Positions 1 through 64,000 of a stretch of 64,000 nt of DNA are shown here, piece by piece. The stretch is taken from the NCBI RefSeq assembly GCF_024700885.2, contig NZ_CP117016.1. One strand, written 5' to 3'. The position numbers were made by a program, and so were the translations under genes. The DNA is from Escherichia coli (lineage in GTDB: Bacteria; Pseudomonadota; Gammaproteobacteria; Enterobacterales; Enterobacteriaceae). A model generated the notes under the pieces. The model did no database searches, was not told the origin of the DNA, and saw nothing but the letters and a program-made list of their open reading frames with translations. How positions within the stretch are numbered: the first letter of the stretch is position 1; each line of letters begins with the position of its first letter.

Positions 1-2
1 AG

Positions 3-521
3 TTGCAGGGACTAGAAAAAACAGATTCTGGCATTCTGGCAACGCTGGACCGCCAGCGCAGCATCGAAGTGGATGCGGTAATTGCCGCCACCGGGCTGCG
101 CCCGGAAACCGCCCTGGCACGACGCGCAGGGCTGACGATTAATCGCGGCGTTTGCGTCGATAGTTATCTGCAAACCAGTAATGCCGATATTTATGCGCTG
201 GGCGATTGCGCGGAAATTAACGGTCAGGTATTGCCGTTCCTGCAACCGATTCAACTTAGCGCGATGGTGCTGGCAAAAAATCTTCTCGGCAATAACACGC
301 CGCTGAAACTCCCGTCGATGCTGGTGAAAATCAAAACGCCGGAATTACCGCTGCATCTGGCAGGCGAAACCCAGCGTCGGGATTTACGCTGGCAGATAAA
401 TACCGAACGCCAGGGAATGGTGGCGCGCGGTGTTGATGATGCCGACCAGCTTCGCGCCTTTGTGGTCAGTGAGGATCGGATGAAAGAGGCGTTTGGATTG
501 TTGAAAACGTTGCCGGTGTAG
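3..521 (+). CDS. norW: NADH:flavorubredoxin reductase NorW, C-terminal part (5' end outside window)
   Basis: ORF runs from the window edge to a stop at 521; the translation matches the NorW C-terminus as I recall it, and the gene is convergent with hypF as in the E. coli norVW-hypF arrangement. Confidence 0.8.
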
Positions 522-530
522 GCATGGTTT

Positions 531-557
531 TCTCCCTCGCCCAAAGGGCGAGGGGAC
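531..557. terminator. GC-rich hairpin between convergent norW and hypF (candidate bidirectional terminator)
   Basis: CTCCCTCGCCC-AAA-GGGCGAGGGGA inverted repeat read directly in the sequence. Confidence 0.5.
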
Positions 558-598
558 TGTCCGCGCTCTATTTACGCTTAGTTACGCCACATCCACCA

Positions 599-2839
599 CT
601 ATGCAGTATGCAGGATGCGCGCCGCAGCAATAACCCCCTGCCCCAGAGACAAGCCGCCATCACCCGCCGGTAAACTCTGTGGAAAGAGCAATGTGAAATC
701 AGCGAGATAATGCGCCAGACGTGCACGCAGCAATCGGTTATGAATAACCCCACCGCTAAATACCAGCGTAGTGATACCGCGCATCGTGGCCTGCTCACGC
801 ATCAACGCGGCAAAACCCTGCGCCAGCGCATCATGAAACGCCCACGCGCGTTGATTAACCGGTGCCTGCCAGTTCAGCCACTGCTGCCAGAAAGTGGCGA
901 GATCCAGTTGATTGTCCACCAGCGGCATCGTCACCGGATGCGTCACTCCGTCACATGAGGCTGCGAGCGCCTCCAGAGCACAAGCCGCTTCACCTTCATA
1001 ACTTAACGTGGCTGGCGCACAGCCCAGTGCCGCCGCCACAGCATCAAACAAACGCCCACACGACGACGCCAGCGGCGCGTTAATTCCACGCTCAATGGCC
1101 CGCGCCAGCACGCTCCAGTTTTGCTGTTGCACACTTGCCGTTTCAGGGTAATTCTGCCACTCCGGCACAAAGCGCAGGCACTGCGCCAGCAGGTTACGCC
1201 ACGGCTGCTTCGCCGCCAAATCGCCCCCAGCAAGCGCCACCGCTGGCAAGCCGCCCAGGTGCTGGCATTCGCGATAGTTCACCCGCAGGCACTCGCCGCC
1301 CCATAAAGCGCCGTTCTCCCCCATACCGATACCGTCGAGCGTCAACGCAATGACATCACCGCCATCCAGCGGCCAGTGATGTTCTGCCAGACACGCCGCT
1401 GCGTGGGCATGATGATGCAGCACCGTTTGTGTCGGCAGATTCATTTCGCTCGCCCACTGGCTGGAGACATAGCCCGGATGCGCGTCATGCACAACGTATT
1501 GCGGGGTGAAATCGTAGATGTTTTGCATCAGGCGTAACGCTTCGCGCCACTGCATCTGGATGCCATCGTCACTTAAATCGCCCAGATGCTGACTCAACAC
1601 CGCTTGTTCACCGCGCACCAGGCAGAAGGTATTTTTCAGATCCGCGCCGAGACACAGCACAGGCGGAACATTTTTAAAGCCCGGAGGCAAAGACAGCGCG
1701 TCCGGTACATACCCTCGCGAACGGCGCAGCATTTCGCCGCTTTCGCGCACCACTGAATCATCCATCCGCTGCACGATGTCGCGGTTATGTAGCAAGAATC
1801 CGTCGGCAATGCCCTGCAAATCCGCCAGCGCCTGTTCGTTGCTGATAGCCGGTGGTTTACCGCTCAGGTTGCCGGAGGTCATCACCAGCGGGCATTGCAG
1901 TTCCTGTAACAGCAAATGCTGGAGCGGGTTCGCAGGCAACATTACCCCGACTTCGTTAAGGCCAGGGGCGATATCATCACAAAGCTCAGGTACGTATTTT
2001 TTATCCACCAGCACAATCGGCGCGGCGGGCGTGGTAAGCAACTGGCGCGCAGCGTCTGGTAAACCTTCTGCCACTGGCAACATGACCGCCAGCGGTTTCG
2101 CCGGGCGATGTTTGCGCGCCCGAAGTGTCGCCACCGCGTTACTGTTACGCGCATCGCAGGCGAGATGAAATCCGCCAATCCCTTTGATGGCGACAATGTT
2201 GCCCATTTTTAACTGTGCGATAGCCGCCTGTAATGCCGCCTCTTGTTCTGCATGTTCACCATGACTTACCCATTCAAGATGTGGGCCACACTCCGGGCAG
2301 GCCACCGGCTGGGCGTGGAAGCGACGATCGAGCGGGTCGCGATATTCTTTGTCACAGGCCGGACACAGCGGAAACGCCGCCATCACGGTAAACGGGCGGT
2401 CGTAAGGCATCGCGCGAATAATGGTGAAACGTGGGCCGCAGTGGGTACAGTTGATAAACGGATAACGATAACGCCGCTCGCCCGGGGTATTCATTTCAGC
2501 AAGACAGGCAGGACAAGTCGCGGCATCGGGAACAATTTGCGTATTCATGACGCCGCCTGTGCTCTGACGGATAGTGAACTCGGTGGGCAGTTGTGACCAG
2601 ATAAACGGCTCACGCTCGACGCTATCAATACGCGCCAGCGGCGGGCAGTGCTGATGCAACTGCACAAGAAACGTTTCCGGGTCTTCCAGCAGCCGGACTT
2701 CTACGCCATCGCCGTCATTACAGACATCGCCGTGAAGATTTAATTGCTGTGCCAGCTGCCAGACAAACGGACGAAAACCGACGCCCTGCACTTTGCCACG
2801 AATACGCAGTTGGACACCGCAAGATGTGTTTTTTGCCAT
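599..2839 (-). CDS. hypF: Carbamoyltransferase HypF ([NiFe]-hydrogenase maturation)
   Basis: 746-aa ORF; N-terminus [25 protein letters not shown] (acylphosphatase-like), CxxC zinc-finger pairs and YrdC/Kae1-like regions; start taken at the internal Met matching the known HypF N-terminus. Confidence 0.93.
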
Positions 2840-2991
2840 TGAGTTATTCCCGCCATCATGAATTGCGTAACCCGCCCTGCCGGACACGACAGCGTCGTAT
2901 CCGGCAATCACAGGTCGGCGATACCGCCCGCTCCGTATTCTACGAATATTTCCGGGAATTCCTTTGATGCCAGAACAGTTCAGTAAGATTT

Positions 2992-3519
2992 TTAGAACAT
3001 CAGCGCCGTACGGCGACGTTTTTCTGCGCTCAGTTGTTCAAGTTTATTACGATCGACACAAATCAGCGCATGAGTCGGGCAAGCCGCCATACACGCCGGG
3101 CCGTCTTCACGATGGTTGCACAGGTCACATTTATTGGCTTCGGCTTTGTCAGCCCGTACATTCAGCCCCGCGCCGCTGTTGCGAATCACCGGACGTACCA
3201 CCACTTCCATCGCGCCATACGGGCAAGCCACAACGCAGGTTTTGCAACCAATACAACGTTCCTGCATCACATGAACAAACCCTTTATCACGACTGATAGC
3301 ACCATTCGGGCAGACGTTAGCGCACGGTGCATCTTCACACTGACGGCAAACTGTCGCCGTGGAAATGTTCACACCTTTAATGACATGGATACGCGGTAAA
3401 AATGTTTCCGGGGTCAGCGATGCACAGTCCTGATTTTCCTGATGAGAAACCACGCACGCCACTTCACAGGTACGGCAACCAATACATTTACTCGCGTCAG
3501 CAATGATGAAACGGTTCAT
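2992..3519 (-). CDS. hydN: Ferredoxin-like electron transport protein HydN (4Fe-4S clusters)
   Basis: 175-aa ORF with repeated CxxCxxCxxxCP motifs; directly upstream of hypF on the same strand. Confidence 0.9.
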
Positions 3520-3667
3520 CAAATTCTCCAGCAATGACAGTTAATGCGCCGATACATTCACAAATCATGCCAGTTTTTAATTTACTGTTATTTAAGGAAA
3601 TTAAATTCTGTAATGCAGGAAAAACGATGTCATCGACACTAGTGACGATGACATGTGATGACAATGT

Positions 3668-4678
3668 TTATTGCGAAAGGGCAATGAGTGAGTCACGGCG
3701 GATCAGTTTTCCGCTGAAGGTTTTCGGCGGTGAGAAATCCCCGCCATCGAGCATAAAAATCAGCCGTCCAATAATTTCCTGAATCATCTCAGTTACCGGA
3801 ATTTTTACGCTGGAGAGCGCCGGAACGGTGTAGGGGGCAATAGCGATATCATCGAATCCGATAACTGACACCTGCTCTGGCACCGCTACGCCGCGCTCGT
3901 GTAACGCTTTCATCGCACCTATCGCCATATCGTCGTTACTGGCAACTAACGCGCTAAATTTAGCCCCACGTTCGAGCAACATTTCTACCCCTTCGGCCCC
4001 GCTGGCAGGCGTCCATTTACCGTTAGCGATAAGTTTTTCATTGAGCGCAATACCATGCTGCGCCAGCGCGTCTTTATACCCGGCAAGACGTTCAACGCTG
4101 GTGGGGGAATCCATCGAACCGGTAAGGAAAGCAATCTCCTGATGTCCGGCGTTTATCAACTCTGCCACGGCGTTAAAGCTGGTCTGTTTATGATCGCACC
4201 AGACGCTATGGCTGCTGTTTTTGCGCAGGCGGCGATTAAGCACCATTATCGGCTGACTGTGTGCGTCAATGATGTCATCAATCTCATCCACGCTTAAAAA
4301 ACGCGGGTAAATCATAATGGCGTCGCAGCGCAAATCCAGCAGATACTGAATCGCCTGGCGCTCTTCTTCGGCGCTATGTTTACCATCTGCCAATAGCAAC
4401 TGTCGCCCTTTCTCTTCCGCCATTCGCGCGGCATGAAACAGTAATTCACTAAAATAAATGCCGTGGTAAAGCGTGTTGGTCACGACCAGCCCCAGCGTCT
4501 GAGTACTCTTCGCCGACAGATTGCGCGCCAGCAAGTTTGGACGGTAACCGCTCTCTTCTACCGCCTGAAACACGCGATCTTTAGTCTCCTGGCTGACGTA
4601 GCCATTACCTGAAAGCACGCGGGAAACGGTCGCTTTTGAAACCCCGGCGCGCTTCGCCACTTCCAGCATCGTCGTCAT
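3668..4678 (-). CDS. ascG: LacI-family repressor of the asc operon
   Basis: 336-aa ORF with N-terminal HTH (MTTMLEVAKRAGVSKATVSRVL) and periplasmic-binding-like sugar domain; divergent from ascF. Confidence 0.92.
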   Translation of the reverse strand: MTTMLEVAKRAGVSKATVSRVLSGNGYVSQETKDRVFQAVEESGYRPNLLARNLSAKSTQTLGLVVTNTLYHGIYFSELLFHAARMAEEKGRQLLLADGKHSAEEERQAIQYLLDLRCDAIMIYPRFLSVDEIDDIIDAHSQPIMVLNRRLRKNSSHSVWCDHKQTSFNAVAELINAGHQEIAFLTGSMDSPTSVERLAGYKDALAQHGIALNEKLIANGKWTPASGAEGVEMLLERGAKFSALVASNDDMAIGAMKALHERGVAVPEQVSVIGFDDIAIAPYTVPALSSVKIPVTEMIQEIIGRLIFMLDGGDFSPPKTFSGKLIRRDSLIALSQ

Positions 4679-4764
4679 CATTTTCATCCCTTTACACGCA
4701 ATCAACGCAGTGTACTGCACCGTTTGCCGATTGTCCTTGCGCAATCGGCGGGAAAAATATTCAG

Positions 4765-4778
4765 GTGACCGGTTTCAC
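4765..4778. promoter_or_regulatory. Imperfect LacI-type operator half-palindrome (GTGACCGGTTTCAC) in the ascG-ascF intergenic region
   Basis: Read in sequence; related to the perfect palindrome 75 bp downstream. Confidence 0.5.
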
Positions 4779-4839
4779 AAATATAAAAAATGAACAATTA
4801 ACTCTCTTGCTTATTTAGTGACAACTATTCATGATTTTG

Positions 4840-4853
4840 TGAAACCGGTTTCA
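4840..4853. promoter_or_regulatory. Perfect 14-bp palindrome TGAAACCGGTTTCA, candidate AscG operator
   Basis: Perfect dyad symmetry read in sequence, located between divergent ascG and ascF. Confidence 0.6.
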
Positions 4854-4937
4854 TAATTCCGTTTCAGCATCGGCATTTTTCCGTCACGTCGACTGATAAC
4901 AACTACATCTACCCTACTGATAACAGGATAAAATCCG

Positions 4938-7828
<2,891 letters not shown>

Positions 7829-7836
7829 GCAACCGT

Positions 7837-7916
7837 GCCGGATGCGGCGTGAATGCCTTATCCGGCCTACATAGTTCGTGCGACATGTAGGCCCGATAAG
7901 CATTGCGCATCGGGCA
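7837..7916. repeat. REP/BIME-type extragenic palindromic repeats
   Basis: GCCGGATGCGGCGTGAATGCCTTATCCGGCCTACA and a second inverted copy TGTAGGCCCGATAAGC, the classic E. coli REP consensus. Confidence 0.75.
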
Positions 7917-7985
7917 ATCTGGCGTTTGCTATCAGTTCTGATTCCCTCATCAAGAACATCCCTGTCCTGATTCCTTACTGAAAAA

Positions 7986-8456
7986 CTACTCTTCTTCCAC
8001 CGCTAACTGCGCGAATCCGCCATTCCCTTCCCAGCCTTCCAGTCGTTGATAAACGGTTTCTACCGCATCTTTAATCGGCTGGGTCATCGGGTAGTAAAAG
8101 CCGACGATATCCGGCTGGATGCCGAGGAAAATCACTTCGCCAATGTCTTCTTTCAACTGGTCGATAAGGTAGTTCAACGGCATGTTATGGGTAGTCATCA
8201 TAAACATCTCGTCGATGTCATCCGGGTCGATGATGCGGATCTCGCCGGGGTTTAGCCCCATATCCGTGGCGTCGACAATCAGCAGCCGCGTAGGGCGCAG
8301 TTCACGGATGGCGACGATGTCGTTTTCCGGTGCACTACCGCCGTCAATCACCACCCAGTGACCTTTCGGCGCGGCGGCGCACTTTTCCGCCAGTAGCGGG
8401 CCTGCGCCATCATCGCCCATCATGCTATTGCCAACACAGAGTAAAACGTCAGTCAC
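7986..8456 (-). CDS. hycI: Hydrogenase 3 maturation endopeptidase
   Basis: 156-aa ORF, last gene of the hyc operon. Confidence 0.9.
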   Translation of the reverse strand: MTDVLLCVGNSMMGDDGAGPLLAEKCAAAPKGHWVVIDGGSAPENDIVAIRELRPTRLLIVDATDMGLNPGEIRIIDPDDIDEMFMMTTHNMPLNYLIDQLKEDIGEVIFLGIQPDIVGFYYPMTQPIKDAVETVYQRLEGWEGNGGFAQLAVEEE

Positions 8457-8859
8457 GCAATCTCCTCACCATCAAATAGATGGCGTTTTCCTGATGAATA
8501 TCATGCAACATACTTAACAGCATTGTACTCCATTCTTTCTGCTGCGAAGTTTGCGCTGCCCGGGCTTTATCGAATGCGTTGGCCAACATCGGCACATGGT
8601 TAATGTCGATGACAATCTCACCATATTTCGGCACGCCTTCCATTTTGCGGCGGGCTTCGCTGCCCGCCTCCAGAGTGGCAATCCATGCCAGATATTCATC
8701 CCACGGACAGGTGAGCGCCGCTTCCAGGCAATCGATAACCCCAAGGTGGTGACCAATCGCCAGGCTGTAATAGACCACCTGCTGCGCCTCGGCGGGCGTG
8801 GCATCGTTCTCATCAATAAATTTACGGCTCAGTTGACTGAACACCACCTTTTCACTCAT
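8449..8859 (-). CDS. hycH: Formate hydrogenlyase maturation protein HycH
   Basis: 136-aa ORF in conserved hyc gene order. Confidence 0.9.
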
Positions 8860-9623
8860 CGGATACGCGCCTCTTCAACAACATGATTCAGATGGCTGAC
8901 AATCTCGTTCAGACGCGGATCGTTTTCCGCTTCCAGCCAGCGTGCAACCTGCTCTTCGCCCTGCCCTAACTGTGTCAGGAAGTCATCGGCAATCTGGCGA
9001 CCGTAACGGTAACCCGCCAGGCGGCGTGCTTCGCGATCCACTTTCACGCGCAGCGGCTGCACCATATCGCCATGCAGAATTTCTGCCGGTTGTTCATCCT
9101 GCTCACCCGGGCCACGGGCGTGAATTTTCTGCTCCAGCAGGCCGAGCGCCATTGCAAAGCCGTACAGCGTGGCGGCAGGCGTTGGCGGGCAGCCAGGGAT
9201 GTAGACATCTACCGGGACGATTTTATCCGTACCGCCCCACACGCAGTAGAGATCGTGGAAGATCCCGCCACTGTTACCGCAGGCACCGTAGGAGATACAG
9301 ATTTTCGGGTCCGGCGCGGACTGCCACGCACGCAGCGCAGGGGATCGCATTGCACGGGTGACCGCGCCGGTAAACAGTAAAATATCCGCATGACGCGGTG
9401 AAGGAACGACTTTAATGCCGAAGCGTTCTGCATCAAACAGCGGCGAAAGCGTGGCGAAAATTTCGATTTCGCAGCCGTTGCAGCCGCCGCAGTCCACGCG
9501 GTAAACGTAGGCAGAACGTTTGATTTTTTTCAGTAACGACGCCTTCATGCTGGCGATGGATTCATCCACCGTCATCGGGACCGGAATGCCGTTGGCGTCA
9601 CGGGGGCCTAATAAATTGCTCAT
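8856..9623 (-). CDS. hycG: Hydrogenase 3 small subunit (NuoB-like)
   Basis: 255-aa ORF with the cysteine pattern of NuoB-type Fe-S subunits. Confidence 0.9.
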
Positions 9624-10165
9624 CAGATGGCCTCTTTCATATGGCGAGTCAGTTCAATACGGTCGGACGGCACCAGGCATTTCTGGCGCTTACATTCCGG
9701 GCAAGTCTCAAAGCTTTCGCGGTGGTTTTCCGCGCGGCTGTCGCCGTTGTGCTTAAGCAGCGCAATGGCGTAGTCGATCTCTTTCTGAACGGCAAAAGGA
9801 CGATTGCAGACGCGGCAGTTGCACAGCGCGAAGCGGGACTGTTGCAGGAAGTCTTCTTTCTTCCACACCGCCAGTTCGTACTCTTGCGACAGTTTGATCG
9901 CCGCCGTCGGGCAAACTTCTTCGCAGCGTCCACAGAAGATGCAGCGCCCGAGATTAAACTCCCAGGCCAGCTCTCCTGTGGCGATGTCAGTTTCAACTGT
10001 TAAGGCGTTTGACGGGCAGGCATTGACGCAGGCCGCGCAGCCGATGCACTGCTGCGGGTTCTGCTCTGGCTTACCACGGAAGTTTTTATCAACCGCAATC
10101 GGCTCCAGCGGATAAGACGAGGTCGCCGTGCCGGTTTTGATAACTTTTTTGATAAAGGTAAACAT
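9623..10165 (-). CDS. hycF: Formate hydrogenlyase 4Fe-4S ferredoxin subunit
   Basis: 180-aa ORF with two CxxCxxCxxxCP motifs. Confidence 0.9.
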
Positions 10166-10174
10166 GGCGATTCC

Positions 10175-11884
10175 TTATTTCAGCGGCGAGTTTTTACGCT
10201 CAATGCTGTAGCGCTCGAGTTCTTTGTACGGCACCACTTTGCTCTTCTTCTTACGCACATCGACCACCGTCATGCGGTCGGTACAGGAGTAGCAAGGGTC
10301 CAGGCTACCGATAATCAGCGGCGCATCGGAAACGGTGTTGCCGCGCAGCATGTAGCGCAGGGTCGGCCAGTTCGCGTAGGTCGCCGCACGGCAGCGCCAG
10401 CGGTACAGCTTCTGGTTGTCGCCGGTCATGCTCCAGTGGATATCATCGCCGCGCGGCGCTTCGGCAAAGCCCAGCGCAAAACGGTGCGGAATATAGGTAA
10501 AACCTTCTACCATCAACGGACCGCCCGGCAGGTTATCCAGACCGTAGTCGATCATGTTCAGCGCGGTATAAACTTCGTTGATACGCACTTTCAGGCGCGA
10601 AATAACGTCGCAGCCCTGCTCGCTGTGGACTTCCATTGGCAGCAGGCCATAACCAACAAACGGGTGATCGGCACGGGTATCGCGAGCGTGTCCGCTGGCG
10701 CGGACCATCGGGCCAACGTTACTGAAGTCGCGGGCAATTTCCGGGTCCAGACGACCAATGCCGACGGTGCGCTGTTCCATGTTCGGTGTGCTCAGCAGCA
10801 CATCCACCAGCTCCTGCACTTCACGACGCATCTGTTGTGCCAGCTGGCGGGTCTGGATCATGTCGTCTTTCAGCAGATCGCGACGAATCCCGCCGATCAG
10901 GTTCAGGCCGTAGGTTTTACGTGCACCGGTAAGGATCTCTGCCATTTTCATGGAGGTTTCACGCACGCGGAAGAACTGCATAAAGCCGGAGTCGAAGCCG
11001 GTAAAGTGACAGGCGAGGCCGAGGTTGAGCAGATGCGAGTGCAGGCGTTCTACCTCCAGCAGAATGGCGCGGATCATCTGCGCACGTTCTGGCACCTGAA
11101 TACCCATCGCGTTTTCCACCGACGTGGTGTAGGCGGTGCTGTGAGCAAAGCCGCAGATCCCGCACACACGGTCAGAGAGGAAGGTCACTTCGTTGTAACC
11201 CATGCGGGTTTCCGCCAGTTTTTCCATGCCGCGATGGACATAGAACAGGCGGTAGTCGGCGTCGATAATGTTTTCGCCATCGACGAACAGACGGAAGTGA
11301 CCCGGTTCGTCGGAAGTGACGTGCAGCGGACCAATCGGCACGACGTTGTTTTTCTTGTCGCCCAGTTCGTTGATGAACTCGTAGGTTTCAGCATCGGTAG
11401 TCGGTGCCGGACGTTGACGATAATCCATGCTGTCTTTACGCAGCGGATAAAGTTCATCCGGCCAGTCATCCGGCAGCACCAGACGACGTTCATCCGGCAG
11501 CCCTACCGGAATCAAACCGTACATATCGCGCACTTCACGCTCGCCCCATACCGCCGCCGGAACGCGCGGCGTTACGGACGGATATTCCGGTTTGTTGGCG
11601 TCAACTTCAACGCGCACGGTTATCCAGCATTTGGTGCCCTTCTCCATCGACAGCACGTAATAAACGGCGTAATGACCATTCAGTTTGCGTTCGTCGTTAC
11701 CAAACAGCACCGACAGCCAGCCACCCTGCTTGTAATAGAGAAACTCCACTACTTCCGGCAGATAGTTCACCTTTACGGTGACAGTCAGCTGATCTTTGGT
11801 CTGCCAGGCGTGGTCCAGCACGACGCCCGGAAATGCCTCATTCAGCGCGGCGAGATAATGTTGACCTAATTTTTCTTCAGACAT
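10175..11884 (-). CDS. hycE: Hydrogenase 3 large [NiFe] subunit
   Basis: 569-aa ORF starting MSEEKLGQ, with NuoC/NuoD-like regions and a C-terminal DPCxxC nickel-binding motif. Confidence 0.92.
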   Translation of the reverse strand: MSEEKLGQHYLAALNEAFPGVVLDHAWQTKDQLTVTVKVNYLPEVVEFLYYKQGGWLSVLFGNDERKLNGHYAVYYVLSMEKGTKCWITVRVEVDANKPEYPSVTPRVPAAVWGEREVRDMYGLIPVGLPDERRLVLPDDWPDELYPLRKDSMDYRQRPAPTTDAETYEFINELGDKKNNVVPIGPLHVTSDEPGHFRLFVDGENIIDADYRLFYVHRGMEKLAETRMGYNEVTFLSDRVCGICGFAHSTAYTTSVENAMGIQVPERAQMIRAILLEVERLHSHLLNLGLACHFTGFDSGFMQFFRVRETSMKMAEILTGARKTYGLNLIGGIRRDLLKDDMIQTRQLAQQMRREVQELVDVLLSTPNMEQRTVGIGRLDPEIARDFSNVGPMVRASGHARDTRADHPFVGYGLLPMEVHSEQGCDVISRLKVRINEVYTALNMIDYGLDNLPGGPLMVEGFTYIPHRFALGFAEAPRGDDIHWSMTGDNQKLYRWRCRAATYANWPTLRYMLRGNTVSDAPLIIGSLDPCYSCTDRMTVVDVRKKKSKVVPYKELERYSIERKNSPLK

Positions 11885-11901
11885 GCTCAAACTCTCTTTA
11901 A

Positions 11902-12825
11902 TCACGCCGCCAGCAAGGAGACGAACGCTAAAAATGCAAAGCCAAACCCAGCCCAGGTAATGCGCGGAGTAATATCAAGACGCAGACGGGCCATGCTGTT
12001 TTCGAACAGCGCGATAACCAGGACGCCGACCACCAGTTTGACGATGGCAATCACCAGCGCCAGCAGCAGCCCACCGACGGTGAAGGTTTCCATTTGTCCC
12101 CACGGAATAAACACCCCGACGAACATCTGCAACACCACCAGCTGTTTCAGGCTGATACCCCATTTCATGACGCCAAAGCCGCTGCCGCTATACTCAGAGA
12201 GCGGACCTTCCTGCAACTCCTGCTCGGCTTCCGCCAGGTCGAACGGCAGTTTGCCCATTTCGATAAAGGTGGCGAATGCACAGGCACAAAGCGCCAGCAC
12301 CAGCGGGATGCTCTGGCTCAGCGGCCAGTGATAAACGGTGTCGGTGATGTTGCTGATGTTGGTGGAACCGGCAACCTGCGCCGCAACCCACAGACCAAGC
12401 AGCAGCATCGGTTCGACCAGCACGCCAAGCATCGCTTCACGGCTCGCGCCGATAGCGGTAAACGGGCTACCGGTATCCAGACCAGAAATGGCAAAGAAGA
12501 AACGCGCGATGGCAAAGAGATACAGTAAAGTGATCAAATCGCCCAGCTGCGGCAGCGGAGAACCAACGGTCACCACCGGCAGCGCAGTAGCGATAGTCAG
12601 CATGACGCCCACCATCACATACGGCGTCAGGCGGAACACCCAGCCGGAGGCATCCGGGCCAACGCTCTGGCGACCCAGCAGTTTGATAATGTCGCGATAC
12701 TCCTGCAACACGCCCGGCCCGCGACGGTTATGCAAGCGGGCGCGCGCCACGCGGGTTATACCGGAGAGCAGCGGCGCAACGGCAAATAACACCAGCGCCT
12801 GAATTAACGGATATAAAACACTCAT
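11902..12825 (-). CDS. hycD: Formate hydrogenlyase membrane subunit (NuoH-like)
   Basis: 307-aa polytopic membrane ORF. Confidence 0.9.
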   Translation of the reverse strand: MSVLYPLIQALVLFAVAPLLSGITRVARARLHNRRGPGVLQEYRDIIKLLGRQSVGPDASGWVFRLTPYVMVGVMLTIATALPVVTVGSPLPQLGDLITLLYLFAIARFFFAISGLDTGSPFTAIGASREAMLGVLVEPMLLLGLWVAAQVAGSTNISNITDTVYHWPLSQSIPLVLALCACAFATFIEMGKLPFDLAEAEQELQEGPLSEYSGSGFGVMKWGISLKQLVVLQMFVGVFIPWGQMETFTVGGLLLALVIAIVKLVVGVLVIALFENSMARLRLDITPRITWAGFGFAFLAFVSLLAA

Positions 12826-12827
12826 TC

Positions 12828-14654
12828 TCAGGCTCCTCGTGAAACAATAATCACCACCAGTACCGCCAGTTCAACCAGCGCCATCCGGCGGAACAGCAAC
12901 GCACTCCCCTCGCACTGCCAGCCCGGTACCAGCGACACCGGATTCAGCCATTTGCGCAGTTTCAGCACTGGCGCAAACGCCTGTTTCACCGGCATGGCAA
13001 AACCGTGAGCAGTAATCACCATTGATTTTTCATGGTCGTAGCCGCACACCCAGGCCGCGCCGCGGGAACGCGACGGCAAACGATCGCCTTTGCAAATCGC
13101 CATAATGATGAATGGCAGCAGCGGGCAGGCAATCAGCAGCAACGTGATCATGGGTTGAGAAACGGTGGTGTTAGCAGGCTCCAGCGGCAGAGGTACAGCA
13201 GCAGAGAGCATCGGCAGCAGCCACGGCGCAGCAACACCGCCAATTACGCAGCAAATCGCCAGTGCCACCACGCTTACGCTCATCAGGAGCGGCGCACTGG
13301 TGGCGTTTTCGGCTTCTTTGGTACGCGGCGCGCCGAGGAACGTGACGCCATAGACTTTCGCCATACACATCACCGCCAGCGCACCGGTAATTGCCAGACC
13401 CACAGCGAGCAGCGGCCCCAGCAGACGGGCAACAAACGCGCCACTATTGCTCAGTTTGAAGAAGGATTGATAGATAACCCATTCCCCGGCAAACCCGTTC
13501 AGCGGCGGCAGCGCAGCCATTGCCATCAGCCCGACTAACATGGCGATGGAGATAACCGGCATTTTCTTGCCAATACCACCGAGTTTTTCGATATCGCGAT
13601 GACCGGTACGGAACCAGACACTCCCCGCCCCGAGGAAAAGTACGCTTTTGAACAGGCTATGGTTAAGCAGATGGTACAGACCACCGACCAGGCCAAGAGC
13701 AATCAGCGCCGGTTGTTCGAGCGCGATACCCGTTACGCCAGCGCCCAGCCCCAGCAGGATAATGCCGATATTCTCCAGGGTGTGGTAAGCCAGCAAACGT
13801 TGGATATTATGTTCCATCAACGCATACAGACCGCCGACAAACGCGGTGATCATACCGAGCACCAGCAGCGCGATCCCCCACCACAGCGGTGCATTACCGC
13901 CCAGCAGTGACAGGGTTAAAATGCCCAGCAGGCCAATTTTCATGACTACCGTGGAAAACAACGCGGCAGCTGGCGCAGAGGCGTTAGCATGTGCCTGCGG
14001 CACCCAGCCGTGCAGCGGAATAATCCCGGCCAGCAGGCCAAAACCAATCACACCGAGCAGCCAGATATCGGAACCGAGCGGCAGCTGTTGCATACGCATA
14101 TCCAGCAGGCGCAGATCCAGCGTGCCGTAACGCTGCCACAGCAGCCAACAGGCAATCGCCAGCAGCAGAGTGCCAAGACGCCCCAGCGCAAACCACAGTT
14201 TGCCCTCTTTGCTGTTGCTGGTAAGGAACACCGCGCACAGGGCCATGATTTCGGCCATTACCACGAACATGCCGAGGTTGCTGGCAATGACGGCGCAGAC
14301 GGCGGCAGCCATCAACATATTGATCTGCAAGCCGTTGCACTTCACCTGCGCGTGGCGATGCCAGTCAATGTTATAGAGGCTGACAAACAGACCGCACAGA
14401 CCGAGCGTAATCAGCCAAATCGCGTTAAGCGGAGAGATTTGCACATCGTAGCTTACCAGCGACAGCGCACCGCTCACGCCAACCGCGCCAGTCAGTACAG
14501 TGAAGCCCGCGGCTGCCGTATACAGACTACCCACCGCGCCGCCAATTCCGGCTATCCAGCCGCTTAGCGCCTTTTGAAAAGAAAAGAGAAATGCCAGAAC
14601 AGCGGCGGCGACAAACCACGCCACGCCGCTATTGATCAGGGAAATTGCGCTCAT
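12828..14654 (-). CDS. hycC: Formate hydrogenlyase membrane subunit (NuoL/antiporter-like)
   Basis: 608-aa polytopic membrane ORF. Confidence 0.9.
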   Translation of the reverse strand: MSAISLINSGVAWFVAAAVLAFLFSFQKALSGWIAGIGGAVGSLYTAAAGFTVLTGAVGVSGALSLVSYDVQISPLNAIWLITLGLCGLFVSLYNIDWHRHAQVKCNGLQINMLMAAAVCAVIASNLGMFVVMAEIMALCAVFLTSNSKEGKLWFALGRLGTLLLAIACWLLWQRYGTLDLRLLDMRMQQLPLGSDIWLLGVIGFGLLAGIIPLHGWVPQAHANASAPAAALFSTVVMKIGLLGILTLSLLGGNAPLWWGIALLVLGMITAFVGGLYALMEHNIQRLLAYHTLENIGIILLGLGAGVTGIALEQPALIALGLVGGLYHLLNHSLFKSVLFLGAGSVWFRTGHRDIEKLGGIGKKMPVISIAMLVGLMAMAALPPLNGFAGEWVIYQSFFKLSNSGAFVARLLGPLLAVGLAITGALAVMCMAKVYGVTFLGAPRTKEAENATSAPLLMSVSVVALAICCVIGGVAAPWLLPMLSAAVPLPLEPANTTVSQPMITLLLIACPLLPFIIMAICKGDRLPSRSRGAAWVCGYDHEKSMVITAHGFAMPVKQAFAPVLKLRKWLNPVSLVPGWQCEGSALLFRRMALVELAVLVVIIVSRGA

Positions 14655-15262
14655 TTAGCCTCTCCACTTTGAGCCTGCTGAAACAAGGTGAGATCGCCAA
14701 AGTCCGTGTTAAAGGTCAGCTCACGCTTACGTTTGCTAACGCGGGCGATATCGGTGTTATCCACCAGATGCAGGGCTTTAGTCGGGCACATCCGCACGCA
14801 GGCCGGACCTTGTTCATCAAAACTGCAAAGGTCACATTTGACGGCGATCGCGCGAATACCTGGCACCCAGTCAAGCAATGTGCTGACACGCGCCGGAGCA
14901 GGCGGTGCCGGTGGCGCTTTCGGGGTATTGGCGTTTGCCGGAATATCCAGCGGACGGCTGCCGGAAAATTCAATTGCGCCAAACGGGCAGGCGATGCCGC
15001 ACAGTTTGCAGCTTACGCACAGACTTTCATTCAACTGCACGGCCCCATCAACGCGGGTGATGGCGTTAACCGGGCAAACCACCGCACAGGGCGCATCTTC
15101 ACAGTGGTGACAGAGCTGCGGCGCAGATTCTTTTTCATTGAGCATCACTCGCAGGCGCGGCATTGATTGCAGGCCGTGCTGGCGATGCGTCTCTGAACAG
15201 GCGGCCTCACAGGTGTGGCAGCCGATACAGAGCGTGGAGTCAGCAATTACAAAACGATTCAC
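14651..15262 (-). CDS. hycB: Formate hydrogenlyase 4Fe-4S ferredoxin subunit
   Basis: 203-aa ORF with multiple Cx2Cx2Cx3C motifs. Confidence 0.9.
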   Translation of the reverse strand: MNRFVIADSTLCIGCHTCEAACSETHRQHGLQSMPRLRVMLNEKESAPQLCHHCEDAPCAVVCPVNAITRVDGAVQLNESLCVSCKLCGIACPFGAIEFSGSRPLDIPANANTPKAPPAPPAPARVSTLLDWVPGIRAIAVKCDLCSFDEQGPACVRMCPTKALHLVDNTDIARVSKRKRELTFNTDFGDLTLFQQAQSGEAK

Positions 15263-15386
15263 CAGGCATTCCTCAGGTGATTGTCATTTTTGACGAAAAC
15301 ATGCCGATGAAATGTCATTTTCGACACTCATCGACACGCCCATCCCCAAACAGGCGTAACGCCTGCAAAACGGGCAAAGCCTCAGC

Positions 15387-15848
15387 TCATGCTGCCGGGC
15401 TTTGTCCCTTTACCAGTTGGCTTAAATTCACCGGCACATTGTTTTCAATGGCGGTGTATAAGCTGTCGTAAACGCCAGCGATTTTTTCGAGATAGTGTTC
15501 CAGAACCTGTTCGCGATCGCGGATGTTGACCTTGCCATCAATCATGCCGTCAATGCTCAGTTGCGCCTGCGCAATCCGCTGTTTGTCTTCACCATCTTTT
15601 GTTTCGACGTAATACTCGATGGTGTGGCTGTTAAAGCCATCCGCCAGGGTGACGTAAATGCGAAAATGTTCAAAAAGGACGAAACAGAGTTCTTTGTCCG
15701 GCGCGCAGCTCATGGCGTGATGCAGGCGCGCTTTCGATAACGTGATCCCCTGAACCAGCGAATTGCAGTAGATGTGCCACTGGTCCTGTAGGCGACGATG
15801 CCGCTGTGCGATGTAATCGGCTTTCTCGCTTATTTCCCAAATAGTCAT
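15387..15848 (-). CDS. hycA: Formate hydrogenlyase regulatory protein HycA
   Basis: 153-aa ORF, first gene of the hyc operon, divergent from hypA. Confidence 0.9.
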   Translation of the reverse strand: MTIWEISEKADYIAQRHRRLQDQWHIYCNSLVQGITLSKARLHHAMSCAPDKELCFVLFEHFRIYVTLADGFNSHTIEYYVETKDGEDKQRIAQAQLSIDGMIDGKVNIRDREQVLEHYLEKIAGVYDSLYTAIENNVPVNLSQLVKGQSPAA

Positions 15849-15885
15849 TGTCAGGTTACCCGTTTAACAGAGATGCCAGCTTTAA

Positions 15886-15900
15886 GCATTTTTTGTGCCA
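15886..15900 (-). promoter_or_regulatory. Sigma-54 type -24/-12 promoter element for the hyc operon
   Basis: Minus strand reads TGGCAC-AAAAA-ATGC, matching the GG-N10-GC sigma-54 consensus, upstream of hycA. Confidence 0.55.
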
Positions 15901-15950
15901 ACTTTTAATTTATTGTTATTAAAGCGATTTTTAAGCTAAAGATGAATTTC

Positions 15951-15990
15951 GTCGCCGTGTCGACGTGTCATTTCGACATCATCGACATTA
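15951..15990. promoter_or_regulatory. Candidate FhlA upstream activating sequences between hycA and hypA
   Basis: Clustered TGTCGAC / TTTCGACAT / ATCGACAT repeats between two divergent sigma-54 promoters; assignment to FhlA is inferred from the known regulation of these operons. Confidence 0.4.
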
Positions 15991-16013
15991 TTCACCGCAG
16001 GGATAATCAACAC

Positions 16014-16029
16014 TGGCACAATTATTGCT
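16014..16029 (+). promoter_or_regulatory. Sigma-54 type -24/-12 promoter element for the hyp operon
   Basis: TGGCAC-AATTA-TTGCT, about 30 bp upstream of the hypA start. Confidence 0.6.
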
Positions 16030-16059
16030 TGTAGCTGGCAATAGTTAATGGGAGGCGAT

Positions 16060-16410
16060 ATGCACGAAATAACCCTCTGCCAACGGGCACTGGAATTGAT
16101 CGAACAGCAGGCCGCAAAACACGGCGCAAAACGCGTAACTGGGGTCTGGCTCAAAATTGGCGCATTTTCTTGTGTCGAAACCAGCTCTCTTGCCTTTTGT
16201 TTTGATCTGGTTTGCCGCGGCAGCGTGGCGGAAGGTTGTAAACTGCACCTCGAAGAACAAGAGGCCGAATGCTGGTGTGAAACATGCCAACAGTATGTGA
16301 CGCTACTGACCCAGCGCGTCCGCCGCTGTCCACAGTGTCATGGTGACATGCTACAGATTGTGGCAGACGACGGTTTACAGATTCGGCGGATAGAAATAGA
16401 CCAGGAGTGA
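16060..16410 (+). CDS. hypA: Hydrogenase nickel-insertion protein HypA
   Basis: 116-aa ORF starting MHEITLCQ with CxxC...CxxC zinc motifs. Confidence 0.92.
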   Translation: MHEITLCQRALELIEQQAAKHGAKRVTGVWLKIGAFSCVETSSLAFCFDLVCRGSVAEGCKLHLEEQEAECWCETCQQYVTLLTQRVRRCPQCHGDMLQIVADDGLQIRRIEIDQE

Positions 16411-16413
16411 GCG

Positions 16414-17286
16414 ATGTGTACAACATGCGGTTGCGGTGAAGGCAACCTGTATATCGAGGGTGATGAACATAACCCTCATTCCGCGTTTCGTAGCGCGCCA
16501 TTTGCCCCGGCGGCACGCCCGAAGATGAAAATCACCGGCATTAAAACGCCTGAATTTACCCCCAGCCAGACTGAAGAAGGCGACCTGCATTACGGTCATG
16601 GCGAAGCGGGCACTCACGCGCCGGGCATGAGCCAGCGTCGGATGCTGGAAGTCGAAATTGACGTGCTGGACAAAAATAACCGTCTGGCTGAACGCAACCG
16701 CGCGCGCTTTGCTGCCCGCAAGCAACTGGTGCTCAACCTGGTTTCCAGCCCTGGTTCCGGTAAAACCACCCTGCTGACGGAAACCTTAATGCGCCTGAAA
16801 GACAGCGTTCCGTGCGCGGTTATTGAAGGCGATCAGCAAACCGTGAACGATGCCGCACGCATTCGCGCTACCGGCACACCAGCGATTCAGGTGAATACCG
16901 GTAAAGGCTGCCATCTTGACGCACAGATGATTGCCGACGCCGCACCGCGCCTGCCACTGGACGATAACGGTATTCTGTTTATCGAAAACGTCGGCAACCT
17001 CGTGTGCCCGGCGAGCTTCGATCTCGGTGAAAAACACAAAGTGGCGGTGCTTTCCGTTACCGAAGGTGAAGACAAACCGCTGAAATATCCGCATATGTTT
17101 GCCGCAGCTTCGCTGATGCTGCTCAACAAAGTTGACTTGCTGCCGTATCTCAACTTTGACGTTGAGAAGTGCATCGCCTGCGCCCGCGAAGTCAATCCAG
17201 AAATTGAAATCATCCTTATTTCCGCCACCAGCGGCGAAGGGATGGACCAGTGGCTGAACTGGCTGGAGACACAGCGATGTGCATAG
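16414..17286 (+). CDS. hypB: Hydrogenase nickel-incorporation GTPase HypB
   Basis: 290-aa ORF with N-terminal [10 protein letters not shown] metal-binding motif, His-rich stretch and GSGKTT P-loop. Confidence 0.92.
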
Positions 17287-17549
17287 GCGTTCCCGGGCAG
17301 ATCCGCACCATTGACGGCAACCAGGCGAAAGTCGACGTCTGCGGCATTCAGCGCGACGTCGATTTAACGTTAGTCGGCAGCTGCGATGAAAACGGTCAGC
17401 CACGCGTGGGCCAGTGGGTACTGGTTCACGTTGGCTTTGCCATGAGCGTAATTAATGAAGCCGAAGCGCGCGACACTCTCAACGCCTTACAAAACATGTT
17501 TGACGTTGAGCCGGATGTCGGTGCGCTGTTGTATGGCGAGGAAAAATAA
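17277..17549 (+). CDS. hypC: Hydrogenase maturation chaperone HypC
   Basis: 90-aa ORF starting MCIGVPGQI; start overlaps the hypB stop. Confidence 0.9.
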
Positions 17550-18670
17550 TGCGTTTTGTTGATGAATATCGCGCGCCGGAACAGGTGATGCAGTTAATTG
17601 AGCATCTGCGCGAACGTGCTTCACATCTCTCTTACACCGCCGAACGCCCTCTGCGGATTATGGAAGTGTGCGGTGGTCATACCCACGCCATTTTTAAATT
17701 CGGCCTCGACCAGTTGCTGCCGGAAAACGTTGAGTTTATCCACGGTCCCGGTTGCCCGGTGTGTGTACTGCCGATGGGTAGAATCGACACCTGCGTGGAG
17801 ATTGCCAGCCATCCGGAAGTCATCTTCTGTACCTTTGGCGACGCCATGCGCGTGCCGGGGAAACAGGGATCGCTGTTGCAGGCAAAAGCACGCGGTGCCG
17901 ATGTGCGCATCGTTTACTCGCCGATGGATGCGTTGAAACTGGCGCAGGAGAATCCAACCCGCAAAGTGGTGTTCTTCGGCTTAGGTTTTGAAACCACCAT
18001 GCCGACGACGGCCATCACTCTGCAACAGGCGAAAGCGCGTGATGTGCAGAATTTTTACTTCTTCTGCCAGCATATTACGCTTATCCCGACGCTGCGCAGT
18101 TTGCTGGAAGAGCCGGATAACGGTATCGACGCGTTTCTTGCGCCCGGTCACGTTAGTATGGTTATCGGCACTGATGCCTATAATTTTATCGCCAGCGATT
18201 TTCATCGTCCGCTGGTGGTCGCTGGTTTCGAACCCCTTGATCTACTGCAAGGCGTGGTGATGCTGGTGGAGCAGAAAATAGCGGCCCACAGCAAGGTAGA
18301 GAATCAGTATCGTCGGGTGGTGCCGGATGCCGGTAACCTGCTGGCGCAACAGGCGATTGCCGATGTGTTCTGTGTCAACGGCGACAGCGAATGGCGCGGC
18401 TTAGGCGTGATTGAATCTTCTGGTGTACACCTGACGCCGGATTATCAACGATTCGATGCCGAAGCGCATTTCCGCCCGGCACCGCAGCAGGTCTGCGATG
18501 ACCCGCGCGCACGTTGTGGCGAAGTATTAACGGGCAAATGTAAGCCGCATCAATGCCCGCTGTTTGGTAACACCTGTAATCCTCAAACCGCGTTTGGTGC
18601 GCTGATGGTTTCCTCCGAAGGAGCGTGCGCCGCGTGGTATCAGTATCGTCAGCAGGAGAGTGAAGCGTGA
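17549..18670 (+). CDS. hypD: Hydrogenase maturation protein HypD
   Basis: 373-aa ORF with conserved CGxH and CPVC motifs. Confidence 0.92.
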   Translation: MRFVDEYRAPEQVMQLIEHLRERASHLSYTAERPLRIMEVCGGHTHAIFKFGLDQLLPENVEFIHGPGCPVCVLPMGRIDTCVEIASHPEVIFCTFGDAMRVPGKQGSLLQAKARGADVRIVYSPMDALKLAQENPTRKVVFFGLGFETTMPTTAITLQQAKARDVQNFYFFCQHITLIPTLRSLLEEPDNGIDAFLAPGHVSMVIGTDAYNFIASDFHRPLVVAGFEPLDLLQGVVMLVEQKIAAHSKVENQYRRVVPDAGNLLAQQAIADVFCVNGDSEWRGLGVIESSGVHLTPDYQRFDAEAHFRPAPQQVCDDPRARCGEVLTGKCKPHQCPLFGNTCNPQTAFGALMVSSEGACAAWYQYRQQESEA

Positions 18671-19677
18671 ATAATATCCAACTCGCCCACGGTAGCGGCG
18701 GCCAGGCGATGCAGCAATTAATCAACAGCCTGTTTATGGAAGCCTTTGCCAACCCGTGGCTGGCAGAGCAGGAAGATCAGGCACGTCTTGATCTGGCGCA
18801 GCTGGTAGCGGAAGGCGACCGTCTGGCGTTCTCCACCGACAGTTACGTCATTGACCCGCTGTTCTTTCCTGGCGGTAATATCGGCAAGCTGGCGATTTGC
18901 GGCACAGCCAATGACGTTGCGGTCAGTGGCGCTATTCCGCGCTATCTCTCCTGTGGCTTTATCCTCGAAGAAGGATTGCCGATGGAGACACTGAAAGCCG
19001 TAGTGACCAGCATGGCAGAAACCGCCCGCGCGGCAGGCATTGCCATCGTCACTGGCGATACTAAAGTGGTGCAGCGCGGCGCGGCAGATAAACTGTTTAT
19101 CAACACCGCTGGCATGGGCGCAATTCCGGCGAATATTCACTGGGGAGCACAGACGCTAACCGCAGGCGATGTATTGCTGGTTAGCGGTACACTCGGCGAC
19201 CACGGGGCGACTATCCTTAACCTGCGTGAGCAGCTGGGGCTGGATGGCGAACTGGTCAGCGACTGCGCGGTGCTGACGCCGCTTATTCAGACGCTGCGTG
19301 ACATTCCCGGCGTGAAAGCGCTGCGTGATGCCACCCGTGGTGGTGTGAACGCGGTAGTTCATGAGTTCGCGGCAGCCTGCGGTTGCGGTATTGAAATTTC
19401 AGAAGCGGCACTGCCGGTTAAACCTGCTGTGCGCGGCGTTTGCGAACTGCTGGGACTGGACGCCCTTAACTTTGCCAACGAAGGCAAACTGGTGATCGCC
19501 GTTGAACGCAACGCGGCAGAGCAAGTGCTGGCAGCGTTACATTCCCATCCACTGGGAAAAGACGCGGCGCTGATTGGTGAAGTGGTGGAACGTAAAGGTG
19601 TTCGTCTTGCCGGTCTGTATGGCGTGAAACGAACCCTCGATCTACCGCACGCCGAACCGCTTCCGCGTATATGCTAA
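18667..19677 (+). CDS. hypE: Hydrogenase maturation carbamoyl dehydratase HypE
   Basis: 336-aa ORF, PurM-like fold signatures, C-terminal PRIC. Confidence 0.92.
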   Translation: MNNIQLAHGSGGQAMQQLINSLFMEAFANPWLAEQEDQARLDLAQLVAEGDRLAFSTDSYVIDPLFFPGGNIGKLAICGTANDVAVSGAIPRYLSCGFILEEGLPMETLKAVVTSMAETARAAGIAIVTGDTKVVQRGAADKLFINTAGMGAIPANIHWGAQTLTAGDVLLVSGTLGDHGATILNLREQLGLDGELVSDCAVLTPLIQTLRDIPGVKALRDATRGGVNAVVHEFAAACGCGIEISEAALPVKPAVRGVCELLGLDALNFANEGKLVIAVERNAAEQVLAALHSHPLGKDAALIGEVVERKGVRLAGLYGVKRTLDLPHAEPLPRIC

Positions 19678-19750
19678 TAAAATTCTAAATCTCCTATAGT
19701 TAGTCAATGACCTTTTGCACCGCTTTGCGGTGCTTTCCTGGAAGAACAAA

Positions 19751-21829
19751 ATGTCATATACACCGATGAGTGATCTCGGACAACAAGGGTTGTTCGACAT
19801 CACTCGGACACTATTGCAGCAGCCCGATCTGGCCTCGCTGTGTGAGGCTCTTTCGCAACTGGTAAAGCGTTCTGCGCTCGCCGACAACGCGGCTATTGTG
19901 TTGTGGCAAGCGCAGACTCAACGTGCGTCTTATTACGCATCGCGTGAAAAAGACACCCCCATTAAATATGAAGACGAAACTGTTCTGGCACACGGTCCGG
20001 TACGCAGCATTTTGTCGCGCCCTGATACGCTGCATTGCAGTTACGAAGAATTTTGTGAAACCTGGCCGCAGCTGGCCGCAGGTGGGCTATACCCAAAATT
20101 TGGTCACTATTGCCTGATGCCACTGGCGGCGGAAGGGCATATTTTTGGTGGCTGTGAATTTATTCGTTATGACGATCGCCCCTGGAGCGAAAAAGAGTTC
20201 AATCGTCTGCAAACATTTACGCAGATCGTTTCTGTCGTCACCGAACAAATCCAGAGTCGCGTCGTCAATAATGTTGACTATGAGTTGTTATGCCGGGAGC
20301 GCGATAACTTCCGCATCCTGGTTGCCATTACCAACGCGGTGCTTTCCCGCCTGGATATGGACGAACTGGTCAGCGAAGTCGCCAAAGAAATCCATTACTA
20401 CTTCGACATTGACGATATCAGCATCGTCTTACGCAGCCACCGTAAAAACAAACTCAACATCTACTCCACTCACTATCTTGATAAACAACATCCCGCCCAC
20501 GAACAGAGCGAAGTCGATGAAGCCGGAACCCTCACCGAACGCGTGTTCAAAAGCAAAGAGATGCTGCTGATTAACCTCCACGAGCGGGACGATTTAGCCC
20601 CCTATGAACGCATGTTGTTCGACACCTGGGGCAACCAGATTCAAACCTTGTGCCTGTTACCGCTGATGTCTGGCGACACCATGCTGGGCGTGCTGAAACT
20701 GGCGCAATGCGAAGAGAAAGTATTTACCACTACCAATCTGAGCTTACTGCGCCAGATTGCCGAACGTGTGGCAATCGCTGTCGATAACGCCCTCGCCTAT
20801 CAGGAAATTCATCGTCTGAAAGAACGGCTGGTTGATGAAAACCTCGCCCTGACCGAGCAGCTCAACAATGTTGATAGTGAATTTGGCGAGATTATTGGCC
20901 GCAGCGAAGCCATGTACAGCGTACTTAAACAAGTTGAAATGGTGGCGCAAAGTGACAGTACCGTGCTGATCCTCGGTGAAACTGGCACGGGTAAAGAGCT
21001 GATTGCCCGTGCTATCCATAATCTCAGTGGGCGTAATAATCGCCGCATGGTCAAAATGAACTGCGCGGCAATGCCTGCCGGATTGCTGGAGAGCGATCTG
21101 TTTGGTCATGAGCGTGGGGCTTTTACCGGTGCCAGCGCCCAGCGTATCGGTCGTTTTGAACTGGCGGATAAAAGCTCCCTGTTCCTCGACGAAGTGGGCG
21201 ATATGCCACTGGAGTTACAGCCGAAGTTGCTGCGTGTATTACAGGAACAGGAGTTTGAACGTCTCGGCAGCAACAAAATCATTCAGACGGACGTGCGTCT
21301 AATCGCCGCAACTAACCGCGATCTGAAAAAAATGGTCGCCGACCGTGAGTTCCGTAGCGATCTCTATTACCGCCTGAATGTATTCCCGATCCACCTGCCG
21401 CCACTACGCGAGCGTCCGGAAGATATTCCGCTGCTGGCGAAAGCCTTTACCTTCAAAATTGCCCGTCGTCTGGGGCGCAATATCGACAGCATTCCTGCCG
21501 AGACGCTGCGCACCTTGAGCAACATGGAGTGGCCGGGTAACGTACGCGAACTGGAAAATGTCATTGAGCGCGCGGTATTGCTAACACGCGGCAACGTGCT
21601 GCAGCTGTCATTGCCTGATATTGCTTTACCGGAGCCTGAAACGCCGCCTGCCGCAACGGTTGTCGCCCAGGAGGGCGAAGATGAATATCAGTTGATTGTT
21701 CGCGTGCTGAAAGAAACCAACGGCGTGGTTGCCGGGCCTAAAGGCGCTGCGCAACGTCTGGGGCTGAAACGCACGACCCTGCTGTCACGGATGAAGCGGC
21801 TTGGAATTGATAAATCGGCATTGATTTAA
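19751..21829 (+). CDS. fhlA: Formate hydrogenlyase transcriptional activator (sigma-54 dependent)
   Basis: 692-aa ORF starting MSYTPMSDLGQQ; GAF-type N-terminus, AAA+ sigma-54 interaction domain (GETGTGKE, GAFTGA) and C-terminal HTH. Confidence 0.93.
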   Translation: MSYTPMSDLGQQGLFDITRTLLQQPDLASLCEALSQLVKRSALADNAAIVLWQAQTQRASYYASREKDTPIKYEDETVLAHGPVRSILSRPDTLHCSYEEFCETWPQLAAGGLYPKFGHYCLMPLAAEGHIFGGCEFIRYDDRPWSEKEFNRLQTFTQIVSVVTEQIQSRVVNNVDYELLCRERDNFRILVAITNAVLSRLDMDELVSEVAKEIHYYFDIDDISIVLRSHRKNKLNIYSTHYLDKQHPAHEQSEVDEAGTLTERVFKSKEMLLINLHERDDLAPYERMLFDTWGNQIQTLCLLPLMSGDTMLGVLKLAQCEEKVFTTTNLSLLRQIAERVAIAVDNALAYQEIHRLKERLVDENLALTEQLNNVDSEFGEIIGRSEAMYSVLKQVEMVAQSDSTVLILGETGTGKELIARAIHNLSGRNNRRMVKMNCAAMPAGLLESDLFGHERGAFTGASAQRIGRFELADKSSLFLDEVGDMPLELQPKLLRVLQEQEFERLGSNKIIQTDVRLIAATNRDLKKMVADREFRSDLYYRLNVFPIHLPPLRERPEDIPLLAKAFTFKIARRLGRNIDSIPAETLRTLSNMEWPGNVRELENVIERAVLLTRGNVLQLSLPDIALPEPETPPAATVVAQEGEDEYQLIVRVLKETNGVVAGPKGAAQRLGLKRTTLLSRMKRLGIDKSALI

Positions 21830-21873
21830 CAGATGTGGTTATACTCGATCAACATTCAATGAAAGGAGGCAGT

Positions 21874-22302
21874 ATGGCAGTTTCAGCAAGAAATCAATTA
21901 ACCGGAACAGTTAGCGCAGTAGCAATGGGCGCTGTGAATGATGAAGTAGAACTGACGCTGGCAGGTGGTGCAAAACTGGTGGCAATTGTGACTCACAGCA
22001 GCCAGCAGGCTCTTGGTCTGGCAAAAGGGAAAGAAGCGATTGCCCTGATTAAAGCCCCGTGGGTCACGCTGGCAACGGAAGACTGTGGACTGAAATTCTC
22101 TGCTCGCAACCAGTTTGCTGGCAGCGTGTCGACAATCACCGAAGGCGCAGTGAACGCCACTGTCCATATCATAACGGATGCGGGTTTTGAAATTGTGGCA
22201 GTGGTAACAAATGAAAGTCAGGATGAAATGAAACTCACCACTGGCTCGCGCGTTATTGCATTGATCAAAGCATCAGCCATCCTGATTGCCACCAAAGCGT
22301 AA
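21874..22302 (+). CDS. Molbindin-like protein with two tandem TOBE (Mop) domains
   Basis: 142-aa ORF preceded by AGGAGG; two repeats of SARNQ(L/F)xGxV...ALIKA, the molybdate-binding Mop fold. Confidence 0.7.
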   Translation: MAVSARNQLTGTVSAVAMGAVNDEVELTLAGGAKLVAIVTHSSQQALGLAKGKEAIALIKAPWVTLATEDCGLKFSARNQFAGSVSTITEGAVNATVHIITDAGFEIVAVVTNESQDEMKLTTGSRVIALIKASAILIATKA

Positions 22303-22313
22303 ACGCCTTATTT

Positions 22314-22336
22314 GCCGGAGAGTATGGCTCTCCGGC
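22314..22336. terminator. Hairpin between the convergent molbindin gene and ygbA
   Basis: GCCGGAGAG-TATGG-CTCTCCGGC followed by a T-rich run. Confidence 0.6.
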
Positions 22337-22340
22337 AGAT

Positions 22341-22685
22341 TTATTTCTTTGGACGATATTTTTCTGGCAACTCCGGCACCGGACGCTTGTCATCGATGAG
22401 ATGACGCACGGTTAAGATCGGATGACGCCACAGCATTCTCGGCCCGGCCCAACGCATAATCTGTTTCATCTCTTCACGCTTTGCAGGCTGGTAACAGTGC
22501 ACCGGACACTGCTTACAGGCTGGTTTCTCTTCGCCGAACACACATTTATCCAGCCGCTTTTGCGCGTAGGCAAACAGCGCGTCGTAATGCTCCGGCTCCG
22601 CTGACGCCTGCGGGCATTTCGCTTGATAAAGATCGATCATTTTTTTAATCGTCAGTTTTTCACGAGAGATACGCTTGCCGGACAT
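22341..22685 (-). CDS. ygbA: Cysteine-rich small protein YgbA
   Basis: 114-aa ORF with several Cys pairs, in the conserved position between fhlA and mutS. Confidence 0.85.
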   Translation of the reverse strand: MSGKRISREKLTIKKMIDLYQAKCPQASAEPEHYDALFAYAQKRLDKCVFGEEKPACKQCPVHCYQPAKREEMKQIMRWAGPRMLWRHPILTVRHLIDDKRPVPELPEKYRPKK

Positions 22686-22971
22686 GCTGCCTCCACCTCA
22701 TTAAGATGCATTTATATTACAACTTAATCTTAAAGGGCACTATGACTCTAAAGAAGAAGGGTTCGCCAACTGATACAATTTTGCGTACTTGCTTCATAAG
22801 CATCACGCAAAAGCTGCAAAACAGCATCTTTCCCGGAATCACCATCAAGAACTCGCCGTTCGCTTCTTCCCCTGAAATGATTAACTCCGGTATCATGTGC
22901 GCCTTATGTGATTACAACGAAAATAAAAACCATCACACCTCATTTAATATCAGGGAACCGGACATAACCCC

Positions 22972-23021
22972 ATGAGTGCAATAGAAAATTTCGATGCCCA
23001 TACGCCCATGATGCAGCAGTA
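22972..23021 (+). pseudogene. mutS: Orphaned original 5' end of mutS (first 17 codons, [17 protein letters not shown]) displaced by the island
   Basis: Sequence encodes the native MutS N-terminus as I recall it and then diverges abruptly into AT-rich island DNA; the frame ends after 17 further island codons. Confidence 0.8.
22999..23021. repeat. Left copy of the imperfect direct repeat flanking the island (attL candidate)
   Basis: CATACGCCCATGATGCAGCAGTA; 19 of 23 positions match the right copy at 40836-40858, with an identical ATGATGCAGCA core. Confidence 0.65.
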
Positions 23022-23079
23022 CCATTTTTCTATGGTTAACCTGTTGAAATTTAGCAATAAAGTGTTTGGTAAGTAGACT

Positions 23080-23100
23080 CTGGTTTACTGATGGTATACA
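23080..23100. repeat. Tandem CTGGTTTAC / TGGTATACA motifs at the island left end (candidate integrase arm-type sites)
   Basis: The same TGGTATAC/TATACCAG motif recurs three times next to the integrase gene at the right end. Confidence 0.4.
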
Positions 23101-23365
23101 TAACATATAGTTATGTTAGCCAAGAACTCGAACTTAATGTGCCTAACTACAGAATGAAAAGTAACGTTGCGATACCGAAAAAATTTGGTGGCGTAAGGAA
23201 GGAATTGAAGTTCATTCATCTCCGTGAATATCTAAATCAATTTAATAACCAATTAAATAATTAGCTGGCTACAAATAACATTGATCTAATTCAATAATTT
23301 AGGATTATGTATTGGAGCTATTGAAAAAGTTGTGTTATAAAGGAAAAAAATCAAGGGAGATTAAA

Positions 23366-23635
23366 ATGTCTATCGATATCAATAAGTTAAAATCAAAATT
23401 AATTGAAGATTATAAATTCGCTGACGAGATTAGCGATGATGAAATCAATATAGTTTTAAGTGAAATACACAAAAAGGGTGCCTCAACACCAAAAGAAGTA
23501 GACGAAATTGTCTATACGGTATTAGAGGGTAAAAGGCATTATGCTTTCGAAAGTCTGGATACATCCAATACTACATCCCTTGCATTACAGTTAATTCAGG
23601 CGGCAAAGGTATATGCTCAAACACAAGGAAGATGA
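23366..23635 (+). CDS. Hypothetical small acidic protein
   Basis: 89-aa ORF from an ATG preceded by GGGAG; AT-rich island DNA; no recognisable motif. Confidence 0.45.
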   Translation: MSIDINKLKSKLIEDYKFADEISDDEINIVLSEIHKKGASTPKEVDEIVYTVLEGKRHYAFESLDTSNTTSLALQLIQAAKVYAQTQGR

Positions 23636-24401
23636 AAGCATTCACATAGAGAGTAAAAAAAAACTTGATATGGAATTGCAGTTTTTAATAGATGAGATGC
23701 AAGCTGGGAAGGATAAAAACACTATTCTTCCACTGTTGAATAAACTGCAATTACAGTTTTCGATCTATGTTACTGATTTTGAAAATTTCATCGTTCGAGT
23801 TTCAGAAAATGGGTATTATCGTTCAAAAGGTGAAATAAAAGATGTTTTAATTAGCGTAGAAAATTTTTTAAATTCAAATGCAGTTGTTGCAGAAGCAATA
23901 AATACAGTTTCAAGCATATTCAATTTACCCCAATGTTATCAAGAAGGAAATTTCATAACAACTGCTCAAATAATATTAAGAACACATCAGAAAGAAAAAG
24001 CCGAGGAATTATCTCAAATTTATAAGGATAAAGGATTATCAACAAATGGCTTTGATAGTAAAGAAAAAATTTATTTGAACAGACACGGGTTTGATATGAC
24101 CAGATTTATTTCGTTTATATTAGGATTAATTTGTATACTTTATTTTTTATATGAATACAATATAGGCAATATAAACAATGGTATAAGTTGGTTTAATTAT
24201 AGATTGTTTGTTCCAACTGGATTAGGAGCAATAATATTTTCACTATTTCCGACAACCATGCAATTAAAATTTAGAGCAGGAGTGACAGCCACTGGAATTG
24301 TCGCATTTATTATATTTTTTTATACTGTCAATCCAGCAAAAGTTCCTGATTTTCAACTTCATAATATTGATAGCAATCAATCATCAGAAAAAAACAACTG
24401 A
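23613..24401 (+). CDS. Hypothetical protein, soluble N-terminal domain with C-terminal transmembrane helices
   Basis: 262-aa ORF overlapping the upstream ORF by 23 nt; three hydrophobic helices in the last 90 residues. Confidence 0.5.
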   Translation: MLKHKEDESIHIESKKKLDMELQFLIDEMQAGKDKNTILPLLNKLQLQFSIYVTDFENFIVRVSENGYYRSKGEIKDVLISVENFLNSNAVVAEAINTVSSIFNLPQCYQEGNFITTAQIILRTHQKEKAEELSQIYKDKGLSTNGFDSKEKIYLNRHGFDMTRFISFILGLICILYFLYEYNIGNINNGISWFNYRLFVPTGLGAIIFSLFPTTMQLKFRAGVTATGIVAFIIFFYTVNPAKVPDFQLHNIDSNQSSEKNN

Positions 24402-24448
24402 TATCCAAGCGGATATCAGTTTAGATCTTAAAAGGAAAAAAATCCAAA

Positions 24449-24943
24449 GTGAAATTTATAGCATATGCGTTCTTGTCATTTACTATCGCACCAATAATTG
24501 GCATAATTATTGGAATTCCATTTGATAAATACTTACTCAAAAACTATCCAGTAGTTCTTTTCACAGTAATAATTATTTTCTCGTCCTTAGGAATCTACTC
24601 TCTTTACTTGTATAAAAAATCATACAAATATGTTAATGATGCTGTTTTAGCTATCTTTACTGGTTGGGTTGCATTGACATACTTACTCACGGGAGAAAAA
24701 ACAAGTGAGATAATCCCCTCGGAGAAACTAATTGAAACACACCCATTAATGTATTATCTAATAATATTAAAATTAACTATTGTTGCAAATGGGCTTTTGG
24801 CTAAGATATTTATTACATTAAACGAATTATATCATGCTCGTAAAGCTGAAAACAAAAGTGGGAAATATACTGATGTTTTAAAAATGACTATTTCCAGCAT
24901 TAAATCTTTTTTTAATTCTCAGAAGGACGGAGTCAAAAAGTAG
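24449..24943 (+). CDS. Hypothetical polytopic membrane protein
   Basis: 164-aa ORF with GTG start and about four hydrophobic helices. Confidence 0.45.
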   Translation: MKFIAYAFLSFTIAPIIGIIIGIPFDKYLLKNYPVVLFTVIIIFSSLGIYSLYLYKKSYKYVNDAVLAIFTGWVALTYLLTGEKTSEIIPSEKLIETHPLMYYLIILKLTIVANGLLAKIFITLNELYHARKAENKSGKYTDVLKMTISSIKSFFNSQKDGVKK

Positions 24944-25153
24944 AACAACCCCCATAGGAATTATTAATGCATTCATTGAAATAATAGCAGCAAAAACCAC
25001 TGCTAAATAATCATTCTTTGTGTCATAAAACAAAAACACAACAATATTTAAAAATAACACAAAGAGATAAAAAAGCATATCTTTAATATTCATAACAGCC
25101 TCCTTTTTTCTAATTTGATAATTTACAAATATCTTAATATAACGAAAAGTCAA
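24878..25153 (-). CDS. Hypothetical small membrane protein (uncertain)
   Basis: 91-aa hydrophobic ORF; its 3' end overlaps the preceding plus-strand ORF convergently, so one of the two may be spurious. Confidence 0.3.
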   Translation of the reverse strand: MTFRYIKIFVNYQIRKKEAVMNIKDMLFYLFVLFLNIVVFLFYDTKNDYLAVVFAAIISMNALIIPMGVVLLFDSVLLRIKKRFNAGNSHF

Positions 25154-25244
25154 CTTACCCGATAAAAAATAGTTATTAGAACACCTTAAACTGATAATTA
25201 CATTAATAAATGCGAGTGATGAAATTTTTGAGTGAGATCATAAA

Positions 25245-25568
25245 TTGTTGAGGCGTAAAGTTGTTGATATACCTGCTGTTCTGGTAAGTACTGCCATAAT
25301 AAAGGGCTGGTCTCCATCTGGTTTACTGCTTATATTTGTAGCTATGCTACTTAAGTGCTCTGTCGTTATATTGGGTATACATAATGCCCAAAAATCATTA
25401 TCGGATATTATTGAATCATCTAATAAGACGATGATTTTATTCACGAAAGATAATGCCAATGATGATGACGAAGCATTAACCAACCGTATTAATCAGATCA
25501 CAACCGAAGCTTTAACCAAACTCAGTAATAAAAAAGTTGATGCTGAAAAAACCTTGAATAAGCTCTAA
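25245..25568 (+). CDS. Hypothetical membrane-anchored protein (uncertain start, TTG)
   Basis: 107-aa ORF with one hydrophobic segment; an alternative 81-aa ORF exists on the opposite strand. Confidence 0.3.
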   Translation: MLRRKVVDIPAVLVSTAIIKGWSPSGLLLIFVAMLLKCSVVILGIHNAQKSLSDIIESSNKTMILFTKDNANDDDEALTNRINQITTEALTKLSNKKVDAEKTLNKL

Positions 25569-25876
25569 TGGTTGATTTTCATTGGTGTATCAGTCTGGTC
25601 TATGTTTGTTTTATATCAATTCAAAGATAACATAATCCCAGTTATTGAATTCGCCTATGAGCATATAAAGAGTTTCGTTACTTATTTATTAAGCAAGGGC
25701 TAACTCATCGAAGCTCCGCTTCTTTGAGTTCCCTTGTTTTTCGCCCTTCGGTTGAAAAAGAAAGTCAAAGTCTAACCTAACTCATTGACATGAATTGCAT
25801 TTCCACTATAAATATATAATGTGTTGCAAAGGAATTGCTTACTTTAAAGCGAATAAAAATATAAAAAGGAGTTTAT

Positions 25877-26260
25877 ATGGGTAAAATAATAACATTGTCG
25901 TATACAAATAATTTTAAGCCTATTAGCGATAATAAATCTCAATCATTGCGAATACACTGTGTAAGTGTACGATTAAATAAAGAAGAGTTAGAGCTTCTCA
26001 ATGCAAGCCGTGGTGATAAACGCAAAGGTGAATGGCTTCGCATGGCATCACTTCAAAAGCTTCCTCCGACCATTCCTACAATCAATTTAGAAGTTTGGCA
26101 ATCATTGTCTGATATATCTCAAAAGCTAAACCGTCTAATAATCCACCTTGATACTAAAAGCAGTAATAGTGAACTGACGAAAACAGAGATCTTCGCTGTT
26201 AAAAAGCAGATTAAAGAGCTTCGCTCATGTCTTACAGGTTCTGATCCGTCCGTAAGGTAG
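25877..26260 (+). CDS. MobC-like mobilisation (relaxosome accessory) protein
   Basis: 127-aa ORF with the MobC-type core HCVSVRLNKEELELLNA...GEWLRM, immediately upstream of a relaxase gene. Confidence 0.65.
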   Translation: MGKIITLSYTNNFKPISDNKSQSLRIHCVSVRLNKEELELLNASRGDKRKGEWLRMASLQKLPPTIPTINLEVWQSLSDISQKLNRLIIHLDTKSSNSELTKTEIFAVKKQIKELRSCLTGSDPSVR

Positions 26261-26268
26261 TTATTCGC

Positions 26269-27450
26269 ATGAAAGGAATGCAGAAGATCAAAAGGGGTAA
26301 GAGCTTCTCAGGTGTGGTTCTCTATGTGTTAAAGCCAGGCTCACACCATAGAACCGTTCCAGAAGTAATTGGTGGCAACATGACAGGTGATTGCTCACAA
26401 GAGTTAATCGACGAATTTAACCTTACGAAAGAGCTTCGCTCAGATGTGGCAAAACCTGTTTGGCACAATTCACTTCGATTACCCCAGGGAGAATCTCTTA
26501 CCAACGAACAATGGAAACGAATTGCTGACGATTACATGAAGCGAATGGGGTTCGGTGATACACACCTCCGTTGCTATGTTCTTCATGATGATCAGGCTGG
26601 TCAGCACATACACATTATTGCAAGTCGCATAGATCTCAATGGCGGGAAGCTCTACTTGGGTAGGAACGAAAACCTCATCAGCACCCGCATAATCAGTGAA
26701 CTCGAATTCGCTCATGGTCTGACAGTGACCAAGACAGCCTCTTCAATTGCACCAAAGCAACCGAAGCGGAAGAGAATCTCTCGCAACGAACAGATGCTAT
26801 CAGAACGAACTGGTGTTCCCTGCCCCAAGAAGTCCCTTCAACAGATCATAGATAAAAGTTTGGCAGATACACCTGACCTTTTAACTTTTATCAAGAGGCT
26901 GGAAGAAGCAGAAGTAGGCTGGACGGCGAATGTCGCAAGCACAGGTAAAATGAACGGGTTCTCTTTCGAATACACAGGAATAGCTTTCAAAGCTTCCCAG
27001 TTAGCCAAGAGCTATTCATGGGCAAATCTTCAAAAGCAGCTTAACTACAACCCGGATCACTTAGAAGCTCTGCGAAAGGATATACAGACCAAGGAAGTTC
27101 CTGCTCCTGTTCCTGTTCCTGTTCCTGTTCCTGTTCCTGTTCCTGTTCCTGTTCCTGCAGAACCGATAGCAAGAACGGCCGCCCAGATCGAAAGCATAAG
27201 TGAAAAAATTGCCGAACTGGAACTACGACTCAAAGAAGACAGAAGAAACGAAATCGTAGAAAAGATTCTTCAAAAGAATGCAGCCAAACAGCAAAAGCAT
27301 CTCAGGCTCACCGGCTGGATTCCCTTTTTACAACGGCTCATAGAGCTTCTCAGAAAATATGGAAGGAGCATCCTCCACAAGGTTCCTACAAACTTCTTAG
27401 AAGTCTATTCAACCCATCATCTGAAACCTACAAGAAAAATTCGTTTATAG
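26269..27450 (+). CDS. Mobilisation relaxase (MobA/VirD2-like nuclease domain) with internal (PV)n linker
   Basis: 393-aa ORF with N-terminal Tyr region (GVVLYVLKPG) and HDDQAGQHIHII three-histidine motif typical of relaxases. Confidence 0.75.
   Translation: MKGMQKIKRGKSFSGVVLYVLKPGSHHRTVPEVIGGNMTGDCSQELIDEFNLTKELRSDVAKPVWHNSLRLPQGESLTNEQWKRIADDYMKRMGFGDTHLRCYVLHDDQAGQHIHIIASRIDLNGGKLYLGRNENLISTRIISELEFAHGLTVTKTASSIAPKQPKRKRISRNEQMLSERTGVPCPKKSLQQIIDKSLADTPDLLTFIKRLEEAEVGWTANVASTGKMNGFSFEYTGIAFKASQLAKSYSWANLQKQLNYNPDHLEALRKDIQTKEVPAPVPVPVPVPVPVPVPVPAEPIARTAAQIESISEKIAELELRLKEDRRNEIVEKILQKNAAKQQKHLRLTGWIPFLQRLIELLRKYGRSILHKVPTNFLEVYSTHHLKPTRKIRL
27100..27153 (+). repeat. In-frame hexanucleotide tandem repeat (CCTGTT)n, nine units with seven perfect, encoding a Pro-Val/Pro-Ala linker
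   Basis: CCTGCT-(CCTGTT)x7-CCTGCA read directly inside the relaxase ORF. Confidence 0.9.
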
Positions 27451-27702
27451 ACAGCTAGTTATAAACACCTTTCGTAACATAACTTAATTACCTAGTGATA
27501 AATTTGTGTTTAGTCAAGAAAATATTGATCGTTATTACAGATCGATATCAATATTATGATAGCCTAAACCTATCGTAACTTAGACATCGATCGGTACAAG
27601 TGATTTTACTAAAGATAATTATTCATCGAGAATCCCTGAAAAGAGCCTGATGATTTTTAAGCAATAGCAGTATCAGGAACCGATTGTAAAAATGGAGTTA
27701 AT

Positions 27703-27981
27703 ATGAATAACGAAACCATTAAGTGTCCGTTCTGCTTCAAAGAGAGCCAGTTTGGTGTCCGTGTTTGTACCGGCTGTCATTCAACCATCAAATATGGCGA
27801 AGTTTCACCTTGGTTATCTTTACTAATAGGATTTATTTTATTAGCCATTGCTTACATCATACTTTATATAAGTCAAAGTTTTTTAGTAGCTCTCGTTATT
27901 CTTTTAACATTAATGATTTCTACAAGATTGTATATTCGTAAAAAATTTGCACACAGAGCAGTTTTCACTCACCAACATTAA
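27703..27981 (+). CDS. Hypothetical zinc-ribbon membrane protein
   Basis: 92-aa ORF with CPFC...CTGC at the N-terminus followed by two hydrophobic helices. Confidence 0.45.
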   Translation: MNNETIKCPFCFKESQFGVRVCTGCHSTIKYGEVSPWLSLLIGFILLAIAYIILYISQSFLVALVILLTLMISTRLYIRKKFAHRAVFTHQH

Positions 27982-27999
27982 GAACAAAAGGGATTTAAC

Positions 28000-28314
28000 A
28001 TGAAAGCATATGCTATGCTAACAATCATTCTTTCTACTTTTCTATTAACTGCATGTAATAGTGAACCAAGTCAAGATGATATCTACAATGCATTCAAAAG
28101 TGTTGTAGATAAAACCAATGCCAGCATGAAAGCTTTTGATTCAAGAGTGTCAGAAAAAGACCTTTTAAAAATCGATTATGTAAAAAAAGTAAGCTGTTCG
28201 GAAGAAGCAAACAATGTTTACAACTGCATTGTCGATGCTTCTATTAGCAACAATAAACAGACGAAACCAATTAAATTAGTTAAAGCTGATGGTGTCTGGA
28301 AAGAAGTTCAGTAG
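28000..28314 (+). CDS. Hypothetical lipoprotein
   Basis: 104-aa ORF with signal peptide and lipobox (LLTAC) at the N-terminus. Confidence 0.5.
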   Translation: MKAYAMLTIILSTFLLTACNSEPSQDDIYNAFKSVVDKTNASMKAFDSRVSEKDLLKIDYVKKVSCSEEANNVYNCIVDASISNNKQTKPIKLVKADGVWKEVQ

Positions 28315-28366
28315 TAGCCTATATCAAGAAGTCTCTTTTAGCCCCTGCACAGGGGCTTTTTATTGC

Positions 28367-28801
28367 CTATAACCTGACGGCTCTTACGCGAACTTCATGG
28401 GTTAACTCTTTCTCGATTACTTTCATTTCATATTGTGCTCTGACAGTAGCATAGATTTCTTCTGCCATTTCTTGATTGCTATCGATATAGTTAACGAGAG
28501 AGTTTAGCTCCCTGATAACAGCTTCCTTATTGTTTAATCGTTGTAGTAGATTGCTTGTTAGGCTTTTGTATACAGAGCTAAACATTGCCATGACATTGTC
28601 TATGTTACGATTTGATTTGGAATAAATTTTTTTAGGATAGAAATATTTTAAATGGTATCCCACAAAAATTAAGTAAAGCTGATATGAAAAACTTTTATCA
28701 TGTGGCTGATATCGTTTTGATATGTATTTATCTACAATGATAACAAGCTGTTCTTCCAGTGTCATCACTGAATTATAATTGGTTTTGTTCATAAGTTGCA
28801 T
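28367..28801 (-). CDS. Hypothetical protein
   Basis: 144-aa ORF in AT-rich island DNA; no recognisable motif. Confidence 0.4.
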   Translation of the reverse strand: MQLMNKTNYNSVMTLEEQLVIIVDKYISKRYQPHDKSFSYQLYLIFVGYHLKYFYPKKIYSKSNRNIDNVMAMFSSVYKSLTSNLLQRLNNKEAVIRELNSLVNYIDSNQEMAEEIYATVRAQYEMKVIEKELTHEVRVRAVRL

Positions 28802-28894
28802 CCTTGCAAAATTTGATTTTGTCTTCCTGACAATACATATATAATTACCACATATTTAAAAAACATCAATAGACAAAACCTATTGATGTCAAAA

Positions 28895-29308
28895 TTATTT
28901 TTTGTTTTTGGGAAAAATTTGATCTTCTCTAATACATTTACCATATGCAACCATTTGAAGATCTCTAACCATAAGTAGAAGCCTGTTATTTTCACTAACT
29001 AACCTCGAATTTTCTGTTTCTAATTTACTGATTTTATTCGAAGCATAGGCAAGACTTTGAGGACTTTTAATATGCTTAACAGTTTCACCTTTAGTTCTCT
29101 TTTTCTGCTGATATGCATAAGCTATTACTGTATGTCTTGAAAGAGCCTGTCTCGTTGGTTTTTTACCGAAATGATCCTCTACGGAATCACAAAGACTGAC
29201 CCAAGTTAAATCGCCTTCCCAGCCATTTATTTTATCGAGAACGAATTCAATATCTTCCTTGTTAAACTTTTTACTCATTATGTTCTCCTCTAAGATAATA
29301 ACTAACAA
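28895..29308 (-). CDS. Small coiled-coil protein co-operonic with the recombinase trio (real start possibly MSKKFNKED at 29278)
   Basis: 137-aa ORF overlapping the stop of the upstream recombinase; C-terminal heptad-like KISKLETENSRLVSENNRLLLMVRDLQ. Confidence 0.5.
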   Translation of the reverse strand: MLVIILEENIMSKKFNKEDIEFVLDKINGWEGDLTWVSLCDSVEDHFGKKPTRQALSRHTVIAYAYQQKKRTKGETVKHIKSPQSLAYASNKISKLETENSRLVSENNRLLLMVRDLQMVAYGKCIREDQIFPKNKK

Positions 29309-30917
29309 TATGATTTATAATTTTACTAACTTCTTGGATTTCCTTTTCAACATAATTCGCTTTCTGTGAATTATATTGGCTTCTGTATAAATTATTCTTT
29401 TCTTCAAGCGTTTGTAAATGGTCTTTAATTTTGCAAATAATATCATCCTTACTCCCTCCACCTAAATCAGAAATCATTTCATCAGCAAATAATACTCTTC
29501 GTTCGTTTTGTCGCAACTCCTCCCAAGTTCGGTTATCATACACATTATTTTGTTCAACATTTTTCCTCCCTGACCAAAAAGCTATTTCTATATCAGAGAG
29601 CATAGCTCTTTGAGCAAGAGTGTTTAAAAGATGTCTTGGCTGATGACTACTAAAAATCTCTTTCATACCATTGGGTTGTAATGTTTTATGTCGTTGAAAA
29701 AAATTTAAGGTAGTTTCTTTTTCTGACCTTTTTTTAAAATCAGCAATAAACATCTTTTTATTTGCGGGTAAGACACAGAATAAATCAATTCCTTTCTTTA
29801 AATGTAATTGATCTTTATTTAGGATTAACAATCTATTACTAAGGTTTATAGATTTTGAAAATTCATCCCAAGATTTTGTTTTATCGCTATAATTAAAAAC
29901 TTCATTCCAAAATTCTTTTGCACTAAGAATCCCACTCTCTACCCTCATTAATATATTTTTAGTTTTAACATTGAAGCAGTCCATACAGTTTAGATTTAAA
30001 AGCTTATACAACTTTGTATGAAAATATCGTCCATTCTCATCAGTCTCTAAACTCTTATAAAACTCCAATTCTCCTTTTTCTCGTAGGGTAGCTATGCACC
30101 TTGCCGTTTGTGATAATACCCTTAATCTTTTAATGGCTAATTTTGCTATTGAATGCATATTCCTTGGAATCCACTTTATACTTTCACCATAGCCTTTTGC
30201 ACTATGATAACGAATGCCATAGGAGCCTTTCCCCTCTATGTCGTTCCCTTCAACTTCACAATCCACCTCAAGACTCAGGACTTCTGATATTCGTGTTGGA
30301 GCACAAAGAAGCAGTGCGATGATAGATGTTGTAAATATATCTCTTTGGCTTTTATCATTAGAACTAAAAACCCTACCAACAAGATCTATGACTTCCTCTT
30401 CTGGTAACTTATTTTTAATTTCTTTTTGCCCTATAAGATCTCTTACAGCTTTATTTCTAATTATTCTAAGCCTGGAGTTAAACTTACTTAATTTTGGATT
30501 TATTATGTTATTTATAGCTAACACTTCTAAAATATTCTTTAATGCCTTTTCAATAGCCCCCGCACGACTATTAGAATATTTCTTTTCTACTTGGAATAAA
30601 ATGTTGTTGATAACCTCAGAATTAATATTAACAATATGTGGTTCTACATTCAAAGTGAAGAATGAACTTTCCATAATTTTTATGACCGCCAAATAAAGTA
30701 ATGATTTACTGAGATTAGGGAAACACTCTCTATATATAATAACCTTTGATAATTGTTGAAAATGCGCTCCCATGTCTTTATCTTTTTTTATATGATTGTT
30801 ATTTTTAAATGAAACCCCTCTACCCCATGACAAATCATCCCAATTTATAATATTTTCTTTTTTTGCCTGTATCCTTACTTCATTAGCTAAAACATCATAA
30901 TTATTATAATGACTCAT
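29271..30917 (-). CDS. Tyrosine recombinase family protein (third of three tandem paralogues)
   Basis: 548-aa ORF; candidate catalytic residues in order: R in CAPTRISEVLSL, HQPRHLL (HxxR), W in FWSGRK, Y in NNVYDNR. Confidence 0.6.
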   Translation of the reverse strand: MSHYNNYDVLANEVRIQAKKENIINWDDLSWGRGVSFKNNNHIKKDKDMGAHFQQLSKVIIYRECFPNLSKSLLYLAVIKIMESSFFTLNVEPHIVNINSEVINNILFQVEKKYSNSRAGAIEKALKNILEVLAINNIINPKLSKFNSRLRIIRNKAVRDLIGQKEIKNKLPEEEVIDLVGRVFSSNDKSQRDIFTTSIIALLLCAPTRISEVLSLEVDCEVEGNDIEGKGSYGIRYHSAKGYGESIKWIPRNMHSIAKLAIKRLRVLSQTARCIATLREKGELEFYKSLETDENGRYFHTKLYKLLNLNCMDCFNVKTKNILMRVESGILSAKEFWNEVFNYSDKTKSWDEFSKSINLSNRLLILNKDQLHLKKGIDLFCVLPANKKMFIADFKKRSEKETTLNFFQRHKTLQPNGMKEIFSSHQPRHLLNTLAQRAMLSDIEIAFWSGRKNVEQNNVYDNRTWEELRQNERRVLFADEMISDLGGGSKDDIICKIKDHLQTLEEKNNLYRSQYNSQKANYVEKEIQEVSKIINHIVSYYLRGEHNE

Positions 30918-32274
30918 TATTCATGCCCTCCTTGTTGAGCAATTCGATTATTTTATTTATTTTACATTCTAACATTGTGAATAAGTCCGTTAGGATTTCA
31001 AAGTCTGCTTGCTTCGTATAATCTGCTATTAATACTCCAGTAAGCTTTTTTATGATTATCAAATCGTCAACCAATCTAAGGGTAATGTCGTCACTGTTTT
31101 TTAAAAATGAGGAAATATAAGGGCTTACTAACTCATTTATTGCCTGATCTATTCTGAATGAAAACTCTTCATTGTTTTTTGCATACGACAATACTGATTT
31201 CAAATTGCTATGATCTAAAGCTTTTGCTATCGTACCTAATCCATAACCTTTAAGTGCAAGCCTTGTGGCTAATGTAACCCTAAGTTGCCGAGAGTTAATC
31301 TTTTTATTTTTATCTTTACTTACCCTTTGGCAAATGGCCTGAACCCTACCGGTTATCCTCTTAGAACTCATATGCAAATTGAAGAAGTTATTTTCATATA
31401 ATTTATCAAGTTTGTAAGTCGAGTTAAAAAAACAAGGATCAATAAAGAGGGGTAAATTGTTTAATTCATCTTCACTTAATATATCGCCTACCTCACCCTG
31501 CACAAAAACCTTAACTACTGATTTAAGCTCTGATAGTGAATTGAACAAATTATCCCCTATACGCAATTCGGAAAAATCAGTTCTGAAACTATCTCCTTGT
31601 TTTAATCTGGGTATGTTTAAAAAATTACCATTTTCTTTGATATAAAGATCCTTCCTTTTTAATTGAGCGATCTGCATTGGTCTTCGCCCCGAATATATCA
31701 TCAGCATGACTAAAAGGTAGTCATTCATAGTCATATTTCCATCATTGTATTCCTTTGTCATGCCCCCAATTAGGTTCTTCAGTTCGTATTCAGATAATGG
31801 TCTTAAAGACTCTTTTCGCTCAATATATGCAGTTGTCTTGTTGGGTTTAGTTACTTTCCATTTTAAAATCAAATCCAGCATTTCTTGATCTATGAATTCA
31901 TTATTTAACTCATAATGTTTTATTATAAAATACTTTAAACTTTCAACATGTGTATAGCTTATTTTATAATATGCATTGTAAAATCTATTTAGTAATCCAT
32001 AGTCAAATTTGTCCAACTTCCCTTGATTAAAAACAACGAGTTTTTTTATAGAAAAGAAAAACTTTCTCGCATAAGCTGAACTAAAATTCACAGCAGTATA
32101 GGCAAGGGTCTCTTTTATAGATGCTAATAAGATAGCATTAATGTTTCTTTCAAAATATGAGAAATTTAATTTAACATCTTTGCTGAGAAACCAAACACTA
32201 TCATGTAAACTAAAATTATTTCTGCTGTCTTTTGCCTTTAATACCAAGTAATTTTCTAACATTAATGCTTTCAT
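30904..32274 (-). CDS. Tyrosine recombinase-like protein with degenerate catalytic motifs (second of three)
   Basis: 456-aa ORF; SGRRPMQIAQL (box I Arg), SRQLRVTLATR, LDHSNLKSVLSYAKN; overlaps both neighbours. Confidence 0.5.
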   Translation of the reverse strand: MKALMLENYLVLKAKDSRNNFSLHDSVWFLSKDVKLNFSYFERNINAILLASIKETLAYTAVNFSSAYARKFFFSIKKLVVFNQGKLDKFDYGLLNRFYNAYYKISYTHVESLKYFIIKHYELNNEFIDQEMLDLILKWKVTKPNKTTAYIERKESLRPLSEYELKNLIGGMTKEYNDGNMTMNDYLLVMLMIYSGRRPMQIAQLKRKDLYIKENGNFLNIPRLKQGDSFRTDFSELRIGDNLFNSLSELKSVVKVFVQGEVGDILSEDELNNLPLFIDPCFFNSTYKLDKLYENNFFNLHMSSKRITGRVQAICQRVSKDKNKKINSRQLRVTLATRLALKGYGLGTIAKALDHSNLKSVLSYAKNNEEFSFRIDQAINELVSPYISSFLKNSDDITLRLVDDLIIIKKLTGVLIADYTKQADFEILTDLFTMLECKINKIIELLNKEGMNNESL

Positions 32275-33508
32275 CTATTTCTCCTTCAATTTTATTTATG
32301 ATTTCTTGATTCACTAAATCTGCCTCTTCAAAAGCTTTTAAAGTTTCTTCACTAATATAACGATTGTTATAAATCAAAGCCGTTTTGGAGTTCATTTTCC
32401 ACCCCATTCTTACGCATCTGATTCTATCTAATTGGGTCAATCTATATTGATCAGTGACTCCTATGTATTTTAAACTGTAAATATAGTTCCATGTGTGCCG
32501 TAGACAATGCCCTGTGAAATTTTGAAAAGATACTCCATTGAATTCAATTCTACTTATTTGCTTAATTACTTTATGATATGCACTTATTGACAGAGGAAAT
32601 CCTTCCGTAGGACCAGATTTTTGAGTAATAAATAAGTAATTATGATTTAAGCTTTTCGAATAGAAAGACCTATCATTGTCTATATATGAAGAGATTTGCA
32701 TAGACAATTTTTTGCTAATATTTAATTCTCGTTCAAATGTTTTAACAAGTGGTTGAAAAACTCTTGGGTCTGCTGGATCATTTATTCTTTTACAAACTTT
32801 CAGATATCTTTTTTCCTTGTTAAAATCAGTAATTTTCAAGTTCAATAGCTCACCCCCTCGCATTCCAGTTTCCTGAAGAATGAGGATTATGAGTTGATTT
32901 CTTTTACGGCAACTGATATCAACAAATGGATTGTATTGGCTTTCAGGTTCTATACATTGCAATAGAATGTCTAAGCTTTCTTTTTCTAATGATTTAAAAT
33001 CATTATTCAAATAGAATTGAGAGTTTAATTTTGGTTTATGTTTACGAAAAAGCAAACTAACACTTTTTGATATAATGTTTGTCTCATATATTGTAGTGCT
33101 AAAATATGATTCATAAATCCAAGAAATGTAGGAACTAATTACTGTCAATCTATAATGAAGATTTTCTTGATTGATCTTTTTATACTCTTTTATATCTATA
33201 ACTTTTTGTTTTTTATTTTTAACTCTAAGTTGTTCTGACAATGAATAGATTTCAGTAAAGCTAAGGAAGGTCTTAGATCTAATTCTTTCGATAAGATTTA
33301 TATTTGATTCTATTAGATAATTTTCAAAAGCAATCAAAGTGTAAGCATTTCTCAATACTGTATTAAATGACTTATTCTTTTGCTTATATAGCAAACTAAG
33401 ATATATATTTTGATAATACAATGGCAAACCGTTTTTTGAATCCAAAATCATACAAAATCTGCTTCCATCACTCGCCATTAACTTCTTTACTGAATATCTC
33501 CTATTCAT
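32216..33508 (-). CDS. Tyrosine recombinase family protein (first of three; start set at MNRRYSVKKL after a GGGGTGA RBS, ORF extends to 33547)
   Basis: GMRGGELLNL (box I Arg), HCLRHTW (HxxR), GWKMNS, ALIYNNRY (Tyr) in canonical order. Confidence 0.65.
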   Translation of the reverse strand: MNRRYSVKKLMASDGSRFCMILDSKNGLPLYYQNIYLSLLYKQKNKSFNTVLRNAYTLIAFENYLIESNINLIERIRSKTFLSFTEIYSLSEQLRVKNKKQKVIDIKEYKKINQENLHYRLTVISSYISWIYESYFSTTIYETNIISKSVSLLFRKHKPKLNSQFYLNNDFKSLEKESLDILLQCIEPESQYNPFVDISCRKRNQLIILILQETGMRGGELLNLKITDFNKEKRYLKVCKRINDPADPRVFQPLVKTFERELNISKKLSMQISSYIDNDRSFYSKSLNHNYLFITQKSGPTEGFPLSISAYHKVIKQISRIEFNGVSFQNFTGHCLRHTWNYIYSLKYIGVTDQYRLTQLDRIRCVRMGWKMNSKTALIYNNRYISEETLKAFEEADLVNQEIINKIEGEIDESINVRKLLGIKGKRQQK

Positions 33509-33626
33509 TATCACCCCATAATTTATTTTTTTATTTATAGGTAACATAATTTTTTAGCAAGTTACAAATTTATTTGCTATTATTTTCAATGACCTTATTA
33601 CTCGCGACTCTAATAAAGAATCGGCC

Positions 33627-33652
33627 ATATATTCACCTTAAGGTGAATATAT
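33627..33652. promoter_or_regulatory. Perfect palindrome ATATATTCACC-TTAA-GGTGAATATAT between the recombinase operon and the tRNA genes
   Basis: 11-bp arms with a 4-bp spacer read directly; function (operator or recombination site) not determined. Confidence 0.5.
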
Positions 33653-33680
33653 ATTCCCTCTTGACGCTCCAAAAAACAAT

Positions 33681-33757
33681 GCGGTAGTAGTTCAGTTGGT
33701 CAGAATATTCCCCTGTCACGGGAATGGTCGTGGGTTCGAGTCCCATCTATCGCGCCA
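33681..33757 (+). tRNA. tRNA-Asp (anticodon GUC), foreign island-borne copy
   Basis: Manual cloverleaf: acceptor GCGGTAG/CTATCGC, D stem GTTC/GAAT, anticodon stem TTCCC/GGGAA with loop CUGUCAC, T loop TTCGAGT, 3' GCCA; differs from my recollection of the host tRNA-Asp. Confidence 0.8.
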
Positions 33758-33761
33758 GAAA

Positions 33762-33836
33762 GGGCAATTAACTCATTGGTAGAGTGTATCTCTTACAAAG
33801 ATATGGCGGTTGGTTCGATTCCAACATTGCCCACCA
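33762..33836 (+). tRNA. tRNA-Val (anticodon UAC), foreign island-borne copy
   Basis: Manual cloverleaf: acceptor GGGCAAT/ATTGCCC, D stem ACTC/GAGT, anticodon stem TATCT/AGATA with loop CUUACAA, T stem GTTGG/CCAAC, 3' ACCA. Confidence 0.8.
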
Positions 33837-33847
33837 AAACATAAAAT

Positions 33848-33917
33848 GCGTCAGTATTTCAATGGTAGAATAAAACATTGCCAATGTTTAGGTGAGGGTT
33901 CGATCCCCCTATATTTA
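33848..33917 (+). pseudogene. Degenerate tRNA-like sequence with a Gly (GCC) anticodon arm
   Basis: Intact anticodon arm AAACA-TTGCCAA-TGTTT and a T-loop-like GGGTTCGATCCCC, but the acceptor strands GCGTCAG and ATATTTA cannot pair. Confidence 0.4.
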
Positions 33918-34104
33918 CTTTAGTTAGTAACTCATTGATATAAAATAAATAATAGAAAAGTGTAATTTGTTTTGTAAAGCACAAATAAGAAATTAGAAAA
34001 TATTTAAATGTACAGTGTACGAAAAATTAACCAACTATGTTAATGGCAACTATATGATGATAAAATTACTCATCTAACGATCTATATTATATGAGTAATG
34101 TTTC

Positions 34105-34680
34105 ATGGTACGAAAAATCTCTACATTTTTAAAGATAATAGGAGTTATAGGTTCTTTATGCGGGATTATTGCGACAGTATTCACAATCTATGCGTACTAC
34201 AACCCGACCTCCCCTTCTACTCAGAGATATGACAGTATTGTAGGAAGCTGGCTATCTGATTACTCTTACACCGTAAAAGGGAATACCGTTAGGGTTAATG
34301 GAAAAACGACCTTCTTCTCTAATGGAAAATACAACTTTCATGGCAGTATCTCTATTGACTCTAATGCTCCAGGTGACCATATATTAATAGATTATCTTTC
34401 TGATGGTGCTGGTGATTGGGAACTATATGATAATGAGTTAATTACATCATTAAATAGCCTAAAAACAAAACCTATGAAGCTGGCTTTAAATAACGAAGAT
34501 CTTGATCCACTGAAAATAGAGGTGATAAACAATAAAAAGTTACCAACTATTGAGGAGAATATGGCTGATGGGAAAAACCAATCCTATAAAATAATAAAAT
34601 CTTCAAAAAGCCAGTTAACATTGGAGGTTATTAACGAAATCGGAAGCAATTTCAACTTTACTATGCAAAAAACAAAATAG
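34105..34680 (+). CDS. Hypothetical membrane-anchored or secreted protein
   Basis: 191-aa ORF with an N-terminal hydrophobic segment followed by a Ser/Thr/Asn-rich domain. Confidence 0.45.
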   Translation: MVRKISTFLKIIGVIGSLCGIIATVFTIYAYYNPTSPSTQRYDSIVGSWLSDYSYTVKGNTVRVNGKTTFFSNGKYNFHGSISIDSNAPGDHILIDYLSDGAGDWELYDNELITSLNSLKTKPMKLALNNEDLDPLKIEVINNKKLPTIEENMADGKNQSYKIIKSSKSQLTLEVINEIGSNFNFTMQKTK

Positions 34681-34711
34681 AAATGATGGCGATCTGAAAT
34701 CGCCATCATTT
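34681..34711. terminator. Perfect 13-bp stem hairpin, bidirectional terminator between the convergent 191-aa ORF and the helicase gene
   Basis: AAATGATGGCGAT-CTGAA-ATCGCCATCATTT with A/T runs on both sides, filling the gap between two stop codons. Confidence 0.75.
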
Positions 34712-34712
34712 T

Positions 34713-36560
34713 TCAACCTTGATAATCTTCAGCCTCGATACCACAATAAGTTATCATGTTTGTTATTAACGGTATATCATTACAATTCTGCTTGAAAGAC
34801 CTGCCATAACTATTGTTTCTTATTTTACAACGAGTCATTAATACTTCTTCAATGGCTCTTGAAAATGCCACAAAGACTGTTTTTTGATTTTCTATTTGCT
34901 CTTCTTCTTTACCAAAATAGGCACCAGGTTCAAGCCCCACAACGATGACCTTCCTGAACTCTAACCCTTTACTTTTATGGATGGTCATAAGAGGTATTGT
35001 TTTATTGCCAAGTAATAAATCAATGGCTTCTGATGTGTTTTCTTTTACATCTAACTTATCGAGGTGGCGAGAAAGTAATTCTATGCTATATTCTAAAACA
35101 TTCCCACTCATATACTGCGGAAAGTAAGACTTTATTTTATCGACACCAAATATACTTAATAATGAATATAAATAATCGACAATTTCTCCTTTAATTACCC
35201 GATGAGATTTAATAAACTGGCTAAGTTCTTTTTCTAACCGTGTAACATCACCTCTTTTACTTACTCCTCTTATATTACATAGAAGCTCCATTGTAGTGGC
35301 CCAGCTTTCTATGGATTTTCTATTACAGACAAACATTAGCATTTGTAAAAGTAACTGTACTACAGCTTCATTTAAAAGATCCTGATACTCGTTCTCAAGG
35401 CGACATTGTATTTTCAAATATTGCAATGCTGAAATGATATCGTCTGTATATTGTTTAGCCGGGTTTCTTAGCAGTATACATATATCTCTTTCATTTACTC
35501 CTTCAGCAATCCATTGCTGGATACATAATGCTATATATGCCCCTTCAATACTACTTTCGTCAAATTGTAGTAACTTAGCTGAACCTTCATTTTCAATCAA
35601 CATCATATCAGGCTTTATATCAGCATGATTCATGAAAGCTTCCATCATGCGTTGATAATTTATGAGGTTTTTTAATGACCTTCTATTGCTAACTAATTCA
35701 TTAGATTGTTCGATTCCAAAATCTTTTTTAAACACATCAAAAGCATTGTGCATTGCACCTGCCCAACCCATTATTCTTTGTTTTGTATCACCGACTGCTG
35801 TTATTTTTATTTTTTTACCCAAGAAAATGCTCTTAAAAATCTCATATTGCCTATATGTTGTGTCCTGAAACTCATCGATAAAAGCATAGTCATATGTTGA
35901 ATTTATAGCATTAGATAAATATTGATTCCTACTAATAATATAATTAGCAAGAAAATTAATCATCTTGAATGAAATCCTTGATTTTGGTTTTAATAAGTGT
36001 AACCACACAAACCGTCTTATCCTGCCATCAACAGAATGTTCTAATGCTTTATTATAAGGAGTTACTATATAATTCTCTTCAAAATTATAAGGTTGTAATT
36101 TATTTAATTCTTCAGATGTTAAACCTTCAAAGCCTACGGCCTCTCTTTTAATTTCTTCAACTAAATCATTATTATTTGGAAAGATTATTTCATAGTCATT
36201 TGATGGACGATAAGATTCCGGAATAGTGCTTTTAAAGCGATCAACAATACTTTTACAGAATGCATCAAATGTTGTTGATTCAAATTTGTGTCTATATTTT
36301 GTATCAAGCCGTGAGTTTACTCTATCTTGAAGATTTTTGGCCGCATCTTTTTTAAAGGATAATGCAATTATTTTTTTATTGCTGCATTTTCCTGTCTCAA
36401 TCAAGAAACAAGCTTTCTGAGCCAATAATTCTGTTTTACCTGCACCGGGACCAGCAAGAACGAGATTATGCCCTGTACTATTTCGAATTACCCTCATAGC
36501 CTCGTCTTCTACTTCTTGGATATCCTTTAAAACCCAATCGGCATCTTTAATAGTCGGCAT
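34713..36560 (-). CDS. gajB: UvrD/PcrA-like superfamily 1 helicase, Gabija GajB-like
   Basis: 615-aa ORF with Walker A (LAGPGAGKTELL), DEFQDTT motif and C-terminal HKSKGLEF motif; start codon shares one nucleotide with the upstream ATPase stop. Confidence 0.65.
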   Translation of the reverse strand: MPTIKDADWVLKDIQEVEDEAMRVIRNSTGHNLVLAGPGAGKTELLAQKACFLIETGKCSNKKIIALSFKKDAAKNLQDRVNSRLDTKYRHKFESTTFDAFCKSIVDRFKSTIPESYRPSNDYEIIFPNNNDLVEEIKREAVGFEGLTSEELNKLQPYNFEENYIVTPYNKALEHSVDGRIRRFVWLHLLKPKSRISFKMINFLANYIISRNQYLSNAINSTYDYAFIDEFQDTTYRQYEIFKSIFLGKKIKITAVGDTKQRIMGWAGAMHNAFDVFKKDFGIEQSNELVSNRRSLKNLINYQRMMEAFMNHADIKPDMMLIENEGSAKLLQFDESSIEGAYIALCIQQWIAEGVNERDICILLRNPAKQYTDDIISALQYLKIQCRLENEYQDLLNEAVVQLLLQMLMFVCNRKSIESWATTMELLCNIRGVSKRGDVTRLEKELSQFIKSHRVIKGEIVDYLYSLLSIFGVDKIKSYFPQYMSGNVLEYSIELLSRHLDKLDVKENTSEAIDLLLGNKTIPLMTIHKSKGLEFRKVIVVGLEPGAYFGKEEEQIENQKTVFVAFSRAIEEVLMTRCKIRNNSYGRSFKQNCNDIPLITNMITYCGIEAEDYQG

Positions 36561-38548
36561 TAAAGTAATCCTCTTACTGTTTCGATAATTTCATTAAGAA
36601 CTTCAGGACTATCATCTCTTAACTTATCGTCTTCCATTTTTGATAGAACATAATTGTGCGATAATGGTTTACCTCTTCCTAAAAATAGGTAACGATACCA
36701 AAAATATTTTTCATAATCATCGAACTCACTAATATCAATATCTTTCTCTTCTTTTTTCAAAACTGCAGCAATTGCCGATTTAACTTTATTATCATATTCA
36801 TGATCGTCATCTTTTGGCAATCTTGGCCCACCATTTTTGGGAACAAATGTCTTATAATCCTCAAAGAATTTATTAAGCATTAGCCAATCTAAATCGTAGG
36901 GGTAAGAAAAATAAACATTATAATCTTTTAGACAATTAATCCATGCCGATTCATTATCTTGATCCTCATCCCATGTATGCATTTTTTCAAGCTCTTCATC
37001 ACTTAAAGTTCCTGAAGTAATACTTAACAATTCATTTTTATCTGCACCTATAGATATTAATTGTTTGACTGCATATTTAATTCTTCCCCAACCACCACCT
37101 CCTCCTCTCTTGAAATCATAGTCGAGAAGAGTCACATGTGGAATTGAAAGCTCATTGAGTAACTTCCAAAAATGATTAACATATCGCCCTCCTAATGGAG
37201 CAAATGTTATCAATGAAGTGTCAAGCTCTATACCATTTACTTGAGCTATTTTAGGTATTACTATTTCTTCGCTATCACCTTCACCAAGTATTACAACTTT
37301 TGCAAAATAAATTTCTGGATATGCCTTCACTGCTTCTTTTACATAAGTGAAAGTATCAACATTGTCTCCATCGTCTTCATCTTCGCTTGGTAATAATATT
37401 GGTTTGACAACAGTATTTTTATTATCATGTAGACGAAAATACCTTATATTTTCTGGTTCTACTCTATTGAGTAATGAAGGTGCGTGTGTTGTTAAAACAA
37501 CCTGTGCTCGATCATTCTCAGATATATCTTCACATAGTTTAACTATTCTTCCTAAATATTGGGGTGAAAGATGATTTTCTGGTTCTTCGATTAATATTAT
37601 CGTTAAATTTGGAGGATCTAATGCTTCTACTGATATTGATAATTCATTTTCTCCTGAATTAATGATCTCATCTTCAATATCAAATGCAGATTTGACTAAC
37701 GAAAGATAAAACAATGACTTCATACCATCACTCAATCTTTCAGTTGGTAATGGCTGAGTCACCGGAGTAGGCATAAATACAGTATCTATATGCTTTAATA
37801 CATCTTCTATTCCATTCATTACTGGCTGAATTTTAAGCTGTTCAAAATACCCTCCGCTAAAAAGAGTTTTCCAATTTCTGCCCAATGAAGATGTTATTGT
37901 CTGAACCCCAATTTCTTCTTGGAACTGGTTTCCGATTGATTCTGCAACCTCATCAACCGTTGAACTCATCTGTTCAGACCATTCAACTGCATTTATCAAA
38001 CGGTGCATGATGGTTCCGGCTGTTTGCTTCAGTTGTTGAGCAGGATCGCGATAAGCAGGGACATAATGAACATGGATTTTTGATCTTTCATATGCTGTAA
38101 TATTTTTTTCATATTCTCCTATTTCCCATACTAAATCACTATCTATATCCCCTTCTGCAAGATTAGTTTTTGTCCATTTAGCTTTTAATTTTGCTATACA
38201 GTATGGGATCTGGTCTGCTTCATTTGAGACCAAATGCTTAAAGAAATCAGCGACTGAATCGTCCTCACCATCTTGCAGATCTGCAAATTCAAATTTTACA
38301 CGAACTGATAATTCTCTTTCATCTTGAGTATCGATTTCATCTCCAGGAGGAACATAAAAATCATCAACTTGAACAATTCTATCGGAGCTTTTGACACCAA
38401 ACATCCTTGTCAATGCGAGGAGAACAGCCGTCTTACCTGTTCCATTCCCTCCAATTAAGCTGGTGAATGAATTTATATTTATAGTTTGCCCTACATTATC
38501 AAAGCTCTTAAAACCTTTGATCTCCATTTGTGTAATTTTCATTATCAC
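36560..38548 (-). CDS. gajA: OLD-family ATPase-TOPRIM nuclease, Gabija GajA-like
   Basis: 662-aa ORF with ABC-type Walker A (LIGGNGTGKTAVLL), Walker B and H-loop region (IILIEEPENHLSP) and a C-terminal TOPRIM-like VVILGEGDSEE. Confidence 0.65.
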   Translation of the reverse strand: MIMKITQMEIKGFKSFDNVGQTININSFTSLIGGNGTGKTAVLLALTRMFGVKSSDRIVQVDDFYVPPGDEIDTQDERELSVRVKFEFADLQDGEDDSVADFFKHLVSNEADQIPYCIAKLKAKWTKTNLAEGDIDSDLVWEIGEYEKNITAYERSKIHVHYVPAYRDPAQQLKQTAGTIMHRLINAVEWSEQMSSTVDEVAESIGNQFQEEIGVQTITSSLGRNWKTLFSGGYFEQLKIQPVMNGIEDVLKHIDTVFMPTPVTQPLPTERLSDGMKSLFYLSLVKSAFDIEDEIINSGENELSISVEALDPPNLTIILIEEPENHLSPQYLGRIVKLCEDISENDRAQVVLTTHAPSLLNRVEPENIRYFRLHDNKNTVVKPILLPSEDEDDGDNVDTFTYVKEAVKAYPEIYFAKVVILGEGDSEEIVIPKIAQVNGIELDTSLITFAPLGGRYVNHFWKLLNELSIPHVTLLDYDFKRGGGGGWGRIKYAVKQLISIGADKNELLSITSGTLSDEELEKMHTWDEDQDNESAWINCLKDYNVYFSYPYDLDWLMLNKFFEDYKTFVPKNGGPRLPKDDDHEYDNKVKSAIAAVLKKEEKDIDISEFDDYEKYFWYRYLFLGRGKPLSHNYVLSKMEDDKLRDDSPEVLNEIIETVRGLL

Positions 38549-39195
38549 CTCAATTGCTGTTTTAAAAAATTATAATCACTAATTATTTCTGCGTTTGTAA
38601 TGATTTCTTGTGAGCACAGCTTAAAACATTCTAAAAATATATTTTTATTATCGTTATGTTCCCAATGTTTTTTCAAAGCTTCTTCAATTGAAATCCAAAT
38701 AACTTGAAAATCGTTATTAGATATTTGGCTTGTTAAAACTGTTTCTTCCACACAAAGTATATGCCCTAAGATGACATCATCGTATATGTCAGTATCTGAA
38801 TCTCTAACTCCTAACCTTTTTATTTTCCTTTTTTGGATGATTTTATTTTTAACAATAAAAGGATGTTCTTCTATAAAATCGGTCAATGATGTAAAAGCCA
38901 AGCCACGAACCTGAGCACCATGCATTGAACTATTTACTTTATGGATATCTCTCCAAACTCGCAGATCACCTAATACATAGAGAACCCGCTGATTTCTCGC
39001 TTTCGTATCTTCTGCTTGGTATTGGATATAAGGTGGCCCTCCCCCATTTTGTCTATATCGGGCAAGGGTTTTGATGCTTATGCCAAGAAAGACAGAAGCA
39101 AGCTCACTATTTACAGTGGCAGAATCAGGCATTTGACCAAATAGTTTCCATACCTCTGAATACTCCCGCAAAACTTCCACCACACTCATCTTCAC
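38545..39195 (-). CDS. Uncharacterised protein with an N-terminal HTH-like motif, translationally coupled between the integrase and the ATPase (possible true start at ATG 39189)
   Basis: 216-aa ORF; ELASVFLGISIKTLARYRQNGGGPP resembles excisionase/AlpA-type HTH; its start overlaps the integrase stop and its stop overlaps the ATPase start (ATGA). Confidence 0.5.
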   Translation of the reverse strand: MKMSVVEVLREYSEVWKLFGQMPDSATVNSELASVFLGISIKTLARYRQNGGGPPYIQYQAEDTKARNQRVLYVLGDLRVWRDIHKVNSSMHGAQVRGLAFTSLTDFIEEHPFIVKNKIIQKRKIKRLGVRDSDTDIYDDVILGHILCVEETVLTSQISNNDFQVIWISIEEALKKHWEHNDNKNIFLECFKLCSQEIITNAEIISDYNFLKQQLR

Positions 39196-40655
39196 TCCCT
39201 CGTTTCAGGTAATGGAGGATACTTAGCCGAAGCAAGTAACACATTGTATAATTTAGGAGCAGTCATAAGCATATGCAACTCAATCCTTTGTAATGCTTCA
39301 AAAATCCGTTCTTGATCAGGTTCTGCATACCTTTCTGTTGGATCTGTTGTATTTCTGTGATTGAGCAGTCTCTTAACGACGGCATATGAAACAAGTTCTT
39401 CAGCAACCCTACCAAATGTCCTTCGTAGATCATGCATACCAAGCTTCAGGATTCCCGCCTCTTGGCAGATATATTCCCTTAGACTTTTACTATCGGAATA
39501 GTGACCAACTTTACTTCGAGAAGAACGGGCCGGGAAAACCCACTTCTGTTTGTCCTTCTGGGTTACCGTATCGTTTACTATGTCTCTTCTATCTTCCAAA
39601 ATTCTTTTGACAGCATCACAAATCGGAAGCTCGTGATCGTTTCGATTCTTAGTGTCGTAAAAACGGATAGTTCTGTTACTCAGGTCAACATAGCTTGTCG
39701 TTTTAGCTTCTTCCTTTGTAAGAGACTCTCGCCAACACAGAGAAGCTGTTTCTTCCTTACGAGCACCTAAGAGAACGGTAAGTAGCAGATAATCGCACCC
39801 AAGCCGGTTGAAGCTTCTCTTGTTGAACAATGCAGTCAAGAACCGACCAAGTGTATCCTTTGGTGATAAGGGGTTTCTGACACCTTTTGCCCGATAACTA
39901 TCCTCAAGCTCAGAACGTGTCCTAAACTTTTTCTGTACCTTTAAGATACTGAAAGGGTTGTAAGATAGAGAAGGTTGTCGTTGCTGGGTCTGAGCATTCC
40001 CAGCTTCAATCTCTATTGCGTGTTTTACAGCAACATTCGCCCACCTAAAGGTCTGTTCCGCTGCTGTTCTGGCTCTTGAAGCAATCTCATCAAACTTCCT
40101 AAGAATTTCATTACCAGTAAGATCTTTAACTCGCAAACCAGCCCACTCAGAAAGCCTGTTTTCTGCTTTATCTAATACAGCCAAGGTGTTGGGTTTAGCT
40201 GGTTTCGCTCTACCCAGCAGATGCTGGCGGTATTGTGCAAACACTTCACTGATAGTGAGTTCAGAAGCATCGGACTCCCGTTTTATTTTGTTAGGGTTCC
40301 TTTTGGTCAACTTCATGGTTTGAACTAAATTGCGAGCAACCTCGCGGGCTTGATCGATGTTAGCGAAATCAGAGACATTGCCAATTGTAGACCTGATAAC
40401 CTCAGATGGGGATTTTCCCCCTGTCTTAGGGCGATTGCCAGGAGAAGAGACTCGTCGCTGAACGATATAGGTCTTTTTCGTTGCACTGATTTTGACACCA
40501 AAACCAACGGGTGAATCCCGGTGATTATCAGTGATAAGATACGGTTTTCGCTCTGGATTGGGTAAGTAGACTACTCTGCCTTGCGGATCAAGGCTCGGTT
40601 TCACGTCGATAGATAACTTATTGATTATAATCGACTGATTGAGTGTCATTTTCAT
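39192..40655 (-). CDS. Tyrosine integrase, P4-like family with N-terminal arm-binding domain (ORF extends to 40763; start set at MKMTLNQ)
   Basis: Box I LLGARKEETASL, HDLRRTFG (HxLR) and C-terminal NHRNTTDPTERY; lies at the island border next to the target gene. Confidence 0.8.
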   Translation of the reverse strand: MKMTLNQSIIINKLSIDVKPSLDPQGRVVYLPNPERKPYLITDNHRDSPVGFGVKISATKKTYIVQRRVSSPGNRPKTGGKSPSEVIRSTIGNVSDFANIDQAREVARNLVQTMKLTKRNPNKIKRESDASELTISEVFAQYRQHLLGRAKPAKPNTLAVLDKAENRLSEWAGLRVKDLTGNEILRKFDEIASRARTAAEQTFRWANVAVKHAIEIEAGNAQTQQRQPSLSYNPFSILKVQKKFRTRSELEDSYRAKGVRNPLSPKDTLGRFLTALFNKRSFNRLGCDYLLLTVLLGARKEETASLCWRESLTKEEAKTTSYVDLSNRTIRFYDTKNRNDHELPICDAVKRILEDRRDIVNDTVTQKDKQKWVFPARSSRSKVGHYSDSKSLREYICQEAGILKLGMHDLRRTFGRVAEELVSYAVVKRLLNHRNTTDPTERYAEPDQERIFEALQRIELHMLMTAPKLYNVLLASAKYPPLPETRE

Positions 40656-40660
40656 CGATG

Positions 40661-40716
40661 TATACCAGTGGTTCAAGTGTGTATACCAGATAGTAGCTAG
40701 AATACTTCTGGTATAC
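40661..40716. promoter_or_regulatory. Three copies of TATACCAG, including a 10-bp inverted repeat GTATACCAGA...TCTGGTATAC, between the integrase start and mutS
   Basis: Read directly; candidate integrase operator or arm sites, overlapping a possible -10 (TAGAAT) for the rewired mutS. Confidence 0.5.
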
Positions 40717-40787
40717 AAATTTATGGGTTTATGTGAGTTTAAAGGGGTATCACTTGGGGCCACATAAGTACTCAGAAGACTTTAAAA

Positions 40788-43370
40788 ATGAGTAAAATCA
40801 ATATGAAAGAGTCTGCAAGCAAGGATCTATCAGACCACACTCCTATGATGCAGCAATATCTCAAGCTGAAAGCCCAGCATCCCGAGATCCTGCTGTTTTA
40901 CCGGATGGGTGATTTTTATGAACTGTTTTATGACGACGCAAAACGCGCGTCGCAACTGCTGGATATTTCACTGACCAAACGCGGTGCTTCGGCGGGAGAG
41001 CCGATCCCGATGGCGGGGATCCCCTACCATGCGGTGGAAAACTACCTCGCCAAACTGGTGAATCAGGGCGAGTCCGTTGCCATCTGCGAACAAATTGGCG
41101 ATCCGGCGACCAGCAAAGGTCCGGTTGAGCGCAAAGTTGTGCGTATCGTTACGCCAGGCACCATCAGCGATGAAGCCCTGTTGCAGGAGCGTCAGGACAA
41201 CCTGCTGGCGGCTATCTGGCAGGACAGCAAAGGTTTCGGCTACGCGACGCTGGATATCAGTTCCGGGCGTTTTCGCCTGAGCGAACCGGCTGACCGCGAA
41301 ACGATGGCGGCAGAGCTGCAACGCACTAATCCGGCAGAGCTGTTGTATGCAGAAAATTTCGCCGAGATGTCGCTGATTGAAGGTCGTCGCGGACTGCGCC
41401 GTCGCCCGCTATGGGAGTTTGAAATCGACACCGCGCGCCAGCAGTTGAATCTGCAATTTGGCACCCGCGATCTGGTCGGTTTTGGCGTCGAGAACGCGCC
41501 GCGCGGACTTTGTGCTGCCGGTTGTCTGTTGCAGTATGCGAAAGATACCCAACGTACGACTCTGCCGCATATTCGTTCCATCACCATGGAACGTGAGCAG
41601 GACAGCATCATTATGGATGCCGCGACGCGTCGTAATCTGGAAATCACCCAGAACCTGGCGGGTGGTGCGGAAAATACGCTGGCTTCTGTGCTCGACTGCA
41701 CCGTCACGCCGATGGGCAGCCGTATGCTGAAACGCTGGCTGCATATGCCAGTGCGCGATACCCGCGTCTTGCTTGAGCGCCAGCAAACTATTGGCGCATT
41801 GCAGGATTTCACCGCCGAGCTGCAGCCGGTACTGCGTCAGGTCGGCGACCTGGAACGTATTCTGGCGCGTCTGGCTTTACGAACTGCTCGCCCACGCGAT
41901 CTGGCCCGTATGCGTCACGCTTTCCAGCAACTGCCGGAGCTGCGTGCGCTATTAGAAAATGTCGATAGCGCTCCGGTACAGGCGCTGCGTGAAAAAATGG
42001 GCGAGTTTGCCGAGCTGCGCGATCTGCTGGAGCGAGCAATCATCGACACACCGCCAGTGCTGGTACGCGACGGTGGTGTTATCGCACCGGGCTATAACGA
42101 AGAGCTGGATGAGTGGCGCGCGCTGGCTGACGGCGCGACCGATTATCTGGAGCGTCTGGAAGTCCGCGAGCGTGAACGTACTGGCCTGGACACCCTGAAA
42201 GTCGGCTTTAACGCGGTTCATGGTTATTACATTCAGATCAGCCGTGGACAAAGCCATCTGGCACCCATCAATTACATGCGTCGCCAGACGCTGAAAAACG
42301 CCGAGCGCTACATTATTCCAGAGCTAAAAGAGTACGAAGACAAAGTTCTCACTTCAAAAGGCAAAGCACTGGCACTGGAAAAACAGCTTTATGAAGAGTT
42401 GTTCGACCTGCTGTTGCCGCATCTGGAAGCGTTGCAACAGAGCGCGAGCGCGCTGGCGGAACTCGACGTGCTGGTGAACCTGGCAGAACGGGCCTATACG
42501 CTGAACTACACCTGCCCGACCTTTATTGATAAACCGGGTATTCGCATCACCGAAGGCCGCCATCCGGTGGTTGAACAGGTGCTGAATGAGCCGTTTATCG
42601 CCAACCCGCTGAACCTGTCGCCGCAGCGTCGCATGTTGATCATTACCGGTCCGAATATGGGCGGTAAAAGTACCTATATGCGCCAGACCGCACTGATTGC
42701 GCTGATGGCCTACATCGGCAGCTATGTACCGGCACAAAAAGTCGAGATTGGACCTATCGATCGCATCTTTACCCGCGTAGGGGCAGCGGATGATCTGGCA
42801 TCCGGGCGTTCAACCTTTATGGTGGAAATGACCGAAACCGCCAATATTTTACATAACGCCACCGAGTACAGTCTGGTGCTGATGGATGAGATTGGGCGCG
42901 GGACGTCCACTTACGATGGTCTGTCGCTGGCGTGGGCGTGCGCGGAAAATCTGGCGAATAAGATTAAAGCGTTGACACTGTTTGCCACCCACTATTTCGA
43001 GCTGACCCAGTTACCGGAGAAAATGGAAGGCGTCGCCAACGTGCATCTCGATGCGCTGGAGCACGGCGACACCATTGCCTTTATGCACAGCGTGCAGGAT
43101 GGCGCGGCGAGCAAAAGCTACGGCCTGGCGGTTGCAGCTCTGGCAGGCGTGCCAAAAGAGGTTATTAAGCGCGCACGGCAAAAACTGCGTGAGCTGGAAA
43201 GCATTTCGCCGAACGCCGCCGCTACGCAAGTGGATGGTACGCAAATGTCTTTGCTGTCAGTGCCAGAAGAAACGTCGCCTGCGGTCGAGGCACTGGAAAA
43301 CCTCGACCCGGATTCACTGACTCCGCGTCAGGCGCTGGAGTGGATTTATCGCTTGAAGAGTCTGGTGTAA
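40788..43370 (+). CDS. mutS: DNA mismatch repair protein MutS with an island-encoded replacement N-terminus
   Basis: 860-aa ORF; matches the MutS sequence as I recall it from HTPMMQQYL onward (Walker [10 protein letters not shown] present), but the first 16 residues [16 protein letters not shown] are encoded by island DNA. Confidence 0.93.
40836..40858. repeat. Right copy of the imperfect direct repeat flanking the island (attR candidate), inside the mutS coding sequence
   Basis: CACACTCCTATGATGCAGCAATA; 19 of 23 positions match 22999-23021. Confidence 0.65.
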
Positions 43371-43375
43371 TAACA

Positions 43376-43404
43376 ATTCCCGATAGTCTTTTGCTATCGG
43401 GAAT
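43376..43404. terminator. Hairpin downstream of mutS
   Basis: ATTCCCGATAG-TCTTTTG-CTATCGGGAAT, an 11-bp perfect stem. Confidence 0.55.
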
Positions 43405-43475
43405 ATTAACGACAACTGACGAATCAAATAAAAACACCCTGTATAATAGGAAATCTTATTTTACAGGGTAAAACC

Positions 43476-44132
43476 ATGCCATCTACACGCTATCAAAAAA
43501 TTAATGCCCATCACTATCGTTATATATGGGCCGTTGGTGATATTCATGGTGACTATCAATTATTACAATCCCGCTTACATCAACTCTCTTTTTGCCCTGA
43601 AACCGACTTACTTATTTCTGTCGGCGATAATATTGATCGTGGGCCGGAGAGTCTTAACGTACTACGCCTGTTAAACCAGCCCTGGTTTACATCGGTTAAA
43701 GGCAACCATGAAGCGATGGCGCTTGATGCATTCGAAACTGGCGATGGAAATATGTGGCTTGCCAGCGGCGGCGACTGGTTCTTTGAATTAAATGAGACGG
43801 AACAACAAGAAGCAATAAATCTGTTGCTGAAATTTCATCGCCTTCCACATATTATTGAAATCACTAACGATATAATAAAATATGTCATCGCACATGCAGA
43901 TTATCCGGGGAATGAATATCTCTTTGGCAAAGAAATAGCGGAGAGAGAACTACTCTGGCCTGTTGATCGTGTGCAGAAATCGCTTAATGGCGAGTTACAA
44001 CAAATAAACGGCGCTGATTATTTTATATTTGGACATATGATGTTTGATAACATTCAGACGTTCGCAAACCAGATTTATATTGATACCGGATCGCCGAAAA
44101 GCGGGCGGCTGTCATTTTATAAAATAAAGTAG
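43476..44132 (+). CDS. pphB: Serine/threonine protein phosphatase 2
   Basis: 218-aa ORF with calcineurin-like metallophosphatase motifs (GDIHG, GDNIDRG, GNHE). Confidence 0.9.
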   Translation: MPSTRYQKINAHHYRYIWAVGDIHGDYQLLQSRLHQLSFCPETDLLISVGDNIDRGPESLNVLRLLNQPWFTSVKGNHEAMALDAFETGDGNMWLASGGDWFFELNETEQQEAINLLLKFHRLPHIIEITNDIIKYVIAHADYPGNEYLFGKEIAERELLWPVDRVQKSLNGELQQINGADYFIFGHMMFDNIQTFANQIYIDTGSPKSGRLSFYKIK

Positions 44133-44133
44133 T

Positions 44134-44159
44134 CTCATGCTTCTTCTGTGAAGCATGAG
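44134..44159. terminator. Hairpin between convergent pphB and ygbI
   Basis: CTCATGCTTC-TTCTGT-GAAGCATGAG, 10-bp stem. Confidence 0.55.
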
Positions 44160-44182
44160 TAACCCGGTGTTATTGCAGGCCA

Positions 44183-44980
44183 TTATTCATTTTTCGCTAC
44201 CAGCAAAGAGAGATCCTGCTTCGCCAGCGCGCGACTGGCACTCTCCGGCAAACCGTCGTCTGTAATAATCTGATCAAACTCGCTTAATGGTAACGCCAGC
44301 CATGTCGCCACCTGACCATATTTCGTCGCATCACAGACCAAAACTCGCTGGCGGCTGGCACTGGCAATCGCCCGTTTCACCGTGACTTTATCTTCCGCTG
44401 GCGTAGAAATCCCCCGCACACTCCATGACGATGCAGAAATAAAAGCCTGATCAATCATCAGGCTGCGCAGCATGGTCGCAGCGGCTTCCCCGACACAGGA
44501 ACGGTTTTCCCGACACACTGCACCGCCAGTGTGAATAATTGTGCAATTACTGTTGTCGAGCAAGTAGTCCGCAATAACGAAATCGTTTGTGACCACAGTC
44601 AGTGACTCCATGTGAATCAGATGCTGTGCTATCGCTAGCGTGGTCGTTCCCGCATCCAGATAGATACAACTTCCCGGCTGAACAAGACTTGCCGCCAGCT
44701 TGCCAATAGCCGCTTTTTGCGTCATTGCCAGCGCAGTTTTTACCTGATGAGAAGGTTCATGCGCCACGCGTCCCGGAGACTGGACGCCTCCGGACACCAG
44801 CACAACGGCTCCCTGCTGCTCCAGTTTTTGTAAATCCCGACGAATGGTCATATGTGACACATTCATTCTGTCCGTTAGTTCAGCAATACTGACAATGCCT
44901 TTTTCAGCTACCATCTCAAGGATGATTTGGCGACGCTCTACGGGTATCAACTTTTGCTCCTTCCTTTGTCCTGCTGACAT
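44183..44980 (-). CDS. ygbI: DeoR-family transcriptional regulator
   Basis: 265-aa ORF with N-terminal HTH and DeoR-type sugar-binding C-terminus; divergent from ygbJ. Confidence 0.85.
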   Translation of the reverse strand: MSAGQRKEQKLIPVERRQIILEMVAEKGIVSIAELTDRMNVSHMTIRRDLQKLEQQGAVVLVSGGVQSPGRVAHEPSHQVKTALAMTQKAAIGKLAASLVQPGSCIYLDAGTTTLAIAQHLIHMESLTVVTNDFVIADYLLDNSNCTIIHTGGAVCRENRSCVGEAAATMLRSLMIDQAFISASSWSVRGISTPAEDKVTVKRAIASASRQRVLVCDATKYGQVATWLALPLSEFDQIITDDGLPESASRALAKQDLSLLVAKNE

Positions 44981-45145
44981 TCTACGCTATTTGCCTGCGA
45001 AACGTGCGCGGCGCAACTAACGCTTAGTTCACATAAAATAACACACAATGTTAATTTTTGTGAATCAGCTCACCATATCGTTATCTTTCAGCGCTTATAT
45101 TCACAATATCAAACAAAATATCACTTAAATTAACAAGGAGAGCAG

Positions 45146-46054
45146 ATGAAAACGGGATCTGAGTTTCATGTCGGTATCGTTGGCTTAGGGTCAATGGGAA
45201 TGGGAGCAGCACTGTCATGTGTCCGCGCAGGTCTTTCTACCTGGGGCGCAGACCTGAACAGCAATGCCTGCGCTACGTTGAAAGAGGCAGGTGCTTGCGG
45301 GGTTTCTGATAACGCCGCGACGTTTGCCGAAAAACTGGACGCTCTGCTGGTGCTGGTGGTCAATGCGGCCCAGGTTAAACAGGTGCTGTTTGGTGAAACA
45401 GGCGTTGCACAACATCTGAAACCCGGTACGGCAGTAATGGTTTCTTCCACTATCGCTAGTGCTGATGCGCAAGAAATTGCTACCGCTCTGGCTGGATTCG
45501 ATCTGGAAATGCTGGATGCGCCAGTTTCTGGTGGTGCAGTAAAAGCCGCTAACGGTGAAATGACTGTCATGGCCTCCGGTAGCGATATTGCCTTTGAACG
45601 ACTGGCACCCGTGCTGGAAGCCGTTGCCGGAAAAGTTTATCGCATAGGTGCAGAACCGGGACTAGGTTCGACCGTAAAAATTATTCACCAGTTGTTAGCG
45701 GGCGTACATATTGCTGCCGGAGCCGAAGCGATGGCACTTGCAGCCCGTGCGGGGATCCCGCTGGATGTGATGTATGACGTCGTGACCAATGCCGCCGGAA
45801 ATTCCTGGATGTTCGAAAACCGGATGCGTCATGTGGTGGATGGCGATTACACCCCGCATTCAGCCGTCGATATTTTTGTTAAGGATCTTGGTCTGGTTGC
45901 CGATACAGCCAAAGCCCTGCACTTCCCGCTGCCATTGGCCTCAACAGCATTGAATATGTTCACCAGCGCCAGTAACGCGGGTTACGGGAAAGAAGACGAT
46001 AGCGCAGTTATCAAGATTTTCTCTGGCATCACTCTACCGGGAGCGAAATCATGA
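45146..46054 (+). CDS. ygbJ: 3-hydroxyisobutyrate dehydrogenase-family oxidoreductase (threonate/tetronate pathway)
   Basis: 302-aa ORF with N-terminal Rossmann motif GIVGLGSMGMG. Confidence 0.85.
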   Translation: MKTGSEFHVGIVGLGSMGMGAALSCVRAGLSTWGADLNSNACATLKEAGACGVSDNAATFAEKLDALLVLVVNAAQVKQVLFGETGVAQHLKPGTAVMVSSTIASADAQEIATALAGFDLEMLDAPVSGGAVKAANGEMTVMASGSDIAFERLAPVLEAVAGKVYRIGAEPGLGSTVKIIHQLLAGVHIAAGAEAMALAARAGIPLDVMYDVVTNAAGNSWMFENRMRHVVDGDYTPHSAVDIFVKDLGLVADTAKALHFPLPLASTALNMFTSASNAGYGKEDDSAVIKIFSGITLPGAKS

Positions 46055-47313
46055 TCAAGATTGGCGTTATCGCCGATGATTTTACCGGCGCGACGGATAT
46101 CGCCAGTTTTCTGGTGGAAAACGGTCTACCAACGGTACAAATTAACGGTGTTCCAACAGGTAAAATGCCGGAAGCAATCGACGCACTGGTGATCAGCCTG
46201 AAAACGCGTTCCTGTCCGGTGGTTGAAGCCACACAGCAATCGCTGGCGGCTCTGAGCTGGTTGCAACAGCAAGGTTGCAAACAGATCTATTTCAAATACT
46301 GCTCTACTTTCGACAGTACGGCGAAAGGTAATATCGGCCCGGTTACCGATGCATTAATGGATGCTCTCGACACGCCGTTTACGGTCTTCTCTCCGGCCCT
46401 GCCGGTCAACGGACGTACGGTTTATCAGGGGTATTTGTTCGTAATGAATCAACTGCTGGCCGAATCTGGGATGCGCCATCACCCGGTAAATCCCATGACC
46501 GACAGCTATCTTCCCCGTCTGGTTGAAGCGCAATCCACAGGGCGCTGCGGCGTCGTTTCGGCACATGTTTTCGAACAAGGTGTGGATGCCGTTCGTCAAG
46601 AGCTGGCTCGCTTACAGCAAGAGGGCTACCGCTACGCGGTGCTTGATGCGCTGACCGAACACCATCTGGAAATTCAGGGAGAAGCCTTGCGCGATGCCCC
46701 ACTGGTAACGGGCGGTTCTGGTCTGGCGATTGGCCTTGCCCGGCAGTGGGCGCAAGAAAACGGTAACCAGGCTCGCAAAGCAGGGCATCCGCTCGCTGGG
46801 CGCGGCGTAGTGCTCTCCGGTTCATGCTCTCAAATGACCAACCGCCAGGTAGCACATTACCGTCAAATTGCACCAGCCCGTGAAGTTGATGTGGCACGCT
46901 GCCTCTCAATTGAAACTCTGGCCGCTTATGCACACGAACTGGCAGAGTGGGTTCTGGGCCAGGAAAGTGTACTTGCTCCACTGGTTTTTGCCACCGCCAG
47001 CACTGACGCATTGGCAGCAATTCAACAGCAATACGGTGCACAAAAAGCCAGTCAGGCAGTAGAAACACTGTTTTCTCAACTAGCGACGCGGTTAGCCGCG
47101 GAAGGCGTGACACGCTTTATTGTCGCAGGCGGTGAGACCTCCGGCGTAGTCACACAGAGCCTGGGAATAAAAGGGTTTCATATTGGCCCAACCATTTCCC
47201 CCGGCGTGCCGTGGGTAAACGCACTGGATAAGCCTGTCTCACTCGCCCTTAAATCTGGCAACTTCGGTGATGAAGCCTTTTTTTCACGAGCCCAAAGAGA
47301 GTTTTTATCATGA
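46051..47313 (+). CDS. ygbK: Four-carbon acid sugar kinase family protein
   Basis: 420-aa ORF in the conserved ygbJKLMN order. Confidence 0.85.
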   Translation: MIKIGVIADDFTGATDIASFLVENGLPTVQINGVPTGKMPEAIDALVISLKTRSCPVVEATQQSLAALSWLQQQGCKQIYFKYCSTFDSTAKGNIGPVTDALMDALDTPFTVFSPALPVNGRTVYQGYLFVMNQLLAESGMRHHPVNPMTDSYLPRLVEAQSTGRCGVVSAHVFEQGVDAVRQELARLQQEGYRYAVLDALTEHHLEIQGEALRDAPLVTGGSGLAIGLARQWAQENGNQARKAGHPLAGRGVVLSGSCSQMTNRQVAHYRQIAPAREVDVARCLSIETLAAYAHELAEWVLGQESVLAPLVFATASTDALAAIQQQYGAQKASQAVETLFSQLATRLAAEGVTRFIVAGGETSGVVTQSLGIKGFHIGPTISPGVPWVNALDKPVSLALKSGNFGDEAFFSRAQREFLS

Positions 47314-47948
47314 GCGATTTCGCAAAAGTAGAGCAGTCTTTGCGAGAGGAGATGACGCGGATTGCCAGTTCATTCTTTCAGCGCGGCTATGCAACCGGTT
47401 CGGCTGGCAATCTGTCGCTGCTTTTACCTGACGGGAATTTACTGGCGACACCGACAGGTTCATGCCTGGGCAATCTCGATCCGCAGCGGCTTTCCAAAGT
47501 CGCCGCGGATGGCGAATGGTTAAGTGGTGACAAACCCTCGAAAGAGGTGCTCTTTCATCTGGCGCTGTATCGCAACAATCCGCGCTGTAAAGCGGTGGTG
47601 CATTTGCACAGCACATGGTCGACGGCGCTTTCCTGCCTGCAAGGGCTGGACAGCAGCAACGTTATTCGTCCGTTCACACCATACGTGGTGATGCGGATGG
47701 GAAATATCCCGCTGGTGCCTTATTACCGACCGGGCGATAAACGCATCGCACAGGATCTGGCGGAACTGGCAGCAGACAATCAGGCTTTTTTACTGGCAAA
47801 TCATGGCCCAGTGGTTTGCGGTGAAAGCCTGCAAGAAGCCGCCAACAATATGGAAGAGCTGGAGGAAACGGCAAAGCTGATTTTTATTCTCGGTGACCGC
47901 CCGATCCGTTATCTGACCGCAGGTGAAATTGCGGAATTAAGGAGTTAA
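47310..47948 (+). CDS. ygbL: Class II aldolase/adducin-family protein
   Basis: 212-aa ORF. Confidence 0.85.
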
Positions 47949-47952
47949 TGCA

Positions 47953-48729
47953 ATGCCTCGTTTTGCAGCTAATTTATCCATGATGTTCACCGAAGTGCCT
48001 TTTATTGAACGCTTCGCCGCAGCGCGAAAAGCCGGGTTCGATGCTGTGGAATTTCTGTTTCCCTATAACTACTCCACCCTGCAAATCCAAAAGCAACTGG
48101 AGCAAAACCATCTGACACTGGCGCTGTTCAATACCGCTCCCGGAGATATTAATGCGGGGGAATGGGGATTATCCGCCCTTCCCGGACGTGAGCACGAAGC
48201 ACACGCAGACATCGACCTGGCACTGGAATATGCATTGGCGCTCAATTGTGAACAAGTCCATGTGATGGCAGGCGTCGTGCCCGCTGGCGAAGATGCTGAA
48301 CGGTACAGGGCAGTATTTATCGATAATATCCGCTACGCTGCCGACCGCTTTGCACCACACGGCAAGCGAATATTAGTTGAAGCACTCAGCCCCGGCGTTA
48401 AGCCTCATTATCTCTTCTCCAGCCAGTATCAGGCACTGGCTATTGTTGAAGAAGTTGCGCGAGATAACGTGTTTATTCAACTAGATACTTTTCATGCGCA
48501 AAAAGTAGATGGCAACCTGACGCATTTAATCCGCGACTACGCCGGGAAATATGCGCACGTACAAATTGCCGGACTACCTGATCGACATGAACCGGACGAT
48601 GGAGAAATCAACTATCCGTGGCTGTTCCGCCTGTTCGATGAGGTGGGATATCAGGGCTGGATCGGTTGTGAATATAAACCTCGTGGCCTCACCGAAGAAG
48701 GGCTTGGCTGGTTTGACGCCTGGCGCTAA
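47953..48729 (+). CDS. ygbM: Hydroxypyruvate isomerase-like (TIM-barrel sugar isomerase) protein
   Basis: 258-aa ORF. Confidence 0.85.
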
Positions 48730-48817
48730 TTCGTTAAATCCCTAATTACAACGTACCCATACATCCCCCCATCTACGGATGGGGTAGGTTAACTATAACT
48801 TTCAGACAGGGTTTCCC

Positions 48818-50182
48818 ATGTCCACAATTACATTGTTATGCATTGCGTTAACTGGCGTAATCATGCTGTTGCTGCTGGTCATCAAGGCAAAGGTACAACC
48901 ATTCGTTGCTCTGCTCCTCGTCAGCCTGTTAGTCGCACTTGCGGCGGGTATACCAGCGGGCGAAGTGGGTAAAGTGATGATCGCCGGGATGGGCGGTGTG
49001 CTTGGTTCCGTCACTATTATTATTGGTCTGGGCGCTATGCTGGGGCGTATGATCGAACACTCTGGTGGTGCAGAGTCACTGGCTAATTATTTCAGTCGCA
49101 AGTTAGGTGACAAACGAACTATCGCTGCGCTGACTCTGGCAGCGTTCTTCCTCGGTATTCCCGTCTTCTTTGATGTCGGCTTTATTATTCTTGCGCCAAT
49201 CATTTACGGTTTTGCCAAGGTTGCCAAAATATCGCCACTCAAATTTGGCCTGCCTGTCGCTGGAATCATGCTAACTGTTCATGTGGCGGTACCGCCGCAT
49301 CCAGGCCCTGTCGCCGCAGCGGGGTTACTCCACGCAGACATCGGCTGGCTAACCATCATCGGTATTGCGATTTCTATTCCAGCAGGGATTGTTGGCTACT
49401 TTGCAGCGAAAATAATCAATAAGCGCCAATATGCGATGTCGGTGGAAGTACTGGAACAGATGCAACTGGCTCCGGCCAGTGAGGAAGGCGCGACAAAATT
49501 AAGCGATAAAATAAATCCACCGGGCGTCGCGCTGGTCACCTCGCTAATTGTTATTCCTATCGCGATTATCATGGCGGGTACGGTTTCCGCAACACTGATG
49601 CCGCCTTCGCATCCCCTGCTTGGTACGCTACAGCTGATCGGCTCACCAATGGTAGCTCTAATGATTGCGCTGGTGCTGGCATTCTGGTTATTGGCTTTAC
49701 GTCGCGGCTGGAGCTTACAACACACCAGCGACATTATGGGCTCAGCCCTTCCCACTGCGGCGGTAGTGATTTTGGTTACTGGTGCTGGAGGGGTATTTGG
49801 CAAAGTGCTGGTGGAATCGGGCGTCGGCAAAGCCCTTGCCAACATGCTACAAATGATTGACCTGCCTCTGTTACCAGCCGCATTTATTATTTCACTGGCG
49901 CTGCGTGCATCGCAGGGGTCAGCAACCGTAGCAATCCTGACAACCGGCGGGTTACTCTCAGAAGCGGTGATGGGATTGAATCCGATTCAGTGCGTATTGG
50001 TGACGCTGGCAGCCTGCTTTGGTGGGCTTGGCGCGTCACATATTAATGACTCAGGGTTCTGGATTGTGACCAAATATCTGGGGTTGTCGGTAGCAGACGG
50101 TCTGAAAACCTGGACAGTGTTAACGACCATTCTCGGTTTTACCGGATTCTTAATTACCTGGTGCGTATGGGCGGTAATTTGA
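48818..50182 (+). CDS. ygbN: GntP-family permease
   Basis: 454-aa polytopic membrane ORF. Confidence 0.85.
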   Translation: MSTITLLCIALTGVIMLLLLVIKAKVQPFVALLLVSLLVALAAGIPAGEVGKVMIAGMGGVLGSVTIIIGLGAMLGRMIEHSGGAESLANYFSRKLGDKRTIAALTLAAFFLGIPVFFDVGFIILAPIIYGFAKVAKISPLKFGLPVAGIMLTVHVAVPPHPGPVAAAGLLHADIGWLTIIGIAISIPAGIVGYFAAKIINKRQYAMSVEVLEQMQLAPASEEGATKLSDKINPPGVALVTSLIVIPIAIIMAGTVSATLMPPSHPLLGTLQLIGSPMVALMIALVLAFWLLALRRGWSLQHTSDIMGSALPTAAVVILVTGAGGVFGKVLVESGVGKALANMLQMIDLPLLPAAFIISLALRASQGSATVAILTTGGLLSEAVMGLNPIQCVLVTLAACFGGLGASHINDSGFWIVTKYLGLSVADGLKTWTVLTTILGFTGFLITWCVWAVI

Positions 50183-50190
50183 CCTTAATA

Positions 50191-50218
50191 AAAAGGTCCG
50201 ATGGGCATCGGACCTTTT
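50191..50218. terminator. Bidirectional hairpin between ygbN and the decarboxylase cluster
   Basis: AAAAGGTCCGAT-GGGC-ATCGGACCTTTT. Confidence 0.65.
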
Positions 50219-50220
50219 AT

Positions 50221-50457
50221 TTAGCGCTTACCTTCCGCCAGCAGCGGCGGGATGCTCGGCACCATCGGCGCGTCATCAATATCTTTCTGCGTCATGCGGA
50301 ACGCTTCGGGATAATGTTCGCGGCTGGTGCGGCGTAGCGGTTCGGTATCGCGCCAGGTATAGAGGCAATGCTGGCACTGATAGATCGTCCAGACATCTTT
50401 TACCGGCGATTTCGCCATCACTTCAATCTGTTCATCAGCACAACGTGGACAAATCAT
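50221..50457 (-). CDS. Small zinc-ribbon subunit of a non-oxidative hydroxyarylic acid decarboxylase (subunit D type)
   Basis: 78-aa ORF with CPRC...CQHC, downstream of UbiD-like and UbiX-like genes. Confidence 0.7.
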   Translation of the reverse strand: MICPRCADEQIEVMAKSPVKDVWTIYQCQHCLYTWRDTEPLRRTSREHYPEAFRMTQKDIDDAPMVPSIPPLLAEGKR

Positions 50458-50467
50458 CTTGTTCTCC

Positions 50468-51895
50468 TTATTTACGTGCGGCCAGCATAGCGGTCAGTTT
50501 TTCAGCCCAGGCTTTGGTTTCCGGTAAATCCACCACCGGCTGGCTGTAGTGACCACGGTTGTCCGGGGCGACAGGCGTGGTGGCGTCGATAATCAGCTTG
50601 TCGGTGATACCGGCCGGGCTTGAGCCGGGGTCGAGTTCCAGCACGGACATATTCGGCAACTGCACCAAATCCCCTGCCGGGTTCACTTTCGAAGAGAGCG
50701 CCCACATCACCTGCGGCAGGTTGAACGGATCAACGTCTTCATCGACCATAATCACCATCTTCACGTAGCCCAGACCGTGTGGCGTGGTCATCGCACGCAG
50801 GCCCACCGCGCGGGCAAAGCCACCGTAGCGTTTTTTGGTGGAGATAATCGCCAGCAGGCCGTGGGTGTACATGGCGTTCACCGCCTGCACTTCCGGGAAC
50901 TCGGCTTTCAGTTGCTGATACAGCGGCACGCAGGTGGCTGGCCCCATCAGGTAGTCGATTTCTGTCCACGGCATGCCGAGGTACAGCGATTCGAAAATCG
51001 GCCTGGTGCGGTAAGAGACTTTATCGATACGCACCACGGTCATGTTACGCCCGCCGGAGTAGTGCCCGGTAAACTCACCGAACGGCCCTTCGATTTCGCG
51101 TTTACGGCTTTCGATGACCCCTTCGAGGATCACCTCCGAGCCCCACGGCACATCAAAACCGGTCAATGGCGCGGTGGCGATCGGATACGGGCTTTCGCGC
51201 AGCGCGCCTGCCATTTCATACTCAGACTGATCGTATTTCAGCGGCGTGGCCCCCATCAGGGTGATGATCGGATCGTTACCGAGCGTGATTGCAATCGGCA
51301 GATCTTCACCGCGCTCTTCTGCTTTATGCAGATGCAGGGCGATATCGTGCATCGGCACCGGTTGCAGGCCGAGCTTACGCTTGCCCTTCACTTCCATGCG
51401 GTAGATGCCGACGTTCTGCTTGCCGAAGTTATCCGGATCAAGCGGATCGCGGGAAACCACGCACGCTTTGTCGAGATAGAAACCGCCATCGCCATCGTTT
51501 AAACGAAACAGCGGCAGGATATCGAACAGGTTGATCTCGTCGCCATCGACGGTGTTCTGCGCCCAGGCTGGATTGGCGCGGCGCTCCGGGGCAATCGGGA
51601 AGTTATCCCAGCGGCGGATAAACTCATCAATCTGCTTTTTGACCGGGGTGTTTGGCGGCAGGCCGAGGGAAATCGCGTGGTTCTGCCAGGAACCGATGGT
51701 ATTCATCGCCACACGGGCATCGGTAAAGCCGCGAATATTATCAAACCACAGCGCGGGCGCGCCGTCGCCGATACGCCCGGTGGCGTTAGCTGCTGCTGCC
51801 AGATCCGGTTCCGCGTTCACCTCTTCGCTGATTTTCAGTAACTGTCCGTGGTCATCAAGCGCCTGTAAAAAGCTGCGTAAATCATCAAATGCCAT
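50468..51895 (-). CDS. UbiD-family (prenylated-FMN dependent) decarboxylase, subunit C type
   Basis: 475-aa ORF with UbiD-like length and sequence character. Confidence 0.8.
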   Translation of the reverse strand: MAFDDLRSFLQALDDHGQLLKISEEVNAEPDLAAAANATGRIGDGAPALWFDNIRGFTDARVAMNTIGSWQNHAISLGLPPNTPVKKQIDEFIRRWDNFPIAPERRANPAWAQNTVDGDEINLFDILPLFRLNDGDGGFYLDKACVVSRDPLDPDNFGKQNVGIYRMEVKGKRKLGLQPVPMHDIALHLHKAEERGEDLPIAITLGNDPIITLMGATPLKYDQSEYEMAGALRESPYPIATAPLTGFDVPWGSEVILEGVIESRKREIEGPFGEFTGHYSGGRNMTVVRIDKVSYRTRPIFESLYLGMPWTEIDYLMGPATCVPLYQQLKAEFPEVQAVNAMYTHGLLAIISTKKRYGGFARAVGLRAMTTPHGLGYVKMVIMVDEDVDPFNLPQVMWALSSKVNPAGDLVQLPNMSVLELDPGSSPAGITDKLIIDATTPVAPDNRGHYSQPVVDLPETKAWAEKLTAMLAARK

Positions 51896-52488
51896 TATTC
51901 ATTCTCCTGAGAAAAATTCCGGACCTGCGGCAATCCTTGCCAGCGCCTGGCGTGGGGATGTTCGAGGCCAAATTGATCCAGCACGCGGGCTACCACGTGG
52001 TGGACAATGTCATCTACCGTTTCGGGATGGTTATAAAAGGCAGGCATCGGCGGCACCATCGCCACGCCCATGCGTGAAAGTGCGAGCATATTTTCGAGAT
52101 GGATGGTGCTAAGCGGCATTTCACGCGGCACCAGCACTAGTTTGCGGCCTTCTTTGAGCACGACGTCCGCCGCGCGCCCTACCAGGCCATCGGCGTAACC
52201 GGCACGGATACCGGCGAGCGTTTTCATACTGCACGGAATAACGATCATGCCGTCGGTACGAAAGGAACCTGAGGAGATGGTCGCCGCCTGATCCGCCGGG
52301 TTATGACTGAAGTCTGCGAGGGCAGCAACATCGCGAGCGCTGTAAGGCGTTTCCAGTTCAATGGTGGTTTTCGCCCACTTCGACATCACCAGATGAGTCT
52401 CGACATTCGGCATCTCCCGCAGCGCTTGCAGTAATGCCACCCCAAGAGGCGCACCGGTAGCCCCTGTCATCCCGACGATCAGTCTCAT
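51895..52488 (-). CDS. UbiX/Pad1-family flavin prenyltransferase, subunit B type
   Basis: 197-aa ORF starting MRLIVGMTGATGAP, a typical UbiX N-terminus. Confidence 0.8.
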   Translation of the reverse strand: MRLIVGMTGATGAPLGVALLQALREMPNVETHLVMSKWAKTTIELETPYSARDVAALADFSHNPADQAATISSGSFRTDGMIVIPCSMKTLAGIRAGYADGLVGRAADVVLKEGRKLVLVPREMPLSTIHLENMLALSRMGVAMVPPMPAFYNHPETVDDIVHHVVARVLDQFGLEHPHARRWQGLPQVRNFSQENE

Positions 52489-52601
52489 TGTTTATTCTCT
52501 TAATTGTTCGTATACGAACGTTATTATTAAAATACGCCTCTGTTTTCATCGCGGCAAGCACTGAAAAGTAACAACATCTTCTTCGTCACTGAAAAACCGC
52601 T

Positions 52602-53042
52602 ATGATAGCCACAGATAGTTTGCCCGGAGTTTACATGGCGTTACGAAATAAAGCGTTCCATCAGTTACGACAGCTTTTTCAGCAGCACACGGCTCGCTGG
52701 CAGCACGAGTTACCTGACCTCACCAAACCACAGTACGCGGTGATGCGCGCCATTGCTGATAAGCCTGGTATCGAACAGGTGGCACTGATGGAAGCAGCAG
52801 TCAGCACCAAAGCAACGCTGGCAGAAATGCTGGCAAGAATGGAAAATCGTGGCTTAGTCAGACGAGAACATGACACCGCTGATAAGCGGCGACGCTTTGT
52901 CTGGCTGACTGCCGAAGGAGAAAAGGTACTTGCTGCGGCGATACCGATTGGTGACAGCGTGGATGAGGAATTTTTGGGGCGTTTGAGTGCAGAAGAGCAG
53001 GAGCTGTTTATGCAGCTGGTGCGCAAGATGATGAACGCATAG
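52602..53042 (+). CDS. MarR/SlyA-family transcriptional regulator (start may be the internal Met at 52635)
   Basis: 146-aa ORF with winged-helix region, divergent from the decarboxylase operon. Confidence 0.75.
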   Translation: MIATDSLPGVYMALRNKAFHQLRQLFQQHTARWQHELPDLTKPQYAVMRAIADKPGIEQVALMEAAVSTKATLAEMLARMENRGLVRREHDTADKRRRFVWLTAEGEKVLAAAIPIGDSVDEEFLGRLSAEEQELFMQLVRKMMNA

Positions 53043-53110
53043 GGGGCAAATTTCCGGATGCGACGCTATCGCGTCTTATCCAGACTACAAATACACCGAC
53101 TCACCAACCG

Positions 53111-53147
53111 AAAGAAAAAAGGCCAGCCTCGCTTGAGACTGGCCTTT
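53111..53147 (-). terminator. rpoS terminator hairpin
   Basis: GGCCAGCCTCGCTTGAGACTGGCC preceded on the plus strand by an A run (a T run on the transcript). Confidence 0.6.
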
Positions 53148-53162
53148 CTGACAGATGCTTAC

Positions 53163-54155
53163 TTACTCGCGGAACAGCGCTTCGATATTCAGCCCCTGCG
53201 TTTGCAGGATTTCGCGCAAACGGCGCAGGCCTTCAACCTGAATCTGGCGAACACGTTCACGGGTGAGGCCAATTTCACGACCTACATCTTCCAGTGTTGC
53301 CGCTTCGTACCCCAGCAAACCGAATCGACGTGCCAGTACTTCACGCTGTTTGGCGTTCAGCTCGAACAGCCATTTGACGATGCTCTGCTTCATATCGTCA
53401 TCTTGCGTGGTATCTTCCGGACCGTTCTCTTTTTCATCGGCCAGGATGTCCAGCAACGCTTTTTCGGAATCACCACCTAGCGGGGTGTCTACCGAGGTAA
53501 TGCGCTCGTTAAGACGAAGCATACGGCTGACGTCATCAACTGGCTTATCCAGTTGCTCTGCGATCTCTTCCGCACTTGGTTCGTGGTCCAGTTTATGGGA
53601 CAACTCGCGTGCGGTTCGCAGGTAAACGTTCAGCTCCTTTACGATGTGAATCGGCAAACGAATAGTACGGGTTTGGTTCATAATCGCCCGTTCGATCGTC
53701 TGGCGAATCCACCAGGTTGCGTATGTTGAGAAGCGGAAACCACGTTCCGGGTCAAACTTCTCTACCGCGCGGATCAGCCCCAGGTTGCCCTCTTCGATCA
53801 GGTCCAGCAACGCCAGACCACGATTGCCATAACGGCGGGCAATTTTTACCACCAGACGCAAGTTACTCTCGATCATCCGGCGGCGGGAGGCAACATCTCC
53901 ACGCAGTGCGCGACGCGCAAAATAAACTTCTTCTTCGGCCGTTAACAGTGGTGAATAACCAATCTCACCAAGGTAAAGCTGAGTCGCGTCCAACACACGC
54001 TGTGTGGCTCCCTGCGATAACAGTTCCTCTTCGGCCAAATCGTTATCACTGGGTTCCTCTTCTACTAAGGCCTTTTCGTCAAAAACCTCAACTCCGTTCT
54101 CATCAAATTCCGCATCTTCATTTAAATCATGAACTTTCAGCGTATTCTGACTCAT
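53163..54155 (-). CDS. rpoS: RNA polymerase sigma factor RpoS (sigma-38)
   Basis: 330-aa ORF starting [21 protein letters not shown], with sigma-70 family regions 2-4. Confidence 0.95.
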
Positions 54156-54217
54156 AAGGTGGCTCCTACCCGTGATCCCTTGACGGAACATTCAAGCAAA
54201 AGCCTGGTTCCGCCGAT

Positions 54218-55357
54218 TTATCGCTGCGGCAAATAACGCAGCGGGTTTACGGATTTCCCCTTGTAACGAATTTCAAAATGCAAGCGTGTTGAACTGGTTC
54301 CGGTGCTACCCATGGTTGCTATTTTTTGCCCCGCCTTCACTTCTTGTTGTTCCCGGACCAGCATTGTGTCGTTATGGGCGTAGGCACTCAGGTAATCATC
54401 ATTATGTTTGATGATAATCAGATTACCGTAGCCGCGCAGCGCGTTACCGGCATAAACAACGCGGCCATCTGCGGTCGCGATAATTGCCTGTCCTTTGCTG
54501 CCTGCGATATCAATCCCCTTGTTGCCCCCCTCAGAAGCGCCAAAGGTTTCGATCACTTTGCCCTCAGTCGGCCAGCGCCAGGTGGAGATAGGCGTACTGG
54601 TTGATGTACTGCTGACAGTCGGCTCGGTTGTGCTTGCTGTTGGCACCGTTACAGGCGCTGTGACCGTGGTCGCAGTTGGCTTGTTGTTCGGCAACATTTT
54701 GTTAGCACTCTGTTCACCCGAAGACTCAGAATACGTAATTGTCGGTTGCGACGCAACAGCAACGGTGGAATTTTGTGCAGGCTTGATCACAACTCCTTGC
54801 TCTGCTGCGTCGGCCTGGGTAATGGCATTTCCGCCAGTGATTGGCGTACCGGAAGCATTACCCACCTGCAAGGTCTGACCAACGTTCAGCGCGTATGGTG
54901 CCTGAATATTGTTGCGCTGAGCAAGGTCACGGAAATCGTTGCCAGTAATCCAGGCGATATAGAAAAGTGTGTCGCCTTTTTTCACGGTATAGGTACTGCC
55001 GCTATAACTGCCTTTCGGAATGTTCCCATACTGACGGTTATAGACGATGCGTCCGTTTTCCATCTGTACCGGCTGCTGAGCTACTGGCTGCACCGGCTGG
55101 ATTTGCGGTTGTTGAGTGGCCTGAATTTGTGGCTGCTGTACCGGCTGAATTTGCGGTTGCTGAGCTGTAGACGTCGTTCCCATTTTCGGCGGCGGCGTAA
55201 TCAACATACCAGAATTGGTATTTGCAGGCGCATTGCCATTAACGGAGCTGACCGGTGCCGGTGGATTTGAAGTGTCAGAACAGCCTGCCAGCCATAGCGA
55301 AACCAGTGACAAAGCCGCAATGCGGCGAACGGTGAATTTTGGGCTTCCCGCGCTCAT
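54218..55357 (-). CDS. nlpD: Murein hydrolase activator lipoprotein NlpD (LysM plus M23 peptidase-like)
   Basis: 379-aa ORF with lipobox LAGCS, Gln/Pro-rich repeats, LysM and M23-like C-terminus. Confidence 0.93.
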
Positions 55358-55496
55358 TTATCCCCCAGGAAAAATTGGTTAATAACCAGTGACATAATTA
55401 CCGTGCAAGGCACCATACTGAACACTGGAAAAGATGTTCACGATACGCTGACCTGCGGCAAAATAACCAGGAAAAATCCAGGTATTTCCTCACGTT

Positions 55497-56858
<1,362 letters not shown>

Positions 56859-56878
<20 letters not shown>

Positions 56879-57908
56879 AATCACCTGTTGTGTTGATAAG
56901 TTCCCTGACAACGCTGGTTGCAAAACTACCCGCCGGAAGCCAGAAACGGATTTCTACGGTGACGTCATCCCACCAGTTCCAGCTTAATTGTTGCGGATAC
57001 AGCAGCATCGCTCTGCGCGCTGCTTCAACTTTTTCGCGCACCAGTAAGGCTTGTAATTCAGTTTCTTCGGCGATAGCTGCTTGTTCGAATGCCAGCGCTT
57101 CACGCTGAGTTCCCCATTCACCACTGCCCGGCAATGCGGCGGTTATCATCAGCTCTTTATCGTTGACGCGACGCTGTAATTCCGCCAGTTCTTCGGTGGT
57201 TGCAACAAACCAGCTACCACGTCCGGCTAATTGTAGCGCATCGCCGTCAACAACTTGATTAACGTCTGCTTTTTTGAGGCGCTCAGCAACAATCTGATTA
57301 AACAACGCACTGCGGGCGGCCGACAACCAAAAACTCCGTTTATTGCGATCGCGCACCGGAGTATTGGTTTGCGCCCAGCGCAGCGCGCCCTGCAAGTTGC
57401 TACCGCCAATCCCAAAACGTTGGGCACCAAAATAGTTAGGCACGCCTTTTACGCAAATATCGATCAGACGTTGTTCAACGTCATCGCGATTGCTCACTTC
57501 GCGCAGAACCAGGGTAAAGGCGTTACCTTTCAGCGCGCCTAAACGCAGCTTGCGCTTGTGCCGCGCATACTCCAGCACCTGGCAGCCTTCCAGTTGAAAG
57601 GCGCTCAGATCGGGCATTTCCTTGCCCGGCACGCGAGCGCATAACCACTGTTCCGTAACAGCATGTTTGTCTTTTTGCCCAGCGAAGCTGACTTCACGGG
57701 CATGAATTTTAAGGAATTTTGCCAGTGCATCCGCCACAAAACGGGTATTGCAGCCGTTTTTGAGGATTCTAACCAGAATATGCTCACCTTCACCATCAGG
57801 CTCAAAGCCCAAATCTTCCACCACCACAAAGTCTTCCGGATTGGCTTTCAGCAGCCCGGTGCCTTGCGGTTTACCGTGGAGGTAAGTGAGATTATCAAAC
57901 TCAATCAT
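56859..57908 (-). CDS. truD: tRNA pseudouridine(13) synthase TruD
   Basis: 349-aa ORF in conserved position upstream of surE. Confidence 0.9.
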
Positions 57909-58384
57909 TTTGTTGCCTTAATGAGTAGCGCCACCGCTTCACAGGCAATCCCTTCCCCACGTCCGGTAAATCCAAGTTTTTCCGTAGTAGTGGCTTTCAC
58001 GTTAACATCATCCATATGGCAGCCGAGATCTTCGGCAATAAACACGCGCATTTGTGGAATGTGCGGCAACATCTTCGGTGCCTGAGCGATGATAGTGACA
58101 TCGACGTTGCCAAGGGTATAACCCTTCGCCTGAATACGACGCCAGGCTTCGCGTAGCAGCTCGCGGCTATCGGCACCTTTAAATGCCGGATCGGTATCCG
58201 GGAACAGTTTGCCGATATCCCCCAGCGCCGCCGCGCCAAGCAATGCATCGGTCAACGCATGGAGCGCCACGTCGCCATCAGAATGCGCCAGCAATCCTTT
58301 TTCGTAAGGAATGCGTACGCCACCAATGATAATTGGGCCTTCACCGCCAAAGGCGTGTACGTCAAAACCGTGTCCAATTCGCAT
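57905..58384 (-). CDS. ispF: 2-C-methyl-D-erythritol 2,4-cyclodiphosphate synthase
   Basis: 159-aa ORF starting [13 protein letters not shown]. Confidence 0.93.
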
Positions 58385-59094
58385 TATGTATTCTCCTGAT
58401 GGATGGTTCGGGTGAGGTAAAACTCGGCCAGTGCCAAATCTTCCGGTCGCGTGACTTTAATGTTATCCGCGCGGCCTTCGACCAACTGCGGATGGAATCC
58501 GCAATATTCCAGCGCCGAGGCTTCGTCGGTAATGGTAGCGCCTTCATTTAGAGCGCGCGTCAGGCAGTCATGTAACAGCTCGCGAGGGAAAAATTGCGGC
58601 GTCAGCGCGTGCCATAAGCCGTTGCGATCAACGGTATGAGCAATGGCATTTTTGCCCGGTTCGGCACGTTTCATCGTATCGCGCACTGGTGCGGCGAGGA
58701 TCCCCCCCGTGCGGCTGGTTTCGCTCAACGCCAACAATCGCGCGAGGTCATCCTGATGCAGACAAGGACGAGCGGCGTCATGCACCAATACCCACTGCGC
58801 GTCGCCAGCGGCTTTCAGACCTGCCAGCACCGAATCGGCACGCTCATCACCGCCATCTACAACGGTGATTTGCGGATGATTCGCCAGAGGAAGTTGTGCA
58901 AAACGGCTATCGCCAGGACTTATGGCAATGACGACACGTTTCACCCGGGGATGCGCCAGCAGCGCATGCACCGAGTGTTCAAGAATGGTTTGATTACCGA
59001 TTGAGAGATATTGCTTAGGACATTCCGTTTGCATTCGACGGCCAAATCCGGCCGCCGGAACCACGGCGCAAACATCCAAATGAGTGGTTGCCAT
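58384..59094 (-). CDS. ispD: 2-C-methyl-D-erythritol 4-phosphate cytidylyltransferase
   Basis: 236-aa ORF with PAAGxGxRM motif. Confidence 0.93.
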
Positions 59095-59112
59095 GTTAAT
59101 TCCCGGGCTGAT

Positions 59113-59424
59113 TTATCGATTGTTTTGCCCCGCAGACTGTGCGCGCTTCGACGCGTCAGGCACCAGACGATAAAAAGTTTCGCCCGGCCTGGTCATGCTG
59201 AGTTCATTACGCGCACGCTCTTCGAGCGCCTCCTGGCCGCCATTGAGATCGTCAATTTCGGCAAAAAGTTGATCGTTTCGCGCTTTAAGTTTCGCGTTTG
59301 TAGCTTGCTGTGCCGCCACATCATCATTGACGCGGGTATAGTCATGTATACCGTTCTTACCGAACCACAGCGAATACTGTAGCCAGACCAGAATAGCCAG
59401 CAACAGCAGCGTTAGTTTACCCAT
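59113..59424 (-). CDS. ftsB: Cell division protein FtsB
   Basis: 103-aa ORF with N-terminal TM helix and coiled coil. Confidence 0.9.
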
Positions 59425-59617
59425 CCTGCCCCCTGAAAAACGGCATCATCATCCCATGCATCCGAAGACGACTCTACATCCTCTGTTGGGGATACCGCGA
59501 CAACGCGGGCAAATGTACCACATTTGTCCATTGTTACGTATACCCAGGGCGTGCAGAACATAATCTCATTATTAGTTACGGTTTGAATTATGAACAGAGG
59601 AGACAAGAAAGTACAAA

Positions 59618-59941
59618 TTAGCCCAGTAGCCACATAAACAGTGCGCCAAACATAATGCCTACTGTCATCAGGGTGAAAACAATACTGTAGCGTAGCTTTC
59701 CGTCCATCAATGAATGCAGCGCAATCCCCACCACTACCGCGACGGGCATCAGCGCCAGAAAGAAAGGCCAGGTGTAGATAAAGAAGAACAGCGTGTTAGA
59801 GCCATAAATCAACATCGGCATCGCCAGCGCAAATAACCAGGAGATAAAACCGACCACGGCACCAGGCAGTGACCATGTGGTTTCTTCATCCTCAGTAAGG
59901 CTGTCGTTATTTGTTAGTGTAATGTTATGGCTATTACGCAT
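59618..59941 (-). CDS. ygbE: Inner membrane protein YgbE (DUF3561)
   Basis: 107-aa hydrophobic ORF between ftsB and cysC. Confidence 0.85.
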   Translation of the reverse strand: MRNSHNITLTNNDSLTEDEETTWSLPGAVVGFISWLFALAMPMLIYGSNTLFFFIYTWPFFLALMPVAVVVGIALHSLMDGKLRYSIVFTLMTVGIMFGALFMWLLG

Positions 59942-59990
59942 ATTTGATCCTGTTACTTTGACGAACCGGGCATGGAAACCCGGTGGTGTC

Positions 59991-60596
59991 TCAGGATCTG
60001 ATAATATCGTTCTGTCTCAACAGATCTAATAATTGCTGTACCAAATTTGTTACTAATTGTTCACCATTGAGATGAATTTCTGCCGATTCAGGCGCTTCGT
60101 AAACAGAATCTATTCCCGTAAAGTTACGCAGTTCACCGGCACGCGCTTTCTTATATAAGCCTTTTGGATCGCGGGCTTCGCAAATCGCCAGCGGTGTATC
60201 GACAAACACTTCGATAAAGCGCCCTTCTCCTACGCGTTCGCGAACCATCTGGCGTTCGGCGCGGTGTGGCGAGATGAATGCGGTCAGCACCACCAGTCCG
60301 GCTTCAACCATCAAATTCGCCACTTCACCGACGCGACGGATATTCTCTTTACGATCGGCATCGCTAAAACCGAGATCGCTGCATAATCCGTGGCGAACAT
60401 TGTCGCCATCCAGCAGATACGTACTGACGCCGAGTTTATGTAACGCCTCCTCCAGCGCCCCGGCGACCGTTGATTTACCGGACCCGGAGAGGCCGGTAAA
60501 CCACAGCACTACACCACGATGACCGTGGTGTAGCTCGCGTTGTTGCACAGTGACCGGATGGCTATGCCAGACGACGTTTTCGTCATGCAGCGCCAT
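59991..60596 (-). CDS. cysC: Adenylylsulfate kinase
   Basis: 201-aa ORF with P-loop GLSGSGKST. Confidence 0.93.
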
Positions 60597-62023
60597 TATT
60601 TATCCCCCAGCAAATCGCGCGCGCCCCAGTGCGGAAAGTGGCGACGAACCAGGGCATTCAATTCCAGTTCGAATGCACTGAATTCAGATGGCGCAGCAGT
60701 TGCCTGGCTAACTGGCTCGTGCACCATACCGGCACCCACGGTCACATTGCTCAGGCGATCGATAAAAATCAGCCCACCGGTAACCGGGTTTTGCTGATAA
60801 CGATCTAACACCAGTGGCTCGTCAAAAGTGAGATCCACCAGGCCGATGCCGTTCAGCGGCAGGTTTTCAACTTCGCGTTGGGTAAGGTTATTAATATCAA
60901 CCTGATAACGAATGCCATCAACACGAGCACGCGTCTTCTTACCGGCAATTTTGATGTCGTAACTCTGGCCTGGGGAAAGCGGCTGTTCCGCCATCCATAC
61001 CACATCCACCGACGCGCTCTGCACAGCCGGTAACGCTTCGTCTGCCGCCAGCAGCAGATCGCCACGGCTGATGTCGATCTCATCCGTTAGCACCAGGGTG
61101 ATCGCTTCTTCGGCAAAGGCTTCTTCGCGATCGCCATCAAAAGTCACGATCCGCGCGACGTTTGATTCCACACCAGAGGGCAGCACTTTGACACGTTGCC
61201 CGACTTCCACTCGACCGGATGCCAGCGTTCCGGCGTAGCCACGAAAATCGAGATTCGGGCGATTAACGTACTGCACCGGGAAGCGCATTGGCTGGGCATC
61301 CACCACTCGCTGGATCTCCACGGTTTCCAGCACTTCGAGCAGTGTCGGACCGCTGTACCACGGCATACTTTCACTTTGCGAAGCCACGTTGTCGCCTTCC
61401 AGTGCAGAGAGCGGCACAAAGCGGATATCCAGATTACCCGGCAGCTGCCCGGCAAACGTCAGATAATCTTCGCGAATACGGGTGAACGTCTCTTCACTGT
61501 AACCCACCAGATCCATTTTGTTGATCGCCACGACCAGATGTTTGATCCCCAACAGTGTGGAGATAAAACTGTGACGACGGGTTTGATCGAGCACGCCTTT
61601 ACGGGCGTCGATCAGTAAGATCGCCAGTTCGCATGTCGATGCGCCGGTCGCCATATTGCGGGTGTACTGCTCGTGCCCAGGGGTGTCGGCGATAATAAAT
61701 TTGCGCTTCTCGGTAGAGAAATAACGGTAAGCCACGTCAATGGTGATGCCCTGTTCGCGCTCAGCTTGCAGGCCGTCCACCAGCAGTGCCAGATCCAGTT
61801 TTTCGCCCTGGGTGCCGTGACGTTTACTGTCGTTATGCAGCGATGAGAGCTGATCTTCGTAGATTTGGCGGGTATCGTGCAGCAGGCGACCAATCAGGGT
61901 ACTTTTGCCGTCATCGACGCTACCACAGGTCAGAAAACGCAGCAGGCTTTTATGTTGTTGCGCAATCATCCAGGCTTCGACGCCGCCTTCATTGGCGATT
62001 TGTTGTGCTAGTGCGGTGTTCAT
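60596..62023 (-). CDS. cysN: Sulfate adenylyltransferase subunit 1 (GTPase)
   Basis: 475-aa ORF with GTPase motifs ([18 protein letters not shown]). Confidence 0.93.
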
Positions 62024-62024
62024 C

Positions 62025-62933
62025 TTAAAAATACCCCTGACGTTTTTTCAGCTCCATAGACCCCGCCTGGTCGCGGTCAATCACGCGGCCCTGACGTTCA
62101 CTGGTGGTGGAAACCAGCATCTCTTCGATGATCTCCGGCAGTGTTTGTGCATTTGACTCCACCGCGCCGGTCAGCGGCCAGCAGCCCAGCGTACGGAAAC
62201 GCACCATCCGTTTTTTAATCACTTCGCCCGGTTGCAGGTCGATACGGTTGTCATCAATCATCATCAACATACCGTCGCGTTCCAGAACCGGACGTTCCGC
62301 AGCGAGATACAGCGGCACAATGTCGATATTTTCCAGCCAGATGTATTGCCAGATATCCTGCTCGGTCCAGTTAGAGAGCGGGAAGACGCGGATGCTTTCG
62401 CCTTTGTTAATTTGCCCGTTGTAGTTGTGCCACAGCTCCGGGCGCTGATTTTTCGGATCCCAGCGATGGAAGCGGTCACGGAAAGAGTAAATTCGCTCTT
62501 TAGCGCGGGATTTCTCTTCGTCACGGCGCGCACCACCGAAGGCGGCATCAAAACCGTATTTGTTCAGCGCCTGTTTCAGGCCTTCAGTTTTCATAATATC
62601 GGTATGTTTCGCGCTGCCGTGCACGAATGGATTAATCCCCATCGCCACGCCTTCCGGGTTTTTATGCACCAGCAGCTCGCAGCCGTAGGCTTTCGCCGTA
62701 CGATCGCGGAACTCATACATCTCGCGGAATTTCCAGCCGGTATCGACATGCAGCAACGGGAAAGGCAGCGTACCTGGATAAAACGCCTTGCGCGCCAGAT
62801 GCAACATGACGCTGGAATCTTTACCGATAGAGTAGAGCATCACCGGATTTGAGAATTCTGCCGCCACCTCGCGAATAATGTGGATGCTTTCCGCCTCCAG
62901 TTGCCGCAGGTGAGTAAGTCGTTTTTGATCCAT
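62025..62933 (-). CDS. cysD: Sulfate adenylyltransferase subunit 2
   Basis: 302-aa ORF with PAPS-reductase-like fold. Confidence 0.93.
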
Positions 62934-63184
62934 AACCGTTCCTTTGCAATACCGCTATTTTCTTGCCATCAGATGTTTCGACTATAGGGAGCGTAAGAGA
63001 ACGAATGAAATTACCAATTAGAATGAGTAGTTCCTTAACGGAATAACGATTTGGCAAAGCTAATATCAAAAAGTGCTTAAGGCACCGGATTTCGGGCGTT
63101 TAGGAAGATTTGAAATTGTTTTAGCGCAGCGGCAGTTTCATACTATGGCGGTAAAAAAATTTGCATGGTATTTAAGGACTCACT

Positions 63185-64000
63185 ATGTTTTCCGCATTGC
63201 GCCACCGTACCGCTGCCCTGGCGCTCGGCGTATGCTTTATTCTCCCCGTACACGCCTCGTCACCTAAACCTGGCGATTTTGCTAATACCCAGGCACGACA
63301 TATTGCTACTTTCTTTCCGGGACGCATGACCGGAACTCCTGCAGAAATGTTATCTGCCGATTATATTCGCCAACAGTTTCAGCAAATGGGTTATCGCAGT
63401 GATATTCGGACATTTAATAGTCGGTATATTTATACCGCCCGCGATAATCGCAAGAGCTGGCATAACGTGACGGGAAGTACGGTGATTGCCGCTCATGAAG
63501 GCAAAGCGCCGCAGCAGATCATCATTATGGCGCATCTGGATACTTACGCCCCGCTGAGCGATGCTGACGCCGATGCCAATCTCGGCGGGCTGACGTTACA
63601 AGGAATGGATGATAATGCCGCAGGTTTAGGTGTCATGCTGGAACTGGCAGAACGCCTGAAAAATACGCCTACCGAGTATGGTATTCGATTTGTGGCGACC
63701 AGTGGTGAAGAGGAAGGGAAATTAGGTGCTGAGAATTTACTCAAGCGGATGAGTGACACCGAAAAGAAAAATACGCTGCTGGTGATTAATCTCGATAACT
63801 TAATTGTTGGCGATAAATTGTATTTCAACAGTGGTGTAAAAACCCCTGAAGCAGTAAGGAAATTAACGCGCGACAGGGCACTGGCAATTGCGCGTAGTCA
63901 TGGAATTGCCGCAACGACCAATCCGGGTTTGAATAAAAATTATCCGAAGGGTACTGGCTGTTGTAATGACGCCGAAGTTTTCGACAAAGCCGGTATTGCC
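63185..64000 (+). CDS. iap: Alkaline phosphatase isozyme conversion aminopeptidase (3' end outside window)
   Basis: ORF starting MFSALRHRTAALALGV (signal peptide) and running to the window edge; position after cysD matches the E. coli order. Confidence 0.85.
   Translation, partial: MFSALRHRTAALALGVCFILPVHASSPKPGDFANTQARHIATFFPGRMTGTPAEMLSADYIRQQFQQMGYRSDIRTFNSRYIYTARDNRKSWHNVTGSTVIAAHEGKAPQQIIIMAHLDTYAPLSDADADANLGGLTLQGMDDNAAGLGVMLELAERLKNTPTEYGIRFVATSGEEEGKLGAENLLKRMSDTEKKNTLLVINLDNLIVGDKLYFNSGVKTPEAVRKLTRDRALAIARSHGIAATTNPGLNKNYPKGTGCCNDAEVFDKAGIA

Follow-up and report, generated by a model that had tools for sequence, protein, structure and literature searches.

Escherichia coli K-12 carries no gene between fhlA, which encodes the sigma-54 activator of the formate regulon, and its neighbour ygbA. 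The stretch of E. coli DNA analysed here (64,000 nt of contig NZ_CP117016.1, RefSeq assembly GCF_024700885.2; hereafter the window) does carry one, a reading frame of 142 codons to which we refer as mop, and this difference raises two questions: what the protein might do, and whether the gene was gained in the lineage of the window's strain or lost from the reference strain. A sequence-only reading of the locus had described the product as a tandem-TOBE molbindin with a strong ribosome-binding site, lying next to the formate-hydrogenlyase (FHL) regulon and missing from K-12, and had supposed that it might be lineage-specific cargo.

The coding sequence occupies window positions 21874 to 22302 on the plus strand, from an ATG start to a TAA stop. 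A Shine-Dalgarno sequence, AGGAGG (21864-21869, plus strand), lies 4 nt ahead of the ATG, and its GGAGG core is kept in 16 of the 16 genera and species compared; on the quality of this site the earlier description is correct. The mechanically longest open reading frame would begin at a GTG at 21835 and give 155 aa; this start was rejected on the N-termini of the orthologues, the position of the ribosome-binding site and the RefSeq CDS of 429 nt. All orthologues have in common the N-terminus M-[AST]-VSARNQ, beginning at the ATG. The frame is not a chance one: more than 40 species have an orthologue that is likewise precisely 142 aa long, and every pairwise comparison gave a dN/dS within 0.02-0.12. 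Two matches to the Pfam TOBE profile (PF03459, E 8.7e-34) and two to TIGR00638 'Mop' (139.8 bits against a cutoff of 55) place tandem Mop/TOBE domains at residues ~1-70 and 73-142, recovering the di-Mop architecture read from the letters, and the Pfam and NCBIfam profiles found no domain besides these two in the protein. RefSeq names the gene 'TOBE domain-containing protein' or 'molybdopterin-binding protein'.

The best solved relative of the protein is ModG of Azotobacter vinelandii (1H9J; E 5.1e-33, query residues 1-140 aligned to chain residues 4-143), to which BLASTP gives 49% identity over 138-140 residues without gaps; further matches were to the di-Mop domain of E. coli ModE (E 1e-15) and to single-domain Mop/Tub proteins (E 1e-9). 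An AlphaFold (AF2) model of the monomer, made from a 21-sequence alignment, has a mean pLDDT of 95.3 and a pTM of 0.86, and when this model was submitted to Foldseek the top match was again 1H9J (TM 0.95, rmsd 1.3 Å, 142 columns), with the ModE di-Mop domain next (TM ~0.9). According to a structural study from 2025, the oxyanion sites of Tub, a Mop homologue, resemble those in Mop, ModE and ModG (PMC11980592). At the type-2 site of Tub, Mop and ModG the ligand residues are Ser4 and Lys60 through their side chains, Arg6 and Ala61 through their backbone, and Ser40 of the neighbouring subunit, and at the type-1 site they are the backbone of Ala20-Val21-Asn22 from three subunits (PMC11980592). Query residues 2-68 align to Tub 2-68 at 40% identity, so that the Tub numbering carries over. 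Repeat 1 accordingly has S4, R6, T40, K60 and A61 at the type-2 site, with Thr replacing Ser40, and A20-V21-N22 at the type-1 site; the corresponding residues of repeat 2 are S76, R78, T112, K132 and A133, and A92-V93-N94. Across the 21-sequence alignment, the oxyanion-site residues of both repeats are invariant or at least 90% conserved. ModG itself (1H9J, 1H9K, 1H9M) is likewise a protein of ~140 aa consisting of two Mop/TOBE domains only, with the SARN motif and the Thr/Lys ligands in both repeats. In architecture, sequence, modelled fold and predicted ligand residues alike, the mop product is a ModG-type molbindin. Its host, E. coli, is not a nitrogen fixer, unlike A. vinelandii.

The di-Mop domain of E. 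coli ModE (1H9R, 1H9S, 1O7L) has a homologous tandem Mop fold, at 34-37% identity with the E and TM values given above, and its ligands, which we take to be S126, R128, T163, S166 and K183, match S4, R6, T40, S43 and K60 of the mop protein. These five residues are invariant in the 21-sequence alignment, and the SARNQ motif is common to the mop protein and the first repeat of ModE. The second repeat of ModE, however, reads NADNQ and has N instead of K, whereas that of the mop protein retains its ligands, and because ModE has lost ligand residues there we regard the mop protein as ModG-like rather than ModE-like in sequence. ModE also possesses an N-terminal winged-helix DNA-binding domain, which the mop protein lacks; identity with ModE was rejected on the length of 142 aa and on a score against NF007957 of 87.8 bits (cutoff 369), obtained over profile positions 124-261 only. 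Single-domain Mop/Tub proteins (C. pasteurianum MopII, 1GUG; H. influenzae Mop; E. limosum Tub, 9BEB) are of ~70 aa and form hexamers, whereas the mop protein, as ModG, fuses two domains in each chain; each of its repeats can be aligned with them residue for residue and has the same type-1 and type-2 residues. The C-terminal TOBE domains of ABC ATPases (ModC, WtpC, MalK, CysA) adopt the same fold and give weak sequence matches, at 11-21% identity; an ABC-transporter ATPase was rejected as an identity for want of an ATPase domain (TIGR02142, for example, scores 45.5 bits against a cutoff of 285). Among the structural matches there are tungstate-bound structures of both the ModE di-Mop domain and MopII.

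Directly 5' of mop lies fhlA (19751-21829, plus strand; NF011958, 1547 bits), so that the position claimed for the gene, adjoining the FHL regulon, holds. On the other side ygbA (22341-22685, minus strand; NF007713/NF007716) is convergent with mop and encodes a product of 114 aa; the K-12 form has 117 aa and another C-terminal tail. The fhlA-mop spacer measures 44 nt (21830-21873, plus strand) and, in a cross-genus alignment, was found to hold a conserved GGTTATACT box, which the consensus promoter scan did not pick up. Inside this box the sequence TATACT (21840-21845) resembles a -10 hexamer, and the form GGYTATACT is kept in Escherichia, Citrobacter and Kluyvera as well as in translocated Salmonella copies. 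We considered a sigma-70 promoter of mop's own at this position and hold it as a possibility only, there being no acceptable -35 element at 16-18 nt; a consensus scan of 21400-22800 found no sigma-70 consensus promoter. The scan for terminators found none in the spacer. Its sole terminator-like site between fhlA and ygbA is a hairpin with 13-bp arms and a 5-nt loop followed by TTATTTCTTT (22310-22350, plus strand), which was also recovered by an inverted-repeat search and overlaps the ygbA stop codon; on its sequence, this intrinsic-terminator-like hairpin closes the fhlA-mop unit. Because there is no terminator before mop and a strong hairpin with a T-run after it, the gene is most likely transcribed as the last of a hypABCDE-fhlA unit, and it may in addition have a weak promoter, situated in the spacer or at the 3' end of fhlA. 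No Rfam RNA family was found in or near the gene.

Control of mop by ModE was examined by comparing the K-12 modA operator, CGTTATATTGTCGCCTACATAACG, with the fhlA-mop spacer, and was rejected. Only the left half of the operator has a counterpart (GGTTATAC); the right half agrees at 2 of 9 positions at native spacing, or at 4 of 9 if shifted by one, and in Citrobacter the figures are 5/8 and 4/9. Judged against the modA operator, there is no recognisable ModE operator upstream of mop, which in this respect and in its place after fhlA differs from modG of A. vinelandii: the latter is associated with mod genes and reported to be ModE-regulated, according to the title of a work cited in PMC11980592. 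This difference concerns the genomic setting of one characterised ModG and not the structural definition of the type.

At ~0.7-1 kb downstream of mop begins an AT-rich mobile island of ~17.8 kb, integrated inside the first codons of mutS, to whose product it gives a new N-terminus. The cargo of this island comprises a Gabija system, four tyrosine recombinase genes or candidates, a relaxase and three tRNA genes, and integrases related to its own adjoin mutS in 49 genomes.

Within E. coli, mop with its flanks is present in 1892 of 5426 complete genomes, always on the chromosome and in one copy each; in 1889 of these carriers the copy has a coverage of at least 80%. The alternative state was detected with a 111-nt probe spanning the K-12 fhlA/ygbA junction, and this empty junction, with the probe fully covered, occurs in 3505 of the 5426 genomes. 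The two states together account for 5397 genomes, and mop is a natural polymorphism of the species, with ~35% of genomes having the gene and ~65% lacking it. Comparison with the reference strain agrees with the sequence-only reading: in MG1655 only 36 bp, with no gene in them, separate the stop codons of fhlA and ygbA. Among the record titles listed, carriers include O25b:H4-ST131, O166:H15 and O7:H15 'ST70', and non-carriers include K-12 and O157:H7. The allele found in the window is identical in about two dozen strains.

Beyond E. coli, mop orthologues of 142 aa and 79-98% identity occur across the Enterobacteriaceae. Individual protein look-ups returned the order hypABCDE-fhlA-TOBE in E. 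fergusonii, an Escherichia-like metagenome contig, Raoultella, Pluralibacter, Kluyvera and Enterobacter, and mop stands right behind fhlA also in Klebsiella, Kosakonia and others. A synteny scan covered 41 Enterobacteriaceae loci, with one genome per species, using tblastn of FhlA, HypE, YgbA and MutS. At 36 of these loci fhlA ends a few tens of nucleotides upstream of mop on the same strand, as in E. albertii (98% aa identity), Escherichia sp. MOD1-EC7003 of the cryptic clade (95%) and at least six Citrobacter species (91-94%). Three loci, two from Phytobacter and one from Kosakonia sp. S29, have hypE and a 12-15-codon 3' stub of fhlA upstream of mop, and at the other two, in Raoultella sp. 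BIGb0138 and Enterobacter sp. BIGb0383, the upstream genes are ascF-ascB, the whole hyc-hyp-fhlA block being gone and an fhlA stub being retained in one case. The downstream neighbour differs among loci (ygbA, sitABCD and others), so that the conserved unit is fhlA then mop. At the five loci without intact fhlA the deletions end just upstream of mop, and survival of the gene there suggests that it has a value independent of FhlA and that some promoter activity resides in the fhlA 3' end or the spacer. In some Salmonella strains, mop homologues (87-89% aa identity) occur in fimbrial/IS island contexts and not behind fhlA; Salmonella was rejected as a synteny outgroup, since copies in such contexts are uninformative for ancestry. 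With two species lacking hyc-hyp-fhlA at this locus, three loci behind an fhlA stub, and the Salmonella islands, the link of mop to FHL is not an obligatory one.

Did mop then arrive between fhlA and ygbA by horizontal transfer, as cargo specific to the lineage of the window's strain? That K-12 lacks it, as do 65% of complete E. coli genomes, would fit this, as would the close homologues in IS-associated Salmonella islands, which indicate that the gene can move, and the marked difference between the two E. coli haplotypes in the terminator and the ygbA 3' end. Against it, the slot behind fhlA is occupied by the same gene in E. albertii, the cryptic clade, E. fergusonii, several Citrobacter and ~30 further Enterobacteriaceae. 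Within Escherichia, moreover, the synonymous divergence of mop tracks that of fhlA and ygbA: between the window and ST131, dS is 0.078 for mop, 0.138 for fhlA and 0.043 for ygbA; the respective values are 0.33, 0.62 and 0.33 against E. albertii, and 0.23, 0.20 and 0.39 against the cryptic clade. A repeat search of 21700-22450 returned short, chance-level repeats only, and no meaningful flanking repeats, IS, integrase or mobility genes were found at mop; an 8-nt GCATTGAT repeat (21818 and 22258) was considered as the boundary of a mobile cassette and rejected, since it would yield a junction absent from K-12. There is no drop in G+C, which is 0.53 and 0.48 in 1-kb segments over mop compared with ~0.30 in the neighbouring island, and the empty junction is uniform throughout the 3505 genomes that have it. 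Insertion as cargo is consequently very unlikely, and this part of the sequence-only reading is set aside; the shared slot across genera, the congruent dS, the lack of repeats and mobility genes and the even G+C together indicate that mop is an ancestral gene, vertically inherited within Escherichia. Simple vertical descent from E. fergusonii was rejected, however, the dS between the E. coli and E. fergusonii genes being ~3.5 for mop against 0.26 for hypE. A sliding comparison of the two species showed the whole fhlA-mop-ygbA segment to be ~80% identical, with hypE close, so that the anomaly is segmental and not a transfer specific to mop.

As mop is ancestral, the derived state within E. coli is a ~470-bp deletion in K-12-type lineages rather than an insertion in the window's strain, and the junction sequences point the same way. 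The segment missing from K-12-type genomes is ~470 bp long and corresponds roughly to 21830-22303 of the window, that is, to the spacer and the ORF. Both of its boundaries lie just past a stop codon (TAAC, TAAAC), the exact breakpoints being blurred by divergence in the hairpin region. In K-12 a diverged homologue of the post-mop hairpin sits directly after fhlA, and a K-12-like variant of the hairpin is found 3' of mop in C. amalonaticus, which fits a deletion that spared the terminator. Because a single junction is common to K-12-type genomes, the data argue for one event, later inherited or spread, by which K-12 and ~65% of E. coli lost the spacer and ORF and kept the terminator. Losses in K-12-type E. 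coli, the many Enterobacteriaceae species missing from the scan and one locus (L053) that looks truncated could also be taken as signs that mop no longer has a function and is decaying towards disappearance. This is scarcely credible for a gene with dN/dS of 0.02-0.12, intact at 142 codons in more than 40 species and full length in 1889 of 1892 E. coli copies, whose ligand residues and ribosome-binding site are conserved.

The explanation we favour, with a probability of about three in four, is that mop encodes a cytoplasmic ModG-type oxyanion-binding protein, ancestral in the hyp-fhlA cluster and likely a molybdate buffer, which was lost in K-12-type E. coli. ModG is a trimer with eight molybdates and functions in Mo homeostasis (PMC11980592). 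By analogy, with two Mop/TOBE domains in each chain, a trimer of the mop protein would be a pseudo-hexamer of Mop domains and would bind several molybdate or tungstate ions at its subunit interfaces. Because the gene is probably transcribed with hypABCDE-fhlA, its expression would be expected to rise in anaerobic, formate-rich conditions, when the molybdo-selenoenzyme formate dehydrogenase H (FDH-H) is made, and the protein would then be likely to hold or buffer intracellular molybdate for molybdenum-cofactor synthesis. Such a role would be useful but dispensable, because K-12 makes active FHL without a mop gene, and for the same reason any contribution of mop to FHL would be modest or conditional. 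Molybdenum supply matters to the formate regulon in two ways, since fdhF and hyc reach full expression only when ModE-molybdate acts alongside FhlA and formate, and since FDH-H requires the molybdenum cofactor (PMC3149613). A literature search found no paper on the mop gene, or on a TOBE/Mop gene linked to fhlA.

Two other functions deserve to be weighed against molybdate buffering. Across genera mop is paired tightly with a regulator gene, fhlA, and not with structural genes, which might mean that the product is a regulatory molbindin, in effect the ModE sensor without its DNA-binding domain; loaded with molybdate, the di-Mop protein would act in trans on FhlA, or would compete with ModE for molybdate, and so tune the formate regulon (hyc, fdhF, hyp) or modABC to the supply of Mo. 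Its homology to the ModE sensor domain (E 1e-15, TM ~0.9) is in keeping with such a role, as are the dependence of hyc and fdhF expression on molybdate via ModE (PMC3149613) and the description of Azotobacter ModG as a homeostasis factor and not a pure store (PMC11980592). We nevertheless consider it unlikely: mop is retained at the five loci that have lost fhlA, as well as in Salmonella islands remote from that gene, K-12 has molybdate-dependent regulation of hyc without mop, and the protein gives no sign of an interaction surface. It is also doubtful that the fhlA-mop pairing reflects a direct coupling, in which the molbindin would be a molybdate reporter or donor, serving either transcription that depends on FhlA or the maturation of FDH-H. 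The other function is that of a tungstate sink, in which the protein would chiefly sequester tungstate and thereby shield the maturation of molybdoenzymes (FDH-H, nitrate reductases) from its antagonism in the gut. Sequence and structure cannot tell molybdate from tungstate in Mop/TOBE proteins; TOBE proteins bind both oxyanions, a Mop homologue serves a gut microbe as a physiological tungstate store, and ModG-type architectures are common among predicted W-users (PMC11980592). The tungstate-bound ModE di-Mop and MopII structures are in line with this, but the genomic context is a molybdoenzyme regulon, and no TupABC, WOR or other tungsten-specific gene adjoins mop in the loci examined. A tungstate sink thus seems quite unlikely, and it is compatible with molybdate buffering as the main explanation.

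The protein family, the fold, the probable ligand and a generic RefSeq annotation were already known, and to that extent the gain is incremental; what is mildly new is the conserved place of the gene at the end of hyp-fhlA, the status of K-12 as a deletion variant, and the 35%/65% polymorphism. These results correct a K-12-centred view of the locus, in that the ancestral enterobacterial hyp-fhlA cluster ends with a ModG-type gene and the reference strain is the deletion variant. To our knowledge, K-12 has no stand-alone cytoplasmic molybdate/tungstate-binding protein, whereas about one third of E. coli, ST131 included, encode a predicted one. The natural presence/absence polymorphism permits isogenic-style comparisons, and presence of mop could affect the molybdenum economy of the cell, FDH-H/FHL activity at low Mo, and sensitivity to tungstate. 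Should the coupling of fhlA and mop prove true, it would imply strain-level differences in hydrogen and formate metabolism and in the modABC response to scarce molybdate or to tungstate, and it would be relevant to the old puzzle of why hyc transcription requires molybdate, as well as to the tungstate-based suppression of gut Enterobacteriaceae.

The region downstream of the mop gene, which encodes the tandem TOBE/Mop molbindin of the window (21874-22302, + strand), takes two forms in E. coli, as seen when window positions 22303-22352 are compared with positions 6418-6470 of the K-12 locus (L001). The terminator hairpin differs sharply between the mop-bearing haplotype (GCCGGAGAG/CTCTCCGGC) and the K-12 haplotype (GCCGGACAG/CTGTCCGGC), the difference being a compensatory change in the stem, and the C-terminus of YgbA reads ...RPKK in the window (114 aa) and ...RPKKPHE in K-12 (117 aa). 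The fhlA and ygbA genes that flank this dimorphic terminator are 97-100% identical between the two. Positions 2721-6812 of the E. fergusonii locus (L003) were also compared with window positions 18667-22685. Here hypE is near-identical to its E. coli counterpart (dN 0.001, dS 0.26), whereas the 3' half of fhlA, the mop gene and much of ygbA are only approximately 70-88% identical, and dS for the mop gene is approximately 3.5; divergence therefore changes sharply between hypE and fhlA. On sequence comparison, this step is consistent with segmental replacement through recombination near the mutS hotspot.

The mop gene is also found without an intact fhlA beside it. In some Salmonella enterica (L005, L006, L009 and L010), a copy 87-89% identical to that of the window lies elsewhere than at fhlA, in island contexts with fimbrial-usher genes and insertion-sequence remnants, and one such copy adjoins a YedY/YedZ-like molybdoenzyme pair. 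These copies retain the same approximately 45 nt of upstream sequence, including a GGYTATACT box and the ribosome-binding site. Loci L027, L043, L047, L052 and L055, from Raoultella sp., Enterobacter sp. and Phytobacter/Kosakonia, have lost fhlA or the entire hyc-hyp-fhlA block through deletion in at least three separate events, each ending just upstream of the mop gene, and a stub comprising the last 12-15 codons of fhlA is left in four of the five loci.

On the other side of ygbA, the window carries an AT-rich mobile island (30-34% GC) of approximately 17.8 kb, at approximately 23019-40855, which is inserted within the 5' coding end of mutS and not simply in the interval between ygbA and mutS. 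The native mutS start and first ~16 codons (MSAIENFDAHTPMMQQ) persist as a stub from 22972 at the left end of the island; at the right end, the island contributes a new 5' end to a rebuilt mutS ORF beginning at 40788, so that MutS in the window has a new, island-derived N-terminal start sequence. The left (22996-23018) and right (~40833-40855) junctions are accompanied by imperfect att repeats, CATACGCCCATGATGCAGCAG and CACACTCCTATGATGCAGCAA. This style of integration resembles that of other elements that replace the 5' end of their target, such as SXT in prfC and the dusA-specific islands. Strain 1190 has a mop gene identical to that of the window, yet lacks the island.

Among the mobility genes of the island, a tyrosine recombinase gene (39192-40763, - strand) adjoins the mutS junction. 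Two others on the same strand overlap each other (30904-32274 and 32216-33547) and are followed by an ORF of 548 aa (29271-30917, - strand), for which a Pfam search returned no match; together, this pair and the ORF (29271-33547) may constitute a RIT-like module of three recombinases. The gene at 26269-27450 (+ strand) encodes a MobA/VirD2 relaxase. Within the island lies a complete Gabija anti-phage system (34713-38548, - strand). Its GajA (36560-38548, - strand) combines AAA_15 and OLD-like TOPRIM domains and matches the PADLOC model at E = 1.9e-240, and its GajB (34713-36560, - strand; E = 2.6e-198) is a UvrD-type helicase. The island also contains three tandem tRNA-like genes (33681-33910, + strand), two with strong scores of 66-68 bits and a third, weak or partial, that scores 34 bits.

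A search with the integrase/mutS junction (window 40560-40860) against 5426 complete E. coli genomes found 49 in which mutS is abutted by a related tyrosine recombinase gene. Identity to the query is at least 95% in nine, including a 100% match in MLI114 (NZ_CP117013.1), and only 80-90% in 39. These matches suggest that islands of one family use the 5' end of mutS as their target.

Follow-up and report, generated by a model that had tools for sequence, protein, structure and literature searches.

The mutS gene in the E. coli window analysed here (the whole 64-kb stretch of DNA) is very probably occupied by a 17.8-kb integrative mobilizable element (IME) that inserts site-specifically into the mutS coding sequence and supplies a replacement mutS start. 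By the proposed mechanism, a tyrosine integrase would recombine attP of the element with its presumed target, an approximately 14-bp mutS sequence ATGATGCAGCAGTA (codons 13–17, part of the near-universal HTPMMQQY motif). Next to attP the element would carry a mutS start of its own, consisting of a leader, an RBS and 11 codons, and integration would strand the first 17 native codons, with their promoter and leader, as a stub 17.8 kb away. Since this start is carried beside attP, integration would leave a full-length mutS.

Junctions and the empty site

The strain of the window is E. coli MLI114 (NZ_CP117013, 100% identity). Alignment with the empty site of K-12 shows native mutS intact through codon 17 at 22972–23021 and then broken off. 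The bases at 22972–23022 are ATG AGT GCA ATA GAA AAT TTC GAT GCC CAT ACG CCC ATG ATG CAG CAG TAC, with AT-rich DNA after them. The left break lies directly after ...ATGATGCAGCAGTA, and the right rejoin is at ATGATGCAGCA. The distance from the broken-off native mutS to the resumed intact mutS is 17,837 bp, that is, the island is about 17.8 kb long. The 17-codon native stub of the initial annotation is thus present in both the sequence and the empty-site alignment, and the island-free K-12 reference matches the fragment at 22972–23021, not the sequence at 40788–40858, in agreement with the insertion proposed there. The GC content of the island is mostly 0.29–0.34, rising to 0.37–0.44 over the relaxase and integrase genes, and that of the flanks is 0.48–0.59.

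The junctions carry a direct repeat, with the attL copy at 22998–23021 (plus strand; crossover inside ATGATGCAGCAGTA, 23008–23021) and the attR copy at 40835–40858 (plus strand). The imperfect repeat had been described as 19 of 23 positions identical; that count was correct, and the repeat search (family D8) extends it to 24 nt with 20/24 identical (83%), a spacing of 17,837 nt and the core ATGATGCAGCA. A single copy inside the mutS coding sequence of the empty site matches both. One difference between attL and attR falls within the presumed overlap (CAG vs CAA), which needs either mismatch tolerance or later mutation. The CAA, at codon 16 just to the right of the core, also looked island-derived and is a single unexplained difference.

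The stub ORF (22972–23076, plus strand) comprises the 17 native mutS codons and 17 island codons; after the native residues it continues as HFSMVNLLKFSNKVFGK up to the stop codon at 23074–23076. Lys19 (AAG) was considered as island-derived sequence past the crossover and rejected: the native N-terminus followed by AAG (K19) is the commonest E. coli allele, with an exact match in 3,109 E. coli records. Internal copies of the left-arm sequence, at 25317 and 29019, might have been left by earlier islands stacked at the site, but on alignment they amount only to a 12-nt chance match. The predicted attP of the MLI114 island is …GATCTATCAGACCACACTCCTATGATGCAGCA[A/G]TACCATTTTTCTATGG…; a search of metagenome contigs for the excised circle with a degenerate 47-nt attP pattern gave 0 matches.

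Integrase and arm-type motifs

The last island gene, adjoining mutS as initially annotated, encodes a tyrosine integrase of 487 aa (39192–40655, minus strand). It matches Phage_integrase (PF00589) with E=2.3e-10, and residues R299, H408, R411, H433 and Y443 are invariant across the family (18 sequences). Of its earlier designation as a P4-type tyrosine integrase, the second part stands and the first is weakly supported, the Arm-DNA-bind_3 (PF13356) match of the MLI114 integrase having E=0.035; for some relatives (P0076, P0088, L035) PF13356 is listed without a mark of weakness. The P4 type is defined by an N-terminal Arm-DNA-bind_3 (DUF4102) domain together with a C-terminal catalytic domain. 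The PDB sequence search returned no relative of the integrase, and NCBIfam gave no match.

A conserved partner gene (ORF216; 38545–39195, minus strand) encodes an N-terminal HTH KTLARYRQNGGGPPYIQ, with Pfam HTH_17 matched only at E=0.21. Relatives whose Int is as little as 34% identical still have it behind int, mostly directly and at most about 65 nt away, and it is a candidate excision/directionality factor or regulator. Integration and excision are probably catalysed by Int together with this partner.

The right arm (P) is the int–mutS spacer (40656–40802, plus strand), with three arm-type motifs TGTATACCA at 40659, 40680 and 40709. The left arm (P′; 23022–23110, plus strand), common to the islands, contains one TGTATACCA motif on the minus strand (23092–23100) and GGTAAGTAGACT (23068–23079). 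The four occurrences of TGTATACCA in 64 kb, against 0.23 expected, all lie within about 190 bp of the island ends, and in a second subfamily TGTAGCCCA/GAGCTACA occupy the corresponding positions on both arms. This placement suggests that the TGTATACCA repeats are arm sites of the integrase.

Replacement start of mutS and the native leader

The chimeric mutS (40803–43370, plus strand; PGAP CDS) encodes 855 aa, in which 11 island-encoded residues stand in for 9 native ones and are followed by the native sequence from HTPMMQQY. The TIGR01070 mutS1 model matches it with 1387 bits, model position 1 falling on residue 12 and the match running to the end, and the earlier proposal of an intact mutS with an island-supplied 5′ end holds. 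The start codon itself had to be moved from 40788 to the second ATG at 40803, because the first 'M' is replaced by Thr in about half of the related islands; PGAP makes the same choice. The start is conserved and has GAG 8 nt upstream. The replacement N-terminal peptide is conserved over 24 loci, its commonest form in relatives being MNE[SD]xDKD[LF]S[DS], and mutS is annotated as full-length (2568 nt) in the island-bearing records inspected, including MLI114. The int–mutS spacer must also hold the replacement leader and RBS; a promoter and terminator scan of 40400–40900 found nothing, and the spacer has no sigma-70 consensus. The chimeric gene is presumably expressed and its product presumably functional.

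The native mutS leader begins at −74, has the ARN1 motif at −50 to −42, and reads CATCACACCCCATTTAATATC from −41 to −21 (Chen & Gottesman 2017). Transferred to the window, these features place the native transcription start, the Hfq ARN1 motif AATAAAAAC (22922–22930) and the RBS/ArcZ-pairing region at 22898–22971 (plus strand). Promoter and Hfq/ArcZ-regulated leader of the native gene thus remain at the left junction, where they now drive only the stub.

Such separation of the native promoter and the whole regulated leader from the functional ORF, together with a replacement spacer lacking a consensus promoter, is what one would expect if integration inactivated or strongly down-regulated mutS and the island served as a reversible mutator switch ('regulated gene integrity'), as Mageeney et al. 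(2020) proposed for mutS-targeting integrases. We regard this as very unlikely. Regulated gene integrity implies an inactivated target, whereas here the target ORF is undisrupted with the element integrated. The completeness of the ORF, its conserved start with the upstream GAG, the mutS1 match from residue 12 to the end, the conservation of the 11-residue replacement across islands and the full-length mutS annotations argue against the switch, as do the functional E. coli MutS constructs in PDB, which bear N-terminal extensions. Moreover, the MutS of Salmonella shares both the N-terminus and the spacer, and Salmonella is mismatch-repair proficient.

Gene content of the island

The left part of the island contains four hypothetical ORFs (23312–25568, plus strand), hydrophobic or membrane-like by eye and without family matches. 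They are followed by a small ORF (25877–26260, plus strand), also without a family match, directly 5′ of the relaxase gene, where a relaxosome accessory protein would be encoded; the relaxase matches in related small plasmids are overlapped by MobC annotations. The relaxase is of the MobA/VirD2 type (26269–27450, plus strand; PF03432, E=1e-26), has a Pro-Val repeat at 27097–27162 (repeat family D1), and is 43–56% identical to relaxases of 3.6–10 kb plasmids. T4SS and T4CP genes were found neither in the PGAP annotation nor among the island ORFs scanned against NCBIfam and PHROGs. A relaxase in the absence of mating-pore and coupling-protein genes identifies the island as an IME. Transfer presumably proceeds by mobilization and, as the island has a relaxase and lacks conjugation machinery, would require a conjugative element in the same cell.

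The defence cargo is a Gabija system of adjacent genes, GajB (UvrD-type helicase; 34713–36560, minus strand; PADLOC GajB, 659 bits) and GajA (ATPase and TOPRIM/OLD-type nuclease; 36560–38548, minus strand; PADLOC GajA, 798 bits), both profiles being covered over their full length. The two proteins are like those of known Gabija, with no difference noted, and represent ordinary cargo; in sister islands other systems are found, among them Qat, DRT3 and Her. Genes for tRNA-Asp(GTC) and tRNA-Val(TAC) and a partial tRNA lie at 33681–33910 (plus strand).

Between the relaxase and the tRNA genes there is a GInt-like four-gene recombinase module (28895–33547, minus strand) encoding two tyrosine recombinases (443 and 456 aa) and two proteins without family matches, one of 548 aa and a small one of 137 aa. 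In order and size the genes fit a ginABCD operon, which makes the module a candidate GInt. The ginABCD operon of a GInt encodes two tyrosine recombinases that are catalytic, a third protein with the recombinase fold that is not, and a small fourth one, and islands of the hotspot discussed below have been labelled GInt; Hochhauser et al. (2023) type some of them, including a Qat-carrying one, as 'IME__GInt'. There are Qat-carrying islands that share the GInt-like module of the MLI114 island. GInts being site-specific mobile elements, these three further recombinase-fold genes, rather than the mutS-adjacent integrase, might have put the island at mutS. This is most improbable: the trio is missing from most family members at the identical junction (L003, L004), whereas the mutS-adjacent integrase is present in all family members and in 21 other species.

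The possibility that the island is a phage satellite was rejected, since a scan of ten island proteins gave PHROG family matches for the recombinases and, weakly, for the relaxase only, none of them to phage structural or replication families.

Distribution and site specificity of the integrase family

The mutS-adjacent integrase belongs to a widespread, deeply branching family dedicated to the site at mutS codons 13–17. A related integrase was found in 133 of 5,426 complete E. coli genomes (2.45%), and the island-type right end in the same number. The mutS annotation was overlapped in 40/40 matches sampled across the ranking of island-type right ends. Diverged family members with other cargo also lie between ygbA and mutS, with int on the mutS side.

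Outside E. coli, mutS lies about 140 bp from int in divergent orientation at 21 of 23 loci, including one in a betaproteobacterial MAG; the loci without an adjacent mutS are L024 (Brenneria alni), a 4-kb contig with a truncated int, and L027, a tandem P-O-P′ junction. The distribution found here covers Enterobacterales plus Sulfuritalea. Among distant integrases (34–50% identity), seven of eight abut a MutS N-terminus and one abuts a stub ending in ...HTPVMAQY. The initial annotation had asked whether the integrase always lies at the mutS 5′ end; for its family this proved true wherever a check was possible. The crossover point is constant in different bacterial families while the right flanks are host-specific. 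In Rahnella and E. coli the island arm is near-identical with MutS proteins only about 83% identical. In tandem arrays (L029, L019, L027) the element-to-element (P-O-P′) junctions fall at one and the same nucleotide, which supports excision to a circle only indirectly.

An ancestral segment lost from K-12-like strains by deletion, or one brought only by flanking homologous recombination without a site-specific step, is hardly credible: homologous exchange is known to be frequent around mutS, and spread by flanking homology within E. coli is possible for individual strains, but the island is absent from about 97.5% of E. coli genomes, its GC content is about 20 points below that of the flanks, the same codons are present twice, in the stub and in the new 5′ end, the junction nucleotide is the same in different families with host-specific flanks, and tandem P-O-P′ junctions exist.

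Comparison with known systems

The initial annotation named no earlier description of mutS as an integration target, but mutS is already on record as one. By TIGER/Islander mapping, Mageeney et al. (2020) found four mutS-targeting integrase clades in Beta- and Gammaproteobacteria, a taxon range consistent with that observed here; the sites lay upstream of the MutS Pfam domains, and mutS was considered probably inactivated. Here, in contrast, a full-length ORF is restored, which corrects the published view of such elements as inactivators of mutS.

Hochhauser et al. (2023) list the interval mutS–ygbA as E. coli defence hotspot #8, occupied in 27/1,322 genomes (2.0%, vs 2.45% here). Its islands, typed as IME (CONJscan) or IME+GInt and carrying Qat, retron, RM type I, AbiP2 and Her, share locus and kind with the MLI114 island. 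The site was, however, treated as intergenic, mutS is unmentioned in the main text, and an intragenic att site, a replaced N-terminus and a dedicated integrase are not part of the description. According to Lerminiaux (2020), the fhlA/ygbA–mutS region has "no apparent" tRNA, phage-att or repeat features. A concrete molecular cause for this long-noted hotspot is now offered by an att site within the stretch of mutS that encodes HTPMMQQY, served by a dedicated integrase family.

The Providencia IMEs Tn6872, Tn6873 and Tn6874 (LR134189), also described earlier, were placed '102 bp upstream of mutS' with a '24-bp attB' AACCTAcAaTTtAACCTACACTTA. They are alike in being IMEs of Morganellaceae with int and oriT next to mutS, one carrying uvrD and another hsdMSR. 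Compared by description only, they are said to lie upstream of mutS, not within it; AACCTAcAaTTtAACCTACACTTA resembles the repeated arm-type motifs GGCTACAAGTGAGCTACAAATTT found here about 90–120 bp upstream of mutS. They may belong to the family described here, with att sites that were mis-assigned.

The 5′-end targeting and restoring architecture of the mutS island is shared with SXT/R391 ICEs (prfC) and dusA-specific islands. In these the tyrosine integrase gene lies at the element end next to the target, a conserved housekeeping gene whose first codons contain the att site; with a new promoter and 5′ end from the element the gene stays intact, and the native 5′ stub remains at the far junction. 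The mutS island differs in its target (codons 13–17) and in its distinct integrase family, and, compared with a self-transmissible ICE, is a small relaxase-only IME with anti-phage cargo. As an IME with Gabija the island itself is ordinary; what is new is that mutS is restored rather than inactivated, that the native promoter and leader are left with the stub, and the Salmonella remnant.

Salmonella remnant and possible regulatory consequences

In both Salmonella assemblies examined, the N-terminus of MutS (MNESFDKDFSN), the upstream spacer and a 134-codon integrase stump correspond to the right end of the island, and by this resemblance Salmonella mutS carries a fixed island remnant. At the far (ygbA/sitA) side of SPI-1 no native mutS 5′ stub was found, homology to E. 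coli ending 65 bp upstream of ygbA; therefore nothing indicates that SPI-1 itself is contained in an island of this type.

We tentatively suggest, with slightly less than even confidence, that exchange of the first 9 codons together with the promoter and the leader under Hfq/ArcZ/SdsR control may free mismatch repair from the circuit by which the host lowers MutS in stationary phase, allowing stress-induced mutagenesis; that this swap became fixed in Salmonella; and that serial integration shaped the fhlA–mutS / invH–mutS plasticity zone. If so, serial integration at an intragenic att site would be the hitherto unidentified cause of the plasticity zone flanking SPI-1. With the start replaced as described, MutS is predicted to be expressed from a mobile-element-derived leader in about 2.5% of E. 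coli strains and in the examined Salmonella strains, which bears on stress-induced mutagenesis and on recombination barriers. Such a leader, without the mapped Hfq ARN1 and ArcZ sites, fits the remark of Chen & Gottesman that the sites lack conservation and that the SdsR targets found in Salmonella do not include mutS.

Junctions of the island

The window covers the fhlA-ygbA-mutS-rpoS region of Escherichia coli MLI114 and is 100% identical to NZ_CP117013. The native mutS start at 22972 is interrupted by AT-rich DNA after 17 residues (stop codon at 23074–23076), and a second, full-length mutS begins at 40788 or 40803 with foreign codons and returns to the native sequence at HTPMMQQY. In the alignment with the empty site of K-12 MG1655, an island-free mutS locus, the left flank is collinear as far as ...ATGATGCAGCAGTA and the right flank from ATGATGCAGCA on, which places both junctions. 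The initial annotation, which had described a native 5' fragment, AT-rich foreign DNA and an intact mutS downstream, is thereby confirmed as an observation, and its interpretation as an insertion is supported. The imperfect direct repeat that it noted at the junctions is present as well: the copies at 22998–23021 and 40835–40858, 17,837 bp apart, are identical at 20 of 24 positions. The GC content is 0.48–0.59 in the flanks, 0.29–0.34 in most of the island and 0.37–0.44 in the relaxase and integrase genes. One copy of the 12-mer GGTAAGTAGACT lies close to either end of the island (23068–23079 and 40561–40572); both copies point the same way, and the right one is within the integrase coding region.

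The replacement N-terminus is indeed encoded by the island, with the start at 40803 and not at 40788 as initially proposed. The second ATG (40803) is conserved and is also the PGAP call, and the first “Met” codon is ACG in roughly half of the related islands; hence 11 island residues replace 9 native ones. Lys19 (AAG; AGG in K-12), immediately to the right of the repeat, was considered as possible island DNA. This was rejected, since the 54-mer combining the native N-terminus with AAG has 3,109 exact matches in sequence records. Host DNA thus lies to the right of the core, and the crossover falls within ATGATGCAGCA(G)TA.

Integrase family and its target

The gene adjoining mutS (39192–40655, minus strand) encodes, as initially annotated, a tyrosine integrase; it has 487 aa and matches Phage_integrase with E=2.3e-10, and the label “P4-type” given to it is weakly supported, the match to Arm-DNA-bind_3 having E=0.035. 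The catalytic residues Arg/His/Arg/His/Tyr do not vary across 18 aligned sequences. A 216-aa gene with an HTH motif overlaps the integrase gene.

Placement of this integrase at the mutS 5' end, noted initially for one island, recurs in other genomes. A related integrase gene was found in 133 of 5,426 complete E. coli genomes (72–100% nucleotide identity, all chromosomal), and the island-type spacer between integrase and mutS is also present in exactly 133; the spacer match overlaps the mutS annotation in 40 of 40 rows sampled evenly through the ranking. Even E. coli members with only 74–77% nucleotide identity and wholly different cargo (including DUF4209 in one case, and DRT3 together with an ABC-three-component system and a NERD-domain protein) are still located between ygbA and mutS with the integrase beside mutS, which is annotated at 2568 nt in their records. 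Outside E. coli, one genome per species was taken, yielding 23 loci from Dickeya, Citrobacter, Salmonella diarizonae, Yokenella, Yersinia, Rahnella, Erwinia, Serratia, Pectobacterium, Tatumella, Brenneria, Klebsiella and Kosakonia, as well as a Sulfuritalea MAG (56% identity). The integrase lies about 140 bp from mutS in divergent orientation in 21 of them. In all 21 the island supplies the N-terminus, which is joined at HTPMMQQY; the pattern M[NKQ]E..DKD[LF].. applies to all but the two most divergent. The remaining two loci are a 4-kb contig with a truncated integrase gene and a tandem junction.

At E≤1e-30 the family comprises 82 clusters in a representative library of 1.84 billion proteins. 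Eight representatives with 34–50% identity were looked up: seven adjoin a MutS N-terminus, and one adjoins a stub (...HTPVMAQY/VLILP) followed by prophage genes. In this last case (L031, 3572–4001, and L032), a 50%-identical integrase is accompanied by the P-arm stub ...SKHTPVMAQY/VLILP-stop joined to prophage lysis and tail genes in place of mutS; this junction may reflect either another element at the same att site in tandem or a rearrangement.

The break occurs at the identical nucleotide position in every host, and the sequence to its right has the host's own codon usage. The islands of Rahnella and E. coli share an almost identical arm, while the MutS proteins of the two hosts are only about 83% identical. 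Such a combination is the hallmark of site-specific integration after horizontal transfer. Several lines of comparative evidence thus argue that the integrase is dedicated to mutS.

Tandem junctions and candidate arm sites

In E. coli 23AR0998 (locus L029, 1411–3800) a second integrase gene, the older one, is truncated by IS1 and followed by 19 residues continuing as HFLLVKLL...; here the right arm of one island meets the left arm of another at the usual nucleotide. Junctions of the same kind are found in Pectobacterium fontis (L019, approximately 10459–11149) and in a metagenome bin (L027, approximately 2704); Serratia quinivorans retains a native mutS stub, 17 residues continuing as FF.... 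Such element-to-element (P-O-P') junctions are the product expected when a further element integrates in tandem at an occupied site. A direct search of metagenome contigs for attP found nothing.

The 64-kb window has four copies of the motif TGTATACCA: one roughly 70 bp inward from the left end of the island, and three in the spacer between integrase and mutS (expectation 0.23; none of 100 shuffles reached four). In a second subfamily, TGTAGCCCA/GAGCTACA occupy the corresponding positions in both arms, as would be expected of sites co-evolving with the N-terminal domain of the integrase. The TGTATACCA repeats are thus candidate arm sites to which the integrase may bind.

Consequences for mutS

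Position 1 of the NCBIfam model mutS1 (1387 bits) aligns to residue 12 of the chimeric MutS, so the swapped segment is outside the conserved family core. The residues preceding HTPMMQQY vary freely among Gammaproteobacteria, and E. coli MutS constructs in the PDB bear N-terminal extensions. The strongest argument that mutS is preserved is the island-type start of Salmonella mutS, described below. The published reading, inactivation, is accordingly corrected to restoration of mutS with a full-length ORF.

The E. coli mutS leader has been mapped to start at −74; it contains an Hfq ARN1 motif (−50 to −42) and, close to the RBS, an ArcZ site (Chen & Gottesman 2017). In the window these correspond to 22898, 22922–22930 (AATAAAAAC) and 22952–22971, respectively. 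All are to the left of the left junction repeat and therefore stay on the stub side. The replacement leader shows no sequence relationship to the native one; no (ARN)3 run was seen in it by inspection, and the spacer between integrase and mutS yielded no promoter consensus. The island may thus rewire the regulation of mismatch repair through leader replacement. The Hfq and ArcZ sites are not conserved, and mutS is absent from the SdsR targets found in Salmonella (Chen & Gottesman 2017); a replaced leader would account for both.

Remnant in Salmonella

Native MutS N-termini of Enterobacteriaceae are of the form MS[AT][IL][ED]N[FL]DA, and that of Salmonella, MNESFDKDFSN, is of the island type. 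In two independent Salmonella assemblies (L040 and L028), both with typical SPI-1 right ends (invE/invG, then pphB; one also with invA, the other with invF/invH), the region preceding mutS shows homology to the right end of the island, so that their mutS is predicted to be expressed from a start region derived from a mobile element. An integrase stump, an island-type spacer and the island-type N-terminus lie directly upstream of mutS (L040, 8441–9060; L028, 9453–10060). Over 617 nt, L040 matches the diverged E. coli island L004 at 81.4% identity; the aligned stretch takes in the new codons of mutS, the entire spacer, which has GAGCTACA-type motifs, and integrase codons 1–134 in frame. The stump has 78% amino-acid identity and is cut off after codon 134. 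By homology, the segment is a relic of the island family that has become fixed on the right flank of SPI-1. Its generality in the genus rests on the two assemblies and UniProt P10339, which we take to be Salmonella MutS. No native mutS stub was found at the far side of SPI-1 (ygbA-sitA), and nothing in these data shows that SPI-1 arrived in such an element. In L040 (9001–10361) mutS breaks off after codon 129, where a transposase gene of the IS91 family follows; this strain is probably a natural mutS-defective mutator.

Gene content of the island

From right to left, the integrase region is followed by GajA and GajB of the Gabija anti-phage system (798 and 659 bits, full length), a 191-aa ORF, and tRNA-Asp(GTC), tRNA-Val(TAC) and a truncated third tRNA (33681–33910) directly upstream of the first gene of a recombinase operon. 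In the close relative L029, IS1 lies between this operon and Gabija, and the tRNA annotation is absent. The operon (28895–33547, minus strand) encodes tyrosine recombinases of 443 and 456 aa, a 548-aa protein without a family match and a small 137-aa protein; gene order and sizes fit GInt elements. It occurs in the sister islands whose cargo is Gabija, Her, Qat or DRT3 and is missing from other family members. Small ORFs separate it from a MobA/VirD2 relaxase (PF03432, E=1e-26) that is 43–56% identical to relaxases of 3.6–10 kb plasmids; another small ORF lies directly upstream of the relaxase gene. A (GTTCCT)n repeat in the middle of the relaxase gene (27097–27162) encodes a Val-Pro run (VPAPVPVPVP...), which could be a length-variable linker. 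Four hypothetical ORFs are leftmost. No mating-pore or coupling-protein genes were found in the island annotation or among the ORFs scanned. The island is an integrative mobilizable element (IME) with anti-phage cargo.

Relation to known elements

The mutS island has the mechanism of the SXT/R391 elements (at prfC) and of the dusA islands, which insert into the 5' end of a housekeeping gene and restore it. The initial annotation regarded mutS as an undescribed target; it is already on record. The mutS-ygbA region is E. coli defence hotspot #8, occupied in 27 of 1,322 genomes by IME or IME+GInt islands carrying Qat, retron, RM type I, AbiP2 or Her, with mutS unmentioned in the main text (Hochhauser et al. 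2023). In Beta- and Gammaproteobacteria, clades of integrases with mutS as their target were described, and inactivation was proposed (Mageeney et al. 2020), whereas here mutS is restored. The Providencia IMEs Tn6872–6874 were placed 102 bp upstream of mutS, and their “attB” resembles the arm repeats of the mutS island family. Reviews of the SPI-1 locus treat fhlA-mutS as a hotspot without apparent att features, and variable invH-mutS clusters, integrases included, are recorded in Salmonella Newport. The island is thus a well-documented element of known type at an already catalogued hotspot. In the literature searched we found no report of mutS restored by an element-borne 5' end, of one integrase family dedicated to the mutS site down to about 34% identity, or of a fixed island remnant in Salmonella; the importance lies in restoration instead of inactivation, in the possible change in how mismatch repair is regulated and in the remnant in Salmonella.

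Neighboring genes

A gene for a TOBE-domain (ModE-like) protein at approximately 21874–22302, between fhlA and ygbA, is missing from K-12; it has been reported for some Escherichia lineages. Also outside the island, between ygbN and rpoS (approximately 50200–53050), are genes for a MarR-family regulator and hydroxyarylic acid decarboxylase subunits B, C and D, which represent the long-known mutS-rpoS polymorphism.

Follow-up and report, generated by a model that had tools for sequence, protein, structure and literature searches.

A probable attL junction inside mutS at the left end of a 17.8 kb Escherichia coli island, with a displaced host promoter

The window analyzed here, a stretch of 64,000 nucleotides of Escherichia coli MLI114 (contig NZ_CP117016.1), contains a mutS start codon at 22972 that is cut off from the body of its gene by a genomic island, and it raises the question of what this remnant represents and whether the promoter behind it now serves the island genes that begin at 23366. 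The reading that we favor, at a probability of roughly 0.7, is that 22972–23366 forms the attL junction of an approximately 17.8 kb integrative mobilizable island inserted site-specifically within the sequence ATGATGCAGCA, that the short ORF at this junction is a by-product of the insertion, and that read-through from the mutS promoter into the island is plausible and supplementary at most.

Comparison of the two ends delimited the island to 23019 to ~40844. Each end carries an exact copy of an 11-bp core, ATGATGCAGCA, corresponding to mutS codons 12–15 and located at 23008–23018 in attL and 40845–40855 in attR; a third copy was not found in the window. The attB site of the island-free E. coli strain 1190, in which mutS is intact, reads ...ATGATGCAGCAATATCTC... 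and contains the core, and attL and attR are reciprocal chimeras: attL consists of the native left side, the core, and the island sequence GTACCATTTT..., and attR of the island left side ...CACACTCCT, the core, and the native sequence ATATCTCAAG.... Alignment of attB, attL, and attR, with strain 1190 supplying attB, showed a single reciprocal exchange inside the 11-bp core. Because the strain 1190 attB continues as ATGATGCAGCAATATCTC, the G at 23019 already belongs to island DNA. The GC content drops at the junction from 48% to ~31% and remains low up to ~39000. The flank of the junction matched 5418 genomes, only two of which run on into a left end of the MLI114 type, and the empty site was present in more than 5300 genomes. 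A division of the island into a tandem of two elements was considered and rejected, with no third core copy present and one backbone shared by four islands.

At this junction the displaced start opens an ORF on the + strand (22972–23076) that encodes MutS residues 1–17 followed by 17 further codons and a TAG, and its translation agrees with the preliminary description, made from the sequence of this locus, of an orphaned mutS start running in frame into a 34-aa chimera. The partition given there, of 17 native and 17 island codons, holds for the translation but not for the DNA, in which the island starts at 23019 rather than after codon 17; codons 16 and 17 of the stub appear native because the island attP itself encodes ...HTPMMQQY. 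A length of 34 codons is in itself unremarkable, a stop being expected about every 11 codons in DNA of 30% GC (an estimate from composition), and on this comparison the non-chance part of the stub is its identity to the mutS 5′ end. The tail was not conserved as a peptide: in sister islands the stop comes after 6, 10, 17, or 23 codons, and in iso538 there is a frameshift. The stub ORF is for this reason regarded as a by-product and not as a gene. In tandem or attP-like junctions (L030, L043, L047, and 23AR0998), the island-type mutS′ start likewise reads into the next arm, so that a short ORF spanning the core always accompanies this att site.

The DNA into which the stub reads is the left arm of the island (23019–23116), corresponding to the P′ arm of attP. 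It was 70–85% conserved among islands with unrelated cargo, the conserved stretch being the first ~80–95 bp of the island, and several repeats were identified in it. The sequence GGTAAGTAGACT occurs at 23068–23079 with a second copy at 40561–40572, and an inverted repeat, AGTAGAC-TCTG-GTTTACT (23072–23089), contains the TAG of the stub. A putative arm-type recombinase site, TGGTATACA, follows at 23092–23100 and recurs three times at the other end of the island, in the interval that separates the integrase start from the new mutS start, namely as TGTATACCAG at 40659 and 40680 and the inverted CTGGTATACA at 40708. The arm motif co-varied at both ends by lineage, being TGGTATACA in MLI114 and iso538 and TAGGCTACA in both attL and attR of Yu5; since it changes together in the two arms, TGGTATACA fits the arm-type sites of the island's own recombinase. 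The island codons of the stub are attachment-site arm carrying putative recombinase-binding motifs, the user of which may be either a 487-aa integrase encoded beside attR or a trio of recombinase-like genes farther inside the island.

At attR, the same exchange rebuilds the gene. The restored mutS (40803–43370, + strand) carries an island-encoded N-terminus ahead of the core and is native from 40856 onward; it was annotated by PGAP as an intact mutS, with a product of 855 aa from the start at 40803 or 860 aa from an alternative start at 40788. The ATG at 40803 is the start conserved among sister islands. The new N-terminus comprises 19 residues, two more than the native one, and its island-type sequence was conserved in sister islands, in which third-position variation in the His-Thr-Pro codons indicates coding constraint and hence that this N-terminus is translated. 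Between the divergent integrase gene and mutS lies a control region (40656–40802) that holds the three arm-motif copies listed above and a block, AAATTTATGGGTTTATGTGAGTTTAAAGGGG, conserved in sister islands. The integrase gene points away from mutS, so that a promoter driving the restored gene should lie in 40656–40802, although a consensus scan and a position weight matrix (PWM) gave no good match to a sigma-70 promoter there. The new leader is wholly island-derived, and neither an (ARN)3 motif nor a CAGGG-type ArcZ site was found in it. Judged from its sequence, the restored mutS is no longer preceded by the leader through which Hfq and ArcZ act.

The mutS promoter is weak, and in MLI114 it is preserved at the opposite junction. 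The stretch 22859–23018 was base-for-base identical to the ygbA–mutS region of strain 1190, and many other intact genomes matched at 99.7–100% identity up to the junction and diverged at ~23018–23021, from which it follows that the promoter, 5′ UTR, RBS, and start codon have all been preserved; the preliminary description had claimed an intact native promoter and RBS upstream of the stub, and this was borne out. The displaced promoter and its leader occupy 22860–22971 (+ strand). The published mutS leader is 74 nt (Chen and Gottesman, PMC5580658), which places the transcription start at ~22898, about 120 nt from the junction. The best −10-like hexamer, TATCAT (22891–22896), ends just 2 nt before the start implied by this leader, and its nearness makes the start uncertain by a few bases. 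Control of mutS by Hfq and ArcZ has been described (PMC5580658), and the corresponding elements were located where expected from that study, with the Hfq (AAN)3 site ARN1 at 22922–22930, the ArcZ pairing site at 22946–22957, and ARN3 at 22980–22988 (all + strand). As mapped here, these Hfq/ArcZ control elements of mutS are now attached to a 34-codon stub.

Taken together, the two junctions suggest a mechanism in which the island would recombine into mutS codons 12–15 within ATGATGCAGCA and thereby swap 5′ ends, its right end giving mutS a new control region and a 19-residue N-terminus, and the native promoter, 74-nt leader, RBS, and first ~16 codons being left stranded at its left end. The stranded start would read into the attachment-site arm and meet a TAG inside the putative recombinase-binding inverted repeat, and some mutS-promoter transcripts may continue across the junction toward the first cargo operon.

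Whether such transcripts could travel that far was considered for the untranslated gap of 289 nt (23077–23365, + strand) between the stop of the stub and the first island gene, which starts at 23366 behind the RBS AAGGGAG (23353–23359). No intrinsic terminator was found on the + strand of 22898–23366, by strict criteria or by a relaxed hairpin-plus-U scan, and a terminator between 22972 and 23366, the feature that would speak against read-through, was accordingly absent at sequence level. The gap has a GC content of 30% and is poor in C (36 C against 52 G, 12% C, C/G 0.69), C exceeding G in one short window only (23200–23300, ~16% C), and because of this scarcity of C it should be a poor loading site for Rho. 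Rfam searches of 22600–41200 at permissive E-values returned the island tRNAs only, with no match in 22972–23366, and folding of 23077–23380 gave a z-score of −1.47, with no sign of a structured leader. Most sister junctions were also without terminators, hairpin-plus-U candidates before the first gene occurring in Pantoea L014 and Yokenella L044. A hairpin farther on (24396–24421) was also considered and rejected as a terminator, its U-run being on the − strand only. In 11 of 12 distinct cargo variants, the genes that come first after the junction lie on the + strand; this orientation extends through the entire left half of the island as far as the relaxase and is a property of the backbone, so that it cannot be counted separately as a sign that the mutS promoter has been selected for. 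DNA of this kind, long, untranslated, and of 30% GC, is a known target of silencing by H-NS and Rho.

With nothing in the sequence to halt RNA polymerase, transcripts from the mutS promoter are likely to enter the island, and, weak as this promoter is, they very probably cross the junction. The odds are about even that a fraction of them reaches the first cargo operon, 290 nt on, the continuity of the transcripts and the size of this fraction being inferred. Such read-through would be at most a supplement to cargo expression and not its main driver. The preliminary description had proposed that native mutS transcription enters the island and may drive the genes from 23366; the first half of this proposal is upheld by the missing terminator, the C-poor gap, and the co-directional genes, while the second half is not supported, the first cargo cassette being kept elsewhere without the mutS promoter.

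This cassette consists of three genes annotated by PGAP on the + strand (23366–24943), encoding an 89-aa protein (23366–23635), a 262-aa protein with a helical bundle and C-terminal membrane helices (23613–24401), and a 164-aa membrane protein (24449–24943). No usable match to the cargo proteins was obtained from Pfam, NCBIfam, PADLOC, or PHROGs. The 262-aa protein was modeled confidently with AF2 (pLDDT 82) as an N-terminal helical bundle with three C-terminal membrane helices, and a Foldseek search of this model against the PDB returned no match at E < 0.3. The 89-aa/262-aa pair and its ~290-bp upstream region recur in two other settings. One is a decayed island of Pectobacterium aroidearum (L047), in which the pair lies behind an island-type mutS′ start, and the other is a pair of loci (L050 and L051) beside an hxs (His-Xaa-Ser) cluster, with a flank that corresponds neither to the mutS leader nor to the island-type start and with a divergent neighbor, hxsD. 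The DNA of these loci was 85–86% identical to the window in the upstream region and 88–92% in the genes, and the dN/dS of the pair (0.17–0.35) indicates purifying selection; since this selection acts in the hxs context, the pair is maintained there without the mutS promoter. More distant relatives, a large protein of 39% identity and a small partner of 37% identity, were identified at the smpB/tmRNA hotspot adjoining a reverse transcriptase/OLD-type cluster, and the small/large pair is conserved at 30–39% identity elsewhere. On this distribution, the pair appears to behave as a portable two-gene module of defense-island settings.

A candidate promoter for the first operon is present within the island itself. 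The promoter-like element TTTACT-16-TATAGT (23084–23111, + strand), detected by consensus scan and PWM, overlaps the arm site and is kept as TTTACT-16-TATATT in the Pectobacterium locus L047 and in the hxs-context loci L050 and L051; promoter-like hits in the consensus scan were not enriched over shuffles. The PWM found no strong sigma-70 consensus immediately upstream of 23366, and the nearer candidate TTGGAG-18-TGtTATAAA (23312–23341) was rejected as the promoter of 23366 for its poor PWM score and the missing final T of its −10. The first operon is a cassette complete in itself, down to a conserved upstream region, and the mutS promoter is probably not required for it.

These results were weighed against other accounts of the locus. 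The mutS promoter may simply be orphaned, with transcripts entering the island and being stopped or silenced before 23366 by Rho, following ribosome release at 23076 and 289 untranslated nucleotides, and/or by H-NS, so that cargo would be expressed from island promoters only. We regard this as possible, if the less likely outcome: it agrees with the long gap of 30% GC, with the conserved promoter-like element inside the island, and with a cassette under purifying selection where no mutS promoter exists, but a C-poor gap in which G exceeds C in all but one short window does not resemble a typical rut site, the scans for intrinsic terminators were negative, and silencing by H-NS is an assumption. 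The converse account, that the cargo from 23366 is driven mainly by the native mutS promoter and thereby comes under growth-phase-dependent control of the mutS type, is improbable. The same cassette and upstream region are under purifying selection beside the divergent hxsD without the mutS leader, a homologous pair sits at the tmRNA hotspot, and the mutS promoter is generally regarded as weak; these points stand against the uninterrupted path from the mutS start to 23366, the co-orientation of 11 of the 12 cargo variants, and the want of a strong sigma-70 consensus directly upstream of 23366, all of which such a role would explain.

A function for the junction itself, either of the 34-codon ORF as a micropeptide or of the retained leader as a decoy for Hfq and ArcZ, is very improbable. 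The proven RBS, the start codon, and the Hfq and ArcZ sites are kept, and the stub is on that account probably translated and its leader bound, but the length and sequence of the tail vary from one sister island to another, with a frameshift in iso538, its conservation as DNA is accounted for by recombinase-site motifs that change in step with those of the opposite arm, and no sign of selection on the peptide was seen. We retain the reading of an attL junction with a by-product ORF and supplementary read-through, in which the stub and the stranded promoter are a routine consequence of insertion into the 5′ end of a gene.

The gene content of the island is that of a mobilizable element. A tyrosine integrase of 487 aa is encoded next to attR (39192–40655, − strand), 190 bp from the attR core, and was recognized by PF00589 (E = 1e-11), a weak match to Arm-DNA-bind_3, and PGAP. 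The Gabija defense system is represented by GajA (36560–38548) and GajB (34713–36560). Three adjacent recombinase-like genes (29271–33547, − strand), two of whose products matched PF00589 while the third had no match, are adjoined in gene order by a small gene (28895–29308, − strand), the proteins of the trio and of the small gene being 443, 456, 548, and 137 aa long. A relaxase (26269–27450, + strand; PF03432, E = 5e-27) is preceded by a putative MobC-like gene, named by its position and with no family match (25877–27450 for both genes, + strand); an oriT was not located. The island also encodes a 216-aa protein, a tRNA-Asp, and a tRNA-Val.

The backbone was common to four E. coli islands at this site (MLI114, iso58, iso538, and Yu5), which differ in cargo at two slots; defense cargo at the site comprised Gabija in MLI114, DRT3 in iso538, and a TIR protein in iso58. 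An int–mutS junction of this type was identified in 49 of 5426 complete E. coli genomes and also in Serratia, Yokenella, Citrobacter, Pantoea, Pectobacterium, and Enterobacter. Observations related to mobility are that the same backbone with different cargo occurs at the same site in several genera and that attP-like tandem junctions exist.

Known elements resemble the MLI114 island in part. In Tn916 and ICEclc, recombination sets a promoter upstream of element genes, and the coupling of expression to excision has been shown experimentally. The likeness is that a circular or tandem form of the MLI114 type has the island mutS′-type start reading into the left arm, where integration puts the host mutS promoter. 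SpyCIM1 of Streptococcus pyogenes is an island in the mutS–mutL operon that interrupts mutL expression and excises in a growth-phase-dependent manner, and it shares with the MLI114 island the position of a mobile island at a mismatch-repair gene whose regulation it could alter; the MLI114 island differs in that it rebuilds a complete mutS ORF, and repair should therefore not be lost. SXT is a self-transmissible ICE of ~100 kb, whereas the MLI114 island measures 17.8 kb and has a relaxase only. The insertion strategy of SXT/R391, in the 5′ end of prfC, nevertheless matches that described here (Hochhut and Waldor, 1999, as cited in PMC8409611).

The dusA-specific elements, such as IMEVchUSA3 (PMC8409611), are comparable in more respects. 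They too are tyrosine-recombinase elements, mobilizable by others, in the 5′ end of a housekeeping gene. The element encodes a replacement N-terminus that restores the frame and brings new signals for expression, and the promoter and first codons of the host gene end up at the opposite junction. The target (mutS in the present case), the integrase family, and the backbone differ, the MLI114 island carrying a relaxase and a three-recombinase module, and the new promoter was shown experimentally in the dusA case, whereas none was recognized by consensus in the MLI114 island. The searched passages of PMC8409611 made no mention of the fate of the displaced promoter.

The trio resembles that of the GInt elements (ginABCD; Bardaji et al., 2017, PMC5385486; PMC10214605), to which it is likened by gene order and sizes, both having three adjacent large recombinase-like genes and a small gene. 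Shared features are cargo that follows the small gene and a far end that is short and AT-rich (PMC5385486), and for some GInts the insertion site is the 5′ end of a gene, with flanking imperfect repeats of 10–17 nt (PMC5385486). In contrast to the gin operon, which is terminal beside att, the MLI114 trio is internal, ~7 kb from attR, with cargo and the separate 487-aa integrase in between, and no copy of the core or core-like repeat was found beside it. As the trio is internal and not terminal, the island was not classed as a GInt.

The mutS–ygbA interval is listed as E. coli defense-island hotspot #8, occupied in 27 of 1322 genomes (Hochhauser et al., 2023, PMC10121019, supplementary table), and by that entry is the same chromosomal site as that of the MLI114 island. 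In the searched passages of its main text and supplement, PMC10121019 defines the hotspot by flanking genes only, with no insertion inside mutS, att sites, 5′-end swap, or displaced promoter. Apart from this table entry, the literature searched, with thin coverage of subscription journals that makes the absence a weak one, contained no report of an Enterobacterales island inserted within the coding sequence of mutS. The present results would identify the mutS–ygbA hotspot as an insertion inside the mutS coding sequence by a gene-rebuilding island family that spans Enterobacterales.

Under the proposed mechanism, in ~1% of E. coli genomes the mismatch-repair sensor would be placed on island-supplied expression signals and deprived of its Hfq/ArcZ leader. 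That integration exchanges promoters reciprocally and thereby alters the regulation of both mutS and the island is, at the level of phenotype, a rather doubtful proposition. If it held, mutS would be without the Hfq (AAN)3 site and the ArcZ/SdsR pairing region, through which MutS is reduced in stationary phase, and would run from an island control region packed with putative recombinase-binding repeats, and carriers would have altered, possibly island-state-dependent, levels of mismatch repair and of stress-induced mutagenesis. On the other side, the displaced growth-phase-regulated leader before the first cargo slot, which holds defense-type genes in sister islands, would be a ready-made low-level host promoter for new cargo. 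A variable cargo slot directly downstream of a host promoter, with no terminator in between, could explain basal expression of captured genes. The regulatory swap at mutS is the part of the finding worth an experiment.

Copies of the core plus arm were also observed away from mutS, beside hxs clusters, for example in the thrW-linked island of TUM1887.

The mutS gene restored at the attR end of the MLI114 island (40803-43370, + strand) takes its entire leader (40656-40802) and the 19 residues of its N-terminus (40803-40860) from the island. This island-derived leader (40656-40802) lacked both an (ARN)3 Hfq motif and an ArcZ-type site, nor could a sigma-70 promoter be recognized in it, suggesting from the sequence that regulation of MutS may differ between carriers and island-free strains. 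The leader is also where the recombinase arm motif TGTATACCAG occurred three times.

Candidate recombinases for integration at mutS were either the 487-aa integrase (39192-40655, - strand) or a trio of adjacent recombinase-like genes encoding proteins of 443, 456, and 548 aa, located internally in the MLI114 island together with a 137-aa gene (28895-33547, - strand). The trio plus the 137-aa gene resembled the ginABCD module of GInt elements and was part of the backbone common to the four mutS islands of MLI114, iso58, iso538, and Yu5. Tandem or decayed arrays were identified at the mutS site in Citrobacter gillenii (L030), an Enterobacterales MAG (L043), Pectobacterium aroidearum (L047), and E. 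coli 23AR0998 (L055), where an island-type mutS' start, in some cases accompanied by integrase remnants or an IS1, was fused directly to the left arm of another island. As one island's mutS' start is joined to a second island's left arm, these junctions indicate that the regenerated att site has received integrations repeatedly. The 11-bp core with the adjoining left arm (ATGATGCAGCAGTACC...GTTTACTGATGGGATACAT) was also present away from mutS in many E. coli genomes, immediately adjoining a His-Xaa-Ser (hxs) radical-SAM cluster, with more than 40 places listed in the sequence search. Examples beside hxs included E. coli TUM1887 (3.75 Mb; L005/L057), AR_0128 (L006), and the loci L028, L050/L051, and L056. 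The TUM1887 copy was situated inside a thrW-linked island and was flanked by neither the mutS leader nor an island-type mutS' start.

The first cargo cassette of MLI114 (23366-24943, + strand) carried a portable two-gene module, also found at the compared loci L047, L050, L062, and L064, that consists of a small soluble protein (81-89 aa) and a protein of approximately 250 aa with a helical bundle followed by C-terminal membrane helices; in MLI114 the pair was followed by a third gene coding for a 164-aa membrane protein. The module was att-proximal in islands at both mutS and tmRNA, in one case neighbored a reverse transcriptase/OLD-type cluster, and gave no match when compared with known families and folds; the pair is a candidate uncharacterized defense-island module. 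At the 3' end of the 262-aa gene, an 11-bp perfect hairpin (24396-24421) overlapped the stop codon and had a U-run on the - strand only; it looks like a terminator shielding the cassette from antisense transcription and not the + strand operon end. The second cargo slot was occupied in MLI114 by a complete Gabija system (34713-38548, - strand) of GajA (662 aa; PADLOC E-value 1e-240) and GajB (615 aa; 1e-198), and in iso538 by DRT3. The attL-side slot of the Yu5 island (L060 622-4899) was annotated with ComEC/Rec2 family, ThiF-family adenylyltransferase, Mov34/MPN (JAB-type), and small genes, a cluster that looks like a ubiquitin-like conjugation system, and a TIR-domain protein was among the genes ahead of the relaxase in the iso58 island.

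Genes for tRNA-Asp (GTC) and tRNA-Val (TAC) plus a third, partial tRNA-like match (33681-33910) occupied the stretch of the island that separates the Gabija cargo from the recombinase trio; no tRNA was annotated at the equivalent position of the iso58 sister island. Directly upstream of the mutS hotspot, a TOBE-domain gene (21835-22302) between fhlA and ygbA was present in MLI114, iso538, and Yu5 and missing in iso58, 19KM2415N, and NCTC8623, and is therefore a small presence/absence polymorphism.

Follow-up and report, generated by a model that had tools for sequence, protein, structure and literature searches.

Repeats at both ends of a mutS-inserted island in Escherichia coli as predicted arm-type sites of its tyrosine integrase

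An island in the start of mutS

Within the 64-kb stretch of Escherichia coli DNA analyzed here (the window), an island of 17.8 kb (23022-40844) with a GC content of approximately 30% is inserted in the start of the mismatch-repair gene mutS. When attL and attR are aligned with the empty attB of E. coli K-12, a 14-bp identity block in mutS codons is seen to flank the island, and the alignment with the empty site places the junctions within ATGATGCAGCA(G/A)TA at 23008-23021 and 40845-40858. At the left junction, the attL core (23008-23021, plus strand) is the block ATGATGCAGCAGTA in the native mutS codons (..TPMMQQY); on the right, the island supplies a replacement mutS 5' end of 24 amino acids (40788-40858, plus strand) that terminates in the attR core. 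The core block is present in all related loci. The target in E. coli is mutS codons 12-16, rather than the 3' end of a tRNA or tmRNA gene, and mutS is likewise the target gene of the relatives in Enterobacterales, Lysobacterales and Massilia. This mobilizable, little-studied island family, which carries defence genes, is found in 72 of 5,426 complete E. coli genomes, and its distribution takes in Enterobacterales, Lysobacterales/Xanthomonadales relatives and Massilia.

The tyrosine integrase gene int (39192-40655, minus strand) encodes a protein of 487 amino acids. Its catalytic domain matches Pfam PF00589 (E 2e-10), the R-K-H-R-H/W-Y catalytic residues of a tyrosine recombinase are present, and R299, K336, H408, R411, H433 and Y443 are invariant across relatives that are 39-83% identical. 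Residues 1-116 (40308-40655) constitute a separate N-terminal domain that is assigned, at the level of the fold, to the arm-DNA-binding domains, and that is predicted to bind DNA. The Pfam Arm-DNA-bind_3 model (PF13356) scores below threshold against Int (E 0.035, score 14.7), and some relatives have precomputed PF13356 matches, part of them marked weak. Int matches only a generic integrase family in PHROGs, its profile matched no sequence in the PDB, and NCBIfam covers neither Int nor the RDF-like open reading frame (RDF, recombination directionality factor) that follows it. The latter, of 214 amino acids (38545-39189, minus strand), lies right after int, accompanies it throughout the family, and has an excisionase-type winged-helix N-terminus. 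Its profile matches the RdfS excisionase 8dgl (E 3.7e-7), which is also its best Foldseek match, although a weak one (E 0.012), and on these two matches we regard it as a candidate RDF; Pfam HTH_17 is not significant against it (E 0.21).

Repeats on the two arms

The first-pass annotation described a repeated CTGGTATAC motif at both island ends, and exact copies were located on the right and one-mismatch copies on the left. The three copies that it placed between the int start and mutS are exact occurrences of TATACCAG at 40661-40668 (plus), 40682-40689 (plus) and 40708-40715 (minus). Each extends to a 10-mer, TGTATACCAG at 40659-40668 and 40680-40689 and CTGGTATACA at 40708-40717, and these stand in opposite orientations, which makes the 10-bp inverted repeat claimed for this end real. 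Read as predicted P-arm sites, the first two are inverted (minus strand; the plus strand reads TGTATACCAG), one lying 4 bp from the int ATG and the other 21 bp from the first, and the third is direct (plus strand). A further, degenerate copy absent from the earlier annotation, CTAGAATAC (40696-40704, plus strand), is a predicted direct P-arm site 11 bp in phase with the CTGGTATAC copy at 40708-40717, so that the right arm possesses the phased direct pair of the left arm. On the left, copies had been reported approximately 60 bp inside the border (23080-23100), and they do begin 58 bp inside the junction: CTGGTTTAC at 23080-23088 and aTGGTATAC at 23091-23099. Each departs from the 9-mer at one position; the two share an orientation, with 11 bp between their TAC ends. 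The predicted arm-type site P'1 (23080-23088, plus strand) lies 72 bp from the core start, and P'2, also predicted (aTGGTATACA, 23091-23100, plus strand), is 11 bp in phase with it.

The motif is not common elsewhere in the window. Four copies of the 8-mer TATACCAG occur in 64 kb where 0.80 would be expected, a number reached in 0 of 100 shuffles; three of them fall within 57 bp and the remaining one is at 48949. The phased pattern RGNWTAC-N4-RGNWTAC, which was defined after the sites had been seen, has exactly two matches in 64 kb (0.03 expected), both on the plus strand and one in each arm. A single degenerate 7-mer occurs at background frequency (90 versus 86), so the signal lies in clustering and phasing, not in the word itself.

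Two other elements can be discerned in the arms. Between the core and the P' sites is an IHF-like element, TAACCTGTTGAAA (23037-23049, plus strand), which differs by one mismatch from the consensus YAANNNNTTGATW and is a putative site by that match. Of 12 E. coli loci, 10 have a similar match (0-2 mismatches) whose start lies 28-30 bp from the core, and five loci have at most one mismatch there, against a background of 0.2% per position; in locus L009 the best matches are at +16 and +24, and L006 and L012 have an equally good match at +33. Between the right-arm sites and the new mutS start are three units in tandem, each of approximately 10 bp, ATGGGTTTA, TGTGAGTTTA and AAGGGGTATC (40723-40752, plus strand), read from the sequence, and distant relatives have triple 10-bp repeats of a different sequence at this position. 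The units are candidate RDF sites, or may contribute the island-supplied mutS promoter, or both. A scan of the int-mutS spacer for the sigma-70 consensus found no promoter, for which reason we infer rather than locate a promoter and autoregulation there; the same scan of the left arm gave one weak match, below chance level.

Conservation of the sites and covariation with the integrase N-domain

In 27 of 27 loci, a type A Int N-domain is accompanied by sites ending in ..ATAC and a type B N-domain by sites ending in ..CTAC. Between motif type and the variant of the adjacent RDF-like gene, all four combinations occur. Locus L006 has a type B N-domain and type B arms, yet its RDF is 99% identical to that of the window, and L021 has a type A N-domain and type A arms with the RDF variant otherwise seen with type B. 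Because these natural mosaics supply all four combinations, motif type does not track the RDF-like gene. Many of the 27 loci are kin by descent, and the covariation therefore rests on few independent events, namely the A/B split, the two mosaics, Massilia and a GGGACT lineage. Circularization brings the P' arm up against the P arm and the part of int that encodes the N-domain, and all three could be inherited together as a block without any interaction, but block co-inheritance leaves unexplained why the left arm conserves the sites only. The matched exchange of N-domain and arms, ..ATAC with R88 versus ..CTAC with K88, may represent two non-cross-reacting "arm specificity groups", which in that reading may compete for one attB.

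That selective conservation is clear in 12 E. coli relatives, whose left arms have diverged (0.51 bits per column) while the two 8-mer sites keep 1.40 bits and stay 76-79 bp from the core. A [A/T]TAC site is found at the P'1 position in all 12 loci, and at P'2 the site is ..ATAC in the six type A islands and ..GCTAC in the six type B islands. All 13 loci examined for the right arm place the first TAC of its direct pair 142 bp ahead of the core. The P-arm site next to int (40659-40668) is kept in type A relatives and replaced by GTAGCC in type B relatives, and the degenerate site (40696-40704) reads CGGTATAC in L005 and L021, with GGCTAC in its place in type B loci. Two inverted sites and an 11-bp direct pair beside int are also present in relatives whose integrases are 39-52% identical and whose DNA around the sites is unrelated. 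The relatives that share this layout include other orders and classes, and their motifs are lineage-specific: GGCTAC in Lysobacterales and metagenomic contigs, and GGCTAA in an 8-kb Massilia island that has the layout on both arms.

A probable lambda-type arrangement and its alternatives

What protein would read these repeats? From the observed positions and conservation of the sites, their covariation with the N-domain and the fold of that domain, we consider it probable that the copies are arm-type sites of the island's heterobivalent tyrosine integrase, as the first-pass annotation had proposed; every computational test that was run supports this reading, with the imperfection of the left-arm copies in the window counting against it. 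The arrangement would be an ordinary lambda-type one, a new member of an already known class of system. Excision as a circle would join the left and right ends into a single attP of approximately 280 bp, in the order int start, two inverted sites, phased direct pair, a segment of about 120 bp carrying the presumed new mutS promoter and the 5' end, 14-bp core, IHF-like site and second pair. The Int N-terminal domain (residues 1-116) would occupy the CTGGTATAC sites and the catalytic part the core within the mutS codons, and Int molecules spanning arm and core would assemble the integrative intasome. Excision would connect the P' pair at attL with the four P sites at attR, probably with the product of the excisionase-like open reading frame, and IHF could take part through its putative site. 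The P-arm sites overlie the int 5' region, so that Int probably represses its own gene, although we offer this autoregulation as a conjecture.

Could the phased pairs themselves be the attL and attR crossover repeats, as the corresponding repeats of Providencia Tn6872-6874 have been read? They are direct repeats in the same orientation at both ends, and the Providencia study gives an "attB" AACCTAcAaTTtAACCTACACTTA 102 bp upstream of mutS (PMC9058013). However, neither pair is present in the empty K-12 site, where the flanks join within ATGATGCAGCAGTA, and island DNA separates each pair from the core. The junctions lie inside the 14-bp mutS block, which makes the motif copies island-internal; the empty-site alignment rules out the pairs as crossover sites, the comparative data imply crossover in the mutS codons, and we give this reading hardly any credence. 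Even less probable is chance recurrence of an AT-rich word in island DNA of 30% GC: the background frequency of the single degenerate 7-mer and the imperfect left copies would suit it, but the clustering of the 8-mer and the phased pair, together with conservation across loci, contradicts it.

The candidate RDF encoded just after int is the least improbable of the other readers, although still an unlikely one. RDF-type proteins often coat tandem sites approximately 10-11 bp apart, bending an arm, and the 11-bp phasing of the direct pairs is typical of Xis/RDF arrays; the conserved partnership of the open reading frame with int also favors this reading. Against this, motif type varies independently of the RDF variant, the sites are retained in L007 and L011, which have no annotated RDF open reading frame after int, and they occur in either orientation and on each of the two arms, unlike RDF arrays, which usually keep to a single arm; a likelier target for the RDF is the triple 10-bp repeat at 40723-40752. 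Alternatively, the right copies could be the operator of a transcription factor acting on divergent int and mutS promoters, with the left copies incidental. The int-mutS spacer of 132 bp, where three exact copies with an inverted repeat come within 4 bp of the int ATG, would suit such an operator, but 12 otherwise diverged loci and Massilia conserve the left pair at a constant spacing, motif type goes with the type of the Int N-domain, and no other regulator gene is common to all family members, so that we think this quite improbable. Regulation by Int itself belongs to the arm-site explanation.

If the repeats are arm sites of Int, they may also bear on mutS. The native mutS promoter has been displaced 17.8 kb by the island and int is transcribed away from mutS, which means that mutS transcription has to originate inside the P arm of 132 bp (40656-40787), a segment almost wholly occupied by predicted Int sites and candidate RDF repeats. 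The arm sites might then be operators that place mutS under the island's recombination proteins, forming an island-controlled mutator or recombination switch, a suggestion that we regard as rather doubtful. The SpyCI element in Streptococcus mutL (PMC3430984) would be a loose analogue of such a switch.

The arrangement is reminiscent of that of phage lambda (P1, P2, P'1-P'3, IHF, Xis). In both, arm sites (in the island, predicted ones) that differ from the core sequence and occur in both orientations flank a short core, the integrase is heterobivalent, the core and the P' sites have a bend-site-like element between them, and there is an excisionase-type partner gene. Elements of the HPI/P4 type target the 3' ends of tRNA genes. 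The island Int is only 18% identical to the Yersinia HPI/P4-like integrase of PDB 3jtz (Arm-DNA-bind_3), is longer (487 amino acids) than integrases of this type, and matched no NCBIfam model. In KplE1 (CPS-53), the int promoter overlaps the arm sites and is subject to negative autoregulation by IntS and the RDF TorI (PMC2951348). As in KplE1, int of the island abuts the attachment region and the predicted arm-type sites lie across the promoter or 5' region of the gene, but the overlap is at attL beside a tRNA gene in KplE1 and at attR beside mutS in the island. Unlike in KplE1, the island spacer must also drive mutS, and autoregulation is conjectured.

Providencia Tn6872, Tn6873 and Tn6874 are mobilizable elements "integrated 102 bp upstream of mutS", and a 24-bp repeat was called their att site (PMC9058013). 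Compared by their published description, they share with the island the chromosomal neighborhood, int and oriT, a variable cargo including uvrD and hsdMSR, and, at each end, a phased repeat that terminates in CTAC (PMC9058013). By analogy, their 24-bp repeat may be an arm-site pair rather than the crossover site. Our literature searches for a described integrase family acting at the mutS 5' end returned only this paper and one on the SPI-1 hotspot (PMC7232297), a review of the SPI-1 locus in which the fhlA-mutS hotspot is said to have no recognizable integration sites. The proposed module of arm sites and core would explain, in concrete mechanistic terms, why the fhlA-mutS region is an island hotspot. 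Its main value is in correct annotation of attP, attL and attR and of the recombination module (int, RDF-like gene and arm sites), and the two natural specificity types with their natural mosaics provide a ready system for learning how arm-binding domains read DNA.

The island also contains an internal recombinase operon (28895-33508), with two tyrosine recombinases (30904-33508), an open reading frame of 548 amino acids that gave no domain match, and then one of 127 amino acids. The operon is absent from several relatives of the island. The recombinase pair was considered as a reader of the motif and rejected, because L007, L008, L012-L014 and the distant relatives keep the site layout without it. 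GInt/Tn6571 has a ginABCD-like operon of three recombinase-like genes and a small gene at the element end; compared by gene content, the operon of the island may be similar, but it is internal to the island.

Island junctions and the rebuilt mutS

Over the island region the window is 100% identical to the chromosome of E. coli MLI114. The stretch between ygbA and mutS has a GC content of about 30%, whereas its flanks are at about 50%. In an alignment with the empty K-12 site, the island flanks meet within ATGATGCAGCA(G/A)TA, at 23008-21 and 40845-58, a block of mutS codons encoding ..PMMQQY. The island supplies a replacement mutS 5' end (40788-40858, ATG at 40788), in which HTPMMQQY is preceded by a start and 16 codons from the island instead of the native nine (MSAIENFDA), and the native start persists as a 34-codon remnant ORF at the left (22972-23076). 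Because the native mutS promoter has been displaced by 17.8 kb, mutS transcription must now start inside the P arm, on the right (attR) side. Adjoining attR is the gene for a 487 aa tyrosine integrase, int (39192-40655, minus strand); the island also encodes a MOB relaxase. Of 5,426 complete E. coli genomes, 72 have a related island at the mutS site.

Phased motif pairs on both arms

What might explain the motif repeated at both island ends? The first-pass annotation read the copies as arm-type integrase binding sites, and the evidence makes this quite probable. The presence of the motif at both ends was confirmed: TATACCAG occurs exactly at 40661 and 40682 (plus strand) and 40708 (minus strand), all three right-end copies lengthening to the 10-mer TGTATACCAG/CTGGTATACA, and a pair with one mismatch each, CTGGTTTAC (23080-88) and aTGGTATAC (23091-99), lies at the left end. 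A fourth, degenerate right-end copy that the annotation had missed, CTAGAATAC (40696-40704), is in 11-bp phase with CTGGTATAC, and thus both arms carry the same phased direct pair. Counting across the 64 kb also bore the observation out, with four copies of the 8-mer TATACCAG against 0.8 expected, a number reached by 0 of 100 shuffles. The pattern RGNWTAC-N4-RGNWTAC, which was defined after the fact, has exactly two matches in the window, one per arm and both on the plus strand, against 0.03 expected; the single 7-mer forming half of it occurs at background frequency. Directly after the P'2 site there is a short inverted repeat, ACATAAC-atatag-TTATGT (23100-23120, plus strand), probably incidental since it is not conserved in related left arms.

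To compare footprints, 14 E. coli loci were reoriented and anchored on the core. The left (P') arms have diverged, averaging 0.51 bits per column, and the left-arm pair of 8-mers, with TAC ends 11 bp apart, is always 76-79 bp from the core and reaches 1.40 bits per column. On the right arm the direct pair opens with a TAC that is 142 bp ahead of the core in all 13 of the 13 loci, and two inverted copies follow towards the int start. An IHF-like element, a consensus match only, begins 28-30 bp from the core in 10 of 12 E. coli left arms.

More distantly, integrases 39-52% identical occupy the mutS 5' end in Lysobacterales, Stenotrophomonas, Luteimonas and metagenomic contigs. Most of these have an 11-bp phased GGCTAC-like pair with inverted copies beside int, in otherwise unrelated DNA; the site spacing in Luteimonas is irregular. 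An 8-kb Massilia island carries GGCTAA/GGCTAT pairs on both arms, beginning 64 bp after and 144 bp before the core, and GGGACT sites are found in two further lineages.

Integrase specificity types and the probable reader of the sites

Two integrase N-domain types can be distinguished over residues 1-116, the remainder of the protein being highly conserved. Type A, which includes the window, has ..VIR[S/A]T[I/L]G and ..ATAC sites (e.g. GGTATAC, GGCATAC, GAATAC); type B has ..VLK[V/A]KVG and ..CTAC sites (e.g. GGCTAC, AGCTAC). N-domain and site type are coupled in all 27 loci compared, from E. coli, Dickeya, Salmonella, Citrobacter, Yersinia, Rahnella, Erwinia, Brenneria and Klebsiella. The distal left-arm site is ATAC in 6/6 type-A and GCTAC in 6/6 type-B islands.

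The obvious rival to the integrase as reader of the sites is the product of a 214-aa ORF directly after int and overlapping its stop codon (38545-39189, minus strand), a conserved int partner in all relatives examined. At the N-terminus it carries an excisionase-type winged helix; its profile matches the RdfS excisionase (8dgl, E 3.7e-7), and RdfS 8dgl is also the top, weak, Foldseek match of the modelled protein. The C-terminal half, about 100 aa long, is variable. These matches and the conserved position beside int suggest that it is likely a recombination directionality factor (RDF). However, natural mosaics uncouple this gene from motif type. In locus L006 the N-domain and the sites of both arms are type B, yet the RDF is 99% identical to that of the window, with the breakpoint inside int, whereas L021, from S. 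diarizonae, combines a type-A N-domain and sites with an RDF variant otherwise seen with type B. The sites are also kept in E24377A-type islands without an annotated RDF ORF after int. A pair of internal recombinases was rejected as reader because it is missing from several relatives that retain the site layout.

The left arm of the type-B island L014 (E. coli CP8-3_Sichuan) has a type-A-like proximal site, TTGGTATAC, and a type-B distal site, TGGGCTAC; this proximal site may accept both variants, or it may be a trace of past exchange. In L042, from Erwinia endophytica, the region near locus position 760-950 on the reverse strand holds the decayed N-terminal part of a type-B int, interrupted by an in-frame stop, with its P arm and the core, and a type-A-like P' arm (CTGGTTTACtgaTGGGATAC) directly follows that core. 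The arrangement resembles a junction where islands of both specificity types inserted at one attB, in tandem or successively.

With the integrase as reader, we infer a lambda-type intasome in which Int N-domains would dock on the P arm at four sites, whose starts lie 186, 165, 149 and 137 bp before the core, and on the P' arm at two, starting 72 and 83 bp after it. The catalytic domains would act at the core within mutS; excision would be assisted by the RDF-like protein, and an IHF-like bend would contribute on the P' side. The gap between the int ATG and the first P-arm site is 4 bp, and sites wholly cover the int 5' region, making negative autoregulation plausible, though conjectural, by analogy with KplE1 IntS, for which it has been demonstrated (PMC2951348); no consensus promoter was detected in the int-mutS spacer. 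The arm sites may double as operators for an island-supplied mutS promoter. Between them and the new mutS start, three ~10-bp tandem units, ATGGGTTTA, TGTGAGTTTA and AAGGGGTATC (40723-40752, plus strand), may serve as RDF sites or belong to that promoter; at the equivalent position, distant relatives carry three 10-bp repeats with other sequences.

Known systems, cargo and internal modules

The module probably works in the same manner as those of lambda, HPI and KplE1 and is an essentially uncharacterised system of that kind. Unlike P4/HPI-type integrases, its integrase lacks the tRNA target habit, and the Pfam Arm-DNA-bind_3 match of the protein is below threshold; it was therefore classed with heterobivalent tyrosine integrases generally. 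The literature on mutS-adjacent elements yielded one study, in Providencia, which reported a 24-bp "attB", AACCTAcAaTTtAACCTACACTTA, 102 bp upstream of mutS (PMC9058013); this 24-bp sequence resembles two CTAC arm sites in phase. In a study of the SPI-1 locus, fhlA-mutS was described as a hotspot that lacks recognisable integration sites (PMC7232297), and the mutS-island integrase family provides such a site.

The mutS island family is a carrier of defence genes. Here the cargo is Gabija (34713-38548, minus strand; GajA 36560-38548, GajB 34713-36560; PADLOC E 2e-240 and 3e-198), and relatives variably carry DRT3, Qat, retron Ec48, type I restriction-modification, Kiwa or DUF4297-HerA in the same positions. 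Between the Gabija genes and the recombinase operon, within the 30% GC island, are tRNA-Asp(GTC) and tRNA-Val(TAC) (33681-33836, plus strand); this DNA occurs in just 4 of the 5,426 complete genomes of E. coli, which means that the two genes do not duplicate tRNA genes of the host. The recombinase operon (28895-33508, minus strand) encodes a pair of tyrosine recombinases, 430 and 456 aa long, and contains a 548-aa ORF without a Pfam or NCBIfam match and a 127-aa ORF. It has a weak NCBIfam match to the 'gamma-mobile-trio' recombinase GmtY and resembles ginABCD of GInt/Tn6571 elements in gene order and sizes. The operon is found in many mutS islands but not in those of loci L007, L008 or L012-L014, and may represent an additional mobility module, nested or fused.

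Follow-up and report, generated by a model that had tools for sequence, protein, structure and literature searches.

The left-end cargo of a mutS-borne island in Escherichia coli: a candidate two-gene membrane defence system beside the remnant of a type II PANGU/DS-1-like system

Results

Genes and features at the left end of the island

The window, a 64,000-nucleotide stretch of E. coli DNA, carries an island of about 30% GC (30.5% in the region studied here) that sits within the 5' end of mutS. At its left end lie four plus-strand open reading frames, which we call A to D, and a smaller one on the minus strand (Table 1). RefSeq lists A to D as hypothetical proteins with the same coordinates in the identical strain MLI114. 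A previous sequence-only reading had counted four to five ORFs in this region; A to D are indeed present, but D is not an independent gene: it and a 43-aa ORF behind it are pieces of one broken gene. The minus-strand ORF is the probable fifth. As a test against chance, the 30.5%-GC region was shuffled 2,000 times and open frames were counted. No shuffle gave a frame that reached 164 codons, let alone 262, and ORFs B and C thus exceed chance, whereas frames sized like A, D and the minus-strand ORF were expected 0.29, 0.07 and 1.3 times per shuffle, so that the status of these three rests on conservation.

Table 1. Features at the left end of the island, with positions in the window.
Feature	Coordinates	Strand	Basis or remark
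Native mutS stub (first 17 codons, then island sequence to a stop)	22973-23077	+	Read from the sequence
Left att core, ATGATGCAGCAGTAC	23008-23022	+	Sequence reading and blastn start points in L007, L019 and L020
Conserved upstream region of the cassette	23024-23365	+	79-92% identical in other backbones
ORF A, 89 aa, acidic (pI 5.06)	23366-23635	+	ORF list, dN/dS, conservation
ORF B, 262 aa, proposed effector	23613-24401	+	ORF list, dN/dS, structure model, phrog_5814 match
Hairpin, perfect 11-bp stem, spanning the ORF B stop codon	24396-24421		Sequence reading
ORF C, 164 aa, GTG start, four TM helices, basic C-terminal tail	24449-24943	+	ORF list, dN/dS
Two-TM ORF, 71 aa, unannotated in RefSeq	24878-25093	-	AAGGAGG Shine-Dalgarno, conservation
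Pseudogene, C-terminal ~150 aa (TM region) of a Pag2B/DS1_2-like effector	25245-25703	+	Comparison with relatives
Deletion junction, 5-bp overlap of two alignment blocks	25269-25273		Colinearity with L007
MobC-like gene (25877-26260) and relaxase (26269-27450)	25877-27450	+	Backbone boundary of the cargo slot

ORF A, preceded by the Shine-Dalgarno sequence GGGAG, is the small acidic protein that had been noticed in the region. Four helices are predicted in it, with a conserved F-E-S-x-D-x-S-D/N motif ahead of the last one, and its final 23 nt overlap the start of ORF B. The latter had been described as a soluble N-terminal domain followed by C-terminal transmembrane (TM) helices, and its structure model (pLDDT 85.3, pTM 0.67) agrees: a three-helix bundle (residues 4-102) and a helical linker (116-139) precede three TM helices (162-184, 190-211 and 226-239), and the residue pairs G146-F147 and N240-P241 are invariant. 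By the positive-inside rule the N-terminus would lie inside and the C-terminus outside, placing the helical bundle in the cytoplasm. A linked A-B model reached a pTM of 0.51, compared with 0.67 for B alone, and the A part was of mixed confidence.

Past the hairpin that spans the stop codon of ORF B lies ORF C, whose four TM helices match the expected small polytopic membrane protein and whose start codon is ATG in L007. ORF C is under purifying selection (dN/dS 0.15-0.16 against two relatives), is confined to close relatives (only four clusters) and has decayed in two of the five cassette lineages, those of Proteus and Pectobacterium; it is a lineage-specific, dispensable accessory gene. A weak match to the pore region of Pfam Ion_trans (i-E 0.0053) is the one basis for the idea that C is a minimal ion channel. 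The 71-aa minus-strand ORF runs towards ORF C, and the two share 66 nt at the 3' end of C. An intact copy is present in the window and in L004 and L018; the L019 copy is reshaped and the L007 copy frameshifted. This ORF is probably a fifth real gene. On the minus strand the hairpin has a T-run, and as a putative terminator it would end minus-strand transcripts that run from the small ORF through antisense-C.

An exchangeable cargo slot in a mobilisable island

The placing of the cluster at the left end of the island is borne out by the att core that follows the native mutS start. Homology to every other cassette copy begins at this core (blastn: L007, L019 and L020), and its right counterpart, ATGATGCAGCAATAT, lies at 40845-40859, within the rebuilt mutS 5' end; the att-containing 25-bp stretch is unique within the window. 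The cluster also lies, as had been proposed, downstream of the displaced native mutS promoter: the working mutS begins at 40788 with a 5' end supplied by the island, and because the native start has been left as a stub, the native promoter would read into the island. A sigma-70-like site, which is a consensus match only, is found upstream of ORF A at 23084-23111, and a promoter-like TTGACA-17-TATAAA site precedes the MobC-like gene.

Farther in, three minus-strand ORFs lie in tandem at 29271-33547, with a 137-aa ORF (28895-29308) adjoining them. Two of the three match tyrosine recombinase models (integrase_1, E 2.2e-65; XerA-like, E 8e-12; and GmtY, weakly, E 2.4e-6), while the third, of 548 aa, has no NCBIfam match. 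Islands of the GInt or Tn6571 type are defined by three tandem integrase genes with a small adjacent protein, and carriage of defence genes has been described for GInt elements (PMC10121019). By that published definition, we take the present mobilisable island to be probably of a three-integrase, GInt-like type. Gabija genes (gajA and gajB, by PADLOC models) are found on the same island.

Comparison with related islands documents the slot between the left end and mobC as an exchangeable site for defence cargo. In place of the present cassette it holds retron Ec48 (RT_IV and 2TM_IV), an E1-E2/JAB system or an HNH endonuclease, and retron Ec48 fills exactly the same slot in a sister island whose MobC is 98% identical.

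ORF D is the remnant of a type II PANGU/DS-1-like effector gene

ORF D as annotated (25245-25568, TTG start, 107 aa) ends at a CAA-to-TAA nonsense codon (25566-25568), after which the same frame resumes as the 43-aa ORF (25572-25703). Together these are pieces of a single 419-427-aa gene that is intact in relatives, where its product, protein X, follows a gene for an NA37/YejK-like sensor (L007, L018 and L019); the remnant is 89% identical to residues 270-419 of X. Colinearity with L007 shows that about 1,988 bp (L007 positions 11660-13647) are missing in the window; the deletion took the entire sensor gene along with two-thirds of the effector gene, on its N-terminal side.

The L007 proteins identify the lost system. 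NA37 matches NF053868 (DS1_1_antiphage) at E 5e-63 with 213 bits, below the curated cut-off of 330, and X matches NF053869 (DS1_2_antiphage) at E 5.8e-36 with 124 bits, below the cut-off of 315, so that the dead module is a relative of DS-1 rather than an equivalog. In the type II PANGU system, described in a preprint, a YejK-like nucleoid-associated sensor, Pag2A, is reported to act with a TM effector, Pag2B, through abortive infection, and Pag2B joins a DNA-mimic domain at its N-terminus to a TM domain at its C-terminus. The sensor gene (Pag2A/DS1_1) is absent from the window and falls inside the deletion; of the effector (Pag2B/DS1_2) there is no full-length copy in the window, only the equivalent of X residues ~270-419, interrupted by the TAA codon. 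The PANGU/DS-1-like system of this strain is therefore dead, reduced to its TM tail by the ~2-kb deletion and the nonsense codon, and with the sensor gene deleted no anti-phage activity of this module is expected. The annotation can be corrected accordingly: what RefSeq lists at 25245-25568 as a hypothetical protein is a fragment of a gene, and a probable small membrane gene on the opposite strand has been missed.

Searches for relatives of A, B and C

Neither A, B, C and D nor the minus-strand and 43-aa ORFs matched any family of PADLOC-DB v2.0 at E <= 1, in a search that recovered GajA and GajB of the same island as a positive control. NCBIfam and Pfam gave no family for A or B, and none for C beyond the Ion_trans match. 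The remote-homology and structure checks that had been suggested for the region thus gave a confident fold for B and no known family for A or B in Pfam, NCBIfam or PADLOC. Among A, B and C, only B has a PHROGs match, to the uncharacterised family phrog_5814 (E 2.5e-10). Tblastn of B and its prophage-type relative P0010 found no relative in 50,697 phage records, and a search of plasmids gave one marginal match. The accessions of A, B and C were absent from the literature full texts searched and from the DefensePredictor supplementary tables in text form, and Rfam found no RNA family in 22600-26300. The GAPS systems of GMT islands, considered as a match for the cluster, have different domains. 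Comparison of the B family by hhalign with the 2TM effector of Ec48 (probability 0.1%), with protein X and with ORF C indicated no relationship.

We also considered ORF A as an acyl-carrier-like protein. The site of acyl carrier proteins reads DSLDT, which the ESLDTS of ORF A resembles. None of the 10 members of the A family (80-109 aa) has a PP-binding Pfam match, however, and the ESLDTS motif precedes the last helix and not the second. No Pfam match of any kind was found for these members at E <= 0.001, including to PF03981 and PF13099.

Foldseek against AFDB50 returned only uncharacterised members of the B family; domain I of Cry toxins and AhlB were weaker structural matches, which together with the helical bundle and TM helices of the model favour reading B as a membrane effector, and the linked A-B model had no PDB match at E <= 0.001. 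No catalytic or channel motif was identified in A-B. JukB is reported to form pores, and Juk is likewise a two-gene pair of sensor and effector, which raises the question of whether B is a diverged JukB and A-B a system of the Juk type, directed at the early infection vesicle of jumbo phages. We think this highly improbable. The B-family profile found nothing meaningful among PDB sequences, missing JukB even at E <= 10, and Foldseek did not list JukB either. JukA belongs to the YaaW family and is defined by a Cbp3-like domain and DUF3944 (Juk preprint), and ORF A matches none of YaaW, Cbp3 and DUF3944. The same preprint makes no mention of transmembrane segments in JukB (0 occurrences), whereas B has three strong ones.

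A and B form the conserved unit of the cassette

Against two relatives, dN/dS was 0.26-0.35 for ORF A and 0.17-0.19 for ORF B, which indicates purifying selection. Both are intact in all five cassette lineages, and no other gene of the cassette is: ORF C, the small minus-strand ORF and NA37/X are each lost or broken in some lineage. In Pectobacterium the island has shrunk to ~3.9 kb, with A and B as its sole intact genes. In each of the 12 contexts the B homologue was immediately preceded by a small gene (61-109 aa), whose product was homologous to A wherever DNA was available. The B family (31 representatives at 50% identity) and the A family (32 clusters at 90% identity) are about equally large; the divergence of A and B across distant pairs was weakly and not significantly correlated (Spearman 0.29, p 0.29). 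From conservation and pairing, A-B appears to be the selected unit of the cassette and an autonomous pair, and C and the small minus-strand ORF may be optional accessories of its enterobacterial version.

The block A-B-C-(small ORF)-NA37-X nevertheless travels as a unit between three backbones, including GInt/relaxase elements (L007 and L018) and a P4-type integrase island in Proteus (L019 and L020), as it might if A, B, C, NA37 and X were one five-gene system, which in the present strain would then be wholly dead. Three observations make this very unlikely. First, NA37/X is missing from the surroundings of at least seven distant A-B pairs. Second, deletion of NA37/X, as in the window and in Pectobacterium, has left A-B intact and still under purifying selection. 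Finally, defence by PANGU-Ecu, the published type II system, is reported to need both of its genes and only these two (preprint).

Genomic neighbourhoods of A-B pairs

Distant A-B homologues adjoin a retron II-A reverse transcriptase with NDT, an OLD/AriA-like ATPase, HamA/HamB (Hachiman), DarT, AbiJ and PDC-M62A (PADLOC), and one follows the CI repressor of a prophage and has the same orientation. The sample is small: about six independent lineages have usable flanks, and recognised defence genes lie within ~5 kb of the pair in four of them. The guess of a defence role had been made to depend on homologues not lying mainly in housekeeping contexts; the 12 contexts examined include no housekeeping operon.

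These surroundings bear on two further explanations. A-B could be an addiction module that stabilises mobile elements, with B as a membrane toxin and A as its labile protein antidote, and no dedicated anti-phage role. The architecture, in which a small acidic gene comes first and overlaps a larger second one, is toxin-antitoxin-like, the strict co-occurrence of A and B fits, and their survival as the last intact genes of the decayed Pectobacterium island is what would be expected if loss kills the cell. In A, however, there is neither a DNA-binding nor a known antitoxin domain, Pfam, NCBIfam and PADLOC give no toxin family for B, and sites downstream of prophage CI and within multi-system defence islands fit defence better than stabilisation alone. 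We regard a pure addiction role as unlikely; as many toxin-antitoxin systems are themselves defence systems, it also overlaps with the anti-phage role that we prefer.

Alternatively, B could act in constitutive membrane exclusion, blocking the entry of a phage genome or of competing conjugative DNA with no killing of the cell. The predictions place B permanently in the inner membrane, with its tail in the periplasm, and two B-family members carry C-terminal extensions of ~150 aa. The position behind CI is typical of superinfection-exclusion genes, and in GInt-type islands A-B adjoins mob genes. On the other hand, known exclusion proteins usually act alone, whereas B has an obligatory cytoplasmic partner; A-B pairs also occur in islands with no transfer genes nearby (L009, L012 and L017); and the conserved mass of B, judged by the family alignment and the model, is mostly cytoplasmic. 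Exclusion therefore seems to us distinctly improbable, and a two-component anti-phage role remains the reading that we prefer for A-B.

Discussion

The cluster is a composite defence cargo and not a single module: it comprises the A-B pair, the dispensable ORF C, the small minus-strand ORF and a dead PANGU-like system. The suggestion, made from context, of a membrane-acting abortive-infection or exclusion module accordingly holds as a description of the setting, in view of what fills the slot, what neighbours A-B and where ORF D came from, but not as a description of one module. With moderate confidence, we read the region as a left-end cargo cassette in which A-B, as a two-component inner-membrane anti-phage system, stands beside the dead type II PANGU/DS-1-like system. 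A-B is thus a candidate for a new two-gene, membrane-acting defence system.

The pair could act as follows. B would be anchored in the inner membrane by its three C-terminal helices with the helical bundle facing the cytoplasm, and A would be made in fixed proportion to it by translational coupling across the 23-nt overlap. A may bind the cytoplasmic domain of B as a sensor or a brake. Infection would alter this interaction, upon which B could oligomerise and permeabilise or depolarise the membrane, so that the infection is aborted. More specifically, and only tentatively, A-B may be an unrecognised two-gene anti-phage family in which B is a membrane-anchored alpha-helical pore former, similar to JukB or Cry domain I with no detectable sequence kinship, and is gated by the tiny acidic A. 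Such a family would be spreading among GInt-type islands, P4-type integrase islands, prophage immunity regions and classic defence islands in Enterobacterales, Pseudomonas, Campylobacterota and other groups. We hold this fuller proposal to be possible but doubtful.

If A-B is anti-phage, it would add a compact system of ~1 kb whose effector represents a new fold family and whose small partner is of a new kind; as both genes fit on one plasmid, it would lend itself readily to testing. The same cassette occurs with an intact PANGU-like system (L007, L018 and Proteus) and without one (the present strain and Pectobacterium), a natural experiment for asking whether adjacent membrane-acting systems work together or are merely stacked. 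The exchangeable slot between the left end and mobC is, in addition, a useful place to seek further systems.

A-B can be set beside several known systems. As in type II toxin-antitoxin modules, a small acidic upstream gene overlaps a larger one, co-occurrence is strict and both genes survive in decaying elements, although a polytopic membrane toxin would be unusual for such modules. JukAB likewise has two genes, a sensor and a helical effector of ~260 aa that acts on the membrane, but A comes from a family of different and much smaller proteins, and a permanent place in the membrane is predicted for B. Retron Ec48 (type IV) shares the island slot and the use of a small membrane effector restrained by a partner; the window, in contrast, has no reverse transcriptase ORF in 23000-25900 and no msr/msd-like RNA there by Rfam. 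The resemblance to type II PANGU/DS-1 belongs to protein X of the relatives, which shares the layout of Pag2B and follows the YejK-like NA37 gene; A, B and C are not members of that family. Finally, lambda RexAB, expressed beside cI from the immunity region of the prophage, is an abortive-infection module of two genes, one component of which is in the membrane, and one A-B homologue occupies a comparable position next to cI. In Rex a large soluble protein does the sensing and a small protein with four TM helices sits in the membrane, whereas A-B has a large membrane protein and a tiny partner; the comparison made here is one of gene layout and position.

The island and its junctions with mutS

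The window is E. coli chromosome, identical to strain MLI114 across the queried 3.6 kb, and the cluster of ORFs A to D is carried by only 2 of 5,426 complete E. coli genomes. GC content drops from ~0.53 to ~0.30 over roughly 23.0 to 39 kb, the low-GC island inserted in the 5' end of mutS. At the left junction, which was read directly, the native mutS start passes into foreign sequence and soon meets a stop, and a second copy of the shared core lies inside a mutS whose first codons are now island-derived. Both placements made by the sequence-only reading, an island left end and a displaced native mutS promoter, are therefore correct. The working mutS takes both its promoter and its N-terminus from the island, so that in this strain the expression of MutS rests on island sequence.

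Among the genes of the island are a relaxase gene and a MobC-like one, a tandem trio of recombinase-type genes accompanied by a small gene, two tRNA genes and a complete Gabija system. Three-integrase elements (GInt, Tn6571 family) have been described as defence carriers in E. coli (PMC10121019). The tRNA genes lie in low-GC DNA with the recombinase trio on one side and Gabija on the other, and could be attachment-site leftovers or spare tRNAs against anticodon nucleases. The relaxase bears a dipeptide repeat that differs from the one at the matching place in the metagenomic locus L007, and this site is therefore a variable low-complexity linker. Two small backbone genes are kept in sister islands: one encodes a 92-aa protein that begins with a CxxC...CxxC zinc ribbon and has two TM helices, and the other encodes a 104-aa lipoprotein; another lipoprotein gene occupies the equivalent position in sister islands (RefSeq "SEN1984 family lipoprotein" in L003).

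Coordinates of features in the window and in compared loci
Feature	Locus	Position	Strand	Remark
Former mutS start	window	22973-23077	+	34-codon stub
Left shared core	window	23008-23022		ATGATGCAGCAGTAC
ORF A	window	23366-23635		RefSeq hypothetical protein
ORF B	window	23613-24401		RefSeq hypothetical protein
Hairpin	window	24396-24421		perfect 11-bp stem; spans ORF B stop codon; T-run on minus strand
ORF C	window	24449-24943		RefSeq hypothetical protein
Small minus-strand ORF	window	24878-25093	-	71 aa, two TM; unannotated; strong AAGGAGG Shine-Dalgarno
ORF D	window	25245-25568		RefSeq hypothetical protein
Relaxase repeat	window	27090-27140	+	(Pro-Val)8
Two backbone genes	window	27703-28314	+	
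tRNA-Asp(GTC), tRNA-Val(TAC) and extra stretch	window	33681-33915	+	
Extra tRNA-like stretch	window	about 33848-33915		uncalled by ARAGORN
Gabija block	window	34713-39195	-	
GajB	window	34713-36560	-	E 2.6e-198
GajA	window	36560-38548	-	E 1.9e-240
216-aa ORF	window	38545-39195	-	overlaps GajA start; no PADLOC or NCBIfam match
Second integrase	window	39192-40763		523 aa; abuts mutS
Start of working mutS	window	40788-40860	+	
Second core copy	window	40845-40859		ATGATGCAGCAATAT
HNH endonuclease	L003	8485-9828		E. coli 02A16CRGN003
Reduced island	L004	9385-13306		Pectobacterium aroidearum
Cluster left of cassette	L007	3905-8906		
Relaxase repeat	L007	about 15500-15560		(Gly-Ala)n
A-A-B genes	L017	5057-6330		
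Related backbone and slot	L022	2290-6759		E. coli E41-1

Two genes intact in all five lineages of a composite cluster

All four ORFs exist where the sequence-only reading had placed them. No open frame of at least 164 codons arose in 2,000 shuffles of the 30.5%-GC stretch, so B and C are beyond chance; each shuffle is expected to yield 0.29, 0.07 and 1.3 frames as long as A, D and the small minus-strand ORF, respectively, and these ORFs therefore need other support. Against two relatives (6-25% DNA difference), dN/dS is 0.15-0.35 for A, B and C, and the A-B pair is under purifying selection.

The protein encoded by A is acidic (pI 5.06), with four predicted helices, the most confident of which comes after a conserved motif. 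In the model of B (mean pLDDT 85.3, from 28 family sequences), residues 4-102 form three long helices, 116-139 a helical linker, and 162-184, 190-211 and 226-239 the TM helices; G146-F147 and N240-P241 are invariant and R197 nearly so, and by inspection of the sequence the loop charges agree with an N-in, C-out topology. ORF C encodes four hydrophobic segments plus a tail of basic character, and its homologues form only four clusters among 5.8 billion proteins, all within the cassette. The minus-strand ORF converges on C, overlapping its 3' end by 66 nt, and gene callers detect it in Pectobacterium, L018 and Proteus; its transcript could run antisense to the whole of C and end at the hairpin.

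The cassette has the order A(89)-B(262)-C(164-173)-small minus-strand ORF-NA37(364)-X(414-427), where NA37 and X are a YejK-like sensor gene and an effector gene, and in every copy it starts from the att core. Three backbones carry it: elements of the three-integrase type with a relaxase (window, L007, L018), in Proteus mirabilis an integrase island of the P4 type (L019, L020), and in Pectobacterium aroidearum a shrunken remnant beside mutS (L004-L006). C has a 2-nt insertion in Pectobacterium and, in Proteus, a stop together with deletions of 1 nt and 12 nt; the minus-strand ORF is frameshifted in L007 and reshaped in Proteus; NA37/X are lost from the window and Pectobacterium. The shared order might be read as a single five-gene system of A, B and C with the PANGU-like genes NA37 and X. 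A and B alone are intact in all five lineages, so the selected unit is A-B.

The L004 island, flanked by 25-bp direct repeats at mutS, has shrunk to about 3.9 kb, with a MobC fragment, a frameshifted C, no integrase and no relaxase, and A and B as its sole intact genes. Immediately left of the L007 cassette lie an HxsD-like gene, two radical-SAM genes, a 212-aa gene, a DUF6119 protein and then a UvrD-like helicase, which may form another defence or peptide-modification system.

ORF D and the dead PANGU-like system

The window is colinear with L007 over 23008-25273 (89.5% identity), lacks the next 1,988 bp of L007, and resumes homology at 25269. The absent DNA contains the NA37/YejK-like gene (364 aa) as well as the initial two-thirds of gene X (419-427 aa). 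ORF D and a downstream 43-aa ORF share one frame, 89% identical to X residues 270-419, in which L007 "...TLNKLQWLIFIG" corresponds to "...TLNKL*WLIFIG" in the window, with a stop within the frame. L007 NA37 matches NCBIfam DS1_1_antiphage (nucleoid-associated anti-phage protein; E 5e-63) and X matches DS1_2_antiphage (E 5.8e-36), both scoring below the curated cut-off. Together, the deletion, the stop, the alignment to X and the DS1 matches identify ORF D, on sequence grounds, as a TM tail left over from a dead PANGU-like effector. The ORFs noted by the sequence-only reading are real, but D is a gene fragment and not an independent small membrane protein.

DS-1 originates in the DefensePredictor study, where the YejK nucleoid-associated domain was among the newly validated defence domains. 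A 2026 preprint describes this class under the name PANGU, in which a nucleoid-associated sensor quits the degraded nucleoid and then activates the effector; type II effectors (Pag2B) combine an N-terminal DNA-mimic domain with a C-terminal TM domain, and abortive infection requires both genes.

Homologues and neighborhoods of A-B

Among 1.84 billion representatives, searched exhaustively, B has 31 relatives (E <= 0.001), nearly all of 240-280 aa. Pairing is obligate: a small gene (61-109 aa) abuts or overlaps the B homologue immediately 5' in 12 of 12 readable contexts and, where DNA was available, its product is homologous to A, with the common motif F-E-S-x-D-x-S-D/N. The A family comprises 32 clusters, all of 46-107 aa, with no Pfam domain or name. 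Distant pairs have neither NA37/X nor C alongside.

Proteus/Morganellaceae pairs lie with a retron II-A RT and NDT and an OLD/AriA-like ATPase, in an smpB-side island and beside a prophage integrase. Distant pairs occupy a Hachiman (HamA/HamB) and DarT island, an island with AbiJ, PDC-M62A and an MmeI-like methyltransferase, a P4-type integrase island, and a prophage in which a CI repressor and a 391-aa gene precede the pair (same orientation), followed by convergent tail genes. In the AbiJ island (L017; methyltransferase of 1,299 aa) A is duplicated, as tandem paralogues of 88 and 87 aa (31% identical) ahead of a single B homologue. The slot before mobC in sister islands of the window holds a retron type IV (Ec48: RT_IV + 2TM_IV), an HNH endonuclease, or E1-E2/JAB with an MBL-like protein. 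The HNH protein of L003 (447 aa, no PADLOC match) could be a further single-gene defence candidate. L022 has a related mobC/relaxase/multi-integrase backbone integrated at ssrA instead of mutS, with E1-E2, JAB and MBL-like proteins and two hypothetical genes in its slot.

These neighborhoods are good guilt-by-association evidence for defence, from a small sample. The guess from context of a membrane-acting defence-island module held for the defence setting but not for a single module, as the cluster is composite with one dead part.

Discussion

We propose that A and B make up a self-contained two-component defence module at the inner membrane, with B as the effector and A, made by translational coupling, as its sensor or brake; infection would free B, and the membrane would be permeabilised or depolarised. 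Gene anatomy, obligate pairing, purifying selection, defence neighborhoods and absence of known homology are observed for this pair; contact between A and B, the trigger and damage to the membrane are what we infer, and the linked A-B model (pTM 0.51) and divergence correlation speak neither for nor against direct contact. Rival explanations of the same obligate, purifying-selected pair are a pure addiction module and a non-lethal exclusion system.

Among PADLOC, NCBIfam and Pfam families, A, B and C have no match. B matches phrog_5814, a family of uncharacterised function, and its AFDB50 relatives are all uncharacterised, including B4F2N8 of Proteus HI4320 (94% identity). The B family has no relationship to the Ec48 2TM effector, X or C. 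A diverged Juk system was considered as well: in two-gene Juk the effector JukB reportedly assembles into tetrameric pores on the early-infection vesicle of the phage, and the general theme, a membrane-active helical effector plus a partner, is alike. However, the YaaW, Cbp3 and DUF3944 features that define JukA are all missing from A, the B-family profile did not retrieve JukB at E <= 10, and JukB was absent from the Foldseek results; membership in Juk was rejected on these grounds. A-B is a candidate small defence module with a membrane effector and no detectable relation to any described family. Many comparable candidates exist, but A-B is compact, well delimited and directly testable, with natural variants that do and do not adjoin a PANGU-like system.
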